A stretch of 36,595 nt of DNA from Candidatus Taenaricola geysiri. Lineage in GTDB: Bacteria > Omnitrophota > Gorgyraeia > Taenaricolales > Taenaricolaceae. The stretch covers positions 1 through 36,595 of the forward strand of contig PFGP01000125.1 in the NCBI GenBank assembly GCA_002781985.1, in the 5' to 3' direction. Positions within the stretch are counted from its first letter, which is position 1; every line of letters starts with the position of its first letter. Shown here piece after piece: positions 1-36,595 of the stretch. The notes below the pieces were generated by a model. The model did not search any database and had not been told where the DNA came from. It saw only the letters and a program-made list of their open reading frames with translations. The position numbers were made by a program, and so were the translations under genes.

Positions 1-276
1 CCGATAGCCGTAGCTTTGGGCGTGCCTATGTATGGCAGCTGCGCGGCTATAGTGCTTGTTGCGGTTGTGTTATTTAATAAGGGCGTTCCGCTTGGAACAG
101 CTTTGGCGTTTATGATGGCAGTAGTGGCCTTGAGTTTACCTGAGGCAATAATGTTAAGAAGGGCAATGAGGCTTCAGTTGATTCTGATATTTTTCGGTGT
201 AATAGCAGCAGCTATTATAATTACGGGTTATGTTTTTAATCTATTACAGCTAAGTATTTTAAGCAGTTCTTTGTAG
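1..276 (+). CDS. Predicted multi-pass permease (PF03773/DUF318-like), C-terminal fragment; the 5' end lies outside the window
   Basis: Frame 1 is open from position 1, so the listed TTG at 16 is probably internal. The translation is almost entirely hydrophobic helices ([27 protein letters not shown]). Family assignment is from motif memory only. Confidence 0.5.
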
Positions 277-1190
277 GATTTTACCCTGCATATCTCTTCG
301 CGTAATCTCGTCGCATTTGGCACGCCTTTTAAATACCACATCATTACTTTAGCCATAAATCCTGTTTTGCAGGAGGCCGGTATATTCTTATATTTTTCTA
401 TCAAGCCCAGGTGTTCCTTTAGGGCTTTTTTCTTTGCTGCAAGTGACTGGGGCTTGGGAATTTTTCCTGTTTCAAGATAGTTTTTTATTTCTTTAAATAT
501 CCAGGGATTTCCCATCGCGCCTCTTGCTACTAATATGCCGTCAGAGCCTGTCTGGTCAAACATTTTTTTTGCAAGTACAACATTAAATATATTGCCGCTT
601 GCTATCACAGGTATGCTCAAAGCATTTTTTACAGCCCTTATCGACTCATAATCAATATCTCCGGAATACCCTTCTGACATTGTCCTGCCGTGTATGAATA
701 TAACCGATGCGCCGTTGTCCTGGCAGATCTTTGCGGTTTTTACGCAGTCCTGGATATTTTTTTTGTAAAAGCCTGTTCTTAATTTTACTGAAACAGGTAT
801 TTTAAGTTTAGACGATAGTTTTTTTATAATTTTACCAAGCTGCGCCGGGTTATTTAAGAGCGCTGCTCCGGCGCCTTTTTTTATGACTTTTTTTGCCGGG
901 CAGGCGCTATTTATATCAAGAGAAGACACCTTGGTAAACGTCAGTATCTTTTGCGCGGCATCAAGCATGGTAGAGGGTTCTGTGCCCAGTAGTTGAACTG
1001 ATATGGGCGAATCTTTTTTAATGGTTTTTAACATCTCATAGGTTTTTGGCCTGTGGTAGATCACTGATTTTGCGTCCAGCATTTCAAAAAAACAATGCTC
1101 TGCGCCGAATTTACGGCACATAACCCGAAAGCTTAAATCAGTCACGCCTGACATAGGCGCTAAAAAAATCTGCTTTTTCATGTTGATCAT
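228..1190 (-). CDS. dus: tRNA-dihydrouridine synthase
   Basis: 320 aa. It has the N-terminal [13 protein letters not shown] motif, a catalytic-Cys region (NSACPAKKV) and an FMN TIM-barrel pattern (IHGRT) typical of the Dus family. Confidence 0.9.
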
Positions 1191-1236
1191 TATACTAGTT
1201 TATAGCCATAAAATAAAGGAAATTTCTTAATTTTGC

Positions 1237-1264
1237 TTGACAAATAATGATACAGTGGTATAAT
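1237..1264 (+). promoter_or_regulatory. Sigma-70-type promoter of csp
   Basis: TTGACA (1237-1242), a 16-nt spacer, then an extended -10 TGgTATAAT (TATAAT at 1259-1264). Confidence 0.7.
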
Positions 1265-1372
1265 AATTAACGTAGCAAATAAGAGATTAGAAGGTTAACC
1301 GCATGGTCGAACATCTAACCTTGCGGTTTTTTGCGATTTGCTATAATACATAAGAAATGGAGGTAACAAGTA
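1265..1372 (+). promoter_or_regulatory. Structured csp 5' UTR with a long-range closing helix and competing hairpins
   Basis: TAGCAAAT (1273-1280) pairs with ATTTGCTA (1336-1343). AACCGCA (1297-1303) pairs with TGCGGTT (1322-1328) and is followed by a T run. AAGGTTA (1291-1297) pairs with TAACCTT (1316-1322), which crosses the previous helix. GGAGG lies 9 nt before the ATG. Confidence 0.5.
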
Positions 1373-1573
1373 ATGGCGACAGGAACAGTAAAGTGGTTCA
1401 ATAATCAAAAAGGTTTTGGATTCATTACTCCGGAAAATGGCAATGATGTATTCGTGCATCATACAGCTATCAAAGGAGAGGGTTATAAGTCTTTAGAAGA
1501 AGGCCAGAAGGTCGAATTTGACATCGAAAAGGGACCTAAGGGCGAACAAGCTACAAACGTAGTTAAGATATAA
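1373..1573 (+). CDS. csp: Cold-shock protein, CspA family
   Basis: 66 aa with RNP1 (KGFGFI) and RNP2 (VFVHHTAI) motifs in a GTVKWFN context. Confidence 0.97.
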
Positions 1574-1594
1574 CTTAAAATTAAGAAAATTTTA

Positions 1595-1631
1595 CCCTTT
1601 GCAGCAATTTTTGTTGCAGAGGGTTTTTATT
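1595..1631 (+). terminator. Intrinsic terminator after csp
   Basis: A 13-bp stem, CCCTTTGCAGCAA/TTGTTGCAGAGGG (two G.U pairs), followed by TTTTTATTT. Confidence 0.75.
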
Positions 1632-1648
1632 TGAGGTACAATAAGCCC

Positions 1649-2218
1649 ATGATTAATGACAATATAAGAGAAAGCGCGCAAAAAGCGGCAAAAGATTTTA
1701 AGGCATCATGGGTGGATTTAGGCCGGGTGCTTTATACTGTATATAAAGATAAGTTGTATAAAGAATGGGGCTTTACAGATTTTGATGCTTATACATCAAA
1801 AGAGATCCACATACGCAGGCAGACCGCGACCAAGCTTTTAAAGTCGTATTATTTTTTGGAGAATAAAGAGCCGAAGTATATTGAGTCGGCTCCAAGCGTT
1901 GAGTCAGTGGATTTTTTGCGCCGGGCGAGCATGAGAAAAGATTTGGATAAAGAGGATTACGTTGACCTGAAGAAAAAATTATTCGAGTCAGGTAAAGACG
2001 CATCCGAGGTGAAAAAAGGGCTTACCACTTTAATAAGAGAGCGCCAGGAGCTCGAGCCGAAAGAGGCGTGGGAACAAAAAAGGATCAAGGTCATAAAGCG
2101 CCTGCTCGGCACGTTGAAGTCATTAAGAACCGAGCTTAAGACAACCAAAGTTTTGCCTTCGGATGTGCTCAAGGAAACAGAGAAACTGATAAACAGACTG
2201 GAGTCAGAAGTTTCATAA
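1649..2218 (+). CDS. Hypothetical protein, helical and charged; possible HTH in the N-terminal half
   Basis: The ORF is open from the TTG at 1631, but that codon sits in the T run of the csp terminator, so the ATG at 1649 (MINDNIRE) is preferred. I recognise no family signature. Confidence 0.55.
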   Translation: MINDNIRESAQKAAKDFKASWVDLGRVLYTVYKDKLYKEWGFTDFDAYTSKEIHIRRQTATKLLKSYYFLENKEPKYIESAPSVESVDFLRRASMRKDLDKEDYVDLKKKLFESGKDASEVKKGLTTLIRERQELEPKEAWEQKRIKVIKRLLGTLKSLRTELKTTKVLPSDVLKETEKLINRLESEVS

Positions 2219-2253
2219 TTAGTAAATAATATGCAAAATTTTTCGAATGTTGT

Positions 2254-2291
2254 TTCTCTGCAATGAAAATACTTGCAGAGAATTTTTTTTT
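2254..2291 (+). terminator. Intrinsic terminator
   Basis: TTCTCTGCAA (2254-2263) pairs with TTGCAGAGAA (2273-2282), followed by 9 T. Confidence 0.8.
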
Positions 2292-2323
2292 GATGTAAAA
2301 TGAATATACTTAAAATTTTAAAA

Positions 2324-2424
2324 GGAAGTCCCTCGTCCCGAGACGCCATAACGCAAATAGTTGCGGCGAGGGACTCGGGACAAATTACAACTTAGAAAAA
2401 CTATGGTAATTTGGAGGCAAACGA
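2324..2424 (+). repeat. Two-hairpin intergenic leader element, copy 1 (extended-stem variant)
   Basis: GGAAG, then H1 at 2328-2381 (GTCCC/TC/GTCCC ... GGGAC/TC/GGGAC). H2 is CAAATTAC (2381-2388) paired with GTAATTTG (2406-2413). GGAGG is at 2413-2417 and the ATG at 2425. Confidence 0.8.
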
Positions 2425-3885
2425 ATGGATTTTAAAGGCAAGGTTTTGATAATTGGTTTCGGATCAGTGGCAAGATGTACTCTTCCAATTCTTCTTAAAC
2501 ATATTGATATCCCGTGTAAAAATATTACGGTTATAGATTTCGCCGACAAGCGCGATGATCTGAAATCCTGGATAGAAAAAGGGGTGAAGTATTTTCAGAC
2601 AAGGATTACGCCCGGCAATCTGGCCGAGGAATTATCTAAACACGTTTCCAGCGGCGGGCTTATTATAGATTTGGCATGGAATATAAGCTGCGATGAAATA
2701 GTAACATGGTGCCATGACAATAATGTGCTTTATGCAAATACCTCTGTTGAAGAATGGGATCCGTATCGGGATATTGATAAAAAGGACCCGTATAAAAAGT
2801 CGCTTTATTTCCGCCAGATACTTTTGAGAAAAATGTTTTCAAAATTCAGCAGGCCTGCAACGACGTTTGTGGTAGATCACGGAGCAAACCCGGGCCTGAT
2901 TTCACATTTTACCAAAAAAGGCCTTGTTGATATAGCCGAAAAGGCGGTCAAGGACTCGGATACCGGCAAGAAAACACAAAAGGCGCTGGAGGATTTATTA
3001 AAACAGGGGCATTCAGACGAGAAATATGCGCGCCTTGCAATGGAATTGGGCGTTAAGGTTATACATTGCAGCGAACGCGATACCCAGATAACCGACAAGC
3101 CGAAAGAGGTGGATGAATTTGTCGGCACATGGTCTATAGAGGGTTTAAGGGAAGAGGGCACAGCACCAGCAGAGCTTGGATGGGGCACGCATGAGAAAAA
3201 GCTCCCACGTTACGCGCATGTGCCTAAAGAGGGCCCGAGAAACCAGATTTTTCTTTCCCAGATGGGGATGAATACATGGGTGCGTTCATGGGTGCCAAAT
3301 TTTGATATAATAGGTATGGTGATAAGGCATGCGGAGGCATTTAGTATTTCCAACAGGCTTACGGTATGGAAAGGCAAAAAAGCGGTTTACAGGCCAACCG
3401 TGCATTATGCTTACATGCCTTGTGATGAAACATTAGTTTCTTTGTATGAGCTCAGGGCCAAAAATTACCAGTTACAGCCCAAGCTGCGCATTATGAGCGA
3501 TGAAATAACAAAGGGCGAGGATATACTGGGCGCTCTTATTATGGGGCACAAATATAATTCCTGGTGGACAGGAAGCATATTGAGCATTGATGAGTCAAGA
3601 AAGATTGTTCCTCATCAGAATGCCACTACAATGCAGGTCGCGACAGGGATGGTTACGGCTGTTATGTGGATGATAGAAAATCCTCACAGGGGTTTTTGCC
3701 TTCCCGATGATTTACCCTATGACTACGTGTTGAAGATAGCAAAACCTTATCTGGGAAAGCTTGTTTCACAGGCGTCGGACTGGACGCCGCTTAAGAATTA
3801 CCGGATTTTTTTCAAGGAAAACCCCAGATCATACCTGGATGAGAAAAATATATGGTGTTTTGATAATTTCCTTTTCAGGGACTAA
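2425..3885 (+). CDS. hss: Homospermidine synthase
   Basis: 486 aa. The N-terminal Rossmann motif (IIGFGSVARCTLP) and the length match bacterial HSS (saccharopine-dehydrogenase-like). An ornithine decarboxylase gene follows 11 nt later. Confidence 0.8.
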   Translation: MDFKGKVLIIGFGSVARCTLPILLKHIDIPCKNITVIDFADKRDDLKSWIEKGVKYFQTRITPGNLAEELSKHVSSGGLIIDLAWNISCDEIVTWCHDNNVLYANTSVEEWDPYRDIDKKDPYKKSLYFRQILLRKMFSKFSRPATTFVVDHGANPGLISHFTKKGLVDIAEKAVKDSDTGKKTQKALEDLLKQGHSDEKYARLAMELGVKVIHCSERDTQITDKPKEVDEFVGTWSIEGLREEGTAPAELGWGTHEKKLPRYAHVPKEGPRNQIFLSQMGMNTWVRSWVPNFDIIGMVIRHAEAFSISNRLTVWKGKKAVYRPTVHYAYMPCDETLVSLYELRAKNYQLQPKLRIMSDEITKGEDILGALIMGHKYNSWWTGSILSIDESRKIVPHQNATTMQVATGMVTAVMWMIENPHRGFCLPDDLPYDYVLKIAKPYLGKLVSQASDWTPLKNYRIFFKENPRSYLDEKNIWCFDNFLFRD

Positions 3886-3896
3886 ACAGGCATATT

Positions 3897-5048
3897 ATGG
3901 CAAAGACTTCGCGAAAATGGCTCAGGCGGCTTGAAAATATGGCGCGCAGGCATAAGACGCCTGTTTTTGTGCTGGATCATGAAAAGATACGCCAGAATTA
4001 TAAAGAGTTTAAAGAGAGCCTGCCCCGCATCCAGGCGTATTATGCCGTAAAGGCTAATTCCAATCCTGAGATAGTCAAAACTCTTTATAAGATGGGCGCC
4101 AGTTTTGATGTAGCGTCGTTTCCTGAATTTATGACAGCGTATCAGAATATAAAGCGCCTTGGCAAAAAAAGGCGGCAGGATTTTATTTGGGACAAGATTA
4201 TTTACGCCAACACTATAAAATGTATCGAAACATTGCGTAAGCTTGACCAGTATAAGCCGCTTGTCACCTATGATAATATTTATGAGCTTAAAAAGATAAA
4301 AAGATACTGCCCGCACGCAGGGCTTGTATTAAGGATAAAGGTGCCAAATACAGGTTCTATGGTGGAACTTTCGTCCAAGTTTGGCGTTGATCCCGGCGAG
4401 GCAGTGGATCTTATACTTGAAAGTTTTAAAGCCGGGCTTGTGGTCGAGGGCATAAGTTTTCATGTGGGAAGCCAGTGCAATAATTTTGAAAATTATATGC
4501 AGGCCCTGCAGCTGTCCGCCTCTATATTAAAAGAAGCAGAGTCCCGAGGGCACAAAATAAATATACTTGATATAGGCGGCGGTTTTCCTGTAAGATATAA
4601 CAGCAAGGCAAAGTCATTTAAAGTGCTTGCCAAGAAATTGAACGCAGAAATTGACCGGCTTTTCCCCAAAACAATAGAGATACTTGCAGAACCCGGCAGA
4701 TTTATGGTGGCAAACGCAGCCACCCTTGTTACCAGGATTATAGGAAAAGCCATCCGGGATTCAAAGATATGCTATTACCTGGATGATGGCGTGTATCATA
4801 CGTTTTCAGGGATAGTTTTTGATCATTGCCAGTATCCTTTAAAGGCATTTAAAGATGGCGAAAAAAAGGTATGCGCGGTTTTTGGTCCTACATGTGACGC
4901 GTTTGATACTATCTCAGTCGCTGAGGCGCTGCCTGAACTTGAGATAGGCGATTATCTTTATGCTGAGAATATCGGCGCCTACAGTATCGCTTCATCAACG
5001 TATTTCAACGGTTTTCCTCCGGCAAAAATAGTCCACATAAACAAATAA
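3897..5048 (+). CDS. Ornithine (Orn/Lys) decarboxylase, PLP fold type III
   Basis: 383 aa with the PLP-lysine motif YYAVKANSNPEIV and the GGGFPV, EPGRFMVA and GPTCDAFD motifs of the Orn/DAP/Arg decarboxylase family. Confidence 0.85.
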   Translation: MAKTSRKWLRRLENMARRHKTPVFVLDHEKIRQNYKEFKESLPRIQAYYAVKANSNPEIVKTLYKMGASFDVASFPEFMTAYQNIKRLGKKRRQDFIWDKIIYANTIKCIETLRKLDQYKPLVTYDNIYELKKIKRYCPHAGLVLRIKVPNTGSMVELSSKFGVDPGEAVDLILESFKAGLVVEGISFHVGSQCNNFENYMQALQLSASILKEAESRGHKINILDIGGGFPVRYNSKAKSFKVLAKKLNAEIDRLFPKTIEILAEPGRFMVANAATLVTRIIGKAIRDSKICYYLDDGVYHTFSGIVFDHCQYPLKAFKDGEKKVCAVFGPTCDAFDTISVAEALPELEIGDYLYAENIGAYSIASSTYFNGFPPAKIVHINK

Positions 5049-5083
5049 AATACGCGTAAATTTTTACAATTTTAAAGATAAAA

Positions 5084-5112
5084 TTGACAACCCCCACGCA
5101 GGCATGTATACT
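5084..5112 (+). promoter_or_regulatory. Sigma-70-type promoter of pit (near-leaderless)
   Basis: TTGACA (5084-5089), a 17-nt spacer, then TATACT (5107-5112). The ATG at 5123 is only 10 nt after the -10 element and there is no SD. Confidence 0.6.
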
Positions 5113-5122
5113 ATAAAATAAT

Positions 5123-6097
5123 ATGCATTTATTTATAATAGCCATAACAATATTGATGGGCATAGCCGTTGGCTGGTCCATAGGGGCCAATGATGCTGCC
5201 AATTCTTTAGGGGTTGCCGTTGGTTCGCGCGTATTGACATTTCGCCAGGCTATCCTTTTAATATGCATATTCGGTTTTTTAGGGGCATATTTTAACGGGG
5301 CGCATGTTATAAAGACCGTAGGTAAAGGCATCGTGCCTTTGGATCAACTTGATAAAAATATAGCATTATATGTGGCTCTTGTGGCGTCTTTTGGCGCATG
5401 CGCGTGGGTAGCGCTTGCAACGCATTGGAAGATGCCTATTTCAACCAGTCATTCTATAGTAGGCGCTGTAGCAGGCGCAGGCCTTGCCGTACACGCGCCT
5501 ATAAGCTGGAAAGTGCTTTTCGATGTTTTTATGTGCTGGATCCTGACGCCTGTGGGCGCGGCAATTATGGGTTTTGTAATATGTATCATCGTTAAAAATA
5601 CATTTTACAGGATAGTGCCGCGAAGGTTCGCGCGCCCGATATTAGTGTTTCTTGTTATAACAAGCGGATGCTATGTTGCCTTTACATGGGGCGCAAATGA
5701 CGTTGCAAATTGCGTAGGCGTGATTTCAGGCGCAGGCATACTTTCCATAAACAGCAGTATTATTTTGGGCATAATGGCAATACTATTTGGAATAATTACA
5801 TTGGGCTATAAGGTTATACAGACAGTTGGTTCTGAAATAACCAACCTTGTGCCTGTTATGGCATTTTCAGCGCAGCTTGCAAGCGCGCTTAATGTTCATA
5901 TATATACTTTGTTTGGAATACCTGTTTCTACAAGCCATTCTATTGTAGGCGCAATATTTGGCGTAGGCATGGTAAGGGGCCTGCGTGTTTTGAATATAAA
6001 GATTCTAAAAAATATAATAATATCGTGGATAGCAACGCCGTTTGTTTCAGGAGTGGTGAGTTTTTCTGTTTTAAAGGGAATAATGTTGTTTAAATAG
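5123..6097 (+). CDS. pit: Inorganic phosphate transporter, PiT (PHO4) family
   Basis: 324 aa, multi-TM, with the duplicated GANDAANS / GANDVANC signature. Confidence 0.9.
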   Translation: MHLFIIAITILMGIAVGWSIGANDAANSLGVAVGSRVLTFRQAILLICIFGFLGAYFNGAHVIKTVGKGIVPLDQLDKNIALYVALVASFGACAWVALATHWKMPISTSHSIVGAVAGAGLAVHAPISWKVLFDVFMCWILTPVGAAIMGFVICIIVKNTFYRIVPRRFARPILVFLVITSGCYVAFTWGANDVANCVGVISGAGILSINSSIILGIMAILFGIITLGYKVIQTVGSEITNLVPVMAFSAQLASALNVHIYTLFGIPVSTSHSIVGAIFGVGMVRGLRVLNIKILKNIIISWIATPFVSGVVSFSVLKGIMLFK

Positions 6098-6206
6098 TCC
6101 CTCGCCGCTAAACGTGATTAGAGGCGGTTCGGGACAAATTTTTGCCGAACACGGCATCCCGTGAACGGGACAAATCGAGATAGCTAGAAAAATTTGGAGG
6201 CGTAAA
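6097..6206 (+). repeat. Two-hairpin intergenic leader element, copy 2 (long form with 27-nt insert)
   Basis: H1 at 6097-6135 overlaps the pit stop codon. The insert at 6144-6170 contains two mutually exclusive small hairpins. H2 is CAAATTTTT (6135-6143) paired with AAAAATTTG (6188-6196). GGAGG is at 6196-6200 and the ATG at 6207. Confidence 0.8.
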
Positions 6207-6875
6207 ATGAAAGAGATGAGAAATATTTTGGGATGGCTGGGCATGGCCGAGGAACACGCTATAATGCAGGATGCGCAAAAACACGTCGACGAAACCTATA
6301 AGACAGTCACGCATTTTTCAGACGCGGTAAACGCGTTTATAAAAGGCGATCTGAATGCAAAGACAGTAGCTATAGAGAAGACCGGTGAAAGCGAACACCT
6401 TGCCGATATATTGCGTTCAAAAATGGTAAGGGAACTTTCAGAAAGCCTTATAGCTCCGCCTGACAGGGAAGACTTTATGCATTTTGTAAATACGCTGGAT
6501 AAGATAGCTGACTGGACAAACGGTTCGGCAAGACTTTTAGGTTTCATTGAAGTAAAACTTTCGGAAGACATCCTGAAAAATATTTTTGTTTCTACTGAGT
6601 TGATCGTGACTTCCATAACAAGATTAAAAGAGGCGATACAGAGTATTATCAAAAATGATTTAAAAAAGGCGCTTACAGATTGTGAAGAAGTGGACCGTAT
6701 TGAACATAATGCCGATGATCAGAAAAGGATATTGATAGGATGTATAATACATGCCAAGCTTGACCCGCCGACATTGCTTTTGAGTTATCAGCTTGCCGAA
6801 TATTTAGAAGGTGTAACAGACAAGATAGAAGACGCGGCTGATTTTATAAAAGTAGTAGCTATAAGGTCCAAATAA
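6207..6875 (+). CDS. DUF47 / PhoU-like phosphate-transport-associated protein
   Basis: A 222-aa helical protein adjacent to PiT, which is the classic PiT-DUF47 gene pair. The assignment rests on context plus general sequence character. Confidence 0.7.
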   Translation: MKEMRNILGWLGMAEEHAIMQDAQKHVDETYKTVTHFSDAVNAFIKGDLNAKTVAIEKTGESEHLADILRSKMVRELSESLIAPPDREDFMHFVNTLDKIADWTNGSARLLGFIEVKLSEDILKNIFVSTELIVTSITRLKEAIQSIIKNDLKKALTDCEEVDRIEHNADDQKRILIGCIIHAKLDPPTLLLSYQLAEYLEGVTDKIEDAADFIKVVAIRSK

Positions 6876-6882
6876 AAAAAAT

Positions 6883-7668
6883 ATGAATATTTATGAGTTG
6901 CTGGAAAAAGTCCGGAGTCAGAAACCGGTGGTGCATCATTTGACTAATTGGGTTACTATTTATGACTGTGCCCAGATTGTCAAATCTTTGGGCGCATCCC
7001 CTGTTATGGCGCATGCCAAAGAGGAAGTTGCTCAAATGGCTCAAATAGCGTCGGCGCTTGTGCTTAACATAGGCACGCTTACGCCTGATTTTGTGGAGGC
7101 AATGAAGTTGGCTGCAAAAAGCGCCAATAAGAAGGGTATCCCTGTGGTGTTGGATGTATGCGGCGCAGGGGCCACTGAATTACGCGATAAAAAAGCTTTA
7201 GAGCTTTTAAATGAAGCCAGGATTGATATTATAAAAGGAAACTCCTCGGAGATTGCAAGGGTTGCAGGCGAAAACGTAATGACAAAAGGCGTTGATGCAG
7301 GCAACGTAGAAAAGGATCTGATAATTGTTGCTAAAAACCTGGCAAAAAAATATAATTGCACAGTTGTGATAACAGGCAAGGAAGATATTGTAACTGATCC
7401 GAACAAGGTTTATATAGTAAAAAACGGCCACCAAATGATGACGCATGTGGTTGGCACAGGATGCATGGCAGCTTCTGTAATAGGCGCATTTAGCGCAGTT
7501 GAAAAAGATTTGGCCTTGGCTTCTGCGGCAGCGCTTTCGTGCTTTGGTATAGCAGCGGAATGCGCAGCGGCTAAATCCAAAGGACCGATGGAGTTTAAGC
7601 AGAATATTTTTGATTGTATCTATTTGCTGGATAAAGATACTATCAGCAAGATGCAAAAAACAGCATGA
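6883..7668 (+). CDS. thiM: Hydroxyethylthiazole kinase
   Basis: 261 aa. The PVVHHLTNWVT...GASPVMA and VVGTGC motifs are typical of ThiM. Confidence 0.9.
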   Translation: MNIYELLEKVRSQKPVVHHLTNWVTIYDCAQIVKSLGASPVMAHAKEEVAQMAQIASALVLNIGTLTPDFVEAMKLAAKSANKKGIPVVLDVCGAGATELRDKKALELLNEARIDIIKGNSSEIARVAGENVMTKGVDAGNVEKDLIIVAKNLAKKYNCTVVITGKEDIVTDPNKVYIVKNGHQMMTHVVGTGCMAASVIGAFSAVEKDLALASAAALSCFGIAAECAAAKSKGPMEFKQNIFDCIYLLDKDTISKMQKTA

Positions 7669-8279
7669 TAAAGGGCTATTATTTTATAACCGATTCCGGT
7701 ATAAGTCGTAAAGGCAATGTCAGTGATGTAAAAAACGCCGTTAGGGCGGGTGTAAAGGTAATCCAGTACAGAAATAAAAACATAGATTCAGGAGTTTTGT
7801 ACAGAGAGGCGTTGAAATTAAGAAAGATTGTCAAAAAGGCAGTGTTTCTTATCAATGACAGGGCGGATATTGCTTTGGCTGTTGGCGCCGACGGTGTTCA
7901 TATAGGCCAGTCAGATCTGCCTTATGAAAAAGCAAGAAAGATTTTAGGAAAAAATAAGATTATTGGCGTTACCGCGCATAATGTCAAAGAGGCAATGGCT
8001 GCAGAGCGCGCAGGAGCTGATTATCTGGGCGTTTCACCGGTTTTCGCCACAAGGACAAAAAAAGACGCAGGCTTTGCTGCAGGTATTGATATTATAAAGA
8101 AGATAAAAAAGCGCGTTAAAATTCCGGTTGTTGCTATAGGCGGCATAAATTTATCAAACGCAAAGAGTGTTGTTGATGCGGGCGCTGATAGTTTATGCGC
8201 CATATCAGCGGTGGTTACCAGAAAAGATGTAAAAAGGGAAATAGAAAAGTTTCAGGCATTATTTAAAGAGAGGTTTTAG
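7665..8279 (+). CDS. thiE: Thiamine-phosphate synthase
   Basis: 204 aa with YFITD, NDRADIAL..GADGVHIGQSDLP and VVAIGGI motifs. It overlaps the thiM stop by 4 nt. Confidence 0.9.
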   Translation: MIKGYYFITDSGISRKGNVSDVKNAVRAGVKVIQYRNKNIDSGVLYREALKLRKIVKKAVFLINDRADIALAVGADGVHIGQSDLPYEKARKILGKNKIIGVTAHNVKEAMAAERAGADYLGVSPVFATRTKKDAGFAAGIDIIKKIKKRVKIPVVAIGGINLSNAKSVVDAGADSLCAISAVVTRKDVKREIEKFQALFKERF

Positions 8280-9230
8280 ATGTTTTTTGAGTCTTTTAAG
8301 GTTACAGGCCTTGCCATAGGGCAGATAATCATACTCGGCGCAATAGGGTATGCGTTGGTAAAAGCAAATATACTGAAAGAAGAAAACTTAAATTTTTTAA
8401 GCAGGCTTGTTGTTGTGGTTACGTTACCGGCTTTGATATTCTGCCAGCTTATAAAGGATTTCAGTTTTGATGCATATCCCTACTGGTGGTTTTTTCCTGT
8501 TTTGAGCATTGTTATAACGGGGTTCGGGCTTTTTATCGGTCGGATATTCAGTTTATTTATAAAAGGCGAGCAGGCCAAAATACAATTTATGAGTTTGATA
8601 GGTTTTCAGAATGCAGGCTATATACCTCTTGTTTTAGCAGGAGCCATCTTGCCGGAAGCCATGGTTGGGACCATGCTGGTTTATATATTTTTATTTATGC
8701 TAGGATTTAATCTTGCCGTATGGTCTCTCGGCGTATATATGCTTACTTTTGAAAAATCCAGAAAATTTGATATGGCGAGTTTATTCAGCCCGCCTGTTAT
8801 AGCAACATTGTTCAGTCTTGTTTTTATATATCTTGGTTTTGCGAAATCAGTGCCGGATGTTTTATTTAGGCCGCTTAAAATGGTGGGTGAGTGCACTGTG
8901 CCAATGGCAATTTTTGTTGTCAGCGCAAATCTGGCATATGTAAAATTAAAAAATATAAGCATAAAAAACATGTCTCTTGTTATAGTTGCCAAGCTTATTG
9001 TGCTGCCTTTGGCGGGCATGCTGCTGGTGCTTAAATTGGGCCTGCCTCAGTTGATAGGCACTCTGATTATTATGCAGCTTGCTATGCCACCTGCCACGTC
9101 GCTGTCGGTTATAATACGCCATTATAAAAAGAAAGATCTTCTTATAAGCCACGGAATATTCTTCGGCCACATGGTGAGCCTTCTTGCCACGCCTATATTT
9201 TTAAGTCTATATTTCGTTTTAAGCCGTTAG
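8280..9230 (+). CDS. AEC (auxin-efflux-carrier-like) family permease
   Basis: 316 aa with about 9-10 TM helices and a general resemblance to AEC transporters. The start directly abuts the thiE stop. Confidence 0.6.
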   Translation: MFFESFKVTGLAIGQIIILGAIGYALVKANILKEENLNFLSRLVVVVTLPALIFCQLIKDFSFDAYPYWWFFPVLSIVITGFGLFIGRIFSLFIKGEQAKIQFMSLIGFQNAGYIPLVLAGAILPEAMVGTMLVYIFLFMLGFNLAVWSLGVYMLTFEKSRKFDMASLFSPPVIATLFSLVFIYLGFAKSVPDVLFRPLKMVGECTVPMAIFVVSANLAYVKLKNISIKNMSLVIVAKLIVLPLAGMLLVLKLGLPQLIGTLIIMQLAMPPATSLSVIIRHYKKKDLLISHGIFFGHMVSLLATPIFLSLYFVLSR

Positions 9231-9242
9231 GTGCCGCCGTTA

Positions 9243-9289
9243 GGTGCCAGGCACCGCATTTTAACATATTGTATTTAAAGGAGTTATAG
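9243..9289 (-). repeat. 47-bp palindrome-ended repeat, copy E (inverted), left flank of the RAYT gene
   Basis: GGTGCCAGGCACC (9243-9255), then GCATTTTAA, an 18-nt spacer, and GTTATAG (9283-9289). This is the reverse complement of the TTGTAAC-N18-TTAAAATGC-GGTGCCTGGCACC module with 5/7 matches in the inner heptamer. Confidence 0.75.
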
Positions 9290-9295
9290 CGCAAA

Positions 9296-9949
9296 ATGCC
9301 CAGAAATCCTCGTTTATGTTTTGAAGGTGCATTTTATCATATAACAAGCCGTGGCGACAATAAAGAGAAGATATTTTATAATGAATGGGATAGAAAAGCG
9401 ATGTTTAGTTTATTGAAAGAAGCAAAGAGCAAGTTTTGCTTTAGGTTGCACGCTTATACGTTGATGCAAAATCATTTTCATTTTGTCATTGAAACTTCTG
9501 AGAAAGGGACGATATCGGAAATAATGCATCATATAAATGGAAAATATACAAAACATTTTAATTCTATGCACAAACGCAGCGGCCATCTTTTTCAGGGAAG
9601 ATTTCATGGAGTTTTAATAGACAAAGATAATTATCTTTTGGAAGTAACCAGATATGTACATCTAAATCCTGTCAGGGTAGGGCTAGTTGAACATCCTGAA
9701 GAATACAAGTGGAGCAGTTATAGGCATTATATTGGTTTAGCTAGAAATGATTTCGTGGATAAGGAGTTGATTTTGGATATGATTTCGCCTGACAGATCTA
9801 ATCAGGTTACTATGTATTTAAATTTTACAAAAGAAGGTTTAAAATTAGATTTCAAGAAGTTTAAAGATGGTTTATACAAGGGTGCATTTTCACCAAAAAA
9901 GAAACTAATACCTAATGAGCCAAAATATCAAGAAATCGTTTGTAACTAA
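9296..9949 (+). CDS. REP-associated tyrosine transposase (RAYT) / IS200-like Y1 HUH transposase (COG1943 type)
   Basis: 217 aa with the HUH motif HFHFVIE, then RYVHLNPVRVGLV and YKWSSY (catalytic Tyr region). Confidence 0.85.
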   Translation: MPRNPRLCFEGAFYHITSRGDNKEKIFYNEWDRKAMFSLLKEAKSKFCFRLHAYTLMQNHFHFVIETSEKGTISEIMHHINGKYTKHFNSMHKRSGHLFQGRFHGVLIDKDNYLLEVTRYVHLNPVRVGLVEHPEEYKWSSYRHYIGLARNDFVDKELILDMISPDRSNQVTMYLNFTKEGLKLDFKKFKDGLYKGAFSPKKKLIPNEPKYQEIVCN

Positions 9950-9986
9950 TTCAAAACAAACAACTTATAATGCGGTGCCTGGCACC
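9940..9986 (+). repeat. 47-bp palindrome-ended repeat, copy A, right flank of the RAYT gene
   Basis: TTGTAAC (9940-9946, containing part of the RAYT stop), an 18-nt spacer, TTATAATGC, then GGTGCCTGGCACC (9974-9986). Confidence 0.8.
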
Positions 9987-11888
9987 GTGGGTGGGGAGTT
10001 GAACGCCCAGCAGCTTGAGGTTGTAAGGACTATTGATGGGCCGGTGCTAGTGGTTGCGGGCGCTGGTAGCGGCAAGACCCGCGTAATAGAATACAGGGTG
10101 CTCCATTTTATTCAGAGTGGAATTCAGCCGGAAAATATCCTCTTATTAACTTTTACAAAAAAAGCCGCGCAGCAGATGTTAAGCCGCGCCTCAAGGCATG
10201 ATGTAAGGTGCGGCCTTGTTCACGGCGGCACATTTCATTCTTTTGCCTATAGGATTTTAAAAAAATATTCCGTCCAGTCAGGGTTGGGCGAGTTTTTTAT
10301 AATTGACGAGTCAGACGCTGAAGAGGCCATAAATATATGCTCTGCGAAATTTGACACTAACGGTAAAGATAAGAGATTTCCGCGCAAGGATACATTGCGT
10401 AAGGTGTTCAGCATGGTTGTGAATAAAAATATGAGCGTTGAGGATATTTTGGATAAGGAATACCCTCAATTTTTAAAATATAGTTTTCAGGTAGAAGCGA
10501 TAAGCCAGGAATATAAAAAGTATAAAAAAAGCAAGGGGTACTTAGACTATGACGACCTGCTTGTTTATTTAAGGAATCTGCTTGAGAAAAATAATGACAT
10601 AAGAAAAGAATTGTCAGAGCAGTATAAATATATAATGGTTGACGAATATCAGGATACCAATAAATTGCAGTCGGATATAACATACTTTCTGGCAAGGGAT
10701 CATAAAAATATAATGATAGTAGGCGATGACGCCCAGAGCATATACGGATTCAGGGGCGCATCGCATGAAAATATAATGGATTTTCCAGAAAGATTTCCCG
10801 GATGTAAGATTATAAAATTAGAAACAAATTACCGCAGCCACCAGCCGATACTTGATGTTGCCAATGCGGTGTTGAAGAATATGAAAAACAAATATTCAAA
10901 AGAGCTCTATTCTTACAATAAGGAGCATGGCGACAGGCCTGAGCTTTTATTTTTTACAAATACAAATGCTGAAGCGGGTTGGATGGCGCGCAAGGTAAAA
11001 TCTATGGCAGCTGAGGGCATGGATTTAAAATATCAGGCAGTGCTGTTTCGGTATGCATATATATCCATTCCGCTGCAGCTTGAGTTAAACAGACTAAGAA
11101 TACCGTTTCAGTTATTCGGGGGAATGAAATTTTATGAGACCGCGCATGTGAAGGATGTTTTGGCGCACCTGAAGGCGCTTGTTAATTTTAAAGATGAGCT
11201 TTCATGGCTAAGGATGCTTACTTTGCTTGAAGGCATAGGCCCAAAAACAGCGTCGGGCATAGTGAAAGATATTAACAATGCCAATAATTTTGACGAAGCA
11301 GTGAAAAGTATTTTGTGTTCAGCAAATAGAAAGAAATCGTATTCAACAGCTCTTTTTGAGCTGGTAAATTTTCTAAAAACCGCGCAAGCTGCAGAAGGCA
11401 GCGTGTCAGAGCAGTTTGAGGCATTGCTGGAATATTATAATCCTATCATGCAGTATAAATTTGATGACGCCAGAGATAGGATGAATGATTTAAAGGTGAT
11501 AAAAAGGATATCTGCAGATTATAAGTCAACTCCGGACTTTTTGGCTGATTTTGCCCTTGATTCGCCTGATAAAGGCGCGTTCAGCGGCCATGAAAATATG
11601 CTGACGCTTTCCACCATACATTCAGCCAAGGGCCTTGAGTGGGACGTGGTTTTTTTGATGGGCCTGGTGGAGGGAGTTTTGCCTGTAAGTTTTTCGCTTG
11701 ATGACGAGGATTCGATAGAGGAGGAGCACAGGCTTTTTTACGTGGGCATTACGCGCGCCAAAAAACATCTGTTTCTTTGCGCGCATTATGAAGGTACGAT
11801 GATGGGCCAGAGCCAGTTTAACAGAATATCGCGGTTTGTGGATTCGGAAAATGTTTTGTCAAAGGTTAAGCAAGAAGCTGTATATTAA
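9987..11888 (+). CDS. UvrD/PcrA/Rep-family ATP-dependent DNA helicase
   Basis: Motifs AGAGSGKT, VDEYQDTN, TIHSAKGLEWDVVF and YVGITRAK are present. The ORF is open from the ATG at 9915, but that stretch overlaps the RAYT gene and reads through repeat copy A. The GTG at 9987 or the TTG at 9999 sits just before the conserved LNAQQ..V N-terminus. Confidence 0.88.
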   Translation: MGGELNAQQLEVVRTIDGPVLVVAGAGSGKTRVIEYRVLHFIQSGIQPENILLLTFTKKAAQQMLSRASRHDVRCGLVHGGTFHSFAYRILKKYSVQSGLGEFFIIDESDAEEAINICSAKFDTNGKDKRFPRKDTLRKVFSMVVNKNMSVEDILDKEYPQFLKYSFQVEAISQEYKKYKKSKGYLDYDDLLVYLRNLLEKNNDIRKELSEQYKYIMVDEYQDTNKLQSDITYFLARDHKNIMIVGDDAQSIYGFRGASHENIMDFPERFPGCKIIKLETNYRSHQPILDVANAVLKNMKNKYSKELYSYNKEHGDRPELLFFTNTNAEAGWMARKVKSMAAEGMDLKYQAVLFRYAYISIPLQLELNRLRIPFQLFGGMKFYETAHVKDVLAHLKALVNFKDELSWLRMLTLLEGIGPKTASGIVKDINNANNFDEAVKSILCSANRKKSYSTALFELVNFLKTAQAAEGSVSEQFEALLEYYNPIMQYKFDDARDRMNDLKVIKRISADYKSTPDFLADFALDSPDKGAFSGHENMLTLSTIHSAKGLEWDVVFLMGLVEGVLPVSFSLDDEDSIEEEHRLFYVGITRAKKHLFLCAHYEGTMMGQSQFNRISRFVDSENVLSKVKQEAVY

Positions 11889-11977
11889 GGAAGTCCCTCG
11901 CCGCAAGTTGTGATAGCTGGCGGCTCGGGACGATTTTTCGGACAAAAATATTCTACTGGAAAAATCGGAGGTGAAAT
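11889..11977 (+). repeat. Two-hairpin intergenic leader element, copy 3
   Basis: GGAAG, then H1 at 11893-11931 (GTCCC/TC/GCCGC ... GCGGC/TC/GGGAC). H2 is CGATTTTT (11931-11938) paired with AAAAATCG (11960-11967). GGAGG is at 11967-11971 and the ATG at 11978. Confidence 0.8.
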
Positions 11978-12157
11978 ATGCCATATGTTGATTTGAAATT
12001 GGTGGGTAAGTTGACGAAAGAGCAGAAGGAAAAGATAGTAGACGAGTTTTCAGCAACGCTTGAGAAGGTAACCAAAAAACCGAAGCAGTACACATATGTA
12101 TCTATACAGGAGTTTGACGCATCTAATTGGGGTTTTGGCGGAAAACTTCTCGGGTAA
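11978..12157 (+). CDS. 4-oxalocrotonate tautomerase family protein (59 aa; absent from the ORF track)
   Basis: Translation is MPYVDLKLVGKLTKEQKEKIVDEFSATLEKVTKKPKQYTYVSIQEFDASNWGFGGKLLG. It has Pro-1, EQK and the W-G-x-GG tail typical of the 4-OT family. GGAGG lies 6 nt upstream. Confidence 0.75.
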   Translation: MPYVDLKLVGKLTKEQKEKIVDEFSATLEKVTKKPKQYTYVSIQEFDASNWGFGGKLLG

Positions 12158-12164
12158 ATAGTAT

Positions 12165-12193
12165 TTGACATTTATTGTTGCGTGTGTTGTAAT
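12165..12193 (+). promoter_or_regulatory. Putative promoter of the TPP riboswitch-thi4 unit
   Basis: TTGACA (12165-12170), a 17-nt spacer, then TGTAAT (12188-12193), which overlaps a TATAAT at 12193-12198. Confidence 0.45.
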
Positions 12194-12202
12194 ATAATCA
12201 AA

Positions 12203-12290
12203 TAGTGGGGAGGTCGTGAGACGGCCTGAGAGTTTCGATAAATCGGATTACCCTATGAACCTGATCTGGATAATGCCAGCGTAGGAAAAA
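12203..12290 (+). promoter_or_regulatory. TPP (THI-box) riboswitch aptamer
   Basis: Contains GGGGAGG..CTGAGA...ACCCTATGAACCTGATCTGGATAATGCCAGCGTAGGAA, which matches the conserved THI element core. Confidence 0.9.
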
Positions 12291-12307
12291 TAGATAACAT
12301 TAATTTA

Positions 12308-12337
12308 CCCTATGCCAAAATTGGCGTGGGGTTTTTT
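12308..12337 (+). terminator. Riboswitch expression-platform terminator
   Basis: CCCTATGCC (12308-12316) pairs with GGCGTGGGG (12323-12331, two G.U pairs), followed by TTTTTT. Confidence 0.8.
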
Positions 12338-12358
12338 ATTAAGACATCCTTTAAAGAG

Positions 12359-13147
12359 GTGAGCGATGCAAAGATAAGCAGGGCGATATTAAGCGAATTT
12401 AACAGTTGGTTTAGTGATTACATTGTTTCAGATGTAATTATTGTAGGCGCAGGCCCGAGCGGGTTGGTTGCAGCAAGGGATTTAGCAAAACAAGGCATTA
12501 AGGTGCTTGTGATAGAGGTTAATAATTATCTTGGTGGCGGTTTCTGGATAGGCGGATATCTTATGAATACGCTTACGTTTCGCTCACCTGCCGAAGAGAT
12601 GCTTGATGAATTAAATATACCTTATAAGAAGACTTTAGACGGCTTGTTAACGGCAGATGGGCCCAATGCATGTTCCAAGCTTATCTCAGCGGCCTGCGAT
12701 GCGGGCGCGAGGATTTTAAACATGACGAAGTTTGATGACGTGGTTTTGAGAGATAAAAGGGTGGAAGGCATTGTTATTAATTGGGCTCCTGTCTCAGCGC
12801 TTCCCAGGCAGATTTCATGTGTTGATCCGATTTCAATAGAGGCAAAGGTTGTTATTGATGCAACCGGGCATGATGCGTATGTTGCAAGGAGCCTGGAGAA
12901 AAAAGGTTTGCTTAAACTTAAAGGCACAGGGGCCATGGATGCCAATACATCAGAGGATTTAATTGTTAATAATACTGGCGAGGTTTACCCTGGATTAATA
13001 GTGGCCGGCATGGCAGTTTCAGCTGTATGGGGTATCCCGCGTATGGGCCCGACATTTGCCGGTATGCTTTATTCGGGTAGAAAGGCGGCAGAGATCACTT
13101 CGCGTATTGTTTTGAAAAACGAGATTCCGGTAGAAAATCAATTGTAA
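12359..13147 (+). CDS. thi4: Thiazole synthase, Thi4 type (archaeal/eukaryotic-like)
   Basis: ISRAIL...DVIIVGAGPSGL (FAD/NAD Rossmann) and VIDATGHDA motifs are present. The start is uncertain. The listed GTG at 12326 lies inside the terminator stem, so the in-frame GTG at 12359 is used here. The well-placed ATG at 12366 is out of frame. Confidence 0.8.
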   Translation: MSDAKISRAILSEFNSWFSDYIVSDVIIVGAGPSGLVAARDLAKQGIKVLVIEVNNYLGGGFWIGGYLMNTLTFRSPAEEMLDELNIPYKKTLDGLLTADGPNACSKLISAACDAGARILNMTKFDDVVLRDKRVEGIVINWAPVSALPRQISCVDPISIEAKVVIDATGHDAYVARSLEKKGLLKLKGTGAMDANTSEDLIVNNTGEVYPGLIVAGMAVSAVWGIPRMGPTFAGMLYSGRKAAEITSRIVLKNEIPVENQL

Positions 13148-13188
13148 CATATTGAAAATAGACAACTTAAAACGCGGTGCCTGGCACC
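13142..13188 (+). repeat. 47-bp palindrome-ended repeat, copy B (solo)
   Basis: TTGTAAC (13142-13148, containing the thi4 stop), an 18-nt spacer, TTAAAACGC, then GGTGCCTGGCACC (13176-13188). Confidence 0.8.
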
Positions 13189-13191
13189 GGT

Positions 13192-13219
13192 AAAAAAGCC
13201 GTTGACAAACGGCTTTTTT
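13192..13219. terminator. Symmetric (bidirectional-type) terminator hairpin overlapping the marR -35 element
   Basis: AAAAAAGCCGTT, a GACA loop, then AACGGCTTTTTT. Confidence 0.65.
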
Positions 13220-13229
13220 ATGGTATAAT
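13202..13229 (+). promoter_or_regulatory. Sigma-70-type promoter of the marR-OMF-MFP-RND operon
   Basis: TTGACA (13202-13207), a 16-nt spacer, then an extended -10 TGgTATAAT (TATAAT at 13224-13229). Confidence 0.65.
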
Positions 13230-13237
13230 TGTTAATG

Positions 13238-13277
13238 TAGTTAATAATTATAGTAGTTAATAGTTTATATAGTTAAT
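13238..13277 (+). promoter_or_regulatory. Three phased TAGTTAAT direct repeats (candidate MarR operator)
   Basis: TAGTTAAT occurs at 13238, 13254 and 13270, an exact 16-nt phasing. The repeats lie between the -10 element and the marR ATG, and the last one overlaps that ATG. Confidence 0.35.
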
Positions 13278-13749
13278 GAAATTGACCATGAAACCAATGT
13301 CCTTACACAATTTTGCGGATGAGCTTAACGAGATTATGCCTGTTTTGATAAGAGAGTTTTCAAGGCGTAATTCCGAGGAGCTGTATAAAGGAAAGATTAC
13401 ATTGCCGCAGTTTCTTGTGATGGGTTTTATAAATGGCCGCGGCCAGGCTAAGATGACTGACGCGGCCCGCTTTATGAGCGTCAGTACAGCGGCAATGACC
13501 GGTATTGTAAATAGGATGGTAAGGGATGGTTTAGTGGCGAGGCTATATGATTTAAAAGATCGGCGCGTGATAAATATAAAATTAACGCCGAAGGGTACAG
13601 CGCTTGTAAAAAAGATAAAAGAACAGCGCAGGGCAGCTATTATAAAGGTATTCGGCATGATATCCGAGAAAGAGCGCGGAGATTATTTAAAGATAATTAC
13701 ACGTATCCATAGTATACTCACAAACGATAAAGAATTTACAGGCGAATAA
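13276..13749 (+). CDS. MarR-family transcriptional regulator
   Basis: 157 aa with a winged-HTH core (LPQFLVMGFI...MTDAARFMSVSTAAMTGIVNRMVRDGLVARLYDLKDRRVINIKLTPKG). An alternative ATG is at 13288. Confidence 0.85.
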   Translation: MKLTMKPMSLHNFADELNEIMPVLIREFSRRNSEELYKGKITLPQFLVMGFINGRGQAKMTDAARFMSVSTAAMTGIVNRMVRDGLVARLYDLKDRRVINIKLTPKGTALVKKIKEQRRAAIIKVFGMISEKERGDYLKIITRIHSILTNDKEFTGE

Positions 13750-15026
13750 TGAAAAAGATTATTTTATTTTTCATAGTATTTTTAATGATAACAGGCTCAA
13801 GCTGCAATCTCAGGGCAGAAGAGGTCCTTTTAAACATTGATGAAGCTGTGGGGCTTGCCTTAAGGCAGAACAGGGATATTTTATTAAAGGCAGAGGATGT
13901 AAAAATAGCGCAGTCAAAGATATCCGAGGCGCAGGCAGGATTTTTCCCCACGCTTGATTTTACGGCAAGCCGCGTAAGCACAATGGATTATTATGCGAAG
14001 AGTATACCCGAGACAAAGACCCAGACAACTCTTAAGCAGTATATATATAAAGGTGGTAAGACAGTTGCTTCGGTAAGCCGCGACAAATATTCTTTAAAGG
14101 CGCAAGAGGCGCTGCTTGATAAAACAAAACTTGAAACCGTATTAAACGTAAAAAAGGCCTTTTACACGCTTTTATTGGCGCTTGATTACGTCAGGTTAAA
14201 TGCGGCTATATTGACAAACTCTACAGAACACCTTATTATGCTTAAAAAGCGTTACGATAAAGGCGAGACATCAAGGCAGGATATACTTAATGTGCAGTCA
14301 TCGCTTGCCAATGCAAAAGAAGCGTATCGGGCGTCTTTAAATCAGGTGGCAAGCGGCCAGGAGTTGTTGAATAATATTTTATACCTTGATAAAGACGCAA
14401 AAATAATACCCGAAGGTGAATTTATATATGATGAGAAGGAATTTGCGTTTGACAAAGCCTTTCTTAAGGCGATCCAGGACCGGCCAGAGATAAAGCAGTA
14501 TACAGCGCAAGAGCAGGCGGATAAAAAATCCATTGAAGTGGCAAAGGCGAGCGCAAGGCCAAGCGTATACGCGTCGTGGGATTATTACAGCCGTTCTAAT
14601 GCATCATTAACATTTACTCCGGGGAAGGGCTGGCAGGATTACAGCGTGGTGGGTATTACGTTTTCATGGCCTGTATTTGATGGCTGGGCAACAAAGGCAA
14701 AGGTTGATCAGGCAATAGCTGATTTAAAACAGACCCAGCTTTTTAAGGACAAGACAGTAAAGGATATAGCGTTGGAATTAAAACAGGCGTATTTGGATTT
14801 AAAGGGTTCATTTGTAAAAATAGATGCCTCAAAAGCAGAAGTTGATTTATACCGCGATACTTTTCAGACAGCAAAAGATAAATACAAGGTTGGTATGTTA
14901 AGCTCGCTTGATTTGGATGATATATCGCTCGGATATCGCGTATCGATTTTTAATTATAAACAAGCATTATATGATTATACAATAGCAAGTGAAAGTTTTG
15001 TCAAGGCAACAGGGGGGATACAATGA
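13749..15026 (+). CDS. Outer-membrane efflux protein (TolC/OMF family)
   Basis: 425 aa with a signal peptide and two OEP-type coiled repeats. The start overlaps the marR stop (TAATG). Confidence 0.85.
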   Translation: MKKIILFFIVFLMITGSSCNLRAEEVLLNIDEAVGLALRQNRDILLKAEDVKIAQSKISEAQAGFFPTLDFTASRVSTMDYYAKSIPETKTQTTLKQYIYKGGKTVASVSRDKYSLKAQEALLDKTKLETVLNVKKAFYTLLLALDYVRLNAAILTNSTEHLIMLKKRYDKGETSRQDILNVQSSLANAKEAYRASLNQVASGQELLNNILYLDKDAKIIPEGEFIYDEKEFAFDKAFLKAIQDRPEIKQYTAQEQADKKSIEVAKASARPSVYASWDYYSRSNASLTFTPGKGWQDYSVVGITFSWPVFDGWATKAKVDQAIADLKQTQLFKDKTVKDIALELKQAYLDLKGSFVKIDASKAEVDLYRDTFQTAKDKYKVGMLSSLDLDDISLGYRVSIFNYKQALYDYTIASESFVKATGGIQ

Positions 15027-15895
15027 AGTCAAAAGTTATGTTTTTATCGTTAATTCTTTTTTTGTTTACAGCAGGGTGCCAAAAAACCGAAACAGCTAAA
15101 CAGGAAGGCCTTAAGGTTATTCCTGTAAAAGTAAGCAGGGTGCAAGTCAGGGATCTTAGCGAGGCCATTGAATATGTAGGCAATATAAAAGCGCAGGATG
15201 AAGCAGTTGTTTATTCGAAGGTCAGCGGAAAGATTATTGAAAAATTAAAAAAAGACGGCGATATAATAATAAAGGGCGAGACGCTGGCTTATATTGATCG
15301 TGACGAAGTAGGGCTGAAATTTGAAAAGGCACCAGTTGAAAGCCCGATGAACGGCATTTTGGGAGAGATCTATGTTGATATAGGCCAGAGTGTTTCACCG
15401 CAAACGCCAATTGCTTTGGCGATTAATATGGATAAGGTAAAAATAATCCTTGATTTGCCGGAAAAATATATTCCCAGGATAACCCTGGCTCAGGAGGCAA
15501 TAATTAATGTTGACGCGTATGTCAACGAAGACTTTAAAGGTGTGATTACAAAAATAACGCCCATTGTTGATATGGTAACGCGCACAGCGCCTGTTGAAAT
15601 AACAATAGATAATCAGGAGCATCGCCTTAATTCAGGAATGTTTGCCAATATAAGGCTTATTATACAAGAACACAAGGTAGTGCCGGTTGTTTTAAAAGAA
15701 TCGCTTTTAGGAAGAGAGCCGGAGGTTTATGTTTATACCGTTGAGGACAATAAGGCGGCGCTTAAAAAAGTCGGGCTCGGGGTAAGGCAGGGCCCGTATG
15801 TCCAGATTACCGCAGGCCTGAAAGAGACAGATTTAGTTGTGATAATGGGCCAGCAGCGCCTTAAAGACGGTATGGCAGTTGAGGCAGAGGAGTAG
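15023..15895 (+). CDS. RND efflux periplasmic adaptor (MFP), lipoprotein
   Basis: 290 aa with a lipobox (LFTAGC), a barrel-sandwich/HlyD_D23-like sequence and an ATGA overlap with the OMF gene. Confidence 0.85.
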   Translation: MKSKVMFLSLILFLFTAGCQKTETAKQEGLKVIPVKVSRVQVRDLSEAIEYVGNIKAQDEAVVYSKVSGKIIEKLKKDGDIIIKGETLAYIDRDEVGLKFEKAPVESPMNGILGEIYVDIGQSVSPQTPIALAINMDKVKIILDLPEKYIPRITLAQEAIINVDAYVNEDFKGVITKITPIVDMVTRTAPVEITIDNQEHRLNSGMFANIRLIIQEHKVVPVVLKESLLGREPEVYVYTVEDNKAALKKVGLGVRQGPYVQITAGLKETDLVVIMGQQRLKDGMAVEAEE

Positions 15896-15899
15896 AGAT

Positions 15900-18800
15900 A
15901 TGAGCAGTTTGCCTGAATTTGGAGTTAAAAGGCCAGTCACGAACCTGATGATATTTTTAGGCATCATAATAGTGGCCTTTTACAGTTTAACAAAACTTGG
16001 CATTGATATGATGCCTGAGATTGAACCTCCGGCAATAACGGTTATTTCTTCTTATCCGGGCGCAAGTTCCGAAGATGTTGAAATAAAGGTTACTGAGCCA
16101 TTGGAAAATCAGCTTGCCACAACGCCCGGGATTGAAAAGCTCACATCGCGTTCAATAGAAGGCATATCGTTAATAACCCTTAAATTTAAATGGGGTACAA
16201 ATCTCGACGAGGCATCTAACGATATCCGCGACCGCATAGAGCTTACCAAGCGTTTTCTGCCTGATATACCCAATGAAATGGATAATCCATTTATATTTAA
16301 ATTTAACACAGCCAGCACACCTATTATTTTTATGGGGGTTACTGCCCAGCAGAATTATCCTGACCTTTACGACATTATAGACAAAAGAGTGGGCGACAGT
16401 TTAAGGCAGCTGCCGGGCGTGGGAACCGTGCAGATTTTTGGCGGGCTGCAAAGACAGATCAATATTATAATAAACAGGCAGCGGCTTGAAGGTTATGGGC
16501 TTTCAGTGCTGGATATAGATAAGGCGCTAAAACAGGAAAATGTTACCCAGCCGTTAGGCAGCATAAAGTCCGGGCTCACTGACTACCTTGTGCGGCTACC
16601 GGGTGAATTTGCAACACCTGATGACATAAACCTGATTATAATAGGAACGCGTGACGGCAAGTATGTTTATCTTAAGGATGTAGCGCGCGTTGAGGACAGT
16701 TTTAAAGAAGAATTAATGAAGATCAGGTTTAACAGGCAGCCGTCATTATTACTGATGGCGCAGAAGCAAACAGGCACAAATACTGTTGAAGTAGCGACCA
16801 TGATAAAAAACCGGCTTAAGCAGGTTGAAAAGACGCTGCCGGCAGATGTCAATATGTATATAATTTTTGATACATCAAAAGATATTGTAAGCGCTCTGCA
16901 GTCGCTTAAGAGTACTGTATGGATAGGGATATTTTTGGTAATACTTGTTGTGTGGTTTTTCTTAAGGAGGCTTTCAAGCAGCATAATAATAGCGCTTACA
17001 ATACCTTTTTCGCTTCTGGTCGCGTTTATATATCTTTTTTTAAGCGGCAAGACTATAAATGTAATAAGCCTTTCATCTCTGGCAATAGCCGCGGGAATGG
17101 TTGTTGATAATGCCATTGTTGTCGTGGATAATATCTCGCGCCACATCGAAAAGGGCAAGAGTCCCAAGGAAGCATCCATGTCAGGCGCATCAGAGATTTT
17201 TCTGGCGATAGGCGCTTCTACAATGACTACTGTAATGGTATTTCTGCCGATGTTTTTTATAACAGGCGTTGTGGGTATAATGTTCGGGGAGCTTGCGGTT
17301 ATAGTGACAGTTACGCTTATTGCGTCGCTTTTTACAGCTACTACTTTTACGCCGATGCTTTGCTCTAAGATGTTAAAACCCGGACGGGTTATTTCTAAAA
17401 CAGGATTTTACAGATTGTCAGAAAAAATGTTTGCCGGCTGGGAAGATTTTTATTCAAAGGCGCTCAGGTTTTGCCTGCGCCATAAGAAAATTGTTATCAT
17501 AACGTTTACAGCAGCGTTTATAGTAAGTTTATTGTTAACGCGTTTTATAGGCCATGAATTTATTCCCGAGGAGGATTCCGGAGATATCCGTGTAACCGTT
17601 GAGTTGGCCCTTGGCACGCGGCTTGAAGAAACGGATAAGGTGGCAAAAAGGATAGAGGACATATTTCAGAAATATGTGCCTGAGGCAAAATTTATTTATG
17701 TCAGAAGCGGAGAGACCTCGGGCCAGGGCAGGGTAATGGGCGGAGCAGCCGGAAAGCATGTTGTAAGAAGCGGCGCGAAACTTCTGCCAAAGGTAGAAAG
17801 AAAGCGTTCGGTTAAAGAAGTGGGCCAGGTTGTAAGGGCTCAGATACAGAAGATACCGGGCGTGATGAAGATTGATGTTGCCACTGGTAATCCGATAGGC
17901 AGTATGATAACAGGCCTTGGCGGCAAGGCAATCCAGGTTGAAATTATAGGCCATTCTTTTCTGGAGACAGGCGCATTTGCCGTAAAGGTAAAACGTATTA
18001 TAGAAAGCACGCCCGGCGCGGTTGACGCCAGTATATCAAGGGATATAAGCAGGCCTGAGTTGAGGATAAAAGTTGACAGGCAAAAGGCTGCACTTCTTGG
18101 CCTTACTATGAATACAGTAGCGTCTACAATCAATACTTACATAGAAGGTTCTACAGCAACAAAATACAGGGAAAAAGGCGAAACCTATGATATTAATGTG
18201 CGGCTTGAAGAGGCGTCGCGTTCGAAGATAGAGGATGTAGAGAACATGTCAATAGTTTCTCCTGTAACAGGAAAACAGGTGCGGCTTTCAAATTTTGCCA
18301 AGGTTTACGAGGCCGCAGGCCCTGTTGAAATAGAGCGGCAGAACAGGGAAAGGGTGTTAAGGGTGGAGTGCAACGTTTACGGCCGCTCTGCAGGAAAGAT
18401 TAAGGATGACATCAAAAAAGAACTTGATAAACTGACGATGCCGGCTGATATAATGATAAATTTTGGAGGAGAAGCAGAAGAGCAGCAAAAAGCATTCAGG
18501 GACTTGACGCTTCTTTTGCTTTTAGGCATCATGCTGGTATATATGGTTATGGCAGCGCAGTTTGAATCTTTACTTGATCCATTTATAGTCATGTTTGCAG
18601 TGCCGTTTACTTTTACAGGCGTGTTTGTCGCTTTTATTTTAACAGGCACAACATTGAGCCTTATTACATTTTTGGGAATAATTATGTTGATGGGTATTGT
18701 TGTCAATAATGCCATAGTGCTTATAAGTTATATAAATATTTTGCGCAGCCGCGGGCTGTCAATGATTGAAGCAGTTACAACAGGCGGCAAGGAAAGGCTG

Positions 18801-19007
18801 CGGCCGGTTTTAATGACAACTATAACAACGCTTGCCGGGCTCCTGCCTCTTGCGCTTTCGCGCGGAGAAGGGTCTGAGACATGGCAGCCTTTAGGTATTA
18901 CTATGATAGGCGGGCTTTCAGTTTCAACCCTGGTTACTTTACTTTTTGTGCCTACTCTTTATGCTATATTTGAAAGCCGCCTGCGAAAACGCAGCGAGAC
19001 GTCTTGA
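15900..19007 (+). CDS. RND efflux permease (AcrB/HAE family)
   Basis: About 1035 aa with 12 TM helices and two large periplasmic loops. The N-terminus (FGVKRPVTNLMIF) and the VDNAIVV / VNNAIVL motifs are typical. The ATG at 15900 follows GAGGAG; the listed start at 15879 is less likely. Confidence 0.95.
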   Translation: MSSLPEFGVKRPVTNLMIFLGIIIVAFYSLTKLGIDMMPEIEPPAITVISSYPGASSEDVEIKVTEPLENQLATTPGIEKLTSRSIEGISLITLKFKWGTNLDEASNDIRDRIELTKRFLPDIPNEMDNPFIFKFNTASTPIIFMGVTAQQNYPDLYDIIDKRVGDSLRQLPGVGTVQIFGGLQRQINIIINRQRLEGYGLSVLDIDKALKQENVTQPLGSIKSGLTDYLVRLPGEFATPDDINLIIIGTRDGKYVYLKDVARVEDSFKEELMKIRFNRQPSLLLMAQKQTGTNTVEVATMIKNRLKQVEKTLPADVNMYIIFDTSKDIVSALQSLKSTVWIGIFLVILVVWFFLRRLSSSIIIALTIPFSLLVAFIYLFLSGKTINVISLSSLAIAAGMVVDNAIVVVDNISRHIEKGKSPKEASMSGASEIFLAIGASTMTTVMVFLPMFFITGVVGIMFGELAVIVTVTLIASLFTATTFTPMLCSKMLKPGRVISKTGFYRLSEKMFAGWEDFYSKALRFCLRHKKIVIITFTAAFIVSLLLTRFIGHEFIPEEDSGDIRVTVELALGTRLEETDKVAKRIEDIFQKYVPEAKFIYVRSGETSGQGRVMGGAAGKHVVRSGAKLLPKVERKRSVKEVGQVVRAQIQKIPGVMKIDVATGNPIGSMITGLGGKAIQVEIIGHSFLETGAFAVKVKRIIESTPGAVDASISRDISRPELRIKVDRQKAALLGLTMNTVASTINTYIEGSTATKYREKGETYDINVRLEEASRSKIEDVENMSIVSPVTGKQVRLSNFAKVYEAAGPVEIERQNRERVLRVECNVYGRSAGKIKDDIKKELDKLTMPADIMINFGGEAEEQQKAFRDLTLLLLLGIMLVYMVMAAQFESLLDPFIVMFAVPFTFTGVFVAFILTGTTLSLITFLGIIMLMGIVVNNAIVLISYINILRSRGLSMIEAVTTGGKERLRPVLMTTITTLAGLLPLALSRGEGSETWQPLGITMIGGLSVSTLVTLLFVPTLYAIFESRLRKRSETS

Positions 19008-19008
19008 A

Positions 19009-19025
19009 AAAATACTTTGTATTTT
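19009..19025. promoter_or_regulatory. Inverted repeat AAAATAC-TTT-GTATTTT, copy 1
   Basis: A perfect 7-3-7 palindrome. The 20-nt block at 19007-19026 is repeated exactly at 19076-19095. Confidence 0.3.
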
Positions 19026-19039
19026 TATGCGTTAAAAAA

Positions 19040-19071
19040 GATCCTTCGTCCCAAAAAAGGGGCTCAGGATC
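19040..19071 (+). other. Hairpin with UC/UC internal loop after the RND stop
   Basis: The structure is GATCCT/TC/GTCCC, an AAAAAA loop, then GGGGC/TC/AGGATC. It has the same 2x2 UC/UC internal-loop design as H1 of the leader elements. No T run follows. Confidence 0.4.
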
Positions 19072-19077
19072 AATAAA

Positions 19078-19094
19078 AAAATACTTTGTATTTT
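19078..19094. promoter_or_regulatory. Inverted repeat AAAATAC-TTT-GTATTTT, copy 2, abutting the -35 element
   Basis: The same palindrome as copy 1, ending 4 nt before the TTGACA at 19099. Confidence 0.3.
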
Positions 19095-19098
19095 TTTA

Positions 19099-19127
19099 TT
19101 GACAATATGATACTAATATGGTATCAT
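19099..19127 (+). promoter_or_regulatory. Sigma-70-type promoter upstream of leader-element copy 4
   Basis: TTGACA (19099-19104), a 17-nt spacer, then TATCAT (19122-19127) preceded by TGg. The palindrome ATGATAC-N7-GTATCAT (19107-19127) overlaps the spacer and the -10 element. Confidence 0.6.
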
Positions 19128-19140
19128 TTATAAAGATGAG

Positions 19141-19226
19141 AAAGTCCCTCGCGACTAAACGAGATAGCTGGTCACTCGGGACAATTTTTTAAGATGTGAT
19201 AACTGGAAAAATTGGAGGTGATTTTT
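19141..19226 (+). repeat. Two-hairpin intergenic leader element, copy 4 (lies downstream of a promoter, so in a 5' UTR)
   Basis: H1 is at 19144-19182 (inner helix GCGAC:GTCAC, one mismatch). H2 is CAATTTTT (19182-19189) paired with AAAAATTG (19207-19214). GGAGG is at 19214-19218 and the ATG at 19227. Confidence 0.8.
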
Positions 19227-19541
19227 ATGAAGAGGATTATGACAGTAGTAGCATTAACAGCGCTTGTTATGTTTGTTTTTTCAGGTATTTCTTACGTTGT
19301 GTGCGGCACCTGTTATGCAGGCGAGAAGACAAATGTTAATGGCGGTCAGGTTGATGCAGCGGCGCTTGTGCCTATAAATAGGACATGCCCTGTAATGGGA
19401 GGGGAGATTTCAAAAGACACAGAATATTATGCTGTGGTCAATGGCGAGAAGATAGGTTTTTGCTGTGCGGGTTGTGTAGAAGCGTTTAACAAGGACCCGA
19501 AAAAATATACAGACAAGGTAAAGGCCGAACTGGCCAGTTAG
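19227..19541 (+). CDS. Secreted or membrane-anchored YHS/TRASH-like metal-binding domain protein
   Basis: It has an N-terminal hydrophobic signal/anchor. The C-terminal CPVMGGEI...GEKIGFCCAGCVEAFNKDPKKY resembles YHS-domain proteins. The ATG at 19227 is preferred because the listed TTG at 19212 lies inside the SD helix. Confidence 0.55.
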   Translation: MKRIMTVVALTALVMFVFSGISYVVCGTCYAGEKTNVNGGQVDAAALVPINRTCPVMGGEISKDTEYYAVVNGEKIGFCCAGCVEAFNKDPKKYTDKVKAELAS

Positions 19542-19645
19542 AGGAAGTCCCTCGTCCCGAGACGCCAGCACATAAAATGCTTGCGGCGAGGGGCTCGGGA
19601 CGAATTTTACTACCCGTGATAGTGGGTAAAATTTGGAGGTGTAAT
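19542..19645 (+). repeat. Two-hairpin intergenic leader element, copy 5 (extended-stem variant)
   Basis: GGAAG, then H1 at 19547-19601. H2 is CGAATTTTA (19601-19609) paired with TAAAATTTG (19627-19635). GGAGG is at 19635-19639 and the ATG at 19646. Confidence 0.8.
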
Positions 19646-19729
19646 ATGAAAGTGACTGTCAGATATATGCTGCGCCCGGTTGCGCACTGTAAAGAAGGTT
19701 GTAGTATTTTGTCCCTGGCAAGACATTAA
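19646..19729 (+). CDS. Candidate 27-aa small ORF (MKVTVRYMLRPVAHCKEGCSILSLARH)
   Basis: It is preceded by a complete leader element, with GGAGGTGTAAT-ATG identical to the TPR gene's initiation region. No homology is recognised. Confidence 0.3.
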   Translation: MKVTVRYMLRPVAHCKEGCSILSLARH

Positions 19730-19749
19730 ACTGCCACACTTTAAAATTT

Positions 19750-19778
19750 CGGGGACACCTCTTAAAGAGGTGTCCCCG
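19750..19778 (+). other. Perfect 12-bp GC-rich hairpin/palindrome upstream of the Rrf2 gene
   Basis: CGGGGACACCTC, a TTAAA loop, then GAGGTGTCCCCG. No T run follows on either strand. Confidence 0.5.
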
Positions 19779-19792
19779 CCGAAAGCGAGAAC

Positions 19793-20203
19793 ATGAAGCT
19801 TATAACAAAAGATACTGATTACGCAATAAGAGCGCTTTGCTGCATAGCAAAAAATAAGAAAAAGGGTGATATTGCCTGCGTGACAGATCTTGTTAAATGC
19901 CTTAAGATACCAAAGCCGTTTTTGCGTAAAATATTGCAGGCGCTGAATAAATGCGGCCTGCTTTTGTCGTTTAAGGGCCCATGCGGAGGGTTCAGATTGA
20001 ATAAACCGGCAGATAAAATATTTATAACAGATATCATGCAGGTATTTCAGGGGCCTTTTATGCTTTGCGAGCATACATTTAAAACTGGGCCGTGCCATGA
20101 TGTTAAAAAATGTATATTTAAAAAAAAACTGGATGCGATAGGAGTATATGTTAAAAAAGAGCTTGGCACTATAACGATAAAGGATCTGATAAAAGGGAGT
20201 TGA
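19793..20203 (+). CDS. Rrf2-family transcriptional regulator (probable Fe-S cluster-binding type)
   Basis: 136 aa. The N-terminal DYAIRALCCIA..wHTH and a C-terminal trio of Cys residues (C..C.....C) are as in IscR/NsrR-like members. Confidence 0.9.
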   Translation: MKLITKDTDYAIRALCCIAKNKKKGDIACVTDLVKCLKIPKPFLRKILQALNKCGLLLSFKGPCGGFRLNKPADKIFITDIMQVFQGPFMLCEHTFKTGPCHDVKKCIFKKKLDAIGVYVKKELGTITIKDLIKGS

Positions 20204-20205
20204 GT

Positions 20206-21048
20206 ATGGCAAAACGCAAGATAATAAAAATAGATTCTGATAAATGTAATGGCTGCGGGCTTTGTATACCTAATTGTCCTGAAGGCGCAATTCAAATGAT
20301 AGATAAAAAAGCCAGGCTTATAAGCGATTTGTTTTGCGACGGGCTTGGCGCCTGCCTTGGGCATTGCCCGCAGGGTGCCATTACTATAGAGGAAAGAGAA
20401 GCCGTTGAATACGATGAGAAAAAAACAATGGAAAACATCGTAAAGCACGGTGAAAATACTATTAAGGCGCACTTAGAACATTTAAAAAGCCACGGCCAGG
20501 ATAAATATTATAAGGAAGCGCTTGAGTTTTTAAAGGAAAGAGGGATAGATATGAAAGTAGAAAAACCAAAGCATGTTCATGGTGGTATGTCCGGATGCCC
20601 TGGTTCAAGGATGATGGACTTTACAAAAGAACAAGCAGGCGCAGGGGATGCAGAAGGCACAAGGCAGTCGCAGCTCAGGCAGTGGCCTATACAGTTACAT
20701 CTTGTATCTCCAATAGCGCCGTATTTTCAGAAAGCAGATGTTTTATTGTCAGCGGATTGCGTTGCCTATACTGTAGGCGATTTTCATAAAGATTATCTAA
20801 AAGGAAAAAGTTTGGCGATTGCATGTCCGAAGCTTGACGAGGGCAAAGAGATTTATATAGAAAAAATAAAATCTCTTATAGATGACGCAAAGATTAACAC
20901 GCTTACTGTTATGACTATGGAGGTTCCTTGCTGCCATGGCCTGGTTGCTTTAGCACAGGAGGCAGCGCAAACAGCAAAAAGAAAGATACCTATTAAATCT
21001 ATGATTGTTAGTTTGAAAGGTAAGGTATTAAGCGAGGAGTGGTTATAA
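20206..21048 (+). CDS. 4Fe-4S dicluster domain protein with a Cys-rich C-terminal domain
   Basis: It has CNGCGLCIPNCP and CDGLGACLGHCP ferredoxin motifs. The ATG at 20206 lies 6 nt after AGGGAG, and the listed TTG at 20200 overlaps the Rrf2 stop. Confidence 0.75.
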   Translation: MAKRKIIKIDSDKCNGCGLCIPNCPEGAIQMIDKKARLISDLFCDGLGACLGHCPQGAITIEEREAVEYDEKKTMENIVKHGENTIKAHLEHLKSHGQDKYYKEALEFLKERGIDMKVEKPKHVHGGMSGCPGSRMMDFTKEQAGAGDAEGTRQSQLRQWPIQLHLVSPIAPYFQKADVLLSADCVAYTVGDFHKDYLKGKSLAIACPKLDEGKEIYIEKIKSLIDDAKINTLTVMTMEVPCCHGLVALAQEAAQTAKRKIPIKSMIVSLKGKVLSEEWL

Positions 21049-21074
21049 TAAAGCCGATTTTAGAATATTTTGGT

Positions 21075-21121
21075 TTGTAACTTGTTTAATTTCAATGGGT
21101 TAAAATGCGGTGCCTGGCACC
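21075..21121 (+). repeat. 47-bp palindrome-ended repeat, copy C (solo)
   Basis: TTGTAAC (21075-21081), an 18-nt spacer, TTAAAATGC, then GGTGCCTGGCACC (21109-21121). Confidence 0.8.
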
Positions 21122-21139
21122 GGGAAAGAGAGATAGAAA

Positions 21140-21370
21140 ATGGCGGATGATTTGAAGAAGAAAGTGGAAGCAGCGTTAAATACCATAAGGCCGCATTTAC
21201 AGGCAGATGGAGGTGGTATAGAATTAGTATCTGTTGAAGGCGGAGTTGTTAAGGTTCGTCTTCAGGGCGCGTGCAGCGGATGCCCTATGTCGCAGATGAC
21301 AATGGTTAATGGGGTTGAGAAGGCGATAAAAAAAGATGTGCCAGAGATAAAAAAGGTGGTTGCGGTTTAA
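21140..21370 (+). CDS. NifU C-terminal-domain (Nfu-type) Fe-S scaffold/carrier protein
   Basis: 76 aa with IRPHLQADGGGIELV and GACSGCPMS motifs. Confidence 0.85.
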   Translation: MADDLKKKVEAALNTIRPHLQADGGGIELVSVEGGVVKVRLQGACSGCPMSQMTMVNGVEKAIKKDVPEIKKVVAV

Positions 21371-21396
21371 AGGCAGATTTAACAGGGGGTTAAAAT

Positions 21397-22695
21397 ATGT
21401 TTTGCGATCAGTGTGAACAAGCCGCAGGCGGCACAGGATGCGCGTCAAAAATCGGGACATGCGGGAAAAATGAAGATATACACAGCCTGCAGGATACATT
21501 AATATATGGTTTAAAGGGCATTGCCGCGTATGCGTATCATGCAAGAGAGTTTGGGGCAAGAGATGAAGAGGTTGATGCCTTTATGCACGAGGCGTTGTTT
21601 ACTACGTTGACCAACGTCAGTTTTGATTTAAATCAGCACCTTGATATGGCGCTGCGTTGCGGTAGGATTAATCTTAAAATTATGGAATTACTTAACAATG
21701 CGCATACGAAGGCCTTTGGAAATCCTGTGCCAACAATAGTTGAAATAGTCACAAAGAAAGGCCCAGGTATATTAGTTACAGGCCATGACCTTTTGGCGCT
21801 GGAGAAACTTTTGAAACAGGCAGAACCTGAAGGCGTTAATATTTATACTCACGGTGAAATGCTGCCTGCTCACGGTTATCCGGGATTAAAAAAATTTAAG
21901 AATCTCGTAGGTAATTACGGTGGGGCATGGCAGGATCAGAAGGATGAGTTTAAATATTTTAGCGGCCCTATTTTGATTACGACAAATTGTGTGCAGATAC
22001 CGCATAAGGATACATACCTTGACAGGCTTTTCACTATGGGTATTACAGGTGTTCCCGGAGCAAAGCATATAACAGAAATGGATTTCAGCCAGATTATAAA
22101 AATGGCAAAATCACTGCCGCCTTTACTTGATACTGCAGGCACAAAGGTATCTACAGGTTTTCATTATACAGCTGTTCTTGGGCTTGCTGATAAAATTAAA
22201 GCTGCTGTTACATCAGGCAAGATCAAGCATTTTTTCTTAGTAGGCGGATGTGATGGGGCAAAGACCGGCAGAAGTTATTATACAGAGTTTGCCAAGATGG
22301 TGCCAAAGGATTGCGTTATTGTAACGCTTGCCTGCGGAAAATACAGGTTTAACAAATTGGATTTTGGCGATATAGATGGTATACCAAGGCTTATTGATGT
22401 TGGCCAATGCAATGACGCGTATTCGGCGATACAAATAGCCCTTGCTTTAGCAAAACTTTTTGATACAGATGTAAACAAACTGCCGCTTAGCTTTGTGCTT
22501 TCATGGTATGAGCAGAAAGCAGTTGCCATATTGCTTACATTGTTGTATCTTGGTATAAAGGGTATGTATATAGGTCCGACGCCGCCCGCATTTTTTACAA
22601 AAAATGTTTTACAGGTGGTGCAGGATAAGTTCGACCTAAGGCTTATAGGAAACCCAAGAAAAGACTTAGAAGAGATGTTGAGTAGGAAAAGATGA
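21397..22695 (+). CDS. hcp: Hybrid-cluster protein (hydroxylamine reductase), short form
   Basis: The N-terminal MFCDQCEQAAGGTGC cysteine motif is present. The 432-aa length indicates the short class. Confidence 0.88.
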   Translation: MFCDQCEQAAGGTGCASKIGTCGKNEDIHSLQDTLIYGLKGIAAYAYHAREFGARDEEVDAFMHEALFTTLTNVSFDLNQHLDMALRCGRINLKIMELLNNAHTKAFGNPVPTIVEIVTKKGPGILVTGHDLLALEKLLKQAEPEGVNIYTHGEMLPAHGYPGLKKFKNLVGNYGGAWQDQKDEFKYFSGPILITTNCVQIPHKDTYLDRLFTMGITGVPGAKHITEMDFSQIIKMAKSLPPLLDTAGTKVSTGFHYTAVLGLADKIKAAVTSGKIKHFFLVGGCDGAKTGRSYYTEFAKMVPKDCVIVTLACGKYRFNKLDFGDIDGIPRLIDVGQCNDAYSAIQIALALAKLFDTDVNKLPLSFVLSWYEQKAVAILLTLLYLGIKGMYIGPTPPAFFTKNVLQVVQDKFDLRLIGNPRKDLEEMLSRKR

Positions 22696-22780
22696 GTCCC
22701 TCGTCACTAAACGTGCTATCTGGTGACTCGGGACAAATTTTACAAATCGAGATAGCTGGTAAAATTTGGAGGATTTAACC
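22696..22780 (+). repeat. Two-hairpin intergenic leader element, copy 6 (cleanest exemplar)
   Basis: H1 at 22696-22734 is GTCCC/TC/GTCAC, a 15-nt loop, then GTGAC/TC/GGGAC. H2 is CAAATTTTA (22734-22742) paired with TAAAATTTG (22760-22768). GGAGG is at 22768-22772 and the ATG at 22781. Confidence 0.85.
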
Positions 22781-23176
22781 ATGGCGGAATTAAAAGATTT
22801 ATTTCAGAGCGCAGACTGGAAGGCGGAGAAACATGCCCCGGTAATAGACGCGCCGGAAAATATTAAAAAGGGCGAATTTTTTAAAATAACGGCAACCGTT
22901 GGCAAAAGTATAGCGCATCCAAACAAAACAGAACATCATATAGCGTGGATAGAGGTTTATTTTCAGGCAACAGGCGAAAAGTTTCCGTACCAGATAGTCA
23001 GGGCCGATTTCACAGCGCATGGCGCTTCAGCTCAGGGGCCTGACACAAGCAGTATTTATACGTACCCGGAAGTTTCGGTTAGTTTTAAGACAGACAAGCC
23101 GGGCGCAATATACGCATCAAGCTATTGCAATATACACGGGCTATGGCAGGGATTGAAAGAGATAAAAATAGGTTAA
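22781..23176 (+). CDS. sor: Superoxide reductase, 1Fe type (neelaredoxin-like)
   Basis: The EKHAPVI, HPNKTEHHIAWIE and CNIHGLW motifs supply the His4-Cys iron ligands. The ATG at 22781 is preferred because the listed TTG at 22766 lies within the SD helix. Confidence 0.85.
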   Translation: MAELKDLFQSADWKAEKHAPVIDAPENIKKGEFFKITATVGKSIAHPNKTEHHIAWIEVYFQATGEKFPYQIVRADFTAHGASAQGPDTSSIYTYPEVSVSFKTDKPGAIYASSYCNIHGLWQGLKEIKIG

Positions 23177-23182
23177 AATTAT

Positions 23183-23881
23183 ATGAAGCCGCAGAAAGCC
23201 ATTGTTGTAAGTGTAATAAAAAGGGCAGAGTATGTAAGGAGCCTGCGTTTTTTACCGGAGCAGCAGTTGCCTTTTAAGGCAGGCCAGTTTTTACGCCTTG
23301 AAATCGGAGAAAATAAGTTAAAGAGATATCTTTCGATTTCAAATTCTCCCACAGAGACAGGATATTTAGAGGTTACAAAGAAGCTTACAGGCAGCGATTT
23401 TTCAAAAGCGCTTGATGGTTTAAAATCAGGCGATACTGTGTTTATTGAGTATCCTATGGGTAGTTTTATCCTTGATGAGAAGCCGTTGAAAATAGCCTTT
23501 CTTTCAGGCGGTATAGGCATTACTCCGATAAGAAGTATGATAAAGTACGCCACTGATAAAAAACTCGACTTTAACATAGCTTTGCTATATGTGAATAAAA
23601 CAGTGGATGATATAGTGTTCAGGCAGGATTTTGAGGATATGCAAGCAGCAAATCCGCAATTTAAACTTGTAAATGTGCTTAGCGAGCCTGCAGGCAGCAT
23701 AGATTGTAAAATAGGCAGAATAGATAGCCATATAATAGAGGAAGCTATACCTGATTTTGCTGAGAGAAGATTTTATATATGCGGACCGCCGGAGATGGTT
23801 AGCGCAATGAAAAATATACTGCTAAATGAATTGCATATGCCGACAGAGGCTGTTGTAACGGAAAATTTCCAAGGTTATTGA
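23183..23881 (+). CDS. FNR-like FAD/NAD(P)-binding oxidoreductase
   Basis: 232 aa with an RxYS-type FAD motif (KRYLSIS), plus GGIGITP and ICGPP motifs. Confidence 0.8.
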   Translation: MKPQKAIVVSVIKRAEYVRSLRFLPEQQLPFKAGQFLRLEIGENKLKRYLSISNSPTETGYLEVTKKLTGSDFSKALDGLKSGDTVFIEYPMGSFILDEKPLKIAFLSGGIGITPIRSMIKYATDKKLDFNIALLYVNKTVDDIVFRQDFEDMQAANPQFKLVNVLSEPAGSIDCKIGRIDSHIIEEAIPDFAERRFYICGPPEMVSAMKNILLNELHMPTEAVVTENFQGY

Positions 23882-23883
23882 GC

Positions 23884-23912
23884 TTGAATTTTTACGCGTA
23901 ACATTGTATAAT
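23884..23912 (+). promoter_or_regulatory. Sigma-70-type promoter of the ZIP transporter gene (near-leaderless)
   Basis: TTGAAT (23884-23889), a 17-nt spacer, then TATAAT (23907-23912). The ATG at 23921 is only 8 nt downstream and there is no SD. Confidence 0.6.
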
Positions 23913-23920
23913 AATTAACC

Positions 23921-24661
23921 ATGACCCTCCTATATATAATAATAAGCATATCCATAGTAAGCCTTGTATCTTTAATAGGCATATTCACGCTTTTTATAAA
24001 AAAGCAGACATCCCTTGATAAAATCCTTTTTATACTGGTAAGTTTTGCCATAGGCTCGCTTTTAGGGGCTGCATTTCTTGATATATTGCCTGAGGCATTT
24101 GATGTAGCAGGCGAAAATATTTTCGTTTCCGTGCTTTTTGGTATAATGTTGTTTTTTATCATGGAGAAATTTCTGTTTTGGTATCATTGTCATAAGGGCG
24201 ACTGTGATATTCATACATTCAAATATATGAACCTTATAGGCGATGGCATACATAATTTCTTAGACGGCATGATAATAGCCACGGCGTTTATAACAAGCCG
24301 GTCATTGGGCATAATCACAACTATTGCAATACTGCTACATGAGATACCTCAGGAATTGGGTGATTTTGGCATATTGTGTTACGGAGGTTTTAGCAGGATG
24401 AAGGCATTATTCTACAATTTTTTGACAGCGCTTACAGCGTTCTTGGGCGCTTTTATTGTTTATATTTTTGCTGCCAGAATAGAGGGGCTTACCAGTCATA
24501 TATTAGGTTTTGCAGCAGGCGGATTTATATATATAGCCTGCACAGACCTTATGCCTGAGCTGGGAAAAGAGATTAACCCGAAAAAGGCGTTGAAGCAGCT
24601 CATTTTTATATCTTTAGGCATAGCTTTGATCTGGGGCGGTAAACTGATATTTCATAATTAA
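23921..24661 (+). CDS. ZIP-family divalent metal transporter
   Basis: 246 aa, multi-TM, with the [13 protein letters not shown] signature. Confidence 0.8.
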
Positions 24662-24671
24662 AGTAGTTGTT

Positions 24672-24833
24672 ATGAAAAAATACAGATGTACGATTTGTAA
24701 TTATATATATGACCCTGCAAAGGGAGATCCTGATAACGGCGTAAAACCAGGCACTGCCTTTGAAAATATTCCTGATACATGGGTTTGTCCGGAGTGCGGC
24801 GCAGGAAAAGATCAGTTTGTAATGGAAGGATAA
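24672..24833 (+). CDS. rub: Rubredoxin (53 aa; absent from the ORF track)
   Basis: Translation is [53 protein letters not shown], with the two CxxC pairs and the aromatic core of rubredoxins. The TAA stop lies 1 nt before the FDP start. Confidence 0.9.
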
Positions 24834-24834
24834 T

Positions 24835-26034
24835 ATGAAGCCTGTAACAATAGCAAATGATGTTTACTGGGTAGGCGCAATCGACAGGAATCTTAAACGT
24901 TTCCATGGTTATACATACACTGTAGCCAGAGGCACTACTTATAACTCTTATCTTATAATGGATGATAAGATTACGCTGGTAGATGCAGTATATGCGCCTT
25001 TTGCCAAGGAGTGGATAGACAATATAAAAAGCATAATAGATCCCGCGAAAATAGATTATATAGTAGTCAACCATCTTGAAACAGATCACACTGGTTCCTT
25101 GCCTGAACTTGTTAAACTTTGCCCAAAGGCAAAGCTTTACAGCACAGCCAAGTGCAAAGAAGGGCTTTTAAAGAATTACGATATTCCTTCTGACATGGTG
25201 CATGTAGTAAAAACAGGCGATAAACTGAACATAGGAAAAAGAAACCTGGATTTTATAGAGGTACCTATGATTCACTGGCCTGACAGCATGTTTACTTATT
25301 GCGCTGAAGACAAAATCCTGTTTTCAAACGACGCTTTTGGCCAGCATTACGCTACAAGCGAAAGATTTGACGACGAGGTTTCCCGGGATATACTGATGGC
25401 TGAAGCGATAAAGTATTACGCTAATATACTGTGGCCTCTTGCGCCTGTAATACTTAAAAAACTGGAGGATGTTAAAAAATTGGGCATAAAGATAAATGTT
25501 TTGGCAACAAGCCACGGTATAATATGGCGTAAAAATGTTTCAAAGATAATAGACGCGTATGTGTTGTGGTCGCAAAATAAGTCAAAACAAAAAGTAACTG
25601 TTATATTTGACAGTATGTGGGGTTCAACCGAAATCATGGCTGGAAAAATAGCCGATGCTATAAAAGACAGCGGTGTGGACGTCGCGTTGTTTAATGTTAA
25701 TAAAACATCCCTGACGGAAATAATCGCAGAGATGTTTGATTCAAAGGGTTTTATTATCGGTTCATCAACTCATGATAATGATATGTTGCCTACTATGGCA
25801 GGGTTTTTATCTTTTTTAAAAGGCCTTAAACCGAAAAATAGGATTGCCGCGGCATTCGGTTCGTATGGCTGGTCAGGAGGAGCGGTAGTTTCAATAGAAA
25901 AAGTTTATAAAGAATTAGGCCTTGAAATTATTCAGCCGTCTGTATCCGTTAAACATGTGCCTGACGAAAACGATAAAAAGGCGTGTTATGATTTCGGGAT
26001 GAGTTTCGCAAAACTCATAAAAAGTAAAATATGA
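24835..26034 (+). CDS. fprA: Flavodiiron protein (rubredoxin:oxygen/NO oxidoreductase type)
   Basis: 399 aa. It combines a metallo-beta-lactamase-like domain carrying the HLETDH diiron motif with a C-terminal flavodoxin-like domain. A rubredoxin gene lies immediately upstream. Confidence 0.9.
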   Translation: MKPVTIANDVYWVGAIDRNLKRFHGYTYTVARGTTYNSYLIMDDKITLVDAVYAPFAKEWIDNIKSIIDPAKIDYIVVNHLETDHTGSLPELVKLCPKAKLYSTAKCKEGLLKNYDIPSDMVHVVKTGDKLNIGKRNLDFIEVPMIHWPDSMFTYCAEDKILFSNDAFGQHYATSERFDDEVSRDILMAEAIKYYANILWPLAPVILKKLEDVKKLGIKINVLATSHGIIWRKNVSKIIDAYVLWSQNKSKQKVTVIFDSMWGSTEIMAGKIADAIKDSGVDVALFNVNKTSLTEIIAEMFDSKGFIIGSSTHDNDMLPTMAGFLSFLKGLKPKNRIAAAFGSYGWSGGAVVSIEKVYKELGLEIIQPSVSVKHVPDENDKKACYDFGMSFAKLIKSKI

Positions 26035-26489
26035 AGCTCAATGAAGATGTGATAGATTTTTTTAATAAACAAAACTTTGTGATTGTATCTACCATAGATA
26101 AAAATGCAGCCCCGCATTCTTCCTGTAAAGGCATAGTAAAAATAGATCCCAAGGGAATTATATATCTTCTGGATCTTTATAAAGGCAAAACGCGAGAAAA
26201 TCTCGCGAATAATAACAAAACAAGCTTAACAGCAGTTGATGAGCATAAATTTAAGGGGTATTGCCTTAAGGGTACAGCCAGTGAAATTGCGGCGGCGGAT
26301 ATTGATGCGGATGTTGCGGATGAATGGAAAAAAAAGATAACCCAGAGGATAACGCACAGGCTGATTAAGAATATTCACGGCGAGAAAGGCCACCCATATC
26401 ATCCTGAAGCGCAAATGCCGCGCCCGGAATATATTATCAGGATGGATGTGGAAGAAGTTATTGACCTTACGCCGCAGCATTTAAAATAA
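26031..26489 (+). CDS. Pyridoxamine-5'-phosphate-oxidase-like FMN-binding split-barrel protein
   Basis: 152 aa. The sequence character and context suggest the family, but I can point to no unique motif. Confidence 0.55.
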   Translation: MKLNEDVIDFFNKQNFVIVSTIDKNAAPHSSCKGIVKIDPKGIIYLLDLYKGKTRENLANNNKTSLTAVDEHKFKGYCLKGTASEIAAADIDADVADEWKKKITQRITHRLIKNIHGEKGHPYHPEAQMPRPEYIIRMDVEEVIDLTPQHLK

Positions 26490-26502
26490 CAGGAGAAAAT
26501 AT

Positions 26503-26739
26503 ATGGCCAATACAGTAATGGTTTATAGCACGCCTACGTGCCCGTATTGCATACGAGTTAAGCAGTTTCTTAAAGATAATAATGTTGCTTATCAAGATAT
26601 AGATGTTTCATCTGACCAGGCAAAGGCAGAAGAGATGACATCAAAGTCAGGACAGCTCGGCGTGCCGGTTATTGACATAAACGGGCAGGTTATAGTTGGA
26701 TTTGATAAAGGAAAGATAAAAAAGGCTTTGGGTTTATGA
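26503..26739 (+). CDS. Glutaredoxin-like (Grx/NrdH-like) small redox protein
   Basis: 78 aa with a CPYC active site in the YSTPTCPYC context and GVPVI...G..IVGFD. Confidence 0.8.
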   Translation: MANTVMVYSTPTCPYCIRVKQFLKDNNVAYQDIDVSSDQAKAEEMTSKSGQLGVPVIDINGQVIVGFDKGKIKKALGL

Positions 26740-27650
26740 CAGAAATTTTTGATTTGATTATTATCGGCGCCGGGCCGGCGGGTATAACCGCCAGTGTTTA
26801 TGCTGCGCGTAAGAGGATGAATTTTATAGTAGTTACAGGCGATATAGGCGGCCAGACCGTATGGAGCGGCGATGTAGAAAATTATACGGGCTATCAGTTT
26901 ATAACAGGCCCGGAACTTGCCGCGAAATTTGAAGAGCATATGCGCCAGTATGGTATAGAGGCAAGAGAAACGGAGTTTGTCAGCGATATCCAAAAATCAG
27001 GCGGCATAATTTCTGTAAAGACCAATAAAGGCGCCTACCAGACAAAAACACTGATTATAGCTTCCGGTAAAAAATCAAAAGAATTAAATGTGCCAGGAGA
27101 AAAAGAGTTTAAAAACAAAGGCCTTACTTATTGCGCGACATGCGACGGCCCGCTTTTTTCCGGCAAAAACGTTTCAGTTATAGGCGGCGGAAATTCCGCC
27201 CTTGACGCGGCGCTACAACTTGTTAAAATAGCAAAGCATACCTACATTATTAATATAACACCTGCTTTGGGTGGCGACGCTGTAATGCGGGCTAAAGTAG
27301 AAGAAAGCCCGTCGGTGACGATATTTAATAATACCCAGGTATCTGCTGTGTTGGGCGATAAGACAGTAACAGGCATTAGGATAAAAGATAATAAAGGCAA
27401 AGAGGATTTAGTGGCAGTGGAGGGGATTTTTGTTGAGATAGGACTTGTACCAAATTCTGATTTTGCCAGGAACATTGTAAAAAATGAACAAGGCGAAATA
27501 AAAGTAAACTGCCACAATGAAACAAATATTCCCGGCATATTCGCCGCAGGTGATGTTACAGATGTGCCGGAAAAACAGATTGTGATAGCAGCAGGAGAGG
27601 GCTCAAAAGCAGCATTAAGCGCGTTTAAATATTTGGCGAGAAAAAAATAA
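26736..27650 (+). CDS. Thioredoxin-reductase-like flavoprotein lacking the canonical NADPH Arg motif
   Basis: GAGPAG, CATCDG (redox disulfide), GGGNSALD and AAGDV motifs are present. The position of the HRRxxFR motif reads NITPALGG instead. Confidence 0.85.
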   Translation: MTEIFDLIIIGAGPAGITASVYAARKRMNFIVVTGDIGGQTVWSGDVENYTGYQFITGPELAAKFEEHMRQYGIEARETEFVSDIQKSGGIISVKTNKGAYQTKTLIIASGKKSKELNVPGEKEFKNKGLTYCATCDGPLFSGKNVSVIGGGNSALDAALQLVKIAKHTYIINITPALGGDAVMRAKVEESPSVTIFNNTQVSAVLGDKTVTGIRIKDNKGKEDLVAVEGIFVEIGLVPNSDFARNIVKNEQGEIKVNCHNETNIPGIFAAGDVTDVPEKQIVIAAGEGSKAALSAFKYLARKK

Positions 27651-27730
27651 GGAAGTTTTTCGTCCCTCGCCACTAAGTGAGATAGCTGGTGGCTCGGGAC
27701 AATTTTTACAAATGAGAGAGGAGGTAAAAA
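27651..27730 (+). repeat. Two-hairpin intergenic leader element, copy 7 (SD in the H2 loop, start codon in the H2 stem)
   Basis: GGAAG, TTTTC, then H1 at 27662-27700 (inner helix GCCAC:GTGGC). H2 is CAATTTTTA (27700-27708) paired with TAAAAATTG (27725-27733). GGAGG at 27720-27724 lies in the loop. The TTG start at 27731 lies in the 3' arm. Confidence 0.75.
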
Positions 27731-27916
27731 TTGAAGGCGAAGGTTGATAAAGATGCATGTATTGGATGTAGTTTGTGTGTTTCTACATGCCCTGAGGTTT
27801 TCAAGATGGATGCCGACAAGGCAGTTGTTATAGGCAATTCTGTTCCCGGTGGCGCAGTGGATTCTGCAAAGCGCGCAGCCGAGGAATGCCCGACTACAGC
27901 GATAGCTGTAGAATAA
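27731..27916 (+). CDS. fdx: Small single-cluster ferredoxin
   Basis: 61 aa with the CIGCSLCVSTCP ... EECP pattern. The TTG start lies 6 nt after GGAGG. Confidence 0.8.
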   Translation: MKAKVDKDACIGCSLCVSTCPEVFKMDADKAVVIGNSVPGGAVDSAKRAAEECPTTAIAVE

Positions 27917-27946
27917 AAGCCAACTTTTTTACTCTTAACATTTTTC

Positions 27947-27975
27947 TTGACAATAAAGCCCCGCAATGTTATATT
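27947..27975 (+). promoter_or_regulatory. Putative promoter of the Arg-rich protein gene
   Basis: TTGACA (27947-27952), a 17-nt spacer, then TATATT (27970-27975). The -10 element lies in the loop of the ferredoxin terminator hairpin. Confidence 0.45.
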
Positions 27976-27995
27976 TAGTTGCGGGGCTTATTGTT
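27957..27995 (+). terminator. Terminator-like hairpin after the ferredoxin gene
   Basis: AGCCCCGCAA (27957-27966) pairs with TTGCGGGGCT (27979-27988), followed by TATTGTT. Confidence 0.55.
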
Positions 27996-28367
27996 ATGGA
28001 AAAAAACTGTGTAATCTGCAATAAAATATTTACGCCTACCAAATACAGGCCACAGGCCCAGGAGGTCTGCTCGGATCCTGTTTGTCAGCACAAAAGACAG
28101 CTCGAAAACATGAAAAGATGGCGCCGTAATAATCCTCATTACTTTAGGCAGGATGAGATAAGAGGCGTTTACTGGAGAGAACTATACCGCCGCAGGATAC
28201 GAAGGTGGCGTAAGGAGCACCCTGAATATTTTAAGAAATACAGGGACAGGTACAAGGCCCAGCACAGGGAATATATGCGTGAATACATGAGAAGATACAG
28301 GAATGTGAAGAAAAGAATGTTGCAGCAGGCAGAGCCGCAGCCGCCAATCAGCGATATTTTGTCTTGA
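27996..28367 (+). CDS. Hypothetical zinc-ribbon plus Arg/Tyr-rich basic repeat protein
   Basis: N-terminal CVIC...C..VC, then repeats of the W/Y-R-x-x-(N/H)P-x-YF type (RWRRNNPHYFRQ, RWRKEHPEYFKKYR, HREYMREYMRRYR). The ATG at 27996 is preferred over 27966, which lies in the hairpin and upstream of the predicted TSS. Confidence 0.5.
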   Translation: MEKNCVICNKIFTPTKYRPQAQEVCSDPVCQHKRQLENMKRWRRNNPHYFRQDEIRGVYWRELYRRRIRRWRKEHPEYFKKYRDRYKAQHREYMREYMRRYRNVKKRMLQQAEPQPPISDILS

Positions 28368-28460
28368 CACTAGTAATATATATATGATAAATTGTAGTAA
28401 AATTAACGCACTAGAATTCCCCCGACAAAATGGCAGAAAGAAAAAGAAAGGAAATTTTCT

Positions 28461-30530
28461 TTGACCAGGCGTGTATTTTTCTTTTTAATCTTTTTGTTGG
28501 CAATAACGCTACCGGCCTTTGCCAGGCCTTCAAGTTCATCTGATTTTCTTATCCTGCTTGATATTACCGCGCAAAATAACCCGGATTCAGCCAGAATAAC
28601 CATATATACAAATAAATTTCTTGAATATGTAGATTACGAGCTTCAGGATGGCTCGGGCGGCATTGTTTTTGACCCTACAGAACCTTTATATGTAAATATA
28701 GAAGGCCTGAATTTTGATAAAAGCGGCATTATCAGCGGAATGAAATTTGCCAAAAGCGCTATCAAGCAGGATGATTTACCCGAGGTGTTGAAGGCGGGTT
28801 TTTACCCGTTGGATTATCTGGTTATAAATTTAAAACTTAAGTCCGGTTACAGGATATCGCAGCGGGCGAATATGATTGTTTTGGATATAGGAAATACTGC
28901 GATGCCGCTGCCTTCAGAATTTGTGCCAAGTTTTACATTAAAGCCTGCGCCTGTGCCAAAAAAAGAGGTTGCTTCAGGAGCAGGTTTGCTGCCGGAAGAT
29001 ATTGCAGCGGAATTTATAAAAACAAAACAAGGCAAAAAACAAGATAAGAAAAAAGAAAAGAAATCAAAAAAGAAACAAGAGCCGTTGGTTGAAAAAGTGT
29101 CCTTGCCGCTCCCGGCTTTAAGCCCGCAAGAGGCCGTGGCAATGGATTTTAAGCGCCTTAGGGAGGAGATTTTATCCAGGTCGCTTTCCGGCAAACCATC
29201 TTTAAAATTGCCGCAAGGCAGAAATGTACTTGGCTTTAATCAGTGCGTTGAAATAGGAACCACTAATTTTCTGCCGCTTGTTATTGCCGAAGAGGAAATG
29301 AGGCTTGGCGATATGAAAATCAATGAAGCCAAGCGCGGGATTTATCCTACAGCCACCGCAAAATATACTACAACAGACGGAGAAACGCTTGGGGTTGAGT
29401 TTACCGAAAAATCTTATGGCATGCAGGTTGAGCAGCCTCTTTATTACGGAGGCCGGCTTAAATTAACATTAAAACAGGCCCAGATAAACCGTCAGGTTGC
29501 CCAGTCGAAATTCGACAAAGCTGAAGCCGATGTGGTGTCAAAGATTACAGAGGCATTTTACGGCCTTGCTACAGCGCAACTTAATCTCGAGGACCAGAAG
29601 GAATTATTCGTAAAATCAAAAGAGATGCTTGCGCTTGCCGAGAAAAAATATAATCAGGACCTTACAACGAAACTGGAGCTGTTAAATGTCCAATCGCAAT
29701 GCAACCAGATAGATTATCAGCTTGCTGTTGCAGCCAAGGATGTTGATATTGCAAAGATAAGCCTTCTTCAGGCAATGGGCACAGACCCTCAGGCTGACAT
29801 TCGAGCCGATATGCCGCTTGATTACGCCGAGAATATTATAGATATTAACAAATGCCTTTTACTTGCATACCAGAACAGGCCTGAGTTGCATATGAATGAA
29901 CTTCTGCGGGAGGCCGCGGAATATGAAGAGAAGATAGCCAGGTCAAAGGATGATTTTAAGGTTGATTTTACAGGATTTGTCGGCCAGTCGGGCGGCGCGT
30001 ACAAAACAGAACCGTTAAATATGGGCAGTGACTGGTATATGGGATTTAAGGCGTCAAAGCCATGGCTTGGCAATACGGGTTCTTATAATTATACGCAGAA
30101 TAAAACAAGCCCTAAATTAGGCCAAAGCACAAGGACAGGAGGTACTAGCCAATCTCTTGAATTCGGCATACTGAATAATATGACGGCTTATTCTGAAAAG
30201 CAGTCCGCCTTGATAAGCAAGCTTAAAGCGGAGAATGAACTTGTTGAAATAGAAAAGGCGATAAACACCGAGGTGCGCGAAACCTACAGCAGCTATGAAA
30301 AAGCTATTATGCAGATACAGAATACGCAGGAGAAGATAAGGTTCAGGCAGGAAGAACTTAATACATTGAAGGCGCAGTCGGAAATAAACGAGGCCGCCTT
30401 GTCGCAGGTGCTTGACGCGATGGTAAAGCTTAATGATGAAAAGGCATTATACCACCAGGCTATAGCAAGCTACAAGACCGCTTTGGCGAATTTAAACAAG
30501 GCAGTGGGGCTGATAGGGTATTTCAACTAA
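28461..30530 (+). CDS. Outer-membrane efflux protein (TolC/OMF family) with a ~270-aa N-terminal extension
   Basis: 689 aa. It has a signal peptide (LPAFA/RP), a beta-rich N-terminal domain (tentatively AMIN-like), a Lys-rich linker (KQGKKQDKKKEKKSKKKQE), then two OEP repeats. Confidence 0.8.
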   Translation: MTRRVFFFLIFLLAITLPAFARPSSSSDFLILLDITAQNNPDSARITIYTNKFLEYVDYELQDGSGGIVFDPTEPLYVNIEGLNFDKSGIISGMKFAKSAIKQDDLPEVLKAGFYPLDYLVINLKLKSGYRISQRANMIVLDIGNTAMPLPSEFVPSFTLKPAPVPKKEVASGAGLLPEDIAAEFIKTKQGKKQDKKKEKKSKKKQEPLVEKVSLPLPALSPQEAVAMDFKRLREEILSRSLSGKPSLKLPQGRNVLGFNQCVEIGTTNFLPLVIAEEEMRLGDMKINEAKRGIYPTATAKYTTTDGETLGVEFTEKSYGMQVEQPLYYGGRLKLTLKQAQINRQVAQSKFDKAEADVVSKITEAFYGLATAQLNLEDQKELFVKSKEMLALAEKKYNQDLTTKLELLNVQSQCNQIDYQLAVAAKDVDIAKISLLQAMGTDPQADIRADMPLDYAENIIDINKCLLLAYQNRPELHMNELLREAAEYEEKIARSKDDFKVDFTGFVGQSGGAYKTEPLNMGSDWYMGFKASKPWLGNTGSYNYTQNKTSPKLGQSTRTGGTSQSLEFGILNNMTAYSEKQSALISKLKAENELVEIEKAINTEVRETYSSYEKAIMQIQNTQEKIRFRQEELNTLKAQSEINEAALSQVLDAMVKLNDEKALYHQAIASYKTALANLNKAVGLIGYFN

Positions 30531-30640
30531 TTCCCTCGCCGCGCCTCGTGATAAGAGGCGGCTCGGGATAAAATTTTGCCGAACACGGCATCCCGTGAAC
30601 GGGACAAATCGAGATTACTGGAAAATTTCAGAGGTGAAAA
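30531..30640 (+). repeat. Two-hairpin intergenic leader element, copy 8 (long form with 27-nt insert)
   Basis: H1 is at 30531-30569 with a degenerate outer helix (TTCCC...GGGAT). The insert at 30578-30605 lies in a 42-nt block identical to copy 2. The SD is GAGG at 30631-30634 and the ATG is at 30641. Confidence 0.75.
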
Positions 30641-31954
30641 ATGGCCGCATTGATAAAAAAAAGATTTAAGGGTTGGGGGGTTGTGCTTATTGTTATTGCC
30701 GCTCTGGTTATTATGTTTGTTGTTTACGCGGCGCCGATAGCAGAGCATTTATGGAAAGTTTTTCCAGGTATCGCAAATTTTTCTTTTGTTTCCAATCTTT
30801 TAAAAGACAGGGTAATACAAAAGTCAGGCGCTCAGTCCGCAGGCCAAGAGCAGGAAGGCGGCGCAGCCGGAGCCGAAGAAAAACAGAGGCCGGTGTCAGT
30901 TATAGTATTTAAAGCGGTAAAAAGCGATTTTGAAGATACTCTTCTAGCCATGGGCACAATAAAGGGCGTCAGAGAAATAGAGCTCAGGTTCGAGGCAAAC
31001 GGCGTTATAGACGCCATTAATTTCAGAGAAGGCGATTTTATAAAAAAAGGCGATGTAGTTGCGGTTTTGAACCAACAGGACGCCATATTAAAACTGGAAT
31101 ATTCGCAATCAAAGCTTAAAACAAGCCAGACGCAGATGCTTACGGCCAAGAAAAAACTTGAGATACATCAGAAGTTATACGAGTTGGGCACCATTATTAA
31201 ATCAAAACTCGAAGAAGTGGCTCTTGAATATGAAAACACAAAAAGCCAGGTGACATCCGCTGAAAAAGAGGTGGCGTTTGCCAAACAGGAAGTGCAAAAG
31301 GCTTATATATCTTCTCCTATTGACGGTATTATCGGCGAGCGCGAGGCAGAGGCAGGCGAATTTGTTACGTCAAACACAAAGATAGCAACTGTTATAGATG
31401 TGTCGAGTGTTTATGCTGAAGTCGGAATTATTGAAAAGGATTTGCAGAAGATAGCCCTGGATATAGAGGCAACAGCTACTGTAGACGCGTATCCTGATGT
31501 GGAATTTAAAGGAAAGATCGATAATATACTTCCTACAATAGAAGGAAAATCAAGAACAATAACCTGCAGGATTAAAATAGATAATCAGGATGGCATGCTT
31601 TTGCCGGGGATGTTTGTGAGGGCGACTATTTTTGTATTTGGCCAGAAAGATGTAATAGTGCTGCCAACCCCGAATAATACACTGCGCGATACGGATAATG
31701 ACGGAAAATTTGATTCTGTTTTTGTGGTTGATCAGGATAACGTCGCGCATCTTAAGCCTGTGGAAATAAGTTATCTTACTACTGATAACGCGGTGGTTGT
31801 TTCGGGGCTTGAAGAGGGCGAGCAGGTTGTTACAGAGGCAAGGGCTGAGCTTAGCGATGGCGCGCCGGTTGAAGTTTTGGAGACGCAGGAGGGGCTTAAG
31901 CCTCAGGAAGAGCTTCCGGGAGCAGGCGGAGAAAAAGAGATGGTGATACAGTAG
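30641..31954 (+). CDS. RND/ABC-type efflux periplasmic adaptor (MFP, HlyD_D23-like)
   Basis: 437 aa with an N-terminal TM anchor, a coiled-coil hairpin and barrel-sandwich and beta-barrel segments (YISSPIDGIIGER, LPGMFVRATI). Confidence 0.85.
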   Translation: MAALIKKRFKGWGVVLIVIAALVIMFVVYAAPIAEHLWKVFPGIANFSFVSNLLKDRVIQKSGAQSAGQEQEGGAAGAEEKQRPVSVIVFKAVKSDFEDTLLAMGTIKGVREIELRFEANGVIDAINFREGDFIKKGDVVAVLNQQDAILKLEYSQSKLKTSQTQMLTAKKKLEIHQKLYELGTIIKSKLEEVALEYENTKSQVTSAEKEVAFAKQEVQKAYISSPIDGIIGEREAEAGEFVTSNTKIATVIDVSSVYAEVGIIEKDLQKIALDIEATATVDAYPDVEFKGKIDNILPTIEGKSRTITCRIKIDNQDGMLLPGMFVRATIFVFGQKDVIVLPTPNNTLRDTDNDGKFDSVFVVDQDNVAHLKPVEISYLTTDNAVVVSGLEEGEQVVTEARAELSDGAPVEVLETQEGLKPQEELPGAGGEKEMVIQ

Positions 31955-32052
31955 CGTAGCTGGAAAAATTTGCCCCTCGCCGCAAAACGCGATTAGAAGC
32001 GGCTCGGGACAATTTTACTAAACGAGATAGCAGGTAAAATCGGAGGTGTAAT
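31955..32052 (+). repeat. Two-hairpin intergenic leader element, copy 9
   Basis: A partial module-2-like TAGCTGGAAAAATTT is followed by H1 at 31972-32010 (GCCCC/TC/GCCGC ... GCGGC/TC/GGGAC). H2 is at 32010-32017 paired with 32035-32042. GGAGG is at 32042-32046 and the ATG at 32053. Confidence 0.75.
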
Positions 32053-32730
32053 ATGGAAGAGAAAAAGCAGGCAGCACAGCAGCCTTCACCAAAAAAGAGA
32101 AACGATTCAGTTATTTTAATTATATTGGCTGGGATATTAATAGTTATTTTTGCTTTTATGGTTGCTAAATTGTTGAATACAAGCAAGGCCTCAAAGACAG
32201 AATCGAAAACCGTGCAAGCTTCCGAACCTGCTGTGCAAGAAAAAGTGATGCCTTATCCTGAAGAGCCAGTATCTATGCCTGATGCAGATATAACCGAAGG
32301 CGAGGCTGATATGGAGCAGCTGCCTGCAGAATACGCAAAGGCGCCAAGCGATGCGGAAGGTTTTTTTCAGACAGGAGAAGATCTTTATTACAAAGGGGAT
32401 TTTGATGCGGCAATAGAGAGTTTTAAAAAGGCAATCGAGCTTGACTCGCAATATGCTGACGCGTATTGCGAGATGGGCGTTTCATTTATGGAAAAAGCCG
32501 ATTGGGATACTGCTATAGCCCAGCTTAACAAGTGTATAGAAATAAACCCGAATCAACCAAAGGCGCAGTATGCAATAGCGGTTAGCTACGCCAGAAAACC
32601 AAGCCCTGATGTTGCGGCTGCAAGAGAGCATTTTGAGATATCAAAAAAATTAGGTTTTGTTTATCCGCAATGGTTTGAGGATTTTTTAAAGCGCCTTGAA
32701 GCAGGCGAGCGCTTCCCAGGTCAAAACTAG
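32053..32730 (+). CDS. Membrane-anchored TPR-repeat protein
   Basis: 225 aa with one N-terminal TM helix, an acidic linker and about three TPR units (AIESFKKAIELDSQYADAYCEMG...AIAQLNKCIEINPNQPKAQYAIA). Confidence 0.75.
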   Translation: MEEKKQAAQQPSPKKRNDSVILIILAGILIVIFAFMVAKLLNTSKASKTESKTVQASEPAVQEKVMPYPEEPVSMPDADITEGEADMEQLPAEYAKAPSDAEGFFQTGEDLYYKGDFDAAIESFKKAIELDSQYADAYCEMGVSFMEKADWDTAIAQLNKCIEINPNQPKAQYAIAVSYARKPSPDVAAAREHFEISKKLGFVYPQWFEDFLKRLEAGERFPGQN

Positions 32731-32740
32731 TAGAAATGCG

Positions 32741-32787
32741 TTGTAACATATTGTTATATAATGAGTTAAAACGTGGTGCCTGGCACC
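32741..32787 (+). repeat. 47-bp palindrome-ended repeat, copy D (solo)
   Basis: TTGTAAC (32741-32747), an 18-nt spacer, TTAAAACGT, then GGTGCCTGGCACC (32775-32787). It ends 13 nt before the RND ATG. Confidence 0.8.
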
Positions 32788-32800
32788 GAGAAAAAAAGAT

Positions 32801-35800
32801 ATGTCGTTACCCGATTTTTCGCTAAGACGGCCTATAACAGTCATAATGGTTTTTATAGGCGTAATTCTGCTGGGGTTTATCTCATGGAGCCGCCTTCCGC
32901 AGGAGCTTTTTCCTCCTATTACCTATCCGCAGCTTACCGTAGTTACCACATATAAAGACGCAGCCCCCGAAGAAATAGAAATACTAGTCACGAAACCCTT
33001 AGAAGAAACCATAGGCACAGTAAGCGGCCTAAAGCGCATAAGCTCTGCCTCCAAGGAAGAGACTTCTATAATAACCGCGGAATTCAACTGGGGCACAAAT
33101 ATGGATTTCGCTGCCCTTGGCGTAAGAGAAAAGATAGATCTTGTAAAAGAACGCCTGCCAAGGGGCTCTGAAGAGCCGGTTGTAATGAAATACAATCCGT
33201 TTGATCTGCCGGTTATGGTTTTAAATATTACATCGGACCTGCCGCCTGCTGAGGCAATGCAGTTTGTGCGCAAGGTTATAAAAAACGAGCTTGAAAAAAC
33301 AGACGGCGTGGCAGTAGTGCAGCTCTCAGGCGGAAGGGAGCGCGAGATACTTGTTGAGGTGGATCAGGGCCGGCTTCAGGCAGCCGGCATTTCTGTTGTT
33401 GCTTTGAGCGAGGCCTTAAACAAGGCAAACCTTAATTACCCGGCAGGCACTATAGAGGAATCTTTTTATGAATACCTGATAAGGACCATAGGAGAGTTTA
33501 AGGCGGTAAATGAAATAAGAGACGTCCCTGTTGTTGTGGACGAGATACCTGTCAACCCCAGAGAAGAAAATCCTCAGGAGCAGGGTATCCGGCCGCCAAA
33601 AGACAAAAAAACCGAAAAGAGGCTCATCCTTATAAAAGATGTCGCGGTAGTGAAAGATACGCTGCGGGAGCGTTCCAGTATATCAAGGTATAACGGCAAA
33701 GATAATATTTCCATTTCAGTAATAAAACAGGCAGGCGCTAATACTATCTGGGTCGCCAATAATGTCAGAGAGACAATCGGAGAATTAAAAGCCAGCATGC
33801 CTGCTCATGTAAAACTTAATATTGCATATGATCAGTCAAAATTTATAAAAGGCGCTGTTGGCGGCGTAAGAGATGCCGCTGTGCAAGGTGGATTTCTGGC
33901 GTTTATAGTGCTTTATATGTTTTTACGGCGATTCAGTTCGTCTCTGATAGTTACCGCCAGTATTCCGATATCCATACTTGGCGTATTCAGCTTGATGTAT
34001 TTTTCAAATATATCGCTTAATATGATTTCTTTAGGCGGCTTAGCGCTTGGCGTGGGCATGCTCGTAGATAACGCCATTGTTGTTATGGAGAATATTTCAC
34101 GCTACAAGGAGGCCGGTAAAAATCCAAAGGATGCCAGTGTTGCCGGCGCTAAAGAAGTGGGTTCTGCGATAACAGGCTCTACGCTGACAACAGTAGCGGT
34201 GTTTCTGCCGATGGTATTTGTTATCGGCGTTGCCGGCCAGTTATTTAAGGAGCTTGCATTTACAGTGGTAGCGTCATTAATGGTTTCATTGATTGTGGCC
34301 TTGACATTGATCCCTATAATGGTGTCAAAAGAAGCGCTTAATAAATCAAAAAATAATATACTGCCGGTTTCATTTAAAAAGTATCTGGCGCTTACTGAAA
34401 CGTTTTTTGTTAAATTAAGTTTATCGGTTAAAGAATCTGTTTTGTTTATCAAACTCAAAGAAGCGCTTTCCCTTGAGAACGCGAAAAGGGTTGTATCTTC
34501 GTCGTTGAGATTTTTCCTAAAGCACAGGATAATATGCCTGCTCTTGGTTTTTCTTGTATTTTTCATCAGCATATTTTTTCTGATAAATATGGATTGGGAA
34601 TTATTGCCAAGGGTTGATCAGGGCCAGTTTATAATCAAGGTTGACCTGCCTCCCGGCACACGGCTTGAGGTAACGGATTCGGTAGTCAAAAAAATAGAGA
34701 AAGAGCTTTTTTCTCTGCCTGAGGTAAGCGATATAACGGTTACTATAGGCTCAAGCAGGGAAAAGATCTCAGAAGGCCCTATGATAGAGACGCTTGGGTC
34801 GAATCAGTCACAGATTATGGTTTTACTTAAATCTTTGGCAGCGTATAAAAAGACAAAATATCCGCTGTTACAGTTTTTGATTGAACCTTTTTCCGTTAAA
34901 GACCCAAAGAAGGTCCGCACTCGTTCAACAGGCGAAGTGCTGCAGAGTTTGAAATCGTCTCTTGAAAAAGACAATCTTTTCGGCGCCGATGTCCAATATA
35001 TATTACAAGAAAGCGTTTTTCAGAATGCCTTTAGTAACGCCGCGCCTGTGGTTATAGAAATAAAGGGGCATGACCTGTTGAAAATAAAGGCCATATCCGA
35101 CGATGTTGAAAAGAACCTGGAAAAAATAAAAGGCGTCTATAGCGTAAGGTCTTCTTTTATAAAGCCCGCGCCCGAAGCAAAGGTATATGTCAAAAAAGAC
35201 AGGGCAGCCGCTTATAACCTGTCGGTAAGCGATATTGCCCTTACTTCGCAGACAGCCATGAAAGGCTATGTTGCCACAAAATATAAGGAAGCAGGCAGGG
35301 AAATTGATGTAAGAGTGCGCTTAAGGCCGAAAGACCGTTCCGATATTAATAAGATAAGAAGGCTTCTTGTACATTCGCCGCTTGATATCGACGTGCCTCT
35401 TGCCGAGGTTGCTTATATGAAAATAGGCAAAGGCCCCAGCCAGATACAGCGCCTGGCGCAACAGAGGGTTATAATGGTGTCAGCCGGCATATATAAAAGG
35501 CCATACAAAGAGGTGGTCGAAGATATTAATATTTTTCTCGCCCGGATGAAGTTAAGCCTGCCGCCTGATTACAGCGCAAAACTTACAGGTGAAAATCTGC
35601 AGATGAAAGAGTCGTTTGACAGCCTGCGTTTTGCGCTTATACTTTCTCTGTTTCTGGTTTACATGATTATGGCCGCGGAATTTGAATCGTTGTGGCAGCC
35701 GTTTATAATATTATTTACATTTCCGCTGTCTTTGATAGGCGTATGTTTCGGGTTATGGGTTACAAACACGGCTATTTCTATAATGGTTTTACTGGGCATT

Positions 35801-36541
35801 ATAATCCTGGGAGGCATAGTCGTAAATAACGGCATAGTGCTGGTTGAATATGTGAATCTGCTGCGCGGCCGCGATAATTTTAACCTTCACGACGCGCTTA
35901 TAGAGGCAAGCCAGATGCGGCTTCGGCCTATATTAATGACAGCGCTTACCACTGTGCTAGGCCTTTTACCTTTGGCAATAGGCCTGGCTGAGGGCGCTGA
36001 GATTCAGATTCCGATGGCAGTAACTGTTATGTCCGGTTTGACTATTTCAACTTTTCTGTCTTTAATAGTTATTCCTTTATTATATTTAAGTTTTGAAAAG
36101 TCTCTTGCTGCTGCCATGGGTTTATTTTTCGGCGCGCCACAACAGGTAAGGCTTGAATTTGAACCTGAATATAAGCCCAAACCCAAGCCCGAATATAAGA
36201 CATCAACTATAATACACCTGCCTCACAGGCGCGAGCCTTCGCCGCAGATATCTGCTATAAATCTGCCGCATCAGGAGGAAGCGCCATCTGAGCGCGATGA
36301 AAGCCGCATCTTTTTTAAAGACGTGCTTCCCGATAAATACAAGTCTATCGAACTTACCGACAGGCAGAAAGAACTTATTTTATATTTAATACAGAATGAC
36401 AGGATAACGCGCCCGGAATATATAATAAAATTTAATGTTTCTGTTGCCACCGCCGCAAGAGATATAAAGGATATGCTTGATAGAGGGCTGATAAAAACAT
36501 GCGGCCCCCAGGCAGTGGGCAGATATTATGAACTCGCCTAA
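32801..36541 (+). CDS. RND efflux permease with internal insertions and a C-terminal winged-HTH domain
   Basis: 1246 aa with AcrB-type motifs (FSLRRPITVIMVF, VDNAIVVMEN, VNNGIVLVEY). About 140 aa follow the last TM helix, ending in LTDRQKELILYLIQNDRITRPEYIIKFNVSVATAARDIKDMLDRGLIKTCGPQAVGRYYELA, which is DeoR/Fic-C-terminal-like wHTH. Confidence 0.9.
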   Translation: MSLPDFSLRRPITVIMVFIGVILLGFISWSRLPQELFPPITYPQLTVVTTYKDAAPEEIEILVTKPLEETIGTVSGLKRISSASKEETSIITAEFNWGTNMDFAALGVREKIDLVKERLPRGSEEPVVMKYNPFDLPVMVLNITSDLPPAEAMQFVRKVIKNELEKTDGVAVVQLSGGREREILVEVDQGRLQAAGISVVALSEALNKANLNYPAGTIEESFYEYLIRTIGEFKAVNEIRDVPVVVDEIPVNPREENPQEQGIRPPKDKKTEKRLILIKDVAVVKDTLRERSSISRYNGKDNISISVIKQAGANTIWVANNVRETIGELKASMPAHVKLNIAYDQSKFIKGAVGGVRDAAVQGGFLAFIVLYMFLRRFSSSLIVTASIPISILGVFSLMYFSNISLNMISLGGLALGVGMLVDNAIVVMENISRYKEAGKNPKDASVAGAKEVGSAITGSTLTTVAVFLPMVFVIGVAGQLFKELAFTVVASLMVSLIVALTLIPIMVSKEALNKSKNNILPVSFKKYLALTETFFVKLSLSVKESVLFIKLKEALSLENAKRVVSSSLRFFLKHRIICLLLVFLVFFISIFFLINMDWELLPRVDQGQFIIKVDLPPGTRLEVTDSVVKKIEKELFSLPEVSDITVTIGSSREKISEGPMIETLGSNQSQIMVLLKSLAAYKKTKYPLLQFLIEPFSVKDPKKVRTRSTGEVLQSLKSSLEKDNLFGADVQYILQESVFQNAFSNAAPVVIEIKGHDLLKIKAISDDVEKNLEKIKGVYSVRSSFIKPAPEAKVYVKKDRAAAYNLSVSDIALTSQTAMKGYVATKYKEAGREIDVRVRLRPKDRSDINKIRRLLVHSPLDIDVPLAEVAYMKIGKGPSQIQRLAQQRVIMVSAGIYKRPYKEVVEDINIFLARMKLSLPPDYSAKLTGENLQMKESFDSLRFALILSLFLVYMIMAAEFESLWQPFIILFTFPLSLIGVCFGLWVTNTAISIMVLLGIIILGGIVVNNGIVLVEYVNLLRGRDNFNLHDALIEASQMRLRPILMTALTTVLGLLPLAIGLAEGAEIQIPMAVTVMSGLTISTFLSLIVIPLLYLSFEKSLAAAMGLFFGAPQQVRLEFEPEYKPKPKPEYKTSTIIHLPHRREPSPQISAINLPHQEEAPSERDESRIFFKDVLPDKYKSIELTDRQKELILYLIQNDRITRPEYIIKFNVSVATAARDIKDMLDRGLIKTCGPQAVGRYYELA

Positions 36542-36543
36542 AT

Positions 36544-36595
36544 ATGGGACTTCCTAAAATATCAATAAATAGGCCTATAGCAGTGCTTATGCTTT
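36544..36595 (+). CDS. Second RND permease, N-terminal 17 codons only (runs off the window)
   Basis: The ATG lies 2 nt after the previous stop. MGLPKISINRPIAVLML matches the conserved RND N-terminus (x-I-x-RP-[IV]-x-x-x-M). Confidence 0.5.
   Translation, partial: MGLPKISINRPIAVLML

Follow-up and report, generated by a model that had tools for sequence, protein, structure and literature searches.

The nine copies of a two-hairpin element in the window (the whole 36,595-nt stretch analysed, contig PFGP01000125.1 of the Omnitrophota MAG 'Ca. Taenaricola geysiri') are real members of a large undescribed repeat family in Omnitrophota. The features of this family fit a mobile, REP/MITE-like element better than an evolved expression cassette, and we lean, with confidence a little above even, towards non-autonomous mobile DNA that lands 5' of Shine-Dalgarno (SD)-like motifs and is co-transcribed. 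A role in RNA 'punctuation' is possible but would be secondary.

Copies in the window and spread of the family

Model R1, built from 14 copies on other contigs and window copy 4, was run unfiltered over both strands of the window. Its top matches are the nine known copies (91.2 to 36.4 bits, E 1.4e-20 to 2.7e-7), which a repeat finder and the sequences themselves place on the + strand at the coordinates of the initial annotation, where they had been described as same-orientation, high-copy modules. R1 also yields a tenth, degenerate copy that had been missed and is similar to the 3' half of a palindromic family of the syntenic relative L247, while no further match below E 0.014 was observed on either strand. 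All copies are listed in Table 1. In copy 9 the 17 nt counted with it at 31955-31971 (CGTAGCTGGAAAAATTT) appear to be a remnant tail from an older H2.

Table 1. Element copies in the window, in order of position
Copy	Position	Strand	H1	R1 score	Location	Other features
1	2324..2424	+	2328-2381 (nested UC/UC and GA/GA)	53.9 bits, E 1.5e-11	5' UTR, 3' of a terminator-like hairpin and a weak promoter-like stretch (read by eye); hss ATG at 2425	Long-H1 subfamily; GGAAG tail; H2 2381-2413; GGAGG 2413-2417
2	6097..6206	+	6097-6135	41.9 bits (H1 part)	Between PHO4 stop codon and SD of PhoU_div/DUF47 gene	H2 loop contains 28-nt two-hairpin module GCCGAACACGGCATCCCGTGAACGGGAC
3	11889..11977	+	11893-11931	71.8 bits	Between UvrD and tautomerase genes	GGAAG tail; H2 arms CGATTTTT/AAAAATCG
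10 (degenerate)	19041..19108	+		21.2 bits, E 1.3e-3	Between RND stop codon (19007) and promoter-like site at 19099	ATCCT-TC-GTCCC-AAAAAA-GGGGC-TC-AGGAT, then 14-bp A/T hairpin
4	19141..19226	+	19144-19182	91.2 bits	Upstream of YHS-like gene	
5	19542..19645	+	19547-19601	43 bits	Upstream of 27-codon ORF	Long-H1 subfamily
6	22696..22780	+	22696-22734	84.6 bits	H1 immediately 3' of TGA stop codon; SOR gene downstream	H2 arms CAAATTTTA/TAAAATTTG
7	27651..27730	+	27662-27700, after GGAAG and TTTTTC spacer	76 bits	Upstream of ferredoxin gene	H2 truncated, SD inside its loop; H2 3' arm extends into conserved TTG start
8	30531..30640	+			Between OEP and MFP	TTCCC...GGGAT variant; 28-nt module in H2
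9	31955..32052	+	31972-32010 (GCCCC variant)	74.6 bits		

The first hairpin, H1, is laid out as GUCCC / UC / 5-bp inner helix, a loop of ~15 nt, then inner helix / UC / GGGAC, and 8 of the 9 window copies have GGAGG 6-8 nt upstream of the start codon (copy 8 has GAGG), both as first described. Copies 1 and 5 carry a long nested form, GUCCC-UC-GUCCC-GA-G...C-GA-GGGAC-UC-GGGAC. Across the family the element is roughly 65-110 nt long. Of 155 copies, 128 have an H1 of 37-43 nt, with 39 nt in 80 of them, and H1 spans 53-59 nt in copies of the long subfamily. The A/T hairpin H2 has the last base of H1 as its first base and the first G of GGAGG as its last; it varies from 16 to 90 nt, with a loop conserved within clades only.

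About 150 more distinct copies were found in Omnitrophota contigs of 32-55% GC. A pattern scan alone gave 124 distinct copies of one architecture in contigs of 32-53% GC, and the element is also present in the named Omnitrophota MAGs L071 (55% GC) and L121. The 157 model matches in 642 kb (both strands, some duplicate contigs) come from loci picked beforehand by the element pattern. The samples are thereby ascertained for the outer helix and for the beginning of H2, which the pattern holds constant, and only ~29 copies, six of them window copies, lie outside it. With Rfam covariance models and permissive filters no window copy gave a match at E <= 1, in line with the initial statement that no named RNA family could be recognised. 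Elsewhere in the window, Rfam matched only a TPP riboswitch (12196-12304) and, below threshold, cspA.

Insertion sites, orientation and signs of mobility

At least seven pairs of filled and empty orthologous sites were compared. The empty sites already have a stop codon and an SD, often almost adjoining; the slot of copy 8, for example, is empty in L155 and L226, which read TAG|AGGTGA and TAA|GGAG. In the filled sites the right edge of the element always abuts GGAGG, even where the empty site has a spacer of 6-28 nt, the left edge lies 0-15 nt after the stop codon, and no target duplication was seen in any of these pairs. Because orthologous empty sites already have it, the SD is flank and lies outside the element, whereas it had been counted as the third part of the module. 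The module had also been thought to fill the interval from stop to start exactly; this holds for copies 2, 3, 5, 6, 7 and 8 but not for copies 1 and 4, which do not directly follow a stop codon. Copy 4 begins ~8-10 nt 3' of the transcription start predicted from a promoter-like TTGACA-17-TATCAT at 19099-19127 (consensus scan), which places it in the 5' UTR of its gene. Where the fill is exact, this is largely because spacers between stop codon and SD are nearly absent at baseline, intergenic gaps in the window genome being -17 to +13 nt.

The right junction is likewise specific in the wider family. Scored as GGNGG inside the first 8 nt, counting from the last two bases of H2, it was found in 87 of the 101 copies preceding protein genes and in 11 of 15 reversed copies at tRNA 3' ends, 14 of which show some SD-like motif; copies at tRNA 5' ends abut G-rich sequence. 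This GGNGG can be an SD or belong to the 5' end of a gene for tRNA, tmRNA or RNase P RNA (the latter two neighbours confirmed by Rfam); at reversed copies it can be the complement of a tRNA 3' end. Equal occurrence in both orientations, named in the initial annotation as a sign of a selfish repeat, is not what is seen, and the bias is strong. Skew was scored for the 82 protein-gene copies that have 2.5 kb of flank or more, and each of them is in sense orientation and on the G-rich strand; the 12 reversed copies are without exception on the C-rich strand, directly 3' of a normally oriented tRNA. tRNAs may be bracketed (H1>H2>[tRNA]<H2<H1), and head-to-head doublets are located between tRNAs; no other genes bracketed by inverted copies were found.

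Several features are expected of elements that move. Subfamilies with common derived insertions occur at unrelated loci, a copy-and-paste signature: the 28-nt module sits at one fixed point of H2 despite differing inner helices and loops, at unrelated loci in several species, and the long-H1 subfamily is likewise scattered. Tandem dimers also occur. At the slot of window copy 3, L219 (another species) has a copy of a different subfamily, in which the inner helix is compensated and the H2 loop differs; at the slot of window copy 7, L226 likewise has another subfamily, here with a complete H2. In L247 no canonical copies were found, and the slots between stop codon and SD hold an unrelated palindromic family of ~85 nt. 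From these comparisons we infer that mobility causes the presence/absence polymorphism and that GGNGG is an insertion target rather than a selective filter, although no insertion polymorphism was seen among the near-identical strains compared.

Under the mobile reading, H1, with its GTCCC, TC/TC mismatch loop and freely covarying inner helix, would be the conserved recognition hairpin, and the element would be gained or lost precisely, without target duplication. Its H2 end would land directly 5' of an SD-like GGNGG, which would account for the shared direction with the downstream gene, for the abutment of tRNA, tmRNA and RNase P RNA 5' ends and for the reversed copies at tRNA 3' ends, where the complement reads GG-N-GG. 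Transcribed together with its neighbours, the insert would fold out so that stop codon and SD come to lie next to each other, and so be nearly harmless; this would be possible because both hairpins are flush with the ends of the element, which may additionally stabilise transcript ends.

Two types of RAYT gene were examined for a link to the element. The window encodes a RAYT at 9296-9949 (NF047646, 91 bits against a cut-off of 80), but it is flanked by another repeat, GGTGCC-W-GGCACC, as are its relatives in L247 and L249, and together with the D3 repeat it forms a classical REPtron at 9243-9995. A second RAYT-like family has inverted repeats of GGGGACGGTTC as flanks in L002, L250, L251 and L252. 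The element was not found in the flanks of either RAYT type at the loci examined, nor was an autonomous parent or related full-length insertion sequence found. This lack of a linked transposase stands against mobility, as does pairing that is kept through highly diverse inner helices, unlike in decaying junk, and the sense bias before protein genes is equally explicable by selection on the transcript.

Hairpin pairing and alternative readings

The compensatory changes quoted in the initial annotation are correct and extend to 143 distinct copies, in which pairing is kept in 97.8% of cells compared to 80.3% in shuffles, with double changes at 17 of 18 pairs and at most 68% pairing in slid controls; covariation is hence well above shuffles. 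The UC/UC loop is 97-98% invariant in species of 32-55% GC. Among 2492 cells, G.U mismatches (24) are about as rare as A.C (26), and in pairs outside the constraint of the search pattern the counts are 11 and 18; the mismatch spectrum is strand-symmetric, with no tolerance of G.U. Minimum free energy folding gives a clean H1 and H2 in some copies only (z-scores +0.56 to -4.35), and in several predicted folds the CCCUC of H1 pairs with the SD.

A host-selected cis-acting RNA 'punctuation' element, its hairpins kept for their action on the transcript, is an alternative that we regard as possible, on the whole unlikely. H1 would shield the upstream segment at its 3' end or the mRNA at its 5' end, and H2 would insulate or present the SD; otherwise, a conserved RNase or RNA-binding protein would read the GUCCC-UC...UC-GGGAC hairpin and set RNA ends, including those of tRNA precursors. 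Recognition of the hairpin by a protein, an option raised in the initial annotation, is possible. Spread by transposition could even be accommodated, present maintenance then being for RNA function. The strong covariation and the near-invariant internal loop argue for such a role, as do the uniform sense orientation before protein genes and a location that is always transcribed spacer or 5' UTR, with a predicted 5' end close to copy 4 and probably 5-12 nt from copy 1. Pairing of CCCUC with the SD would permit regulation of the coupling type, and where a tRNA has both a leader and a trailer copy, the two are complementary to each other and could resemble a processing stalk. Furthermore, orthologous copies are conserved at least as well as coding flanks and can show compensatory changes at one site. 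One copy is 100% identical between L222 and L228 over ~115 nt while its flanks are 84-88% identical, and the H1 of a tRNA-Val copy is identical in L235 and L201, which suggests constraint on the locus, or conversion.

On the other hand, the element is dispensable, since gene junctions in related species lack it and the family is absent from L247. At tRNA 3' ends the reversed copies would be a different RNA, with GA/GA loops, whereas the DNA junction is unchanged. The absence of G.U tolerance, the variable length of H2, its loops kept only within clades and the modest folding z-scores also speak against function as RNA. Abutment of RNA genes, reversal at tRNA 3' ends, presence/absence polymorphism and strict pairing together weigh against the generic expression cassette that had been proposed at first, while the accompanying view that a metabolite riboswitch is unlikely is supported.

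Strictly Watson-Crick pairing with strand-symmetric mismatches would also suit a host site acting as DNA, for a nucleoid protein, gyrase, or a replication or recombination factor, with orientation following replication; such a role has been proposed for E. coli REP/BIME. The placement of all scored protein-gene copies on the leading (G-rich) strand and the high, fairly regular density in the window (9-10 copies per 36.6 kb) are consistent with it. We nevertheless judge it highly unlikely, given that adjacent copies lie in both orientations around tRNAs, so that replication alone does not set orientation, that GGNGG specificity would have no obvious meaning, that the close relative L247 lacks the family, and that the TC/TC mismatch makes the strands unequal.

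A leaky intrinsic terminator, as proposed in the initial annotation, or an attenuator, in which H1 and a U run would end a fraction of transcripts and tune operon polarity, seems scarcely credible. H1 is G+C-rich, has U4-6 within 1-3 nt and directly follows stop codons (-1 to 15 nt, mode 5). However, its loop is at least 15 nt, the U run is displaced by 1-3 purines and doubles as the H2 5' arm, and a consensus scan of the + strand does not call H1 but finds canonical terminators with proper U tracts elsewhere (1594-1624 and 12307-12332). Promoter-like and terminator-like consensus sites are situated outside the element, with promoter-like sequence just upstream of copy 4 and probably of copy 1. 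Moreover, copies 8 and 9 split OEP, MFP and RND, one presumed efflux operon with no promoter-like site between, and other copies stand before genes for tRNA, tmRNA and RNase P RNA. Lastly, an integron cassette array was rejected. In such an array each promoterless cassette is followed by an imperfect palindrome, attC, that has R''/R' core sites (RYYYAAC...GTTRRRY), and an integrase is encoded close by. The element ends are instead GTCCC... and ...AAAWTY without a GTTRRRY core, several housekeeping genes lie between copies, and genes for tRNA, tmRNA and RNase P RNA are direct neighbours of copies.

Comparison with known repeat systems

REP, REPIN and BIME sequences are repetitive extragenic palindromes mobilised by RAYT tyrosine transposases. 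The element resembles them in that H1 is an imperfect palindrome of ~39 nt with a conserved mismatch, present in high copy, extragenic and within transcription units; in its subfamilies with complementary stem changes and its singletons, tail-to-tail doublets and tandem dimers; and in a genome that encodes RAYT-type genes. Composite units of a REP plus an unrelated stem-loop, described in Pseudomonas, are a further parallel. GTAG is also the commonest 5' tag of the element (30 of 155 copies, followed by GAAG in 23 and varied tags in the remainder), but at 19%, and missing from tRNA-adjacent copies, it falls far below the >90% of members in most of the GTAG-tagged REP families (Di Nocera et al. 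2013, PMC3733652). Other differences are an obligatory second A/T hairpin, a position just 5' of the following gene, directly against GGNGG, where REPs are simply downstream of ORFs, a phylum-wide spread compared to one species or genus, and, for both RAYT types examined, no cognate RAYT between inverted copies of the element.

Neisseria Correia, enterobacterial ERIC/IRU and pneumococcal RUP/BOX/SPRITE elements are ~100 nt long, intergenic, co-transcribed and present in hundreds of copies. Such MITEs form mRNA hairpins and are polymorphic in presence between relatives, and orientation-dependent effects on transcripts are expected. Size, high copy number, intergenic location, co-transcription, hairpins and presence/absence polymorphism are shared by the element, for which orientation-dependent effects would likewise be expected, but its inverted repeats are internal to H1 and H2, as two separate hairpins rather than at unit termini, and neither a target-site duplication nor a related full-length insertion sequence was found. 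To our knowledge, these families have not been described as forming strict junctions with an SD-like motif and tRNA ends.

Single-strand transposition of the IS200/IS605 type (IS608 and ISDra2) involves strand-specific recognition of a mismatched hairpin and seemingly precise gain and loss without target duplication, one end always abutting a short specific target. The miniature derivatives, PATEs, have subterminal hairpins bound by Y1 TnpA and enter the lagging-strand template 3' of a fixed motif of four or five nucleotides. By mechanistic analogy only, the Y|GGNGG junction without duplication would be compatible with such a process. Given the side of the junction, however, the active strand would be the reverse of that expected from the lagging-template rule of IS608, the two hairpins are unlike each other, and no TnpA-type gene with such ends was found. 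MIRUs, finally, lie in intercistronic operon gaps, oriented with the genes and abutting the stop of the preceding gene and the start region of the following one, and in these respects the element is alike. They are tandem units of 46-101 bp with short ORFs for translational coupling and not two-hairpin palindromes, whereas units of the element are structured, mostly single and also found beside RNA genes.

Copies of the element and their structure

The initial annotation had listed nine same-orientation copies of a two-hairpin element in the window, each with an H1 hairpin followed by an A/T hairpin, H2, and the architecture it gave held on reading all nine. A covariance model, R1, was built from 15 copies, 14 of them from other contigs, aligned without gaps over 77 columns (A3), with 10 base pairs in H1 and 8 in H2. 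Searched unfiltered against both window strands, R1 ranked exactly these nine copies first, all as + strand hits, with 91.2 to 36.4 bits and E 1.4e-20 to 2.7e-7, followed by a degenerate tenth (21.2 bits, E 1.3e-3), and no further credible copy was found. A repeat finder retrieved the element in the window as families D1, D2, D4-D6 and D9. In copies 1 and 5 a longer H1 nests an inverted H1-like helix (GUCCC-UC-GUCCC-GA-G...C-GA-GGGAC-UC-GGGAC), and for this reason the H1 pattern also hits their reverse strand. In this MAG the element stands in the leader of roughly one in four gene starts. Two occurrences of a short A/T palindrome, AAAAATACTTTGTATTTTT, lie between the stop codon of RND and a promoter-like site at 19099; the second is the H2-like hairpin of the tenth copy.

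The annotation had recognised no named RNA family, and Rfam agrees, since in permissive mode on the window the element remained unmatched. Only a TPP riboswitch (RF00059, 66 bits), with its own terminator, lying upstream of thi4 and just after the tautomerase gene that follows copy 3, and a cspA thermoregulator at sub-threshold level (55.5 bits vs a gathering score of 78) were matched. The latter spans a cold-shock gene which has a perfect TTGACA-16-TATAAT upstream and a strong terminator downstream.

The search was extended to other contigs and loci, mostly from Omnitrophota (L-numbers), a large and mostly uncultivated phylum with compact genomes. A first scan of species-representative genomes with GTCCCTCG N20-40 CTCGGGAC was unspecific, with many chance matches in high-GC genomes, and six Omnitrophota MAGs were useful among the matches listed. 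Two of the six, L071 (55% GC) and L121 (38% GC), display the full order stop codon-H1-H2-GAGG-ATG with different inner helices. A stricter pattern gave at least 132 matches, at least 124 of them distinct, at no fewer than 117 loci on metagenome contigs of 32-53% GC. In these loci and the window a looser structural search yielded 185 raw H1 matches, or 155 copies once duplicates and reverse-strand matches of long-H1 copies were removed; 143 of the 155 have an uninterrupted H2 stem of at least 7 bp, and H2 measures 16 to 90 nt. About 29 copies lie outside the search pattern, six from the window and the other ~23 with the same architecture. Source names on the window proteins are Candidatus Omnitrophica or 'Candidatus Taenaricola geysiri', and the window contig recurs across many groundwater assemblies. 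No description of the element was found in Rfam or the searchable literature; it is real, abundant and structured.

In the model-guided alignment A4 (150 hits, 143 distinct), which is fitted to the model and has its outer helix fixed by the search pattern, standard pairs fill 97.8% of cells vs 80.3% in column shuffles, both sides change in 17 of the 18 pairs, and double-change cells number 422 vs 110 expected. When the partners are slid by 1-3 columns, pairing falls to 27-68%. The three central inner-helix pairs take all four Watson-Crick types with 2-4 unpaired cells each, and the UC/UC internal loop is 97-98% invariant. Hence the compensatory changes that had been read from a few copies are confirmed. 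On MFE folding of the nine window copies, copies 3 and 7 give a clean H1 and H2, and copies 2, 5 and 6 most of the two hairpins, while in the best fold of copies 1, 4, 8 and 9 the CCCUC of H1 pairs with the Shine-Dalgarno (SD); z-scores run from +0.56 to -4.35.

Positions of the element, of filled and empty sites and of neighbouring features (by locus)
Feature	Locus	Position or sequence
Element copies 1 to 9 (starts)	window	2324, 6097, 11889, 19141, 19542, 22696, 27651, 30531, 31955
Degenerate tenth copy	window	19041-19108
Module GCCGAACACGGCATCCCGTGAACGGGAC	window	6144-6171 (copy 2), 30578-30605 (copy 8); third copy downstream of window
Module GCCGAACACGGCATCCCGTGAACGGGAC	L127	21865-21892
Module GCCGAACACGGCATCCCGTGAACGGGAC	L152, L160, L171, L179, L201, L223	
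Palindrome of ~85 nt	L247	113-215, 4658-4740, 7397-7480, 12578-12680
Filled site, copy 8	window	TAA/element/AGAGGTGAAAAATG
Empty sites for copy 8	L155; L226	TAG/AGGTGACTAAAAAATG; TAA/GGAG
Filled L162, empty L169	L169	TAA/AGGAGG
Filled L190, empty L163	L163	TAA-gtttta-AGGAGG
RNase P RNA	L207	384-729
tmRNA	L180	1883-2273
Group I intron RF00028	L204	608-819 (-)
Dus gene	window	228-1190
TTGACA-16-TATAAT	window	1237 (1237-1264, cold-shock gene), 13202
TTGACA-17-TATCAT	window	19099-19127
Terminator-like hairpins	window	1594-1624 (cold-shock gene), 12307-12332 (TPP riboswitch)
TPP riboswitch	window	12196-12304
cspA thermoregulator match	window	1251-1627
Palindrome AAAAATACTTTGTATTTTT	window	19009-19027, 19077-19097
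RAYT gene	window	9296-9949
Hairpins flanking RAYT	window	9243, 9974
REPtron (RAYT + D3)	window	9243-9995
Further D3 copies	window	13135-13197, 21068-21130, 32734-32796 (hairpins at 13176, 21109, 32775)
RAYT then helicase gene	window; L247	9296-11888; 10001-12588
Second RAYT-like gene	L002	6028-6722

Filled sites, empty sites and the junction rule

Flanks were compared among the loci at nucleotide and protein level, and at least seven slots proved occupied in one species and empty in another. A stop codon and an SD are in place at every empty site. On its right the element directly joins GGAGG, also where the empty site has a spacer of 6-28 nt; on its left, 0-15 nt separate it from the stop codon. 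The indel is the element alone, and the SD belongs to the flank and has to be dropped from the module in which the annotation had included it. Copies 2, 3 and 5 to 8 do fill the space from stop to start exactly, as had been described for all nine, but this has little special meaning: at window junctions free of repeats, riboswitches and promoter-like sites the gap is mostly -17 to +13 nt, with 26 nt as the maximum, and given such short baseline gaps an exact fill is mostly the look of any viable insert here. All window gaps of at least 80 nt but one hold the element, a repeat of the second family of the window (D3), a riboswitch or a promoter-like site; the sole exception, the 93-nt gap from orf133 to OEP, has a promoter-like site only.

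No target-site duplication was found beside the insert in the filled and empty pairs, and a semi-conserved AAGG(T/A)A upstream of H1 was rejected as one, being missing at tRNA-adjacent copies and several filled sites. No strain-level polymorphism was seen among near-identical contigs, which share the same copies (L001-L006, L126-L129), an apparent 90-nt difference in L002 being a run of N.

Besides protein genes the element abuts RNA genes, which the leader view of the annotation does not predict. H2 ends within 0-2 nt of the mature 5' end of sense tRNAs, of tmRNA (L180, L189, L244) and of RNase P RNA (L207), and in reversed copies within 0-2 nt of tRNA 3' ends; Rfam confirms the RNase P RNA of L207 and the tmRNA of L180. 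By GC skew, scored for protein-gene copies with at least 2.5 kb of flank, all 82 scorable copies before protein genes are on the G-rich strand, whereas the 12 copies 3' of a tRNA are all on the C-rich strand; therefore the tRNA is normally oriented and the element reversed. Both ends of a tRNA can be bracketed (H1>H2>[tRNA]<H2<H1), and head-to-head doublets 16-35 nt apart occur between tRNAs of an array. Orientation set by replication alone was rejected, since tRNAs are flanked by adjacent copies of both orientations.

Common to all contexts is a Y/GGNGG immediately right of H2, present in 87 of 101 protein-gene copies. Reversed tRNA copies have GGNGG, here the complement of C71C72-N73-C74C75, in 11 of 15 cases and some SD-like motif in 14, and at tRNA 5' ends the flank is G-rich. 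A junction rule that applies on either strand, to RNA genes and SDs alike, is most simply read as an insertion-site preference. The L225 copy, which lies across a 1090-codon stop-free antisense frame, may be intragenic, stop-free frames being an uninformative criterion. L204, an Omnitrophota-like contig of 2.2 kb, has a group I intron (69 bits) close to a copy of the element. The window itself has a strongly positive GC skew (G 8857, C 6376, +0.16) and its called genes are all on the + strand except the Dus gene; it therefore lies on one replichore, with transcription and replication near-completely co-oriented.

On balance we lean towards a REP/MITE-like mobile two-hairpin element whose right junction is specific for SD-like GGNGG. 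It would insert flush 5' of this motif and be transcribed along with its neighbours, and it would be tolerated because its hairpins fold out between the stop codon and the SD.

Turnover, transcription and alternative readings

A 28-nt double-hairpin module, GCCGAACACGGCATCCCGTGAACGGGAC, is almost invariant and occupies one fixed point inside H2, in copies that differ in H1 inner helix and H2 loop, at unrelated loci of several species; its behaviour is that of a second insert nested in the first, or of a cassette for recombination. The long-H1 subfamily is likewise dispersed, and tandem dimers occur in L130 and L232. A shared slot can hold different subfamilies in two species: copy 3 and L219 have inner helices GCCGC:GCGGC vs GCGAC:GTCGC and unalignable H2 loops, the upstream ORF of L219 running into H1 with its stop in the H1 loop, and copy 7 differs from the copy in the L226 slot as well. 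No canonical copy was found in 20.6 kb of L247, a relative with hss...RAYT-UvrD synteny. Its stop-to-SD slots hold another palindromic family of ~85 nt, TGTCATCCTGAGCGAAGCGAAGGATC...GATCCTTCAGTCGCC...CCTTCAGGATGACA, the 3' half of which has a TC-loop hairpin design like H1 and is resembled by the tenth window copy.

That the host uses the RNA, to protect ends, for processing or to insulate the SD, is in our view less likely, but could coexist with a mobile origin. In its favour, some orthologous copies are conserved above their coding flanks: those of L222 and L228 are identical over ~115 nt with coding flanks at 84-88%, and H1 upstream of tRNA-Val is identical in L235 and L201 next to a diverged spacer. 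Such conservation, together with near-perfect pairing, has one of two causes, selection on the locus or homogenisation through conversion or re-insertion. The reversed copies at tRNA 3' ends speak against a host RNA function, and so does the mismatch spectrum. Helices selected as RNA normally accept G.U far better than A.C, and in A4 G.U is no commoner (24 vs 26 non-Watson-Crick cells; 11 vs 18, against 903 Watson-Crick cells, at pairs free of the pattern constraint). A spectrum symmetric between the strands would be expected from maintenance at the DNA level, or if units copied recently decayed neutrally.

A bolder and less likely reading takes homing to SD-like GGNGG further. The targets would include the complement of tRNA 3' ends as well as the 5' ends, rich in G, of tRNA, tmRNA and RNase P RNA genes, and homing might be guided by the element's own anti-SD-like CCCUC/CUC in the conserved UC/UC loop. 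Through such landings the element would have turned into a generic structured leader across the phylum, which transcripts and tRNA precursors of Omnitrophota tolerate, or exploit for end definition. If true, the principle of target selection would be new for a prokaryotic mobile element, as would this route for selfish DNA into translation-initiation regions; we know of no described prokaryotic mobile element that chooses SD-like motifs. A homing mobile element would also be a natural experiment on the structured RNA load that a ribosome-binding site tolerates, whereas one used by the host would serve as generic punctuation, recognised by a protein, in mRNA and tRNA precursors. In practice the family is a strong taxonomic marker; in groundwater metagenomes it also causes assembly breaks and false calls of a 'conserved RNA motif'. 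Its design, two hairpins flush with the ends, could be a model for self-insulating spacers between cistrons.

Scans of the window found perfect TTGACA-16-TATAAT sites and canonical terminator-like hairpins. Copy 4 starts ~8-10 nt past the predicted transcription start of the TTGACA-17-TATCAT site; copy 1 is preceded, as read by eye, by a terminator-like hairpin and a weaker promoter-like stretch, and L132 has the same upstream setting. At these positions H1 is the 5'-proximal hairpin. Upstream of copies 5-9 no strong promoter was found in the window, and OEP - copy 8 - MFP - copy 9 - TPR - D3 - RND looks like one efflux operon. Given the promoter-like sites upstream and the copies inside a presumed operon, the element is neither a promoter nor a usual terminator. 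The leaky terminator that H1 and a U run had been proposed to form is not borne out either, canonical terminators lying elsewhere and copies 8 and 9 inside this presumed operon. The TAAAAT of the H2 3' arm was rejected as a -10 box: the variable length of H2 leaves no fixed -35/-10 geometry, a start there would delete the SD or cut into the tRNA, and a near-consensus sigma-70-type site already precedes copy 4 and a weaker one copy 1.

RAYT genes and the search for a mobilising enzyme

The REP-associated tyrosine transposase (RAYT) gene of the window (NF047646, 91 bits vs a cut-off of 80) lies between inverted GGTGCC-W-GGCACC hairpins; these belong to D3, a family of ~63-nt repeats (TTGTAAC...TTAAAACGCGGTGCCTGGCACCG) that also occupies stop-to-start gaps. 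Its syntenic orthologue in L247 is 75% identical and has D3-type flanks with a compensated stem, and the gene of L249 is likewise D3-flanked. The window RAYT and D3 are a classical REPtron for D3 and not for the element. In the window and L247 a helicase gene of the UvrD/PcrA/Rep family comes directly after the RAYT gene, the downstream REP lying between or overlapping the two; this pairing is syntenic in two species and not evident in L249. HUH enzymes often act with helicases of this type, so the two genes might be functionally linked.

At the head of H1 no tetranucleotide is commoner than GTAG, the REP tag, yet only 30 of 155 copies have it, so that membership of the GTAG-REP superfamily is not established. 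An autonomous parent was not found among the collected loci, where inverted copies bracket no gene except tRNAs. No cognate RAYT was found among the two RAYT-type families at eight loci, all of them flanked by other repeats. The second RAYT-like family is common across Omnitrophota and invariably bracketed by inverted GGGGACGGTTC repeats (L002, L250, L251, L252); the L002 gene sits some 3 kb before the window begins. In L250 and L251 the gene lies beside RHS/YD-repeat toxin loci, as does a related RAYT-like gene in L143. The arrangement of this second family resembles the 'TIRYT' layout and the GGGGWSAS motif of Di Nocera et al. (PMC3733652).

Follow-up and report, generated by a model that had tools for sequence, protein, structure and literature searches.

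The locus described here raises the question of what is formed by a small gene for a Y1 HUH enzyme that is enclosed between two inverted copies of one repeat module, further copies of which stand alone in the window (the whole stretch of 36,595 nucleotides that was analysed). It is probably a resident TnpAREP subclass 2.1 enzyme gene (Bertels group 1, TIRYT) together with its cognate repeat family in an uncultured member of the Omnitrophota. What it adds is a clear further instance of an established type, a RAYT/TIRYT accompanied by a repeat family of its own. Among the RAYT groups, subclass 2.1 (group 1) is both the largest and the least understood, and we know of no substrate or cleavage site for it.

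The 217-aa protein contains the Y1_Tnp domain (Pfam PF01797; E 7e-15, 55.6 bits against a cut-off of 23) and passes the NCBIfam model NF047646, 'REP-associated tyrosine transposase' (91 bits, cut-off 80), while the IS200 model gave 24 bits, below its cut-off of 55. A PDB search with the family profile returned 4ER8 (E. coli TnpAREP) as the sole match, and a Foldseek search with the AlphaFold model (pLDDT 84) placed 4er8_A first (E 8.1e-9, target-normalised TM 0.72), followed by IS200/IS605 TnpA structures. The RAYT-type Y1 HUH protein of the original prediction was thus recovered by family, domain and fold. The alignment to 4ER8 set H60/H62, Y120 and N124 opposite H59/H61, Y115 and N119 of E. 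coli TnpAREP, giving H60-F-H62 as the HUH motif and Y120, with N124-P125 in RYVHLNP, as the catalytic tyrosine; both H60-F-H62 and Y120-VHL-N124-P125 are invariant in the 21 homologues aligned. The catalytic Tyr is therefore present on alignment, as the prediction had proposed to verify, and it does not lie in YKWSSY, where it had been implied. The latter stretch is the SS tail of subclass 2.1 (W138-S-S-Y in the protein). The signature reported for this subclass consists of NH[YF]H, FQ, Y[IV]HLNP and the SS tail (Table 1 of PMC6006769), and the proposed comparison with the REP/RAYT classes showed it to be matched throughout by NHFH, FQ (LFQGRF), RYVHLNP and SS (KWSSY). No C-terminal HTH domain (Bac_DnaA_C, HTH_23 or HTH_28) was found in the 217-aa protein, in which Pfam detects Y1_Tnp only; in this protein, as in its nine closest relatives, the chain terminates around residue 200-228. 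The closest homologues beyond these short relatives, of about 320 aa and 45-50% identity, combine Y1 with Bac_DnaA_C (PF08299), as is typical of subclass 2.1.2.

Features of the Y1 locus and solo modules (positions in the window; bit scores refer to model R1)
Feature	Position	Strand	Details
Tandem 13-nt duplication, GCCGTTAGGTGCC x2	9223..9248	+	From sequence and tandem analysis
Left module, inverted	9239..9304	-	67.5 bits, E 1.8e-9; inverted repeat I3
Left palindrome, GGTGCCAGGCACC	9243-9255		Perfect, 13-bp, facing outward
RAYT-type Y1 HUH enzyme gene, 217 aa	9296..9949	+	Domain, family, motif and fold evidence
Right module, direct	9925..9990	+	69.0 bits
Right palindrome, GGTGCCTGGCACC	9974-9986		Perfect, 13-bp, facing outward
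Solo module	13127..13192	+	70.3 bits; palindrome at 13176; begins on thi4 stop codon
Solo module	21060..21125	+	75.3 bits; palindrome at 21109; between 4Fe-4S protein gene and NifU-like gene
Solo module	32726..32791	+	66.6 bits; palindrome at 32775; between 225-aa ORF and 1246-aa ORF

The palindromes and the inverted flanking copies were found as predicted, the flanks forming the inverted repeat I3 (44 nt, 77% complementarity; arms of 44-66 nt) and matching each other at 21 of 22 nt beside the palindrome. The length of 47 bp first given for the module is too short: on the inner side of the palindrome conservation extends over about 50 nt, and the whole module measures about 60 nt. Its consensus is AATTTnnnTTGTAACTTATTTAAAnTCAAnAAnTTAAAACGC-GGTGCCTGGCACC-G, in which the remaining 45 nt or so besides the palindrome are conserved as linear sequence; model R1 was built from 23 distinct modules. 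The inner part of the left module includes a Shine-Dalgarno-like AAGGAG element and extends to the RAYT start codon. One of the predicted heptamers does stand 6 nt before the ATG; the other, TTGTAAC (9940-9946), had been placed on the stop codon and directly precedes it (TAA, 9947-9949). The right palindrome is abutted by the likely GTG start (9987) of a UvrD-like helicase gene, and the same abutment occurs in the related locus L001, in which both module copies have GGTGCCTGTCACC in common and the left flank shows 85% DNA identity to the left module of the window. Modules overlap stop codons and start regions (the thi4 stop, the UvrD start), and reading through a module can give spurious ORF extensions in annotation (the AVPGT peptide).

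The palindrome is predicted to form only a small hairpin with a stem of 5-7 bp and a 3-nt loop (about -4 to -7 kcal/mol), and RNAalifold gave a 5-bp hairpin only, with no covariation. A long-range helix involving the AT-rich 5' part with TTAAAAYGC was rejected, the 47% of paired positions being no better than in shuffled or slid controls. Rfam contained no family for the modules, the only match in the window being a TPP riboswitch, and neither a GTAG nor a CGTC tag is present in the module. A sigma-54 promoter (TGGCAC-N5-TTGC) was discarded by inspection of both strands, the -12 element being absent after the palindrome, and a sigma-70 promoter was discarded on a scan that called none of the modules.

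Six orthologues of the gene (window, L001 and L050-L053), sharing 60-75% identity, occupy five different gene neighbourhoods. The bracket by the cognate repeat, predicted from the window, is conserved in all six, with the left module on the minus and the right module on the plus strand (36-69 bits); the scoring model comprised the five copies of the window and solo copies from elsewhere, the modules of L001 and L050-L053 being left out. The similarity between orthologues ends at the outer edges of the palindromes. In L001 the order Mem_trans - Y1 - UvrD is kept, the Y1 protein being 71% and the neighbouring genes 68-85% identical to their counterparts. Since this orthologue, which is syntenic, has diverged to the same extent as the genes around it, the gene is regarded as a long-term resident and not as a recent IS. 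For the cluster to which the Y1 gene belongs just one type of locus was found, and none of the compared loci has a second copy. The TIRs are different at the paralogous Y1 genes of L047 and L042 (37-40% identity), where they read GGGGTCAGG... and GGGGACGG..., respectively, and from these sequences the type of repeat appears to follow the protein clade. No empty permease-helicase junction was found through the permease orthologues, a comparison that is uninformative because distant Omnitrophota have SmpB after Mem_trans.

The three solo copies predicted in the window were all confirmed, and the R1 scan detected no copies there besides the five; the palindrome pattern itself was observed 5 times against 0.03 expected. 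The first solo module (13127..13192) is followed downstream by a terminator hairpin and then by a consensus sigma-70 promoter. The palindrome of the second (21060..21125) ends 18 nt 5' of the ATG at 21140, and that of the third (32726..32791) 13 nt 5' of the ATG at 32801. The second module is unchanged in five additional strain contigs, so that no presence/absence polymorphism was seen at the 21109 site among these identical contigs; orthologues of its upstream gene (74-79%) have another downstream gene and no module at that position.

The module is also dispersed beyond the window: in all, the family was located at 28 or more distinct sites among related metagenomic contigs, on either strand and in about 22 cases with the full module. 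Solo modules occupy short spacers between genes and point either way relative to these genes; with respect to GC skew 13 sites point one way and 11 the other, indicating no strand bias. The metagenome pattern scan returned 40 loci and its count is a lower bound only, as the scan missed known sites; a GTDB search with the strict pattern gave only 3 matches, in the one matching genome, the species of the window being absent from the GTDB representatives. The ascertained loci contain few extra copies, from which the copy number is extrapolated to roughly tens per genome, far below that of classical REPs. Orthologous module sites are kept between related organisms (L013 and L034), no further orthologous overlaps being found among the compared loci. 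R1 detected no module in 33.8 kb of sequence from other Omnitrophota loci that lack this Y1 gene. A phage origin was rejected, the pattern occurring in no viral contig.

Several observations count against the preferred reading of a resident enzyme gene and the repeats cognate to it. Neither an empty site nor a presence/absence polymorphism came to light in the loci compared, and the extrapolated copy number is low. REPIN-type doublets, reportedly the mobile unit under the Bertels-Rainey model and a feature that the prediction had suggested looking for, were not found, there being no close inverted pairs among the 28 sites. Left and right modules are also no more alike within a genome (0.70) than between genomes (0.71), so that concerted evolution was not seen, L001 being the exception; conservation is highest among the left flanks (L-L 0.77).

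By analogy with E. coli TnpAREP and IS608 TnpA, the enzyme would bind the hairpin and adjacent bases on single-stranded DNA, nick it through Y120 with the metal held by H60/H62/N124, and form a 5'-phosphotyrosine link before the strands are rejoined. Module copies would in this way be spread and maintained in trans, the gene itself staying in place and being inherited vertically. The left module may, in addition, supply the translation start signals of the Y1 gene.

A new detail of the locus is given by polymorphic 13- and 17-nt duplications anchored at the palindrome centre. The direct duplication first described at 9226-9248 does overlap the permease stop, and its extent had to be revised to the 13-nt tandem listed above. 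Each GCCGTTAGGTGCC unit consists of 7 nt of flank and the outer half of the left palindrome; the stop codon of the AEC permease gene (TAG, 9228-9230) falls within the first unit, and the second supplies the outer half of the palindrome. A 17-nt duplication is additionally present in 99%-identical strains (L004, L006 and L011), showing that the arrangement is polymorphic. Both the 13- and the 17-nt duplications begin exactly at the palindrome centre, and they arose next to unrelated flanking sequence in lineages independent of each other, namely those of the window with its strains, of L001 and of L052, and at one solo site. Only one end of the 744-bp unit is duplicated, and the number of repeat units varies. 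It is tempting to regard the duplications as in-vivo scars of the Y1 enzyme, produced by loop nicking, fixed-length primed extension and resealing, an origin that we consider rather doubtful; a nick at the palindrome centre, a short 3'-OH extension and resealing might yield first the 13-nt and then the 17-nt duplications. The anchor CT|G lies one nucleotide from the position, C|T, at which E. coli TnpAREP cuts. If the duplications are such scars, they would point to a Rep-like mode in which the loop is nicked, and to a molecular ruler, in RAYT subclass 2.1.

Many solo copies end 9-30 nt 5' of start codons, which makes a role in host regulation possible. The modules might then be host sites in which a promoter-like TTGTAAC / TTAAAAT pair is combined with a palindromic operator for a dimeric regulator, the Y1 gene merely lying between two of them. 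TTGTAA and TTAAAA/TATAAT resemble -35 and -10 hexamers, the left flank reads in the direct sense TTTTAAC-N18-TTATAG (D10) 6 nt before the RAYT ATG, and both the high conservation of the left flanks and the UvrD start codon abutting the right palindrome, in the window and in L001, agree with such a function. It is nevertheless improbable. The hexamers are spaced by 19-20 nt and are not called in the sigma-70 scan, whereas a canonical TTGACA-16-TATAAT promoter is used in the same genome (13202-13229); this separate promoter lies beyond the 13176 copy, which stands between the thi4 stop codon and the terminator. Moreover, roughly one site in two is inverted with respect to the gene downstream of it, the other Omnitrophota loci contain no modules, and the bracket accompanies the Y1 gene into its five unrelated neighbourhoods, ending exactly at the palindromes.

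It is likewise improbable, and to a slightly greater degree, that the solo copies are inert remnants left by decay, or structural sites (weak bidirectional terminators or insulators) on which the Y1 enzyme no longer acts. The antisense-strand hairpin followed by GCRTTTTAA was called terminator-like, a copy at each end would shield the gene against read-through from either direction, and solo copies are identical across strains and retained at orthologous sites in L013 and L034. Against this, all catalytic residues are invariant in the 21 homologues, the module copies are full length and well conserved (60-76 bits), the strain-level duplication polymorphisms cluster at the palindromes, and the hairpin is weak. 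An active autonomous IS200/IS605-type IS, recently inserted as the 744-bp unit between the permease and helicase genes, could account for the Y1_Tnp domain, the small hairpins at its inverted ends, the change of neighbourhood from genome to genome and the duplication at one end, but it is very unlikely given the score below the IS200 cut-off, the class 2 Y motif (Y---NP, not the class 1 Y---Q), a syntenic orthologue no less diverged than the genes beside it, the single locus type without a second copy, and the fact that IS200/IS605 elements make no target duplications, the one here being one-ended and variable in unit number.

The reading as a resident subclass 2.1 gene with its cognate repeat bears on a gap in previous work, in which subclass 2.1 genes showed no REP-like sequences alongside in a survey of complete genomes and their connection with TIRs still had 'to be confirmed' (PMC6006769). 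The short-form clade offers an unambiguous cognate repeat, with six orthologues, sharp outer borders, solo copies and strain-level rearrangements at the palindromes, and the module of about 60 nt is a compact candidate substrate for TIRYT-type recognition and cutting.

When known systems are compared, the module differs from classical REP/REPIN sequences, which are characterised by a GTAG/CGTC tag, an imperfect hairpin of 20-40 nt, inverted doublets and more than 100 copies per genome, as against the extrapolated tens here. The IS200/IS605 TnpA proteins (IS608, ISDra2) share with the window protein the Y1 HUH fold, small hairpins near the ends and a presumed single-strand chemistry; the window protein differs in its IS200 score and class 2 Y motif, and its gene does not appear to be multicopy, the syntenic orthologue indicating long residence at one locus. 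E. coli TnpAREP (RayT/YafM, 4ER8) is closer. It is the best structural match and has the same HUH and Y---NP active site with aligned H, H, Y and N, its single-copy, vertically inherited gene is likewise flanked by inverted copies of its own repeat, and the palindrome centre TGCC-TG resembles the iREP cleavage site TGCC|TGAT. The window protein is, however, only 16% identical to it and has V128 (usually Ala in the family consensus) in place of the metal ligand H123, the module lacks the GTAG tag and the long imperfect bulged hairpin, the repeat is extrapolated to tens and not hundreds of copies, and BIME/REPIN arrays are absent.

The module family is not a classical REP and, as far as its sequence goes, fits the TIR-type repeats of 'TIRtrons'. 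TIRtrons/TIRYTs are RAYT-like genes enclosed by long TIRs, which in turn occur as families of moderate abundance (Di Nocera et al. 2013, PMC3733652); TIRYTs have been equated with TnpAREP subclass 2.1 (Quentin et al. 2018, PMC6006769), which is the same group as RAYT group 1 (Bertels et al. 2017, PMC5581495). The description of the repeat as unusually long and bipartite accordingly holds against classical GTAG REPs only and not against TIRtrons/TIRYTs, in which long TIR families had already been described. Some differences are evident: the window protein is short, without the C-terminal DnaA_C/HTH carried by all described members of the subclass, and the TIR ends in the perfect 13-bp palindrome GGTGCCWGGCACC. 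The GGGGWSAS motif, found in the TIRs of most but not all described TIRYT cases, is absent from the window TIR, whose terminus GGTGCCAG matches it at 6/8 positions; the paralogues of L047 and L042 do have it, with GGGGTCAG and GGGGACGG. The likeness comprises the same motif set (NH[YF]H, FQ, Y[IV]HLNP, SS), long terminal inverted repeats and not GTAG REP hairpins around the gene, a TIR that is also a moderately abundant dispersed family, and an apparently low gene copy number. The host belongs to the Omnitrophota, a phylum without mention in PMC6006769; the locus extends REP/RAYT-like systems to it.

The data support the assignment of the Y1 gene to subclass 2.1, as a short-form RAYT/TIRYT, and of its palindrome-ended terminal inverted repeats (TIRs) to a new family, in Omnitrophota. 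By the names given to homologues of its permease and ferredoxin, the window falls in Candidatus Omnitrophota. The original prediction of a RAYT bracketed by cognate inverted repeats holds in its core, on the basis of family score, fold and bracket, but the repeat length and the site of the catalytic tyrosine had to be corrected.

The window protein matched Pfam Y1_Tnp (E 7e-15) and scored 91 bits with the NCBIfam equivalog model of the REP-associated tyrosine transposase (cut-off 80), the IS200 model giving 24 bits against a cut-off of 55. Alignment of 21 homologues showed H60, H62, Y120, N124 and P125 to be invariant. The sole PDB sequence matched by the 21-homologue profile was E. coli TnpAREP (4ER8, E 1.3e-4), in which Y115 is catalytic and H59, H61 and N119 help to coordinate the active-site metal (PMC3479197). 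Since the profile alignment pairs RYVHLNP of the window protein with the TnpAREP segment DYIYINP that carries Y115, the catalytic residue is Y120; YKWSSY, quoted in the original prediction, is the downstream 'SS' motif. The AlphaFold model (mean pLDDT 84) had 4ER8 as its best match (E 8e-9), followed by IS200/IS605 transposases; family, fold and catalytic residues are established. NHFH, FQ, YVHLNP and SS together make up the signature given for TnpAREP subclass 2.1, the equivalent of RAYT group 1 of Bertels (PMC6006769). The nearest homologues past the set with >60% identity are about 320 aa long and contain an extra Bac_DnaA_C domain, which neither the window protein nor any of its nine nearest relatives possesses.

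Coordinates and properties of the Y1 loci and of the repeats
Feature	Record	Position	Strand	Remarks
Y1 ORF, 217 aa	window	9296-9949	+	between AEC-family permease and UvrD-like helicase genes
AEC-family permease gene	window	8280-9230		Pfam Mem_trans
Left palindrome	window	9243-9255		GGTGCCAGGCACC
Right palindrome	window	9974-9986		GGTGCCTGGCACC
Second repeat	window	6092-6142, 11888-11938, 19139-19189, 22691-22741, 27657-27707, 30526-30576, 31967-32017
Second-repeat variants	window	2323, 19542
Palindrome duplication	L004 strain contig	9907-9947
Y1 orthologue	L050			neighbours: response regulators, GMP synthase
Y1 orthologue	L051			neighbour: HD-domain protein
Y1 orthologue	L052			neighbours: thioredoxin, radical SAM
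Y1 orthologue	L053			neighbour: PilZ
Paralogous Y1 gene	L047	11609-12652		40% identity; TIR TAAGGGGTCAGGTCTCAATTTTCAACAT
Paralogous Y1 gene	L042	64-891		37% identity; TIR AAGGGGACGGTTCTATTTATATTGA

Five copies of the palindromic 13-mer lie in the window, where shuffles predict 0.03. The three that do not flank the Y1 gene (13176, 21109 and 32775) have about 50 nt on their 5' side in common with the right-hand copy (repeat family D3), and the flanks of the Y1 gene form a 44-nt inverted repeat with 77% complementarity (I3). Ungapped alignment of 23 distinct modules gave the consensus AATTTnnnTTGTAACTTATTTAAAnTCAAnAAnTTAAAACGC-GGTGCCTGGCACC-G, in which the TAAC, TT and AA positions lying 30-45 nt away from the palindrome, outside every search pattern used, were invariant or nearly so. 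The module is therefore about 60 nt long and not 47 bp as proposed; the inverted copies and their palindromes were correctly located. A covariance model of this alignment detected five copies in the window and no more: the left module (67.5 bits) is on the minus strand, the remaining four (66.6-75.3 bits) on the plus strand. The direct duplication described as GTTAGGTGCC x2 is present, but is in fact a 13-nt tandem, GCCGTTAGGTGCC x2 at 9223-9248, the second unit of which forms the left palindrome's outer half.

Only the palindrome folds, into a stem of 5-7 bp with a 3-nt loop, and because it never varies no covariation was seen in this hairpin. A candidate long-range helix in the module was unsupported. 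The module has neither a GTAG nor a CGTC tag, and REPIN-like inverted doublets, considered with the original prediction, were not found among its sites, so that it is not a classical REP or REPIN. The palindrome centre in module sense is A and not T in one module (L007, 3094-3158), which makes the central base unreliable as an orientation marker. A longer UvrD ORF listed from 9915 runs through the module, encoding NAVPGT, and the Y1 ORF of L052 runs through its own right module, encoding AVPGT.

The window was compared with contigs of five more orthologues (L001 and L050-L053). In 5/5, (G)GTGCCAGGCACC and then some 40 nt of module lead up to the start codon, and the 3' module ends in GGTGCCTGGCACC; the covariance model, trained with these flanks excluded, detected 10/10 of them in the expected orientations (36-68 bits). 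As similarity among the loci stops at the outer palindrome edges and the neighbourhoods differ, this conserved bracket belongs to the Y1 gene. L001 has the gene order of the window, Mem_trans - Y1 - UvrD, with identities of 71% for Y1 and 68-85% for six neighbouring genes. Since the order is kept and Y1 identity is neighbour-like, the gene has resided at this locus for the whole window/L001 divergence, and on sequence comparison it appears to follow the RAYT pattern of vertical inheritance and not that of a recently inserted IS. Both L001 palindromes are GGTGCCTGTCACC, with the same change in both outer halves, the only sign of coupled left/right change; left and right modules of one genome were no more alike than those of different genomes (0.70 vs 0.71). 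Left modules were the most conserved (0.77), which would fit their bearing the Shine-Dalgarno region of the Y1 gene.

Modules are also dispersed. The exact 22-nt pattern was found three times in a single GTDB genome (a MAG carrying the label Planctomycetia) and in at least 40 metagenomic stretches; metagenomic and window sites together make at least 28 distinct ones, about 22 with the full module. The metagenome counts are lower bounds, pattern-bearing contigs such as Ga0100392_1002890 (L005) and Ga0100391_1000791 (L061) having been missed. No modules occurred in 33.8 kb of other Omnitrophota loci without this Y1 clade, nor in viral contigs. A second copy beyond the retrieving one was present in few loci, from which roughly tens of copies per genome can be extrapolated; the window is denser, its 36 kb around the Y1 gene containing three solo copies.

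The modules occupy short intergenic spacers, many of them directly upstream of start codons, and in two lineages the probable UvrD start abuts the right palindrome (GTG at window 9987, ATG at L001 10687). The main alternative, that they are promoter or operator sites, is nevertheless unlikely: the hexamer spacing is unsuitable, the orientation is mixed relative to flanking genes and to GC skew, one copy lies within a 3' UTR, and the bracket travels with the Y1 gene. The 13176 copy starts on the thi4 stop codon; a terminator hairpin and a separate consensus promoter come after it, and hence it is not itself the promoter of the downstream gene. At 13191-13231 the terminator-like hairpin AAAAAAGCCGTTGACAAACGGCTTTTTT overlaps this perfect sigma-70 promoter (TTGACA-16-TATAAT with TG extension), upstream of a MarR-family gene; a TPP riboswitch (RF00059, 66 bits, 12196-12304) precedes the thi4-like gene (12326-13147). 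That the modules are inert or purely structural is unlikely. Model scores, motif class and long-standing synteny all but exclude an active IS.

By analogy with TnpAREP and IS608, the Y1 enzyme may recognise, on single-stranded DNA, the small hairpin together with neighbouring bases, would nick through Y120 and rejoin the strands, and could thereby maintain or spread the modules in trans. In module sense, GGTGCCT is followed by two units of GGCACCTAACGGC in the window and in L005, and three independent assemblies of 99%-identical strains have an extra duplication of the first 17 nt. L001 carries GTCACCTAATAAA x2 (9922-9947), and L052 (~1520-1560) shows identical 13-nt then 17-nt steps despite its other genomic context and other flank; at a solo site in L026 the unit is 11 nt and its register includes the palindrome centre. 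All five duplications (13, 13, 13+17, 13+17 and 11 nt) run outward from the dyad centre into unrelated flanks, and the ends of their units show no microhomology; where they involve RAYT units they are confined to the upstream end, in 3/6 lineages. Other palindrome-adjacent duplications (21, 21 and 43 nt) are not centre-anchored. Strain-level polymorphic duplications cluster at palindromes, solo sites in L026, L020, L036 and L047 included. E. coli TnpAREP cleaves TGCC/TGAT, and for BIME amplification a model of nicking, extension and rejoining has been put forward (PMC3333891); the centre here is TGCC-T/GGC. It is tempting to speculate that a nick at the centre, short extension and resealing would yield the observed duplications, which might then be a natural read-out of the cleavage site.

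A second intergenic repeat, more abundant in the window than the module, does not adjoin the Y1 gene. It consists of GTCCCTCGCCGC, a loop of about 15 nt (consensus AAACGWGATAGCTG), GCGGCTCGGGAC and a T-run, and resembles a terminator whose loop is conserved; no Rfam match was obtained. In the copies examined (6092, 11888) its start coincides with the stop codon of a plus-strand gene. It often precedes a second small hairpin and a GGAGGTG ribosome-binding site, and over 112 nt the stretches 6098-6209 and 30532-30643 show 86% similarity.

Two paralogous Y1 genes, met by chance in metagenomic loci (37-40% identity to the window protein), bear differing TIRs of their own, which indicates that the repeat type follows the protein clade. 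That of L047, with a third copy at the contig end (14467), fits the published GGGGWSAS motif; that of L042 (GGGGACGG) is close to it, its left copy showing a tandem duplication of 45-nt period. Quentin et al. equated TIRYTs with subclass 2.1 and reported no REP-like structures adjoining those genes (PMC6006769). The module matches the TIR repeats that Di Nocera et al. described on both sides of RAYT-like genes, in units named TIRtrons/TIRYTs; some of those repeats contain self-complementary tracts and make up families of moderate abundance (PMC3733652). For subclass 2.1, where the link to a repeat was weak, the module provides a clear cognate repeat.

Follow-up and report, generated by a model that had tools for sequence, protein, structure and literature searches.

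A conserved Omnitrophota gene cluster for a probable MdtABC/MuxABC-like RND pump with a putative cell-wall anchor and a putative regulator of its own

The gene cluster at the end of a 36,595-nucleotide contig of Candidatus Taenaricola geysiri (the whole of this stretch is called the window below) probably encodes an MdtABC/MuxABC-like tripartite RND efflux pump that is tied to the cell wall and carries its own regulator; we put the probability of this reading at about 70%. In the proposed system, a TolC-like channel would be held to peptidoglycan via its N-terminal AMIN domain, a membrane-anchored periplasmic adaptor (MFP) would join this channel to RND1 and RND2, a pair of paralogous permeases in the inner membrane, and proton-driven efflux would be carried out by this one tripartite system. 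Regulation would be built in, by a winged helix (wHTH) that a long, disordered tether connects to RND1 on the cytoplasmic side and by ZnR, a small zinc-ribbon protein transcribed separately at the head of the operon, and a periplasmic TPR protein would serve as a family-level accessory scaffold. We argue from gene content, domain identities, conservation, orthology and the retention of relay residues, all of them matters of observation. At its core the machine is a tripartite RND pump of the ordinary kind. The Omnitrophota, a widespread phylum of uncultured and mostly tiny-celled bacteria, have an envelope biology that is, to our knowledge, almost unknown; the operon belongs to a small number of multi-gene envelope systems that many of their families have retained, and it persists even in this 1.27-Mb genome. 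Three of its features were not found in literature searches: the fusion of a TolC-type channel to an AMIN or TonB_C domain, the fusion of an RND permease to a putative DNA-binding domain, and the ZnR family. Searches for AMIN-TolC and RND–DNA-binding-domain fusions found none described, and a search for Omnitrophota RND pumps returned nothing relevant.

Results

Organization of the cluster and completion of RND2

The features of the cluster are listed in Table 1. Every open reading frame called in the first-pass annotation was recovered where it had been placed, including the second RND gene that had been reported 2 nt past RND1: RND2 starts at 36544, 2 nt after the RND1 stop codon (MGLPKISINRPIAVLML...). 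Near-identical contigs are present in many public assemblies; two of them (L040 and L042) read across the window end into RND2, and residues 286-608 of their RND2 are 99% identical to an open reading frame on contig C34 of the same genome. Extension in this way completed RND2 to 1029 aa, with lnt as the next gene downstream. The C34 part of RND2 matches ACR_tran (1.5e-154), and the partial lnt gene on C34, which is the only one of the genome, has both Lnt domains (LNT_N, 3.3e-33; CN_hydrolase, 6e-12). The RND2-lnt order is also present in G001, L037 and L076 and the linkage is restricted to this order; in other lineages the cluster is followed by a gene for GH94, T2SS-F, a helicase or a solute-binding protein, or by an unknown gene.

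Sigma-70-like promoter sites were found only before ZnR and OMF, and no comparable site was present in the OMF-MFP, MFP-TPR and TPR-RND1 junctions. The spacer and -10 box of the ZnR promoter are overlapped by an inverted repeat, and many relatives have a similar TTGACA / TGnTAnnnT promoter upstream of their ZnR gene. The second site overlaps the ZnR stop codon. The last coding junctions are tight: RND2 begins 2 nt after RND1 ends, and RND2 and lnt overlap by 1 nt. Transcription of the genes from OMF to RND2, and within this taxonomic order of lnt as well, probably starts at the second promoter; co-transcription of the operon genes is suggested by the promoter-like sites and the gene spacing. 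An Rfam search of the cluster matched no RNA family.

The junction repeats that had been claimed for the cluster are real, and consist of two copies of a two-hairpin 'leader' element and one copy of a palindrome-ended repeat that has further copies at 9933, 13135 and 21068. We reject them as a part of the machine: they are confined to this species, and the junctions of relatives are short and without repeats, the OMF-MFP junction having gaps of 10-60 nt and no 'leader' copy.

Table 1. Features of the cluster, in window coordinates unless a contig is named
Feature	Position	Strand	Remarks
Cluster, ZnR – OMF – MFP – TPR – RND1 – RND2	27996 to window end	+	All genes in this order
Sigma-70-like promoter before ZnR	27947..27975	+	TTGACA-17-TATATT with TG; 11/12 matches, consensus match only
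Inverted repeat, 11-bp arms	27957-27991		
ZnR	27996..28367	+	123 aa; very basic Cys4 zinc-ribbon and three long helices
Second sigma-70-like promoter	28364..28393	+	TTGACA-18-TAAATT with TG; directly before OMF gene
OMF, TolC-like	28461..30530	+	689 aa; Pfam OEP 1.3e-37, two OEP repeats
AMIN-type beta-sandwich domain (modelled), OMF N-terminus	28548..28892	+	~aa 30-144; AF2 pLDDT 80-92
Two-hairpin 'leader' repeat	30518-30643	+	Families D1, D4; exactly fills OMF-MFP junction 30531..30640
MFP (periplasmic adaptor)	30641..31954	+	437 aa; TM-helix anchor; HlyD_D23 1.3e-31
Two-hairpin 'leader' repeat, MFP-TPR junction	31959..32047	+	Families D1, D2, D5
TPR protein, bitopic inner-membrane	32053..32730	+	225 aa; periplasmic TPR domain; TPR_11 6e-19 and related families
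Palindrome-ended repeat, ~60 nt, TPR-RND1 junction	32734..32796	+	Family D3
RND1, HAE1-like RND permease	32801..36541	+	1246 aa; ACR_tran 3.9e-230 over aa 5-1098
DeoR/MarR-like wHTH, end of RND1	36347..36538	+	aa ~1183-1246; after Pro/Glu/Lys-rich linker of ~60 aa
RND2, first 17 codons	36544..36595	+	Contig ends 52 nt into gene
RND2, continuation	contig C34, 3296..1062	-	Stop codon shares one base with lnt start (TAATG)

Conservation of the neighbourhood

The core order of a long OMF, MFP, RND1 and RND2 was found in all 16 class-level families fetched, some of whose loci run off the end of a contig, and also in most loci collected around ZnR. In addition, ZnR adjoins the OMF gene of the cluster in 23 of 31 species loci, 17 times co-directionally and six times divergently. 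The conserved core order and the position of ZnR beside OMF therefore indicate one conserved machine, and chance juxtaposition of the genes is rejected. For the core, the check on conservation in relatives that the first-pass annotation had proposed is thus passed. Only at the family or order level are the TPR gene and lnt fixed. We consider it likely that the cluster is a vertically inherited trait of an Omnitrophota class.

The outer-membrane factor and its N-terminal domain

Since the Pfam OEP match begins only at about aa 274, the OMF has an N-terminal extra domain; its layout is a signal peptide, the AMIN domain, a Lys/Pro-rich linker and two OEP repeats. Its score against TIGR01844 (76.5 bits) lies below the cut-off of 225, which makes it a distant member of the family. 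On Pfam AMIN (PF11741) the N-terminal domain from the window scores 16.6 bits, below the cut-off of 20.5. The corresponding domains of the orthologues from G040, G031, G012, G015 and G020 score 21.5-31.2 bits, above the cut-off, and BLAST connects them to the domain in the window. In agreement with this, the best PDB fold for the domain model in Foldseek was AmiC (4bin, E 2.6e-3, prob 1.0), with further matches to PilQ (3jc8_Qa, prob 1.0; 4aqz, prob 0.94). As modelled, the domain is an AMIN fold. The AMIN domains of AmiC and PilQ bind peptidoglycan, and by analogy the AMIN domain may anchor the OMF to peptidoglycan. A word-based homologue search with the N-terminal domain gave four proteins only, and an exhaustive phmmer search with locus comparison was used instead. 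Among 41 N-terminal extensions, 26 belong to an AMIN-like group and eight to a TonB_C group; the N-terminal slot of the OMF therefore always holds a periplasmic module.

The adaptor and the accessory slot

The MFP scores 239.3 bits on TIGR01730 (RND_mfp), above the cut-off of 94.9, and its best named equivalog is MdtA/MuxA, under whose cut-off it stays. The TPR protein has a single N-terminal TM helix followed by TPR repeats. Its orthologues occupy the slot between MFP and RND1 in L038, L076, L077, G011 and G024. In L036 this slot holds a WD40 propeller, and in most relatives it is empty; several lineages have an accessory periplasmic scaffold gene there, of TPR, WD40 or TPR+PDZ type. The TPR gene is limited to this family and a few scattered lineages, and its product is probably a family-level accessory, a scaffold. 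The first-pass annotation had every component of the cluster embellished, which was overstated: the MFP has a TM anchor and a low-complexity linker only, and RND2 is a plain permease.

RND1 and RND2 are paralogous HAE1-like permeases

RND1 and RND2 are about 35% identical. Each forms a clade with a support of 100 in the tree and the two clades are sisters (99), as are MdtB and MdtC (100). The two duplications are therefore separate, and orthology of RND1 and RND2 to MdtB and MdtC is rejected by the tree. The best PDB relative of RND1 is MdtB (9lyq_B). On the NCBIfam models RND1 scores 383 bits for MdtB/MuxB (cut-off 1584) and 400 bits for MdtC (cut-off 1774), below both. By sequence, both permeases fall among the HAE1-like multidrug proteins rather than with the lipid and protein exporters of the HpnN, MmpL or SecDF groups.

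The equivalents of D407, N941, R971 and T978 are invariant in 19 RND1 and 17-18 RND2 sequences. Relative to the AcrB relay, D408 is replaced by N/A/G/S/T and K940 by N/D in RND1/RND2, and both residues are replaced likewise in the canonical RND permease of the same genome. The substitutions point to a relay variant and not to a dead pump. In all loci fetched, RND1 and RND2 are tandem paralogues in identical order with one MFP, and their subtrees are largely congruent, the pattern expected of a co-inherited pair. Tandem RND permeases are a known design. By analogy with MdtB2C/MuxBC, RND1 and RND2 most likely work together; a heteromer is suggested by the tandem genes and their co-inheritance.

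The winged helix of RND1 and the promoter repeats of relatives

Some 150 aa follow ACR_tran in RND1 as a cytoplasmic C-terminal tail, which matches HTH_24 weakly (16.7 bits; cut-off 21.9). The tails of orthologous RND1 proteins reach wHTH Pfam scores (HTH_DeoR, HTH_24) of 21.3-27.7 bits, above the cut-offs, and the wHTH has a match to AdcR (E 0.01). It is strongly conserved across 32 RND1 tails, in an unambiguous alignment, and is kept in the six representative clusters of long ACR_tran proteins that were tested; the linker that precedes it is disordered and 26-507 aa long. Here too the word-based search yielded few proteins (three), and exhaustive phmmer and locus comparison replaced it. The wHTH is predicted to bind DNA.

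In relatives, TGATACGGTT repeats are clustered between -400 and +100 relative to the OMF start; 22 of the 24 loci that have the wHTH show this, as against one of six in which the wHTH is missing or degenerate (Fisher p = 8e-4, at an expectation of ~0.03 per locus; the association is counted over related genomes with kinship ignored). The promoter of G001 is one that carries the repeat. The window has a single match to TGATACGGTT with one mismatch, which is chance level; clusters occur nowhere in the genome, which has six exact copies against about three expected, and the repeat is absent from the family-level relatives L038, L076 and L077. The genome belongs to the 'SVATAARD' subfamily. No operator-like repeat was found in the window; the available loci of the family-level relatives stop short of their promoter regions. 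Loci L028, L029, L030, L031 and L035, all five clearly wHTH-less, have a ROK gene directly upstream instead; the ROK family includes wHTH repressors.

ZnR

In the alignment of ZnR homologues, C5, C8, C25, C30, W42-R43, W60, W71 and the stretch YMREYMRRYR are invariant, and a longer reading frame from 27966 is unlikely. The AF2 model has a pLDDT of 90. The family was found at 31 species loci, almost all of them labelled Omnitrophota or, more coarsely, PVC group. ZnR and 34 family members had no assignable match in Pfam, NCBIfam, PHROGs, PDB or viral fold libraries; YacG, a PHD finger and an HNH-endonuclease module were considered and rejected, the resemblance being weak, short and of the zinc-ribbon only. 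As judged from these searches, ZnR is an Omnitrophota-only family without known relative. In at least four loci (L044, L045, L047 and L056) no OMF or RND gene lies near ZnR, and one subclade has it behind ROK genes, away from any RND cluster. ZnR is a putative DNA-binding protein.

Tentatively, the pump might be its own transcription factor, the wHTH of RND1 binding promoter repeats and ZnR acting as a second DNA-binding partner with a new fold. The site of the wHTH might then be TGATACGGTT in most relatives and a different one in this family, which we propose with the same reserve.

Discussion

The first-pass annotation saw in the cluster a specialised envelope machine and not a standard drug pump. 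That it is one conserved machine has held; nothing shows a role other than efflux. Because the permeases are ordinary HAE1-like proteins and the TPR gene, lnt and the repeats are lineage-limited, 'not a drug pump' is a possibility and not a finding. We regard it as improbable that the cluster is devoted to exporting a building block of the envelope (a lipid, lipoprotein, glycolipid or polymer) instead of detoxifying the cell, and just as improbable that, in such an exporter, the TPR, WD40 or PDZ accessory is the periplasmic scaffold and Lnt a functional partner. An exporter of this kind would fit the overlap of the genome's only lnt gene with the RND2 stop codon and the RND2-lnt order kept in three relatives, the GT9 heptosyltransferase gene just upstream of the cluster in one of these (G001), the recurrence of a scaffold gene between MFP and RND1 in several lineages, and the retention, in a genome of 1.27 Mb, of another RND pump, a plain one under MarR control, that would serve ordinary efflux. 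The lnt linkage, however, is limited to one order and other genes lie downstream elsewhere, most relatives have nothing in the accessory slot, and the permeases group with the HAE1-like multidrug proteins, all of which counts against an exporter.

It is also unlikely, in our estimation, that RND1 and RND2 each form a homotrimer, giving two alternative pumps that differ in substrate and use a common MFP and OMF. Each could work alone, since both keep the full set of relay residues of the single canonical RND permease, and an identity of about 35% leaves them well diverged; yet the pair is co-inherited in constant order, with largely congruent trees, in at least 16 families. Obligate MdtBC/MuxBC pairs are co-inherited in the same order with congruent trees, and by this analogy the pattern favours a pair that works together. 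Somewhat doubtful, finally, is the view that neither the wHTH tail nor ZnR regulates the operon, and equally so its more specific form, in which the wHTH binds proteins or anchors the nucleoid and ZnR, a nucleic-acid-binding protein, lies upstream without any relation to the operon. The lack of an operator-like repeat in the window speaks for it, as do the promoter of its own that ZnR has, the subclade in which ZnR follows ROK genes without an RND cluster, and the winged helices of the same type that are arrayed in tandem within further long proteins (P0056 and P0069), an arrangement unusual in simple repressors. Against it stand the co-occurrence of TGATACGGTT and the wHTH at the operon promoter in relatives, the ROK gene found immediately upstream where RND1 is wHTH-less, in five loci, and the adjacency of ZnR to the OMF gene in both orientations in 23 of 31 loci.

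If the wHTH regulates the operon, it would be a direct transporter-to-gene feedback device: the state of transport or assembly would feed back on expression, or the pump would tether the DNA of its operon to the envelope. If the AMIN domain anchors the channel, this would be another way for a pump to span the cell wall.

Comparison with known systems

The cluster resembles MdtABC-TolC of E. coli and MuxABC-OpmB of P. aeruginosa in having one adaptor gene followed by two tandem RND permease genes, and it resembles Mux also in that the OMF gene lies inside the operon; mdtABCD was the gene order observed. The best named NCBIfam equivalogs of the cluster are MdtC, MdtB/MuxB and MdtA/MuxA, with all scores far below the equivalog cut-offs. 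Unlike MdtB and MdtC, RND1 and RND2 arose by a separate duplication, and the relay is D-N / N-N here as against D-D / K-N in the Mdt/Mux comparison. We know of no description of an Mdt or Mux operon in which the OMF bears an AMIN domain or a permease a wHTH, or which includes genes for a zinc-ribbon protein or an accessory TPR protein.

The AMIN domain shares with those of AmiC and PilQ its fold and its N-terminal periplasmic position on an envelope protein; unlike them, it is fused to a TolC-family channel, where peptidoglycan binding is putative. In carrying a putative winged-helix DNA-binding domain dedicated to an efflux operon the cluster is like those with local repressors of the AcrR/MarR/MexR type, and in holding a winged helix at the inner membrane it is like ToxR/CadC. 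In contrast to all of these, the wHTH, with its putative DNA binding, is the transporter's own C-terminus on a disordered tether of 26-507 aa.

A contrast is offered by the window itself. The operon at 13276-19007, which had been described as canonical, indeed has the order MarR - OEP - HlyD - ACR_tran, and it has the same three pump parts and the same relay variant as the cluster. Unlike the cluster, it combines a separate MarR gene with a 425-aa OMF that has no N-terminal domain, a 290-aa MFP and a single permease, which branches outside the RND1+RND2 pair in the tree.

Extent and conservation of the cluster

The window corresponds to the whole of contig C96, from a genome assembly of 1.27 Mb (96.6% complete, 152 contigs). 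All six open reading frames of the cluster, encoding a zinc-ribbon protein (ZnR), a TolC-like channel (OMF), an adaptor (MFP), a TPR protein and two permeases (RND1 and RND2), were found at the positions reported in the first-pass annotation. Pfam and NCBIfam searches matched the assigned protein types (OEP, HlyD/RND_mfp, TPR and ACR_tran) and also bore out the gene order of the single-permease comparison operon. The predicted RND2 protein has an N-terminus typical of RND proteins, and its frame leaves the contig unfinished. Extension across the contig end, which had been suggested, completed RND2 and revealed lnt behind it. Contig C34 of the same genome (3.3 kb) contains the final 744 codons of an RND gene whose stop codon overlaps by one base (TAATG) the start of a gene for apolipoprotein N-acyltransferase (Lnt; LNT_N and CN_hydrolase domains). 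Public contigs near-identical to the window continue past its end and encode an RND2 of 1029 aa, residues 286-608 of which are 99% identical to the C34 reading frame. This indicates that C96 joins C34 with a gap of ∼0.8 kb. The complete cluster is ZnR-OMF-MFP-TPR-RND1-RND2-Lnt. The assembly contains two OMF genes and a single lnt, the one after RND2. RND2 residues ∼277-455 are missing from one otherwise near-identical public contig (L039, 18579-20402), which reflects either a deletion variant in the natural population or an assembly error.

Features of the window
Feature	Position	Strand	Remarks
TPP riboswitch	12196-12304	+	RF00059, 66 bits; just upstream of ORF 12326-13147; only Rfam match in the window
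Comparison operon	13276-19007		MarR-OEP-HlyD-ACR_tran
Oxidative-stress/redox gene block	19793-27916		Upstream of the cluster; Rrf2, ferredoxins, hybrid-cluster protein, desulfoferrodoxin, rubredoxin, flavodiiron protein, glutaredoxin, thioredoxin reductase; synteny kept in near-identical public contigs
Inverted repeat	27957-27991		11-bp arms AAGCCCCGCAA ... TTGCGGGGCTT; overlaps ZnR promoter spacer and -10 box
ZnR	27996-28367		Zinc-ribbon protein
CACTAG direct repeat	28368-28373, 28409-28414		Brackets -10 region of OMF promoter
OMF	28461-30530		TolC-like channel
Two-hairpin elements	30518-30643, 31959-32047		Junction repeats
MFP	30641-31954		Adaptor
TPR	32053-32730		TPR protein
Palindrome-ended repeat	32734-32796		Junction repeat
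RND1	32801-36541		Permease with winged-helix tail
RND2	from 36544		Second permease

The core of the neighbourhood is conserved in relatives. Regions of 20 kb were fetched from 16 relatives of the same class, one per family and picked by RND1 similarity alone, and all 16 contain the order long OMF-MFP-RND1-RND2 as far as their contigs reach. The nearest relative, G001, which belongs to the same order, has ZnR-OMF (691 aa)-MFP-RND1 (1280 aa, with winged helix)-RND2-Lnt and lacks the TPR gene, and metagenome contigs display the same layouts. A TPR gene between MFP and RND1 is present in the window's family (loci L038, L076 and L077) and in genomes G011 and G024; this slot is taken by a WD40 propeller gene in L036 and by a pair of other genes in G020, and is empty in most relatives. 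Likewise, lnt follows RND2 only in the window's order (G000, G001, L037, L076), and the genes found downstream of RND2 outside this order are unrelated among themselves. The repeats noted earlier at the gene junctions are present, and both types recur at other places in the window. The corresponding junctions of the relative L038 are 10-53 nt long and repeat-free, which indicates that the leader repeats and those of the RAYT type filled the junctions recently and are specific to the window's genome.

Two co-inherited permeases

RND1 orthologues share 46-64% identity with RND1 and ∼34% with RND2, and RND2 orthologues show the converse pattern. Both permeases are ∼25% identical to MdtB, MdtC and AcrB of E. 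coli. In a tree of 42 sequences, including 19 RND1 and 18 RND2 proteins, each clade was monophyletic (support 100) and the two were sisters (support 99), with the single "canonical" Omnitrophota RND falling outside them. MdtB and MdtC were sister to each other, apart from the RND1/RND2 pair, indicating that the RND1/RND2 duplication is old and independent of the Mdt/Mux duplication. Most groupings are common to the RND1 and RND2 subtrees, the pattern expected of a co-inherited pair.

From its residues, neither permease looks inactivated. The equivalents of D407, N941, R971 and T978 (AcrB numbering) are invariant in both clades. The D408 position is occupied by N, A, G, S or T and the K940 position by N or D, and the canonical pump of the same genome carries the same replacements. 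Some RND1 orthologues with G, A, S or T at D408 (n = 8 clade-wide) have Asp at the K940 position (n = 5 clade-wide); both were seen directly in L028 (genome G002), with VDGAIVV in TM4 and IVDNGI in TM10. This hints that the second carboxylate of the relay has moved from TM4 to TM10 in some RND1 orthologues.

The N-terminal domain of the OMF

Modelling from a small alignment yielded a confident all-beta domain at OMF residues ∼30-144 (pLDDT 80-92), followed by a disordered Lys/Pro-rich linker. Its best PDB matches were AmiC (E 2.6e-3, prob 1.0) and two PilQ entries, all AMIN domains. The Pfam AMIN profile scored above cut-off in five OMF orthologues and reached 16.6 bits in that of the window. 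An N-extension (83-1732 aa) was present in each of the 41 OMF orthologues examined; it belongs to an AMIN-like BLAST group in 26, is of the TonB_C type in eight and contains a short TPR-like stretch in three, so that a periplasmic module preceding the channel is a fixed feature of the pump. Given the role of AMIN in AmiC and PilQ, the domain would naturally be taken to anchor the OMF to peptidoglycan. In L029 (genome G004) the OMF orthologue is a 2222-aa reading frame with ∼1730 aa preceding the OEP repeats.

A tethered winged helix, and a candidate operator in relatives

Past its last TM helix, RND1 continues into a Pro/Glu/Lys-rich linker (∼60 aa in the window, 26-507 aa in relatives) and ends in a 62-aa winged helix with consensus LNxRQ..L...LK..GRITRKEY..L.G.SVPTAARDLKELVDRGLI.G.GP.A.GRYY.L. 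Orthologous tails exceed the Pfam cut-offs of HTH_DeoR or HTH_24; that of the window is weaker (16.7 bits; AdcR match with E 0.01). When 1.84 billion representative proteins were searched exhaustively with phmmer, 142 hits were obtained, and all six long hits tested were ACR_tran proteins with the winged helix at the extreme C-terminus. The C-terminus of AcrB-type RND proteins is cytoplasmic, so the winged helix can reach DNA. In one subclade (L021, L032, L048-L070, P0093) the otherwise disordered tether is conserved over a short stretch, (E)LPEIPxDFGxEE(A/V)VPE, which may be a partner docking site.

In relatives, the decamer TGATACGGTT clusters near the OMF promoter in both orientations; the copies in G001 and L037 lie on either side of the -35 box and after the -10 box. 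Counted with one mismatch between -400 and +100 of the OMF start (∼0.03 hits per locus expected by chance), it is present at 22 of 24 loci whose RND1 bears the winged helix, versus one of six in which this is absent or degenerate (Fisher p = 8e-4, a statistic that ignores the kinship of the genomes). The motif is independent of ZnR, as seven loci without ZnR have it and four with ZnR have none. The five clearly winged-helix-less loci (L028, L029, L030, L031, L035) have a ROK gene directly upstream, and the ROK family includes winged-helix repressors. Together these comparisons provide good support for the view that the RND1 tail would regulate its own operon.

The decamer is absent from the window, as it is from L038, L076 and L077, its relatives at family level, and no clusters of it occur anywhere in the window's genome. 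The recognition helix of the window's family is slightly different (SVATAARD(I/L)K(D/E)ML). The CACTAG repeat of the window lies where relatives have TGATACGGTT repeats. Clusters of the decamer also occur past the operon, after lnt in L016 (G001; 2940-2986) and after RND2 in L021 (G023; 16563-16662), and in L055 and L059 they precede the gene that follows ZnR. Hence, the decamer marks more than the pump promoter.

The zinc-ribbon protein

ZnR belongs to a family of 45 clusters, all unnamed, with four invariant Cys, three invariant Trp and the motif YMREYMRRYR. In its model (pLDDT 90), three long helices follow a zinc ribbon. Searches of PDB, viral-fold, Pfam, NCBIfam and PHROG collections gave no convincing match; the best ones, to HNH-endonuclease modules and YacG, are short zinc-ribbon resemblances. 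A profile scan of one genome for each of 185,579 species returned 31 loci, nearly all titled Omnitrophota or given a coarse PVC-group label (G001 among the latter). ZnR lies directly upstream of and co-directional with OMF-MFP-RND1(-RND2) at 17 of these and is divergent from the OMF gene at six; at least four (L044, L045, L047, L056) have no OMF or RND gene nearby. A near-consensus promoter of its own precedes the gene in the window and many relatives. Whether heading the operon or divergent from it, ZnR sits where a local regulator would be expected. The inverted repeat at its promoter could act as an operator, terminate transcription of the ferredoxin gene upstream, or do both.

In one subclade (L021, L032, L048-L050, L054, L058, L061, L065, L068, L069), ZnR is immediately preceded by a tRNA gene. 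In another, this place is taken by ROK-family genes, and some of these loci (L044, L045, L056) lack an RND cluster in the vicinity. In one MAG (L033, 2950-12697) the neighbours of ZnR are a divergent TonB_C-OMF gene on one side and, on the other, a giant gene with a predicted product of 11,851 aa.

Relation to known efflux systems

The cluster had been proposed to be a specialised envelope machine rather than a standard drug pump. The results uphold a single conserved machine with unusual additions, of which we consider the winged helix tethered to the pump the most interesting feature. They do not uphold a departure from efflux at its core, and a role beyond efflux appears unlikely. MdtB is the closest relative of RND1 with a solved structure, and the best named equivalogs of the cluster proteins, with scores all far under the cut-offs, are MdtC, MdtB/MuxB and MdtA/MuxA. 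The core, as predicted from sequence, is an MdtABC/MuxABC-like RND efflux system.

Follow-up and report, generated by a model that had tools for sequence, protein, structure and literature searches.

The open reading frame at 32801–36541 (+) encodes a full-length AcrB-type RND permease (RND1) that continues through a linker into a C-terminal winged helix-turn-helix (wHTH) domain, and this fusion is not a singleton, being conserved phylum-wide in Omnitrophota. It lies in the window, the whole stretch of 36,595 nucleotides from Candidatus Taenaricola geysiri (contig PFGP01000125.1) analyzed here. As judged from sequence, the case is evenly balanced for RND1 being a pump-integrated, membrane-tethered one-component transcription regulator, with putative DNA binding and a putative target. 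RND pumps are among the best-studied bacterial transporters, and to our knowledge their expression has always been described as under the control of separate soluble repressors or two-component systems. A pump subunit with its own DNA-binding domain, spread over a phylum, would be a new link of transport to gene expression and, if it is a regulator, a new class of membrane-tethered regulator.

Architecture of RND1 and authenticity of the fusion

RND1 is an uninterrupted ORF of 1246 aa (Table 1). The Pfam family ACR_tran (PF00873) matches residues 5–1098 over positions 3–1020 of the 1021 of the model (E 3.9e-230), the hydropathy scan gives the 12 segments of an AcrB/HAE1-like 12-TM protein, and the sequence is alignable to the solved MdtB, CmeB, and AcrB chains through TM12. 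Beyond the ACR_tran match, 147 aa follow in frame, in agreement with the initial annotation, which had described a tail continuing after the last TM helix and had quoted the wHTH segment exactly. The linker of the window protein contains 11 Pro, 10 Glu, 7 Lys, and 7 Ser among its 84 residues; across the family, linkers range from 10 to 383 aa (median of 95), with 20% Pro and 16% Glu, and neither their sequence nor their length is conserved. The protein ends 4 residues past the wing. In AcrB structures the C terminus is cytoplasmic, and because the domain comes after TM12, the wHTH would likewise be located on the cytoplasmic side.

Table 1. Features of the RND1 cluster in the window and their supporting evidence
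Feature	Coordinates	Strand	Evidence or remarks
Small conserved protein	27966..28367 (likely true start ATG 28007)	+	Zinc-ribbon-like CxxC...C..C N-terminus
Sigma-70-like promoter 5' of OMF gene	28364..28393	+	TTGACA-N18-TAAATT; overlapping TATGAT
Outer-membrane factor (OMF), TolC-like, 689 aa	28461..30530	+	Pfam OEP, E 1.3e-37
Periplasmic adaptor (MFP), 437 aa	30641..31954	+	Pfam HlyD_D23, E 1.3e-31; HlyD_3
TPR protein, 225 aa, N-terminal hydrophobic segment	32053..32730	+	Pfam TPR families
RND1 permease core, residues 1–1100	32801..36100	+	ACR_tran match; 12 hydrophobic segments; two large periplasmic loops
24-aa charged insertion, periplasmic loop 1, residues 246–269	33536..33607	+	Alignment
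Insertion before TM7, residues 518–550	34352..34450	+	Mainly window lineage
Insertion in periplasmic loop 2, residues 682–705	34844..34915	+	Mostly window lineage; also L002
Cytoplasmic linker, 84 aa, residues 1101–1184	36101..36352	+	Pro/Glu/Lys/Ser-rich
wHTH domain, 62 aa, residues 1185–1246	36353..36538	+	Profile matches, AF2 model, family alignment
Recognition helix VATAARDIKDMLD	36443–36481	+	Wing GPQAVGRYY next
RND2 start (MGLPKISINRPIAVLML..), tail-less partner permease	36544..36595	+	Cut by window end

An artifactual origin (a missed stop or frameshift, chimeric assembly, or a recent chance fusion now in decay) could be suspected from the marginal single-sequence Pfam score of the window tail and from the wHTH of this lineage being the least basic. 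However, no stop or frameshift was found, the RND1 copies in two other metagenome assemblies (L208 and L209) show 1 mismatch in 3741 nt, the domain is present in frame, at the extreme C terminus, in 118 of the 120 closest homologues (48–70% identity) despite linkers of such different length, and all 11 invariant wHTH residues are kept in the window copy. Given the near-identical copies and the in-frame domain of the homologues, an assembly artifact is dismissed, and the comparative data already refute this reading, whose probability we consider negligible. None of the refuting conditions listed in the initial annotation came true: the frame is open, the profiles return an HTH match, and the orthologues carry the two parts fused, not split.

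An internal start for a soluble wHTH was not found in the window sequence, where no in-frame Met occurs beyond residue 1106. An AGGAGG sequence is present at about 36275, inside the linker-coding region, with no start codon seen at a usable distance in the window.

No account of such a fusion was found in the literature on Omnitrophota efflux and HTH proteins, on giant genes and genomes, or on membrane-bound transcription regulators, in line with the initial annotation, which knew of none.

Conservation of the gene cluster

A word-based search with the tail alone returned one partial protein only, and the wHTH family was recovered by a whole-protein query and an exhaustive HMMER search. In species-representative genomes, 114 places were confirmed, and 80 were inspected. 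A fixed cluster that comprises a long OMF, the MFP, the RND1-wHTH fusion, and then a tail-less permease, RND2, is found in about 80 species-level genomes, nearly all carrying an Omnitrophota or PVC-group MAG label. The OMF/MFP/RND gene order is kept in most of the 80 loci, as in an operon with adaptor and OMF.

The conserved pairing with RND2 and the phylum-wide spread of the fusion had been overlooked in the initial annotation. RND2 starts 2 nt past the RND1 stop codon in the window; 76 loci have an RND2 gene after RND1, and the gap between the two has a median of 4.5 nt. In L209, where its sequence continues for 470 aa, it matches ACR_tran with an E value of 4.8e-115. RND1 and RND2 are thus two adjacent paralogous permease genes, as in heteromeric pairs. 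MdtB/MdtC and MuxB/MuxC are likewise encoded back to back with an adaptor in the operon. Among solved structures, MdtB matches the TM4 region of RND1 best, and the NCBIfam matches of RND1 include the models for MdtB and MdtC, although, unlike RND1, neither MdtB nor MdtC has a cytoplasmic domain. RND1 and RND2 may form a mixed trimer. MdtABC is regulated by a separate two-component system, BaeSR.

Regarding the other genes, the OMF is unusually long, with about 270 N-terminal aa that match no family, and its position is conserved. The TPR gene is limited to some lineages, also being present in L001, L207, L065, L078, and L085. The small protein has an Arg/Lys-rich helical remainder (..YMREYMRRYR) after its N terminus and has no family match in Pfam or NCBIfam. 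In several lineages the extended cluster begins with its gene, and its homologues lie 5' of the OMF gene in L001, L002, L005, L007, L009, L020, L027, L034, L035, L039, L053, L054, L073, and L207. From its sequence, this zinc-ribbon/basic protein is a candidate alternative nucleic-acid binder. A giant gene is often the next one after the cluster.

Sequence, fold, and charge of the wHTH domain

Alone, the window tail matches HTH_24 (PF13412) marginally, with 22.5 bits against a cut-off of 21.9 (E 8.8e-5), and scores 19.6 bits against HTH_DeoR (PF08220), whose gathering score is 21. Among the aligned family members, HTH_DeoR is matched at E<1e-3 by 43 of 43 (best 2e-10) and HTH_24 by 36 of 43. 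These matches, together with a match to the Fic protein 8cil in sequence and fold, bear out the earlier assignment of the tail to the DeoR or Fic-C-terminal type of wHTH. The AF2 model of the domain is confident (pLDDT of 92.1) and has an H-H-H-beta-beta topology, that is, three helices and a wing (H7-19, H24-31, H35-47, E51-54, and E62-65). Foldseek TM-scores of about 0.8 were obtained with the wHTHs of MarR, AdcR, ZitR-DNA, AspA-DNA, and Fic2, and the model corresponds to MarR, AdcR, and CRP-type DNA-binding domains. Also, the family profile matches the CRP HTH (E 1e-3), with an invariant Arg aligned on R185 of CRP.

Eleven residues are invariant in the family (R, R, S, T, R, D, G, P, G, R, and Y), and they lie on helix 3, at the tip of the wing, and at the N-terminal ends of the helices. 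The domain is basic across the family (median pI of 10.0, median net charge of +6), and that of the window is weakly so (pI 8.9, net +2), the lowest of all.

The helix-2/helix-3 signature of the RND1 domain (..ITR.EY....S..TA.RDL..L...G.I...G) corresponds to PF08220/PF13412, and the weaker library matches are of the LNERQ..A..Y.KE.G.ITN.EYQ type. The RND1 domain is of the same kind as the C-terminal wHTH of Fic proteins and of the 'HATPase_c_4/AlbA_2' putative regulators; nonetheless, its tail has no DeoRC sensor, Fic, ATPase domain, or dimerization element, and is fused to a transporter. A DeoR-family regulator was rejected, there being no DeoRC match and the HTH being C-terminal. Also rejected was a MarR-family regulator, as only the wHTH core aligns (TMt of about 0.4 of MarR chains), without the flanking dimerization helices. 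From its sequence, the tail would be a wHTH that binds DNA as a monomer and is held by a long disordered tether.

There is one split case, L012: here the wHTH (30 bits in the profile search) belongs to a protein of its own, which has an N-terminal TM helix and a coiled coil of about 300 aa and whose gene still lies within an RND/OMF/MFP cluster. Two other proteins, P0134 and P0154, are built in the same way, with a TM helix, a coiled coil, and the wHTH. Because the split L012 domain is again membrane-anchored, the tethering of the wHTH to the membrane looks to be under selection.

Insertions, proton relay, and subfamily of the permease core

The canonical RND paralogue of the window (15879–19007, 1042 aa) has no wHTH, as previously observed, and the three insertions reported for RND1 relative to it are all real by alignment. 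The one at residues 246–269 is present in every RND1 examined, in all lineages, and is found neither in RND2 nor in the canonical paralogue.

With respect to the AcrB proton-relay set (D407, D408, K940, and R971), RND1 has VDN in TM4, where D407 is kept and D408 is replaced by N, and VVNN in TM10, where K940 is replaced by N, with the R971 motif RLRPILMT of TM11 kept; the full set is therefore not present. The VDN/VVNN pattern is common to RND1, RND2, and the canonical paralogue of the window, and hence it is a subfamily trait and not evidence of RND1 inactivity. A dead sensor subunit was rejected on these grounds, nothing in the altered relay being RND1-specific. None of the NCBIfam RND subfamilies (RND_permease_1/2, MdtB, MdtC, AcrB, and CusA) reaches its curated cut-off with RND1; the best score is that of RND_permease_2, 636 bits against a cut-off of 1250, and the equivalog models are far below theirs.

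A candidate operator element

In most lineages, tandem copies of a 10-bp element, AACCGT[A/C]TCA, are located at the cluster promoter, and the element is also found 5' of the giant gene that often comes after the cluster. The sequence ACCGTATC is present in 33 of the 43 non-redundant regions 5' of the OMF gene, compared with 9 at most in shuffles, usually in 2–7 copies that are often direct repeats at 9–11 bp. Over 1.27 Mb there are 85 site clusters, 58 of them 5' of the OMF gene and 16 directly after the cluster. The sites abut or overlap predicted promoters, overlapping the core promoter in two clades; at the OMF promoter their position is activator-like in L033 and repressor-like in L003 and L009. 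Moreover, the wHTH is the only recognizable DNA-binding domain encoded in the cluster across all lineages, and the element may be its target. The transporter-regulator or DNA-tether function suggested in the initial annotation would thus find circumstantial support, in relatives, from the element and from this sole DNA-binding domain of the cluster. Another binder at the element, for example, an unlinked regulator, is possible, and OmpR/PhoB response regulators, too, typically have direct repeats at 10–11 bp beside the -35.

Neither the element nor any other convincing shared repeat was found in the cluster intergenic regions of the window, L001, and L207, despite the retention of the wHTH in the three. 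The promoter layout 5' of the OMF gene is conserved in L001 and L207 and, in the window, comes without a AACCGTATCA element. The canonical element is lacking in the window clade and in L012, the two lineages whose wHTHs are divergent; L012 has a different repeat, which occurs 5' of the wHTH gene and again 5' of the OMF gene. The operator of the window lineage, if any, would then differ from the canonical element. A covariation of wHTH residues with the operator was considered and discarded: the A/C variant tracks genome GC and the two groups do not differ in the recognition helix; therefore, there is no residue-level covariation. Hints of covariation are left at the clade level only, for the window clade and L012.

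In a clade with the order RND1-RND2-MFP, no element is found 5' of RND1, and in its place there is a conserved leader with a terminator-like hairpin at its end; Rfam gives no match to it at the gathering threshold. When metagenomes were scanned for the tandem element, 120 stretches of mixed GC came up, only 4 of them adjoining the RND cluster, against a chance expectation on the order of 100 (a rough estimate).

Proposed function and alternative roles

According to the proposal of a pump-integrated regulator, RND1 would be a working-type RND permease subunit that probably joins the adjacent RND2 in a mixed pump, together with the MFP and the long OMF. The tethered wHTH would bind short repeated operators at the promoters of its own cluster, and also at those of neighboring envelope or giant genes, so that pump abundance, assembly, or transport state could feed back directly on transcription. 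Functionally this would resemble ToxR, CadC, and BcrR, but on a 12-TM transporter; the coupling of the wHTH to transport is presumed here. The proposal can be tested directly, since the domain has just 62 aa, relatives supply a candidate operator, and a naturally split variant can serve for comparison.

A role other than specific regulation, in which the wHTH would be a docking module for another protein (such as RND2, a cytoplasmic partner, or the small zinc-ribbon protein) or a non-specific DNA binder that localizes or scaffolds the pump, with some other regulator on AACCGTATCA, seems unlikely to us, though it deserves serious consideration. Folds of this type also make protein and RNA contacts, ribosomal eS25 and TFE-alpha being among the Foldseek matches; moreover, the window lineage retains the domain without the element, the cluster encodes a second conserved basic protein, and the long variable Pro/Glu linkers look like spacers. 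However, the invariant residues occupy canonical DNA-contact positions (the N-terminal half of helix 3 and the Gly-Arg of the wing tip), the domain is strongly basic in most members, its nearest sequence and fold matches are bona fide DNA-binding domains, and in the many lineages with the clearest elements no small protein is found within +/-10 kb.

The wHTH could also be a latent transcription factor: when the envelope is stressed or the pump is turned over, proteolysis of the linker would free it to act in soluble form on the same operators, in the manner of SREBP or of the regulated proteolysis of anti-sigma factors. Such a release, which we consider improbable, would fit with the long, exposed, and poorly conserved linkers, accessible to proteases, with the wHTH-only proteins of 59–130 aa in the protein library, and with operators that overlap the core promoter in two clades, as for a classical repressor. 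Nonetheless, many of these short proteins are visibly contig-end fragments, some starting inside TM12, no conserved cleavage motif is seen in the linker, no protease gene is linked to the cluster, and the domain of the split variant is membrane-anchored, not soluble.

Returning to the regulator proposal, its strongest form is that the RND1 tail is a sequence-specific regulator that stays on a working pump and, via tandem AACCGTATCA-type operators, couples the transport or assembly state to the efflux cluster and the adjacent giant genes; taken in full, this form is speculative and rather doubtful. The giant genes of Omnitrophota (>1500 aa, up to >10,000 aa) are thought to serve a predatory or host-dependent lifestyle. 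If the strong form is true, a transporter would act directly as the transcription factor of a lifestyle regulon. In addition, the element shared with the neighboring giant genes offers a first regulatory handle on genes on which current ideas about Omnitrophota biology center.

Comparison with known systems

The winged helix of ToxR sits on the cytoplasmic side of the inner membrane and works on promoters while staying attached (PMC8517210, PMC7496328). ToxR, CadC, and TcpP hold a DNA-binding winged helix at the membrane, as proposed for RND1, the resemblance being functional only: their wHTH is N-terminal and OmpR-type and is combined with one TM helix and a sensor domain in the periplasm, whereas RND1 has a C-terminal wHTH of the DeoR/MarR-like three-helix type on a 12-TM transporter. 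Membership of RND1 in the ToxR/CadC type was rejected for this reversed domain order, the other wHTH class, and the 12-TM transporter. BcrR from Enterococcus faecalis is a membrane-bound one-component regulator of transporter genes (PMC3968067). However, BcrR is not a transporter, having an N-terminal XRE HTH and 4 TM helices, whereas RND1 is one. In the flux-sensing BceAB-BceS system, the transporter itself is the sensor for a resistance operon, but BceB signals via a separate kinase, and no RND pump takes part in either BcrR or BceAB-BceS.

Within the RND superfamily, the MmpL transporters have an extra cytoplasmic C-terminal region; unlike the wHTH-type tail predicted for RND1, their tails are not DNA-binding domains. 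Finally, in the Patched/NPC1 branch, SCAP-SREBP links an RND-superfamily membrane protein to a membrane-bound transcription factor. In this case, the two are eukaryotic and encoded as separate proteins, and it is proteolysis that releases SREBP, whereas RND1-wHTH is one bacterial polypeptide.

The RND permease with its own C-terminal winged helix-turn-helix domain

The initial annotation described an RND permease running in frame into a C-terminal winged helix-turn-helix (wHTH) domain, and this observation is confirmed and extended here. The protein, an AcrB-type permease named RND1-wHTH, is encoded by a single ORF in which residues 5-1098 match the Pfam family ACR_tran over its full length (E 3.9e-230), ahead of an HTH_24 match. 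Its membrane part thus falls within ACR_tran, but outside all named NCBIfam subfamilies. Beyond the TM12 region (..PLLYLSFEKSL), 147 further residues continue in frame as linker and wHTH. The profile search proposed for this tail returned an HTH match: the tail alone narrowly passes HTH_24 (22.5 bits, gathering score 21.9, E 8.8e-5), falls slightly below HTH_DeoR (19.6 bits, gathering score 21) and weakly matches the HTH parts of UlaR and AdcR in NCBIfam. The tail is a DeoR/HTH_24-type wHTH, yet no DeoR, MarR or ToxR-family regulator, because the other defining domains of those families are absent. Also, the three insertions relative to the canonical RND paralogue of the window are real, the one at residues 246-269 being present in all RND1 and in no RND2 (the tail-less partner permease) examined, and those at 518-550 and 682-705 being largely confined to the window lineage.

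A misassembly or missed stop had been a concern. The gene is found in two other metagenome assemblies (L208 and L209) with 1 mismatch in 3741 nt, and among the best 120 homologues of a whole-protein search (48-70% identity, 1068-1519 aa) the wHTH lies in frame at the extreme C-terminus in 118 (phmmer with the window tail, E 1e-11 to 1e-30), the two without it being the shortest proteins of the set; orthologues are thus fused, not split, and the probability that the fusion is an artefact is negligible. Nearly all the named homologues come from Candidatus Omnitrophota/Omnitrophica metagenome-assembled genomes (MAGs). A GTDB scan with one genome per species gave 114 confirmed places, and the 80 kept are labelled Omnitrophota, 'uncultured Planctomycetia' (TPA MAGs), Saelkia, Undivivens and one 'Patescibacteria group' MAG. 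This confirms a phylum-wide, strongly conserved fusion. The 62-aa domain holds 11 invariant residues (family motif LNxRQxxLLxYLKxxxRITRKEYxxxFxISVPTAARDLKELVDKGLIxxxGPxAxGRYYxL), in contrast to the variable linker (10-383 aa, median 95; Pro 20%, Glu 16%); of 43 aligned members, all match HTH_DeoR at E<1e-3 and 36 match HTH_24.

Predicted structure of the wHTH

An AlphaFold2 model built with a 43-sequence alignment predicts the wHTH topology confidently (pLDDT 92.1), with helices 7-19, 24-31 and 35-47 and a two-stranded wing (51-54, 62-65). Comparison with the PDB (Foldseek) gives query TM-scores of ~0.8 for the wHTH cores of MarR, AdcR and ZitR, DNA complexes included, for centromere-binding AspA bound to DNA and for a Fic protein. 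The family profile aligns with the CRP helix-turn-helix (E 1e-3), placing the invariant Arg of 'TAARDL' on CRP R185, a DNA-contacting residue. The invariant positions fall in the N-terminal half of helix 3, at the wing-tip G-R and where the helices start. Family-wide, the domain is basic (median pI 10.0, net +6), the window copy being the least basic (pI 8.9, net +2). Since it comes after TM12 of a 12-TM RND fold, an AcrB-type topology would necessarily place it in the cytoplasm.

The gene cluster

Essentially all sufficiently long loci share a skeleton of TolC-like outer-membrane factor (OMF, 600-900 aa), periplasmic adaptor (MFP), RND1-wHTH (1142-1657 aa) and RND2 (1014-1148 aa), so that RND1-wHTH is consistently paired with a tail-less permease; in a minority the order is RND1-RND2-MFP. 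The RND1-RND2 gap has a median of 4.5 nt (76 loci), and in L209 the gene after RND1 is likewise an ACR_tran permease. This arrangement resembles the paired permeases of MdtBC. There is no sign of RND1 being a non-transporting sensor, because its altered proton-relay pattern (TM4 VDN/VDA/VDS, TM10 VVNN) is common to RND2 and the canonical paralogue.

The exception is locus L012, where both RND genes are tail-less and a separate 410-aa protein with an N-terminal TM helix, a coiled coil of ~300 aa and a wHTH (HTH_24, 30 bits) is encoded between them and the OMF/MFP genes; proteins P0134 and P0154 share this build. Even off the pump, the wHTH thus remains membrane-anchored and in the cluster.

The window OMF, like its relatives, is long compared with the canonical OMF, and its N-terminal ~270 aa have no family match. 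In several lineages the OMF is preceded by the gene for a conserved small zinc-ribbon protein (~110-138 aa, CxxC..CSDxxC N-terminus, very basic C-terminal part, YMREYMRRYR), which matched no family in Pfam or NCBIfam and may bind nucleic acid. Upstream of the efflux cluster lies a set of oxygen-stress genes whose synteny is kept within the window lineage (among them prismane, desulfoferrodoxin, flavodiiron/ODP-flavodoxin, rubrerythrin, glutaredoxin, thioredoxin-reductase-like). In the window-related lineages the gene after RND2 encodes an apolipoprotein N-acyltransferase (Lnt), and genes for several CBM30/CBM9/GH18 proteins come next; these neighbours may be a clue to what the pump does physiologically.

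Positions of the features discussed (window coordinates unless a related locus, L, is named)
Feature	Position	Strand	Remark
Canonical OMF	13749-15026		425 aa
Canonical RND paralogue	15879-19007		1042 aa; classical MarR-OMF-MFP-RND operon
Oxygen-stress cluster	21397-27650; L001 1-4770; L207 28-5054
Small-gene inverted repeat	27947-28000; L207 5110-5170		GCCCCGCAA..TTGCGGGGC; L207 ACCCTCGCAA..TTGCGAGGGT
Small zinc-ribbon/basic protein gene	27966-28367		probable start 28007; first of window gene order
Promoter-like site	28364-28393		ahead of the OMF gene
Long OMF	28461-30530		689 aa; no family match in 28461-29300 region
MFP	30641-31954		between OMF and TPR gene
TPR protein	32053-32730		between MFP and RND1-wHTH
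RND1-wHTH ORF	32801-36541	+	uninterrupted, 1246 aa
RND1 linker	36101-36352	+	residues 1101-1184; Pro/Glu/Lys/Ser-rich
wHTH domain	36353-36538	+	residues 1185-1246; identical to the sequence first quoted
RND2	starts 36544		directly after RND1-wHTH
Lnt gene	L001 16965-18578; L002 16904-18337; L007; L206 10290-11876		after RND2
82-aa two-TM protein	L005 6413-6664; L009 2865-3110; L016 1646-1894; L074 1643-1891
Giant gene downstream of RND2	L003 16918-23636; L005 18506-24443; L009, L015, L020, L031, L035, L039, L053, L064, L078, L079
TTCTGGTTTCTGTAAACTGGTTACTGGTTTCT copies	L012 ~8960-9000, ~10640-10680		in place of AACCGTATCA
CCCTCGCC/GGCTCGGGA copies	11895-11930, 27664-27699, 30533-30568, 31974-32009	same strand
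RND1 leader	L076 ~6330-6480; L081 ~1520-1660; L063, L075, L042, L026		RND1-upstream
c-di-GMP riboswitches	L042 2466-2583, 2657-2769; L076 455-569, 3478-3575; L026 1269-1394		Rfam
TPP riboswitch	12196-12304		before Thi4-family gene 12326-13147
Y1 transposase gene	9296-9949		IS200-like

A candidate operator in the relatives

The 8-mer ACCGTATC occurs in 33 of 43 non-redundant OMF-upstream regions, whereas in shuffles no 8-mer exceeds 9. The full candidate element, AACCGTATCA, usually occurs 2-7 times, frequently as direct repeats that recur every 9-11 bp (for example TACCGTATCATAACCGTATCAATTGACAAAAT in L083 and AACCGTATCAGAACCGTATCA in L022; AACCGTCTCA in the high-GC clade). Across 1.27 Mb of Omnitrophota DNA, 85 clusters of at least 2 sites were counted, of which 58 are OMF-upstream, 16 directly after the gene cluster, 5 inside it and 6 elsewhere. 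Its placement relative to predicted promoters takes three forms: in low-GC clades the sites abut the -35, with centres at about -42/-53 to -60/-71; the L003/L008/L015 clade has them at -23 and +12, with additional upstream copies; and the high-GC clade has them at +8/+20. In L184 and L185 the element also precedes the small zinc-ribbon gene. A further gene of the extended cluster that it precedes encodes an 82-aa two-TM protein (MGKKYKLLE..GGGTPEAP..LLLEIRSKVEKGA; no family matched), present also in metagenome loci L109, L135, L137, L152 and L179. In the high-GC clade this gene belongs to the extended cluster, with the small zinc-ribbon gene on one side and the OMF gene on the other; elsewhere the element stands before it in tandem.

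RND2 has a giant gene downstream in 14 of 54 loci. Counted as giant were ORFs that span 1500 aa or more and those that extend past the end of the locus, with gene calls of up to 7857 and 10590 aa. Clustered AACCGTATCA separates RND2 from the giant gene in 12 of these 14 loci, against 2 of the 40 others (Fisher p = 2e-8), which suggests that the efflux-like system and the giant genes are co-regulated.

The wHTH is the sole recognisable DNA-binding domain encoded in the cluster across all lineages, and direct repeats would suit monomeric domains on the flexible tethers of an oligomeric pump. The element may instead be bound by the small zinc-ribbon protein or by an unlinked regulator. Most contigs returned by a metagenome-wide scan for the tandem element lack the RND cluster, and roughly 100 such hits would be expected by chance. 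The clade of the window, L001 and L207 has a divergent helix-2/helix-3 sequence (ITRPEY, SVATAARDI), and no AACCGTATCA-type element was found in it; its promoter TTGACA-N17/18-TATGATAAATTGTA is conserved, and no repeat was found there. In L012, the other divergent case, an identical 32-nt TTCTGGTTTCTGTAAACTGGTTACTGGTTTCT precedes the separate wHTH gene as well as the OMF gene. This co-variation of domain and element, seen at clade level in two clades only, is suggestive. The A/C variant of the element tracks GC content and no wHTH residue.

Possible function and known analogues

The most likely function, with about an even chance of being correct, is that of a putative pump-integrated regulator that would control transcription of its own cluster and of neighbouring envelope or giant genes. 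A non-regulatory docking or tethering role of the wHTH is clearly less probable, and its proteolytic release as a free factor rather improbable; the remaining probability belongs to functions outside these readings and the artefact. For pump-integrated control, the nearest functional analogues include membrane-integrated regulators such as ToxR and CadC (PMC8517210, PMC7496328) and BcrR (PMC3968067). Transporter-as-sensor systems also belong here, SCAP-SREBP being a more distant analogue. In the literature searched no RND-HTH fusion is described, in agreement with the initial annotation, and the Omnitrophota giant-gene and genome papers searched make no mention of RND or efflux at all. In precomputed Pfam lists, PF00873 already appears alongside PF13412 or PF08220 for these homologues, so the architecture is visible in databases, though undiscussed as far as checked.

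Other elements

Four same-strand copies of CCCTCGCC-N(18-19)-GGCTCGGGA(C/T)AA, against 0 expected in shuffles, constitute a REP-like or MITE-like intergenic element of the window; the OMF-MFP and MFP-TPR spacers hold two of them. An inverted repeat flanks the promoter of the small zinc-ribbon gene in the window and in L207 and is absent in L001; the differences between the two versions are compensatory, pointing to a possible operator or 5' hairpin. In the RND1-RND2-MFP clade, RND1 is preceded by a conserved leader (..AAAGATAGGGAYTGGTAAARCATAAGGGGGTAAGCC..) that closes with a terminator-like hairpin and a T-run shortly ahead of the gene and could act as an attenuator or riboswitch; it matched no Rfam family at gathering threshold. 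Riboswitches of the c-di-GMP-I and c-di-GMP-I-GGC families (above gathering score) occur a few kb upstream of RND genes, and the window carries an ordinary TPP riboswitch (Rfam, 66 bits). A gene similar to the window transposase (Pfam Y1_Tnp) adjoins the RND genes in L004. Finally, P0156 (581 aa), P0186 (469 aa), P0218 (410 aa) and P0124 (2918 aa) combine an N-terminal signal-like segment with 4-6 tandem related wHTHs and, if exported, would be extracytoplasmic wHTH arrays.
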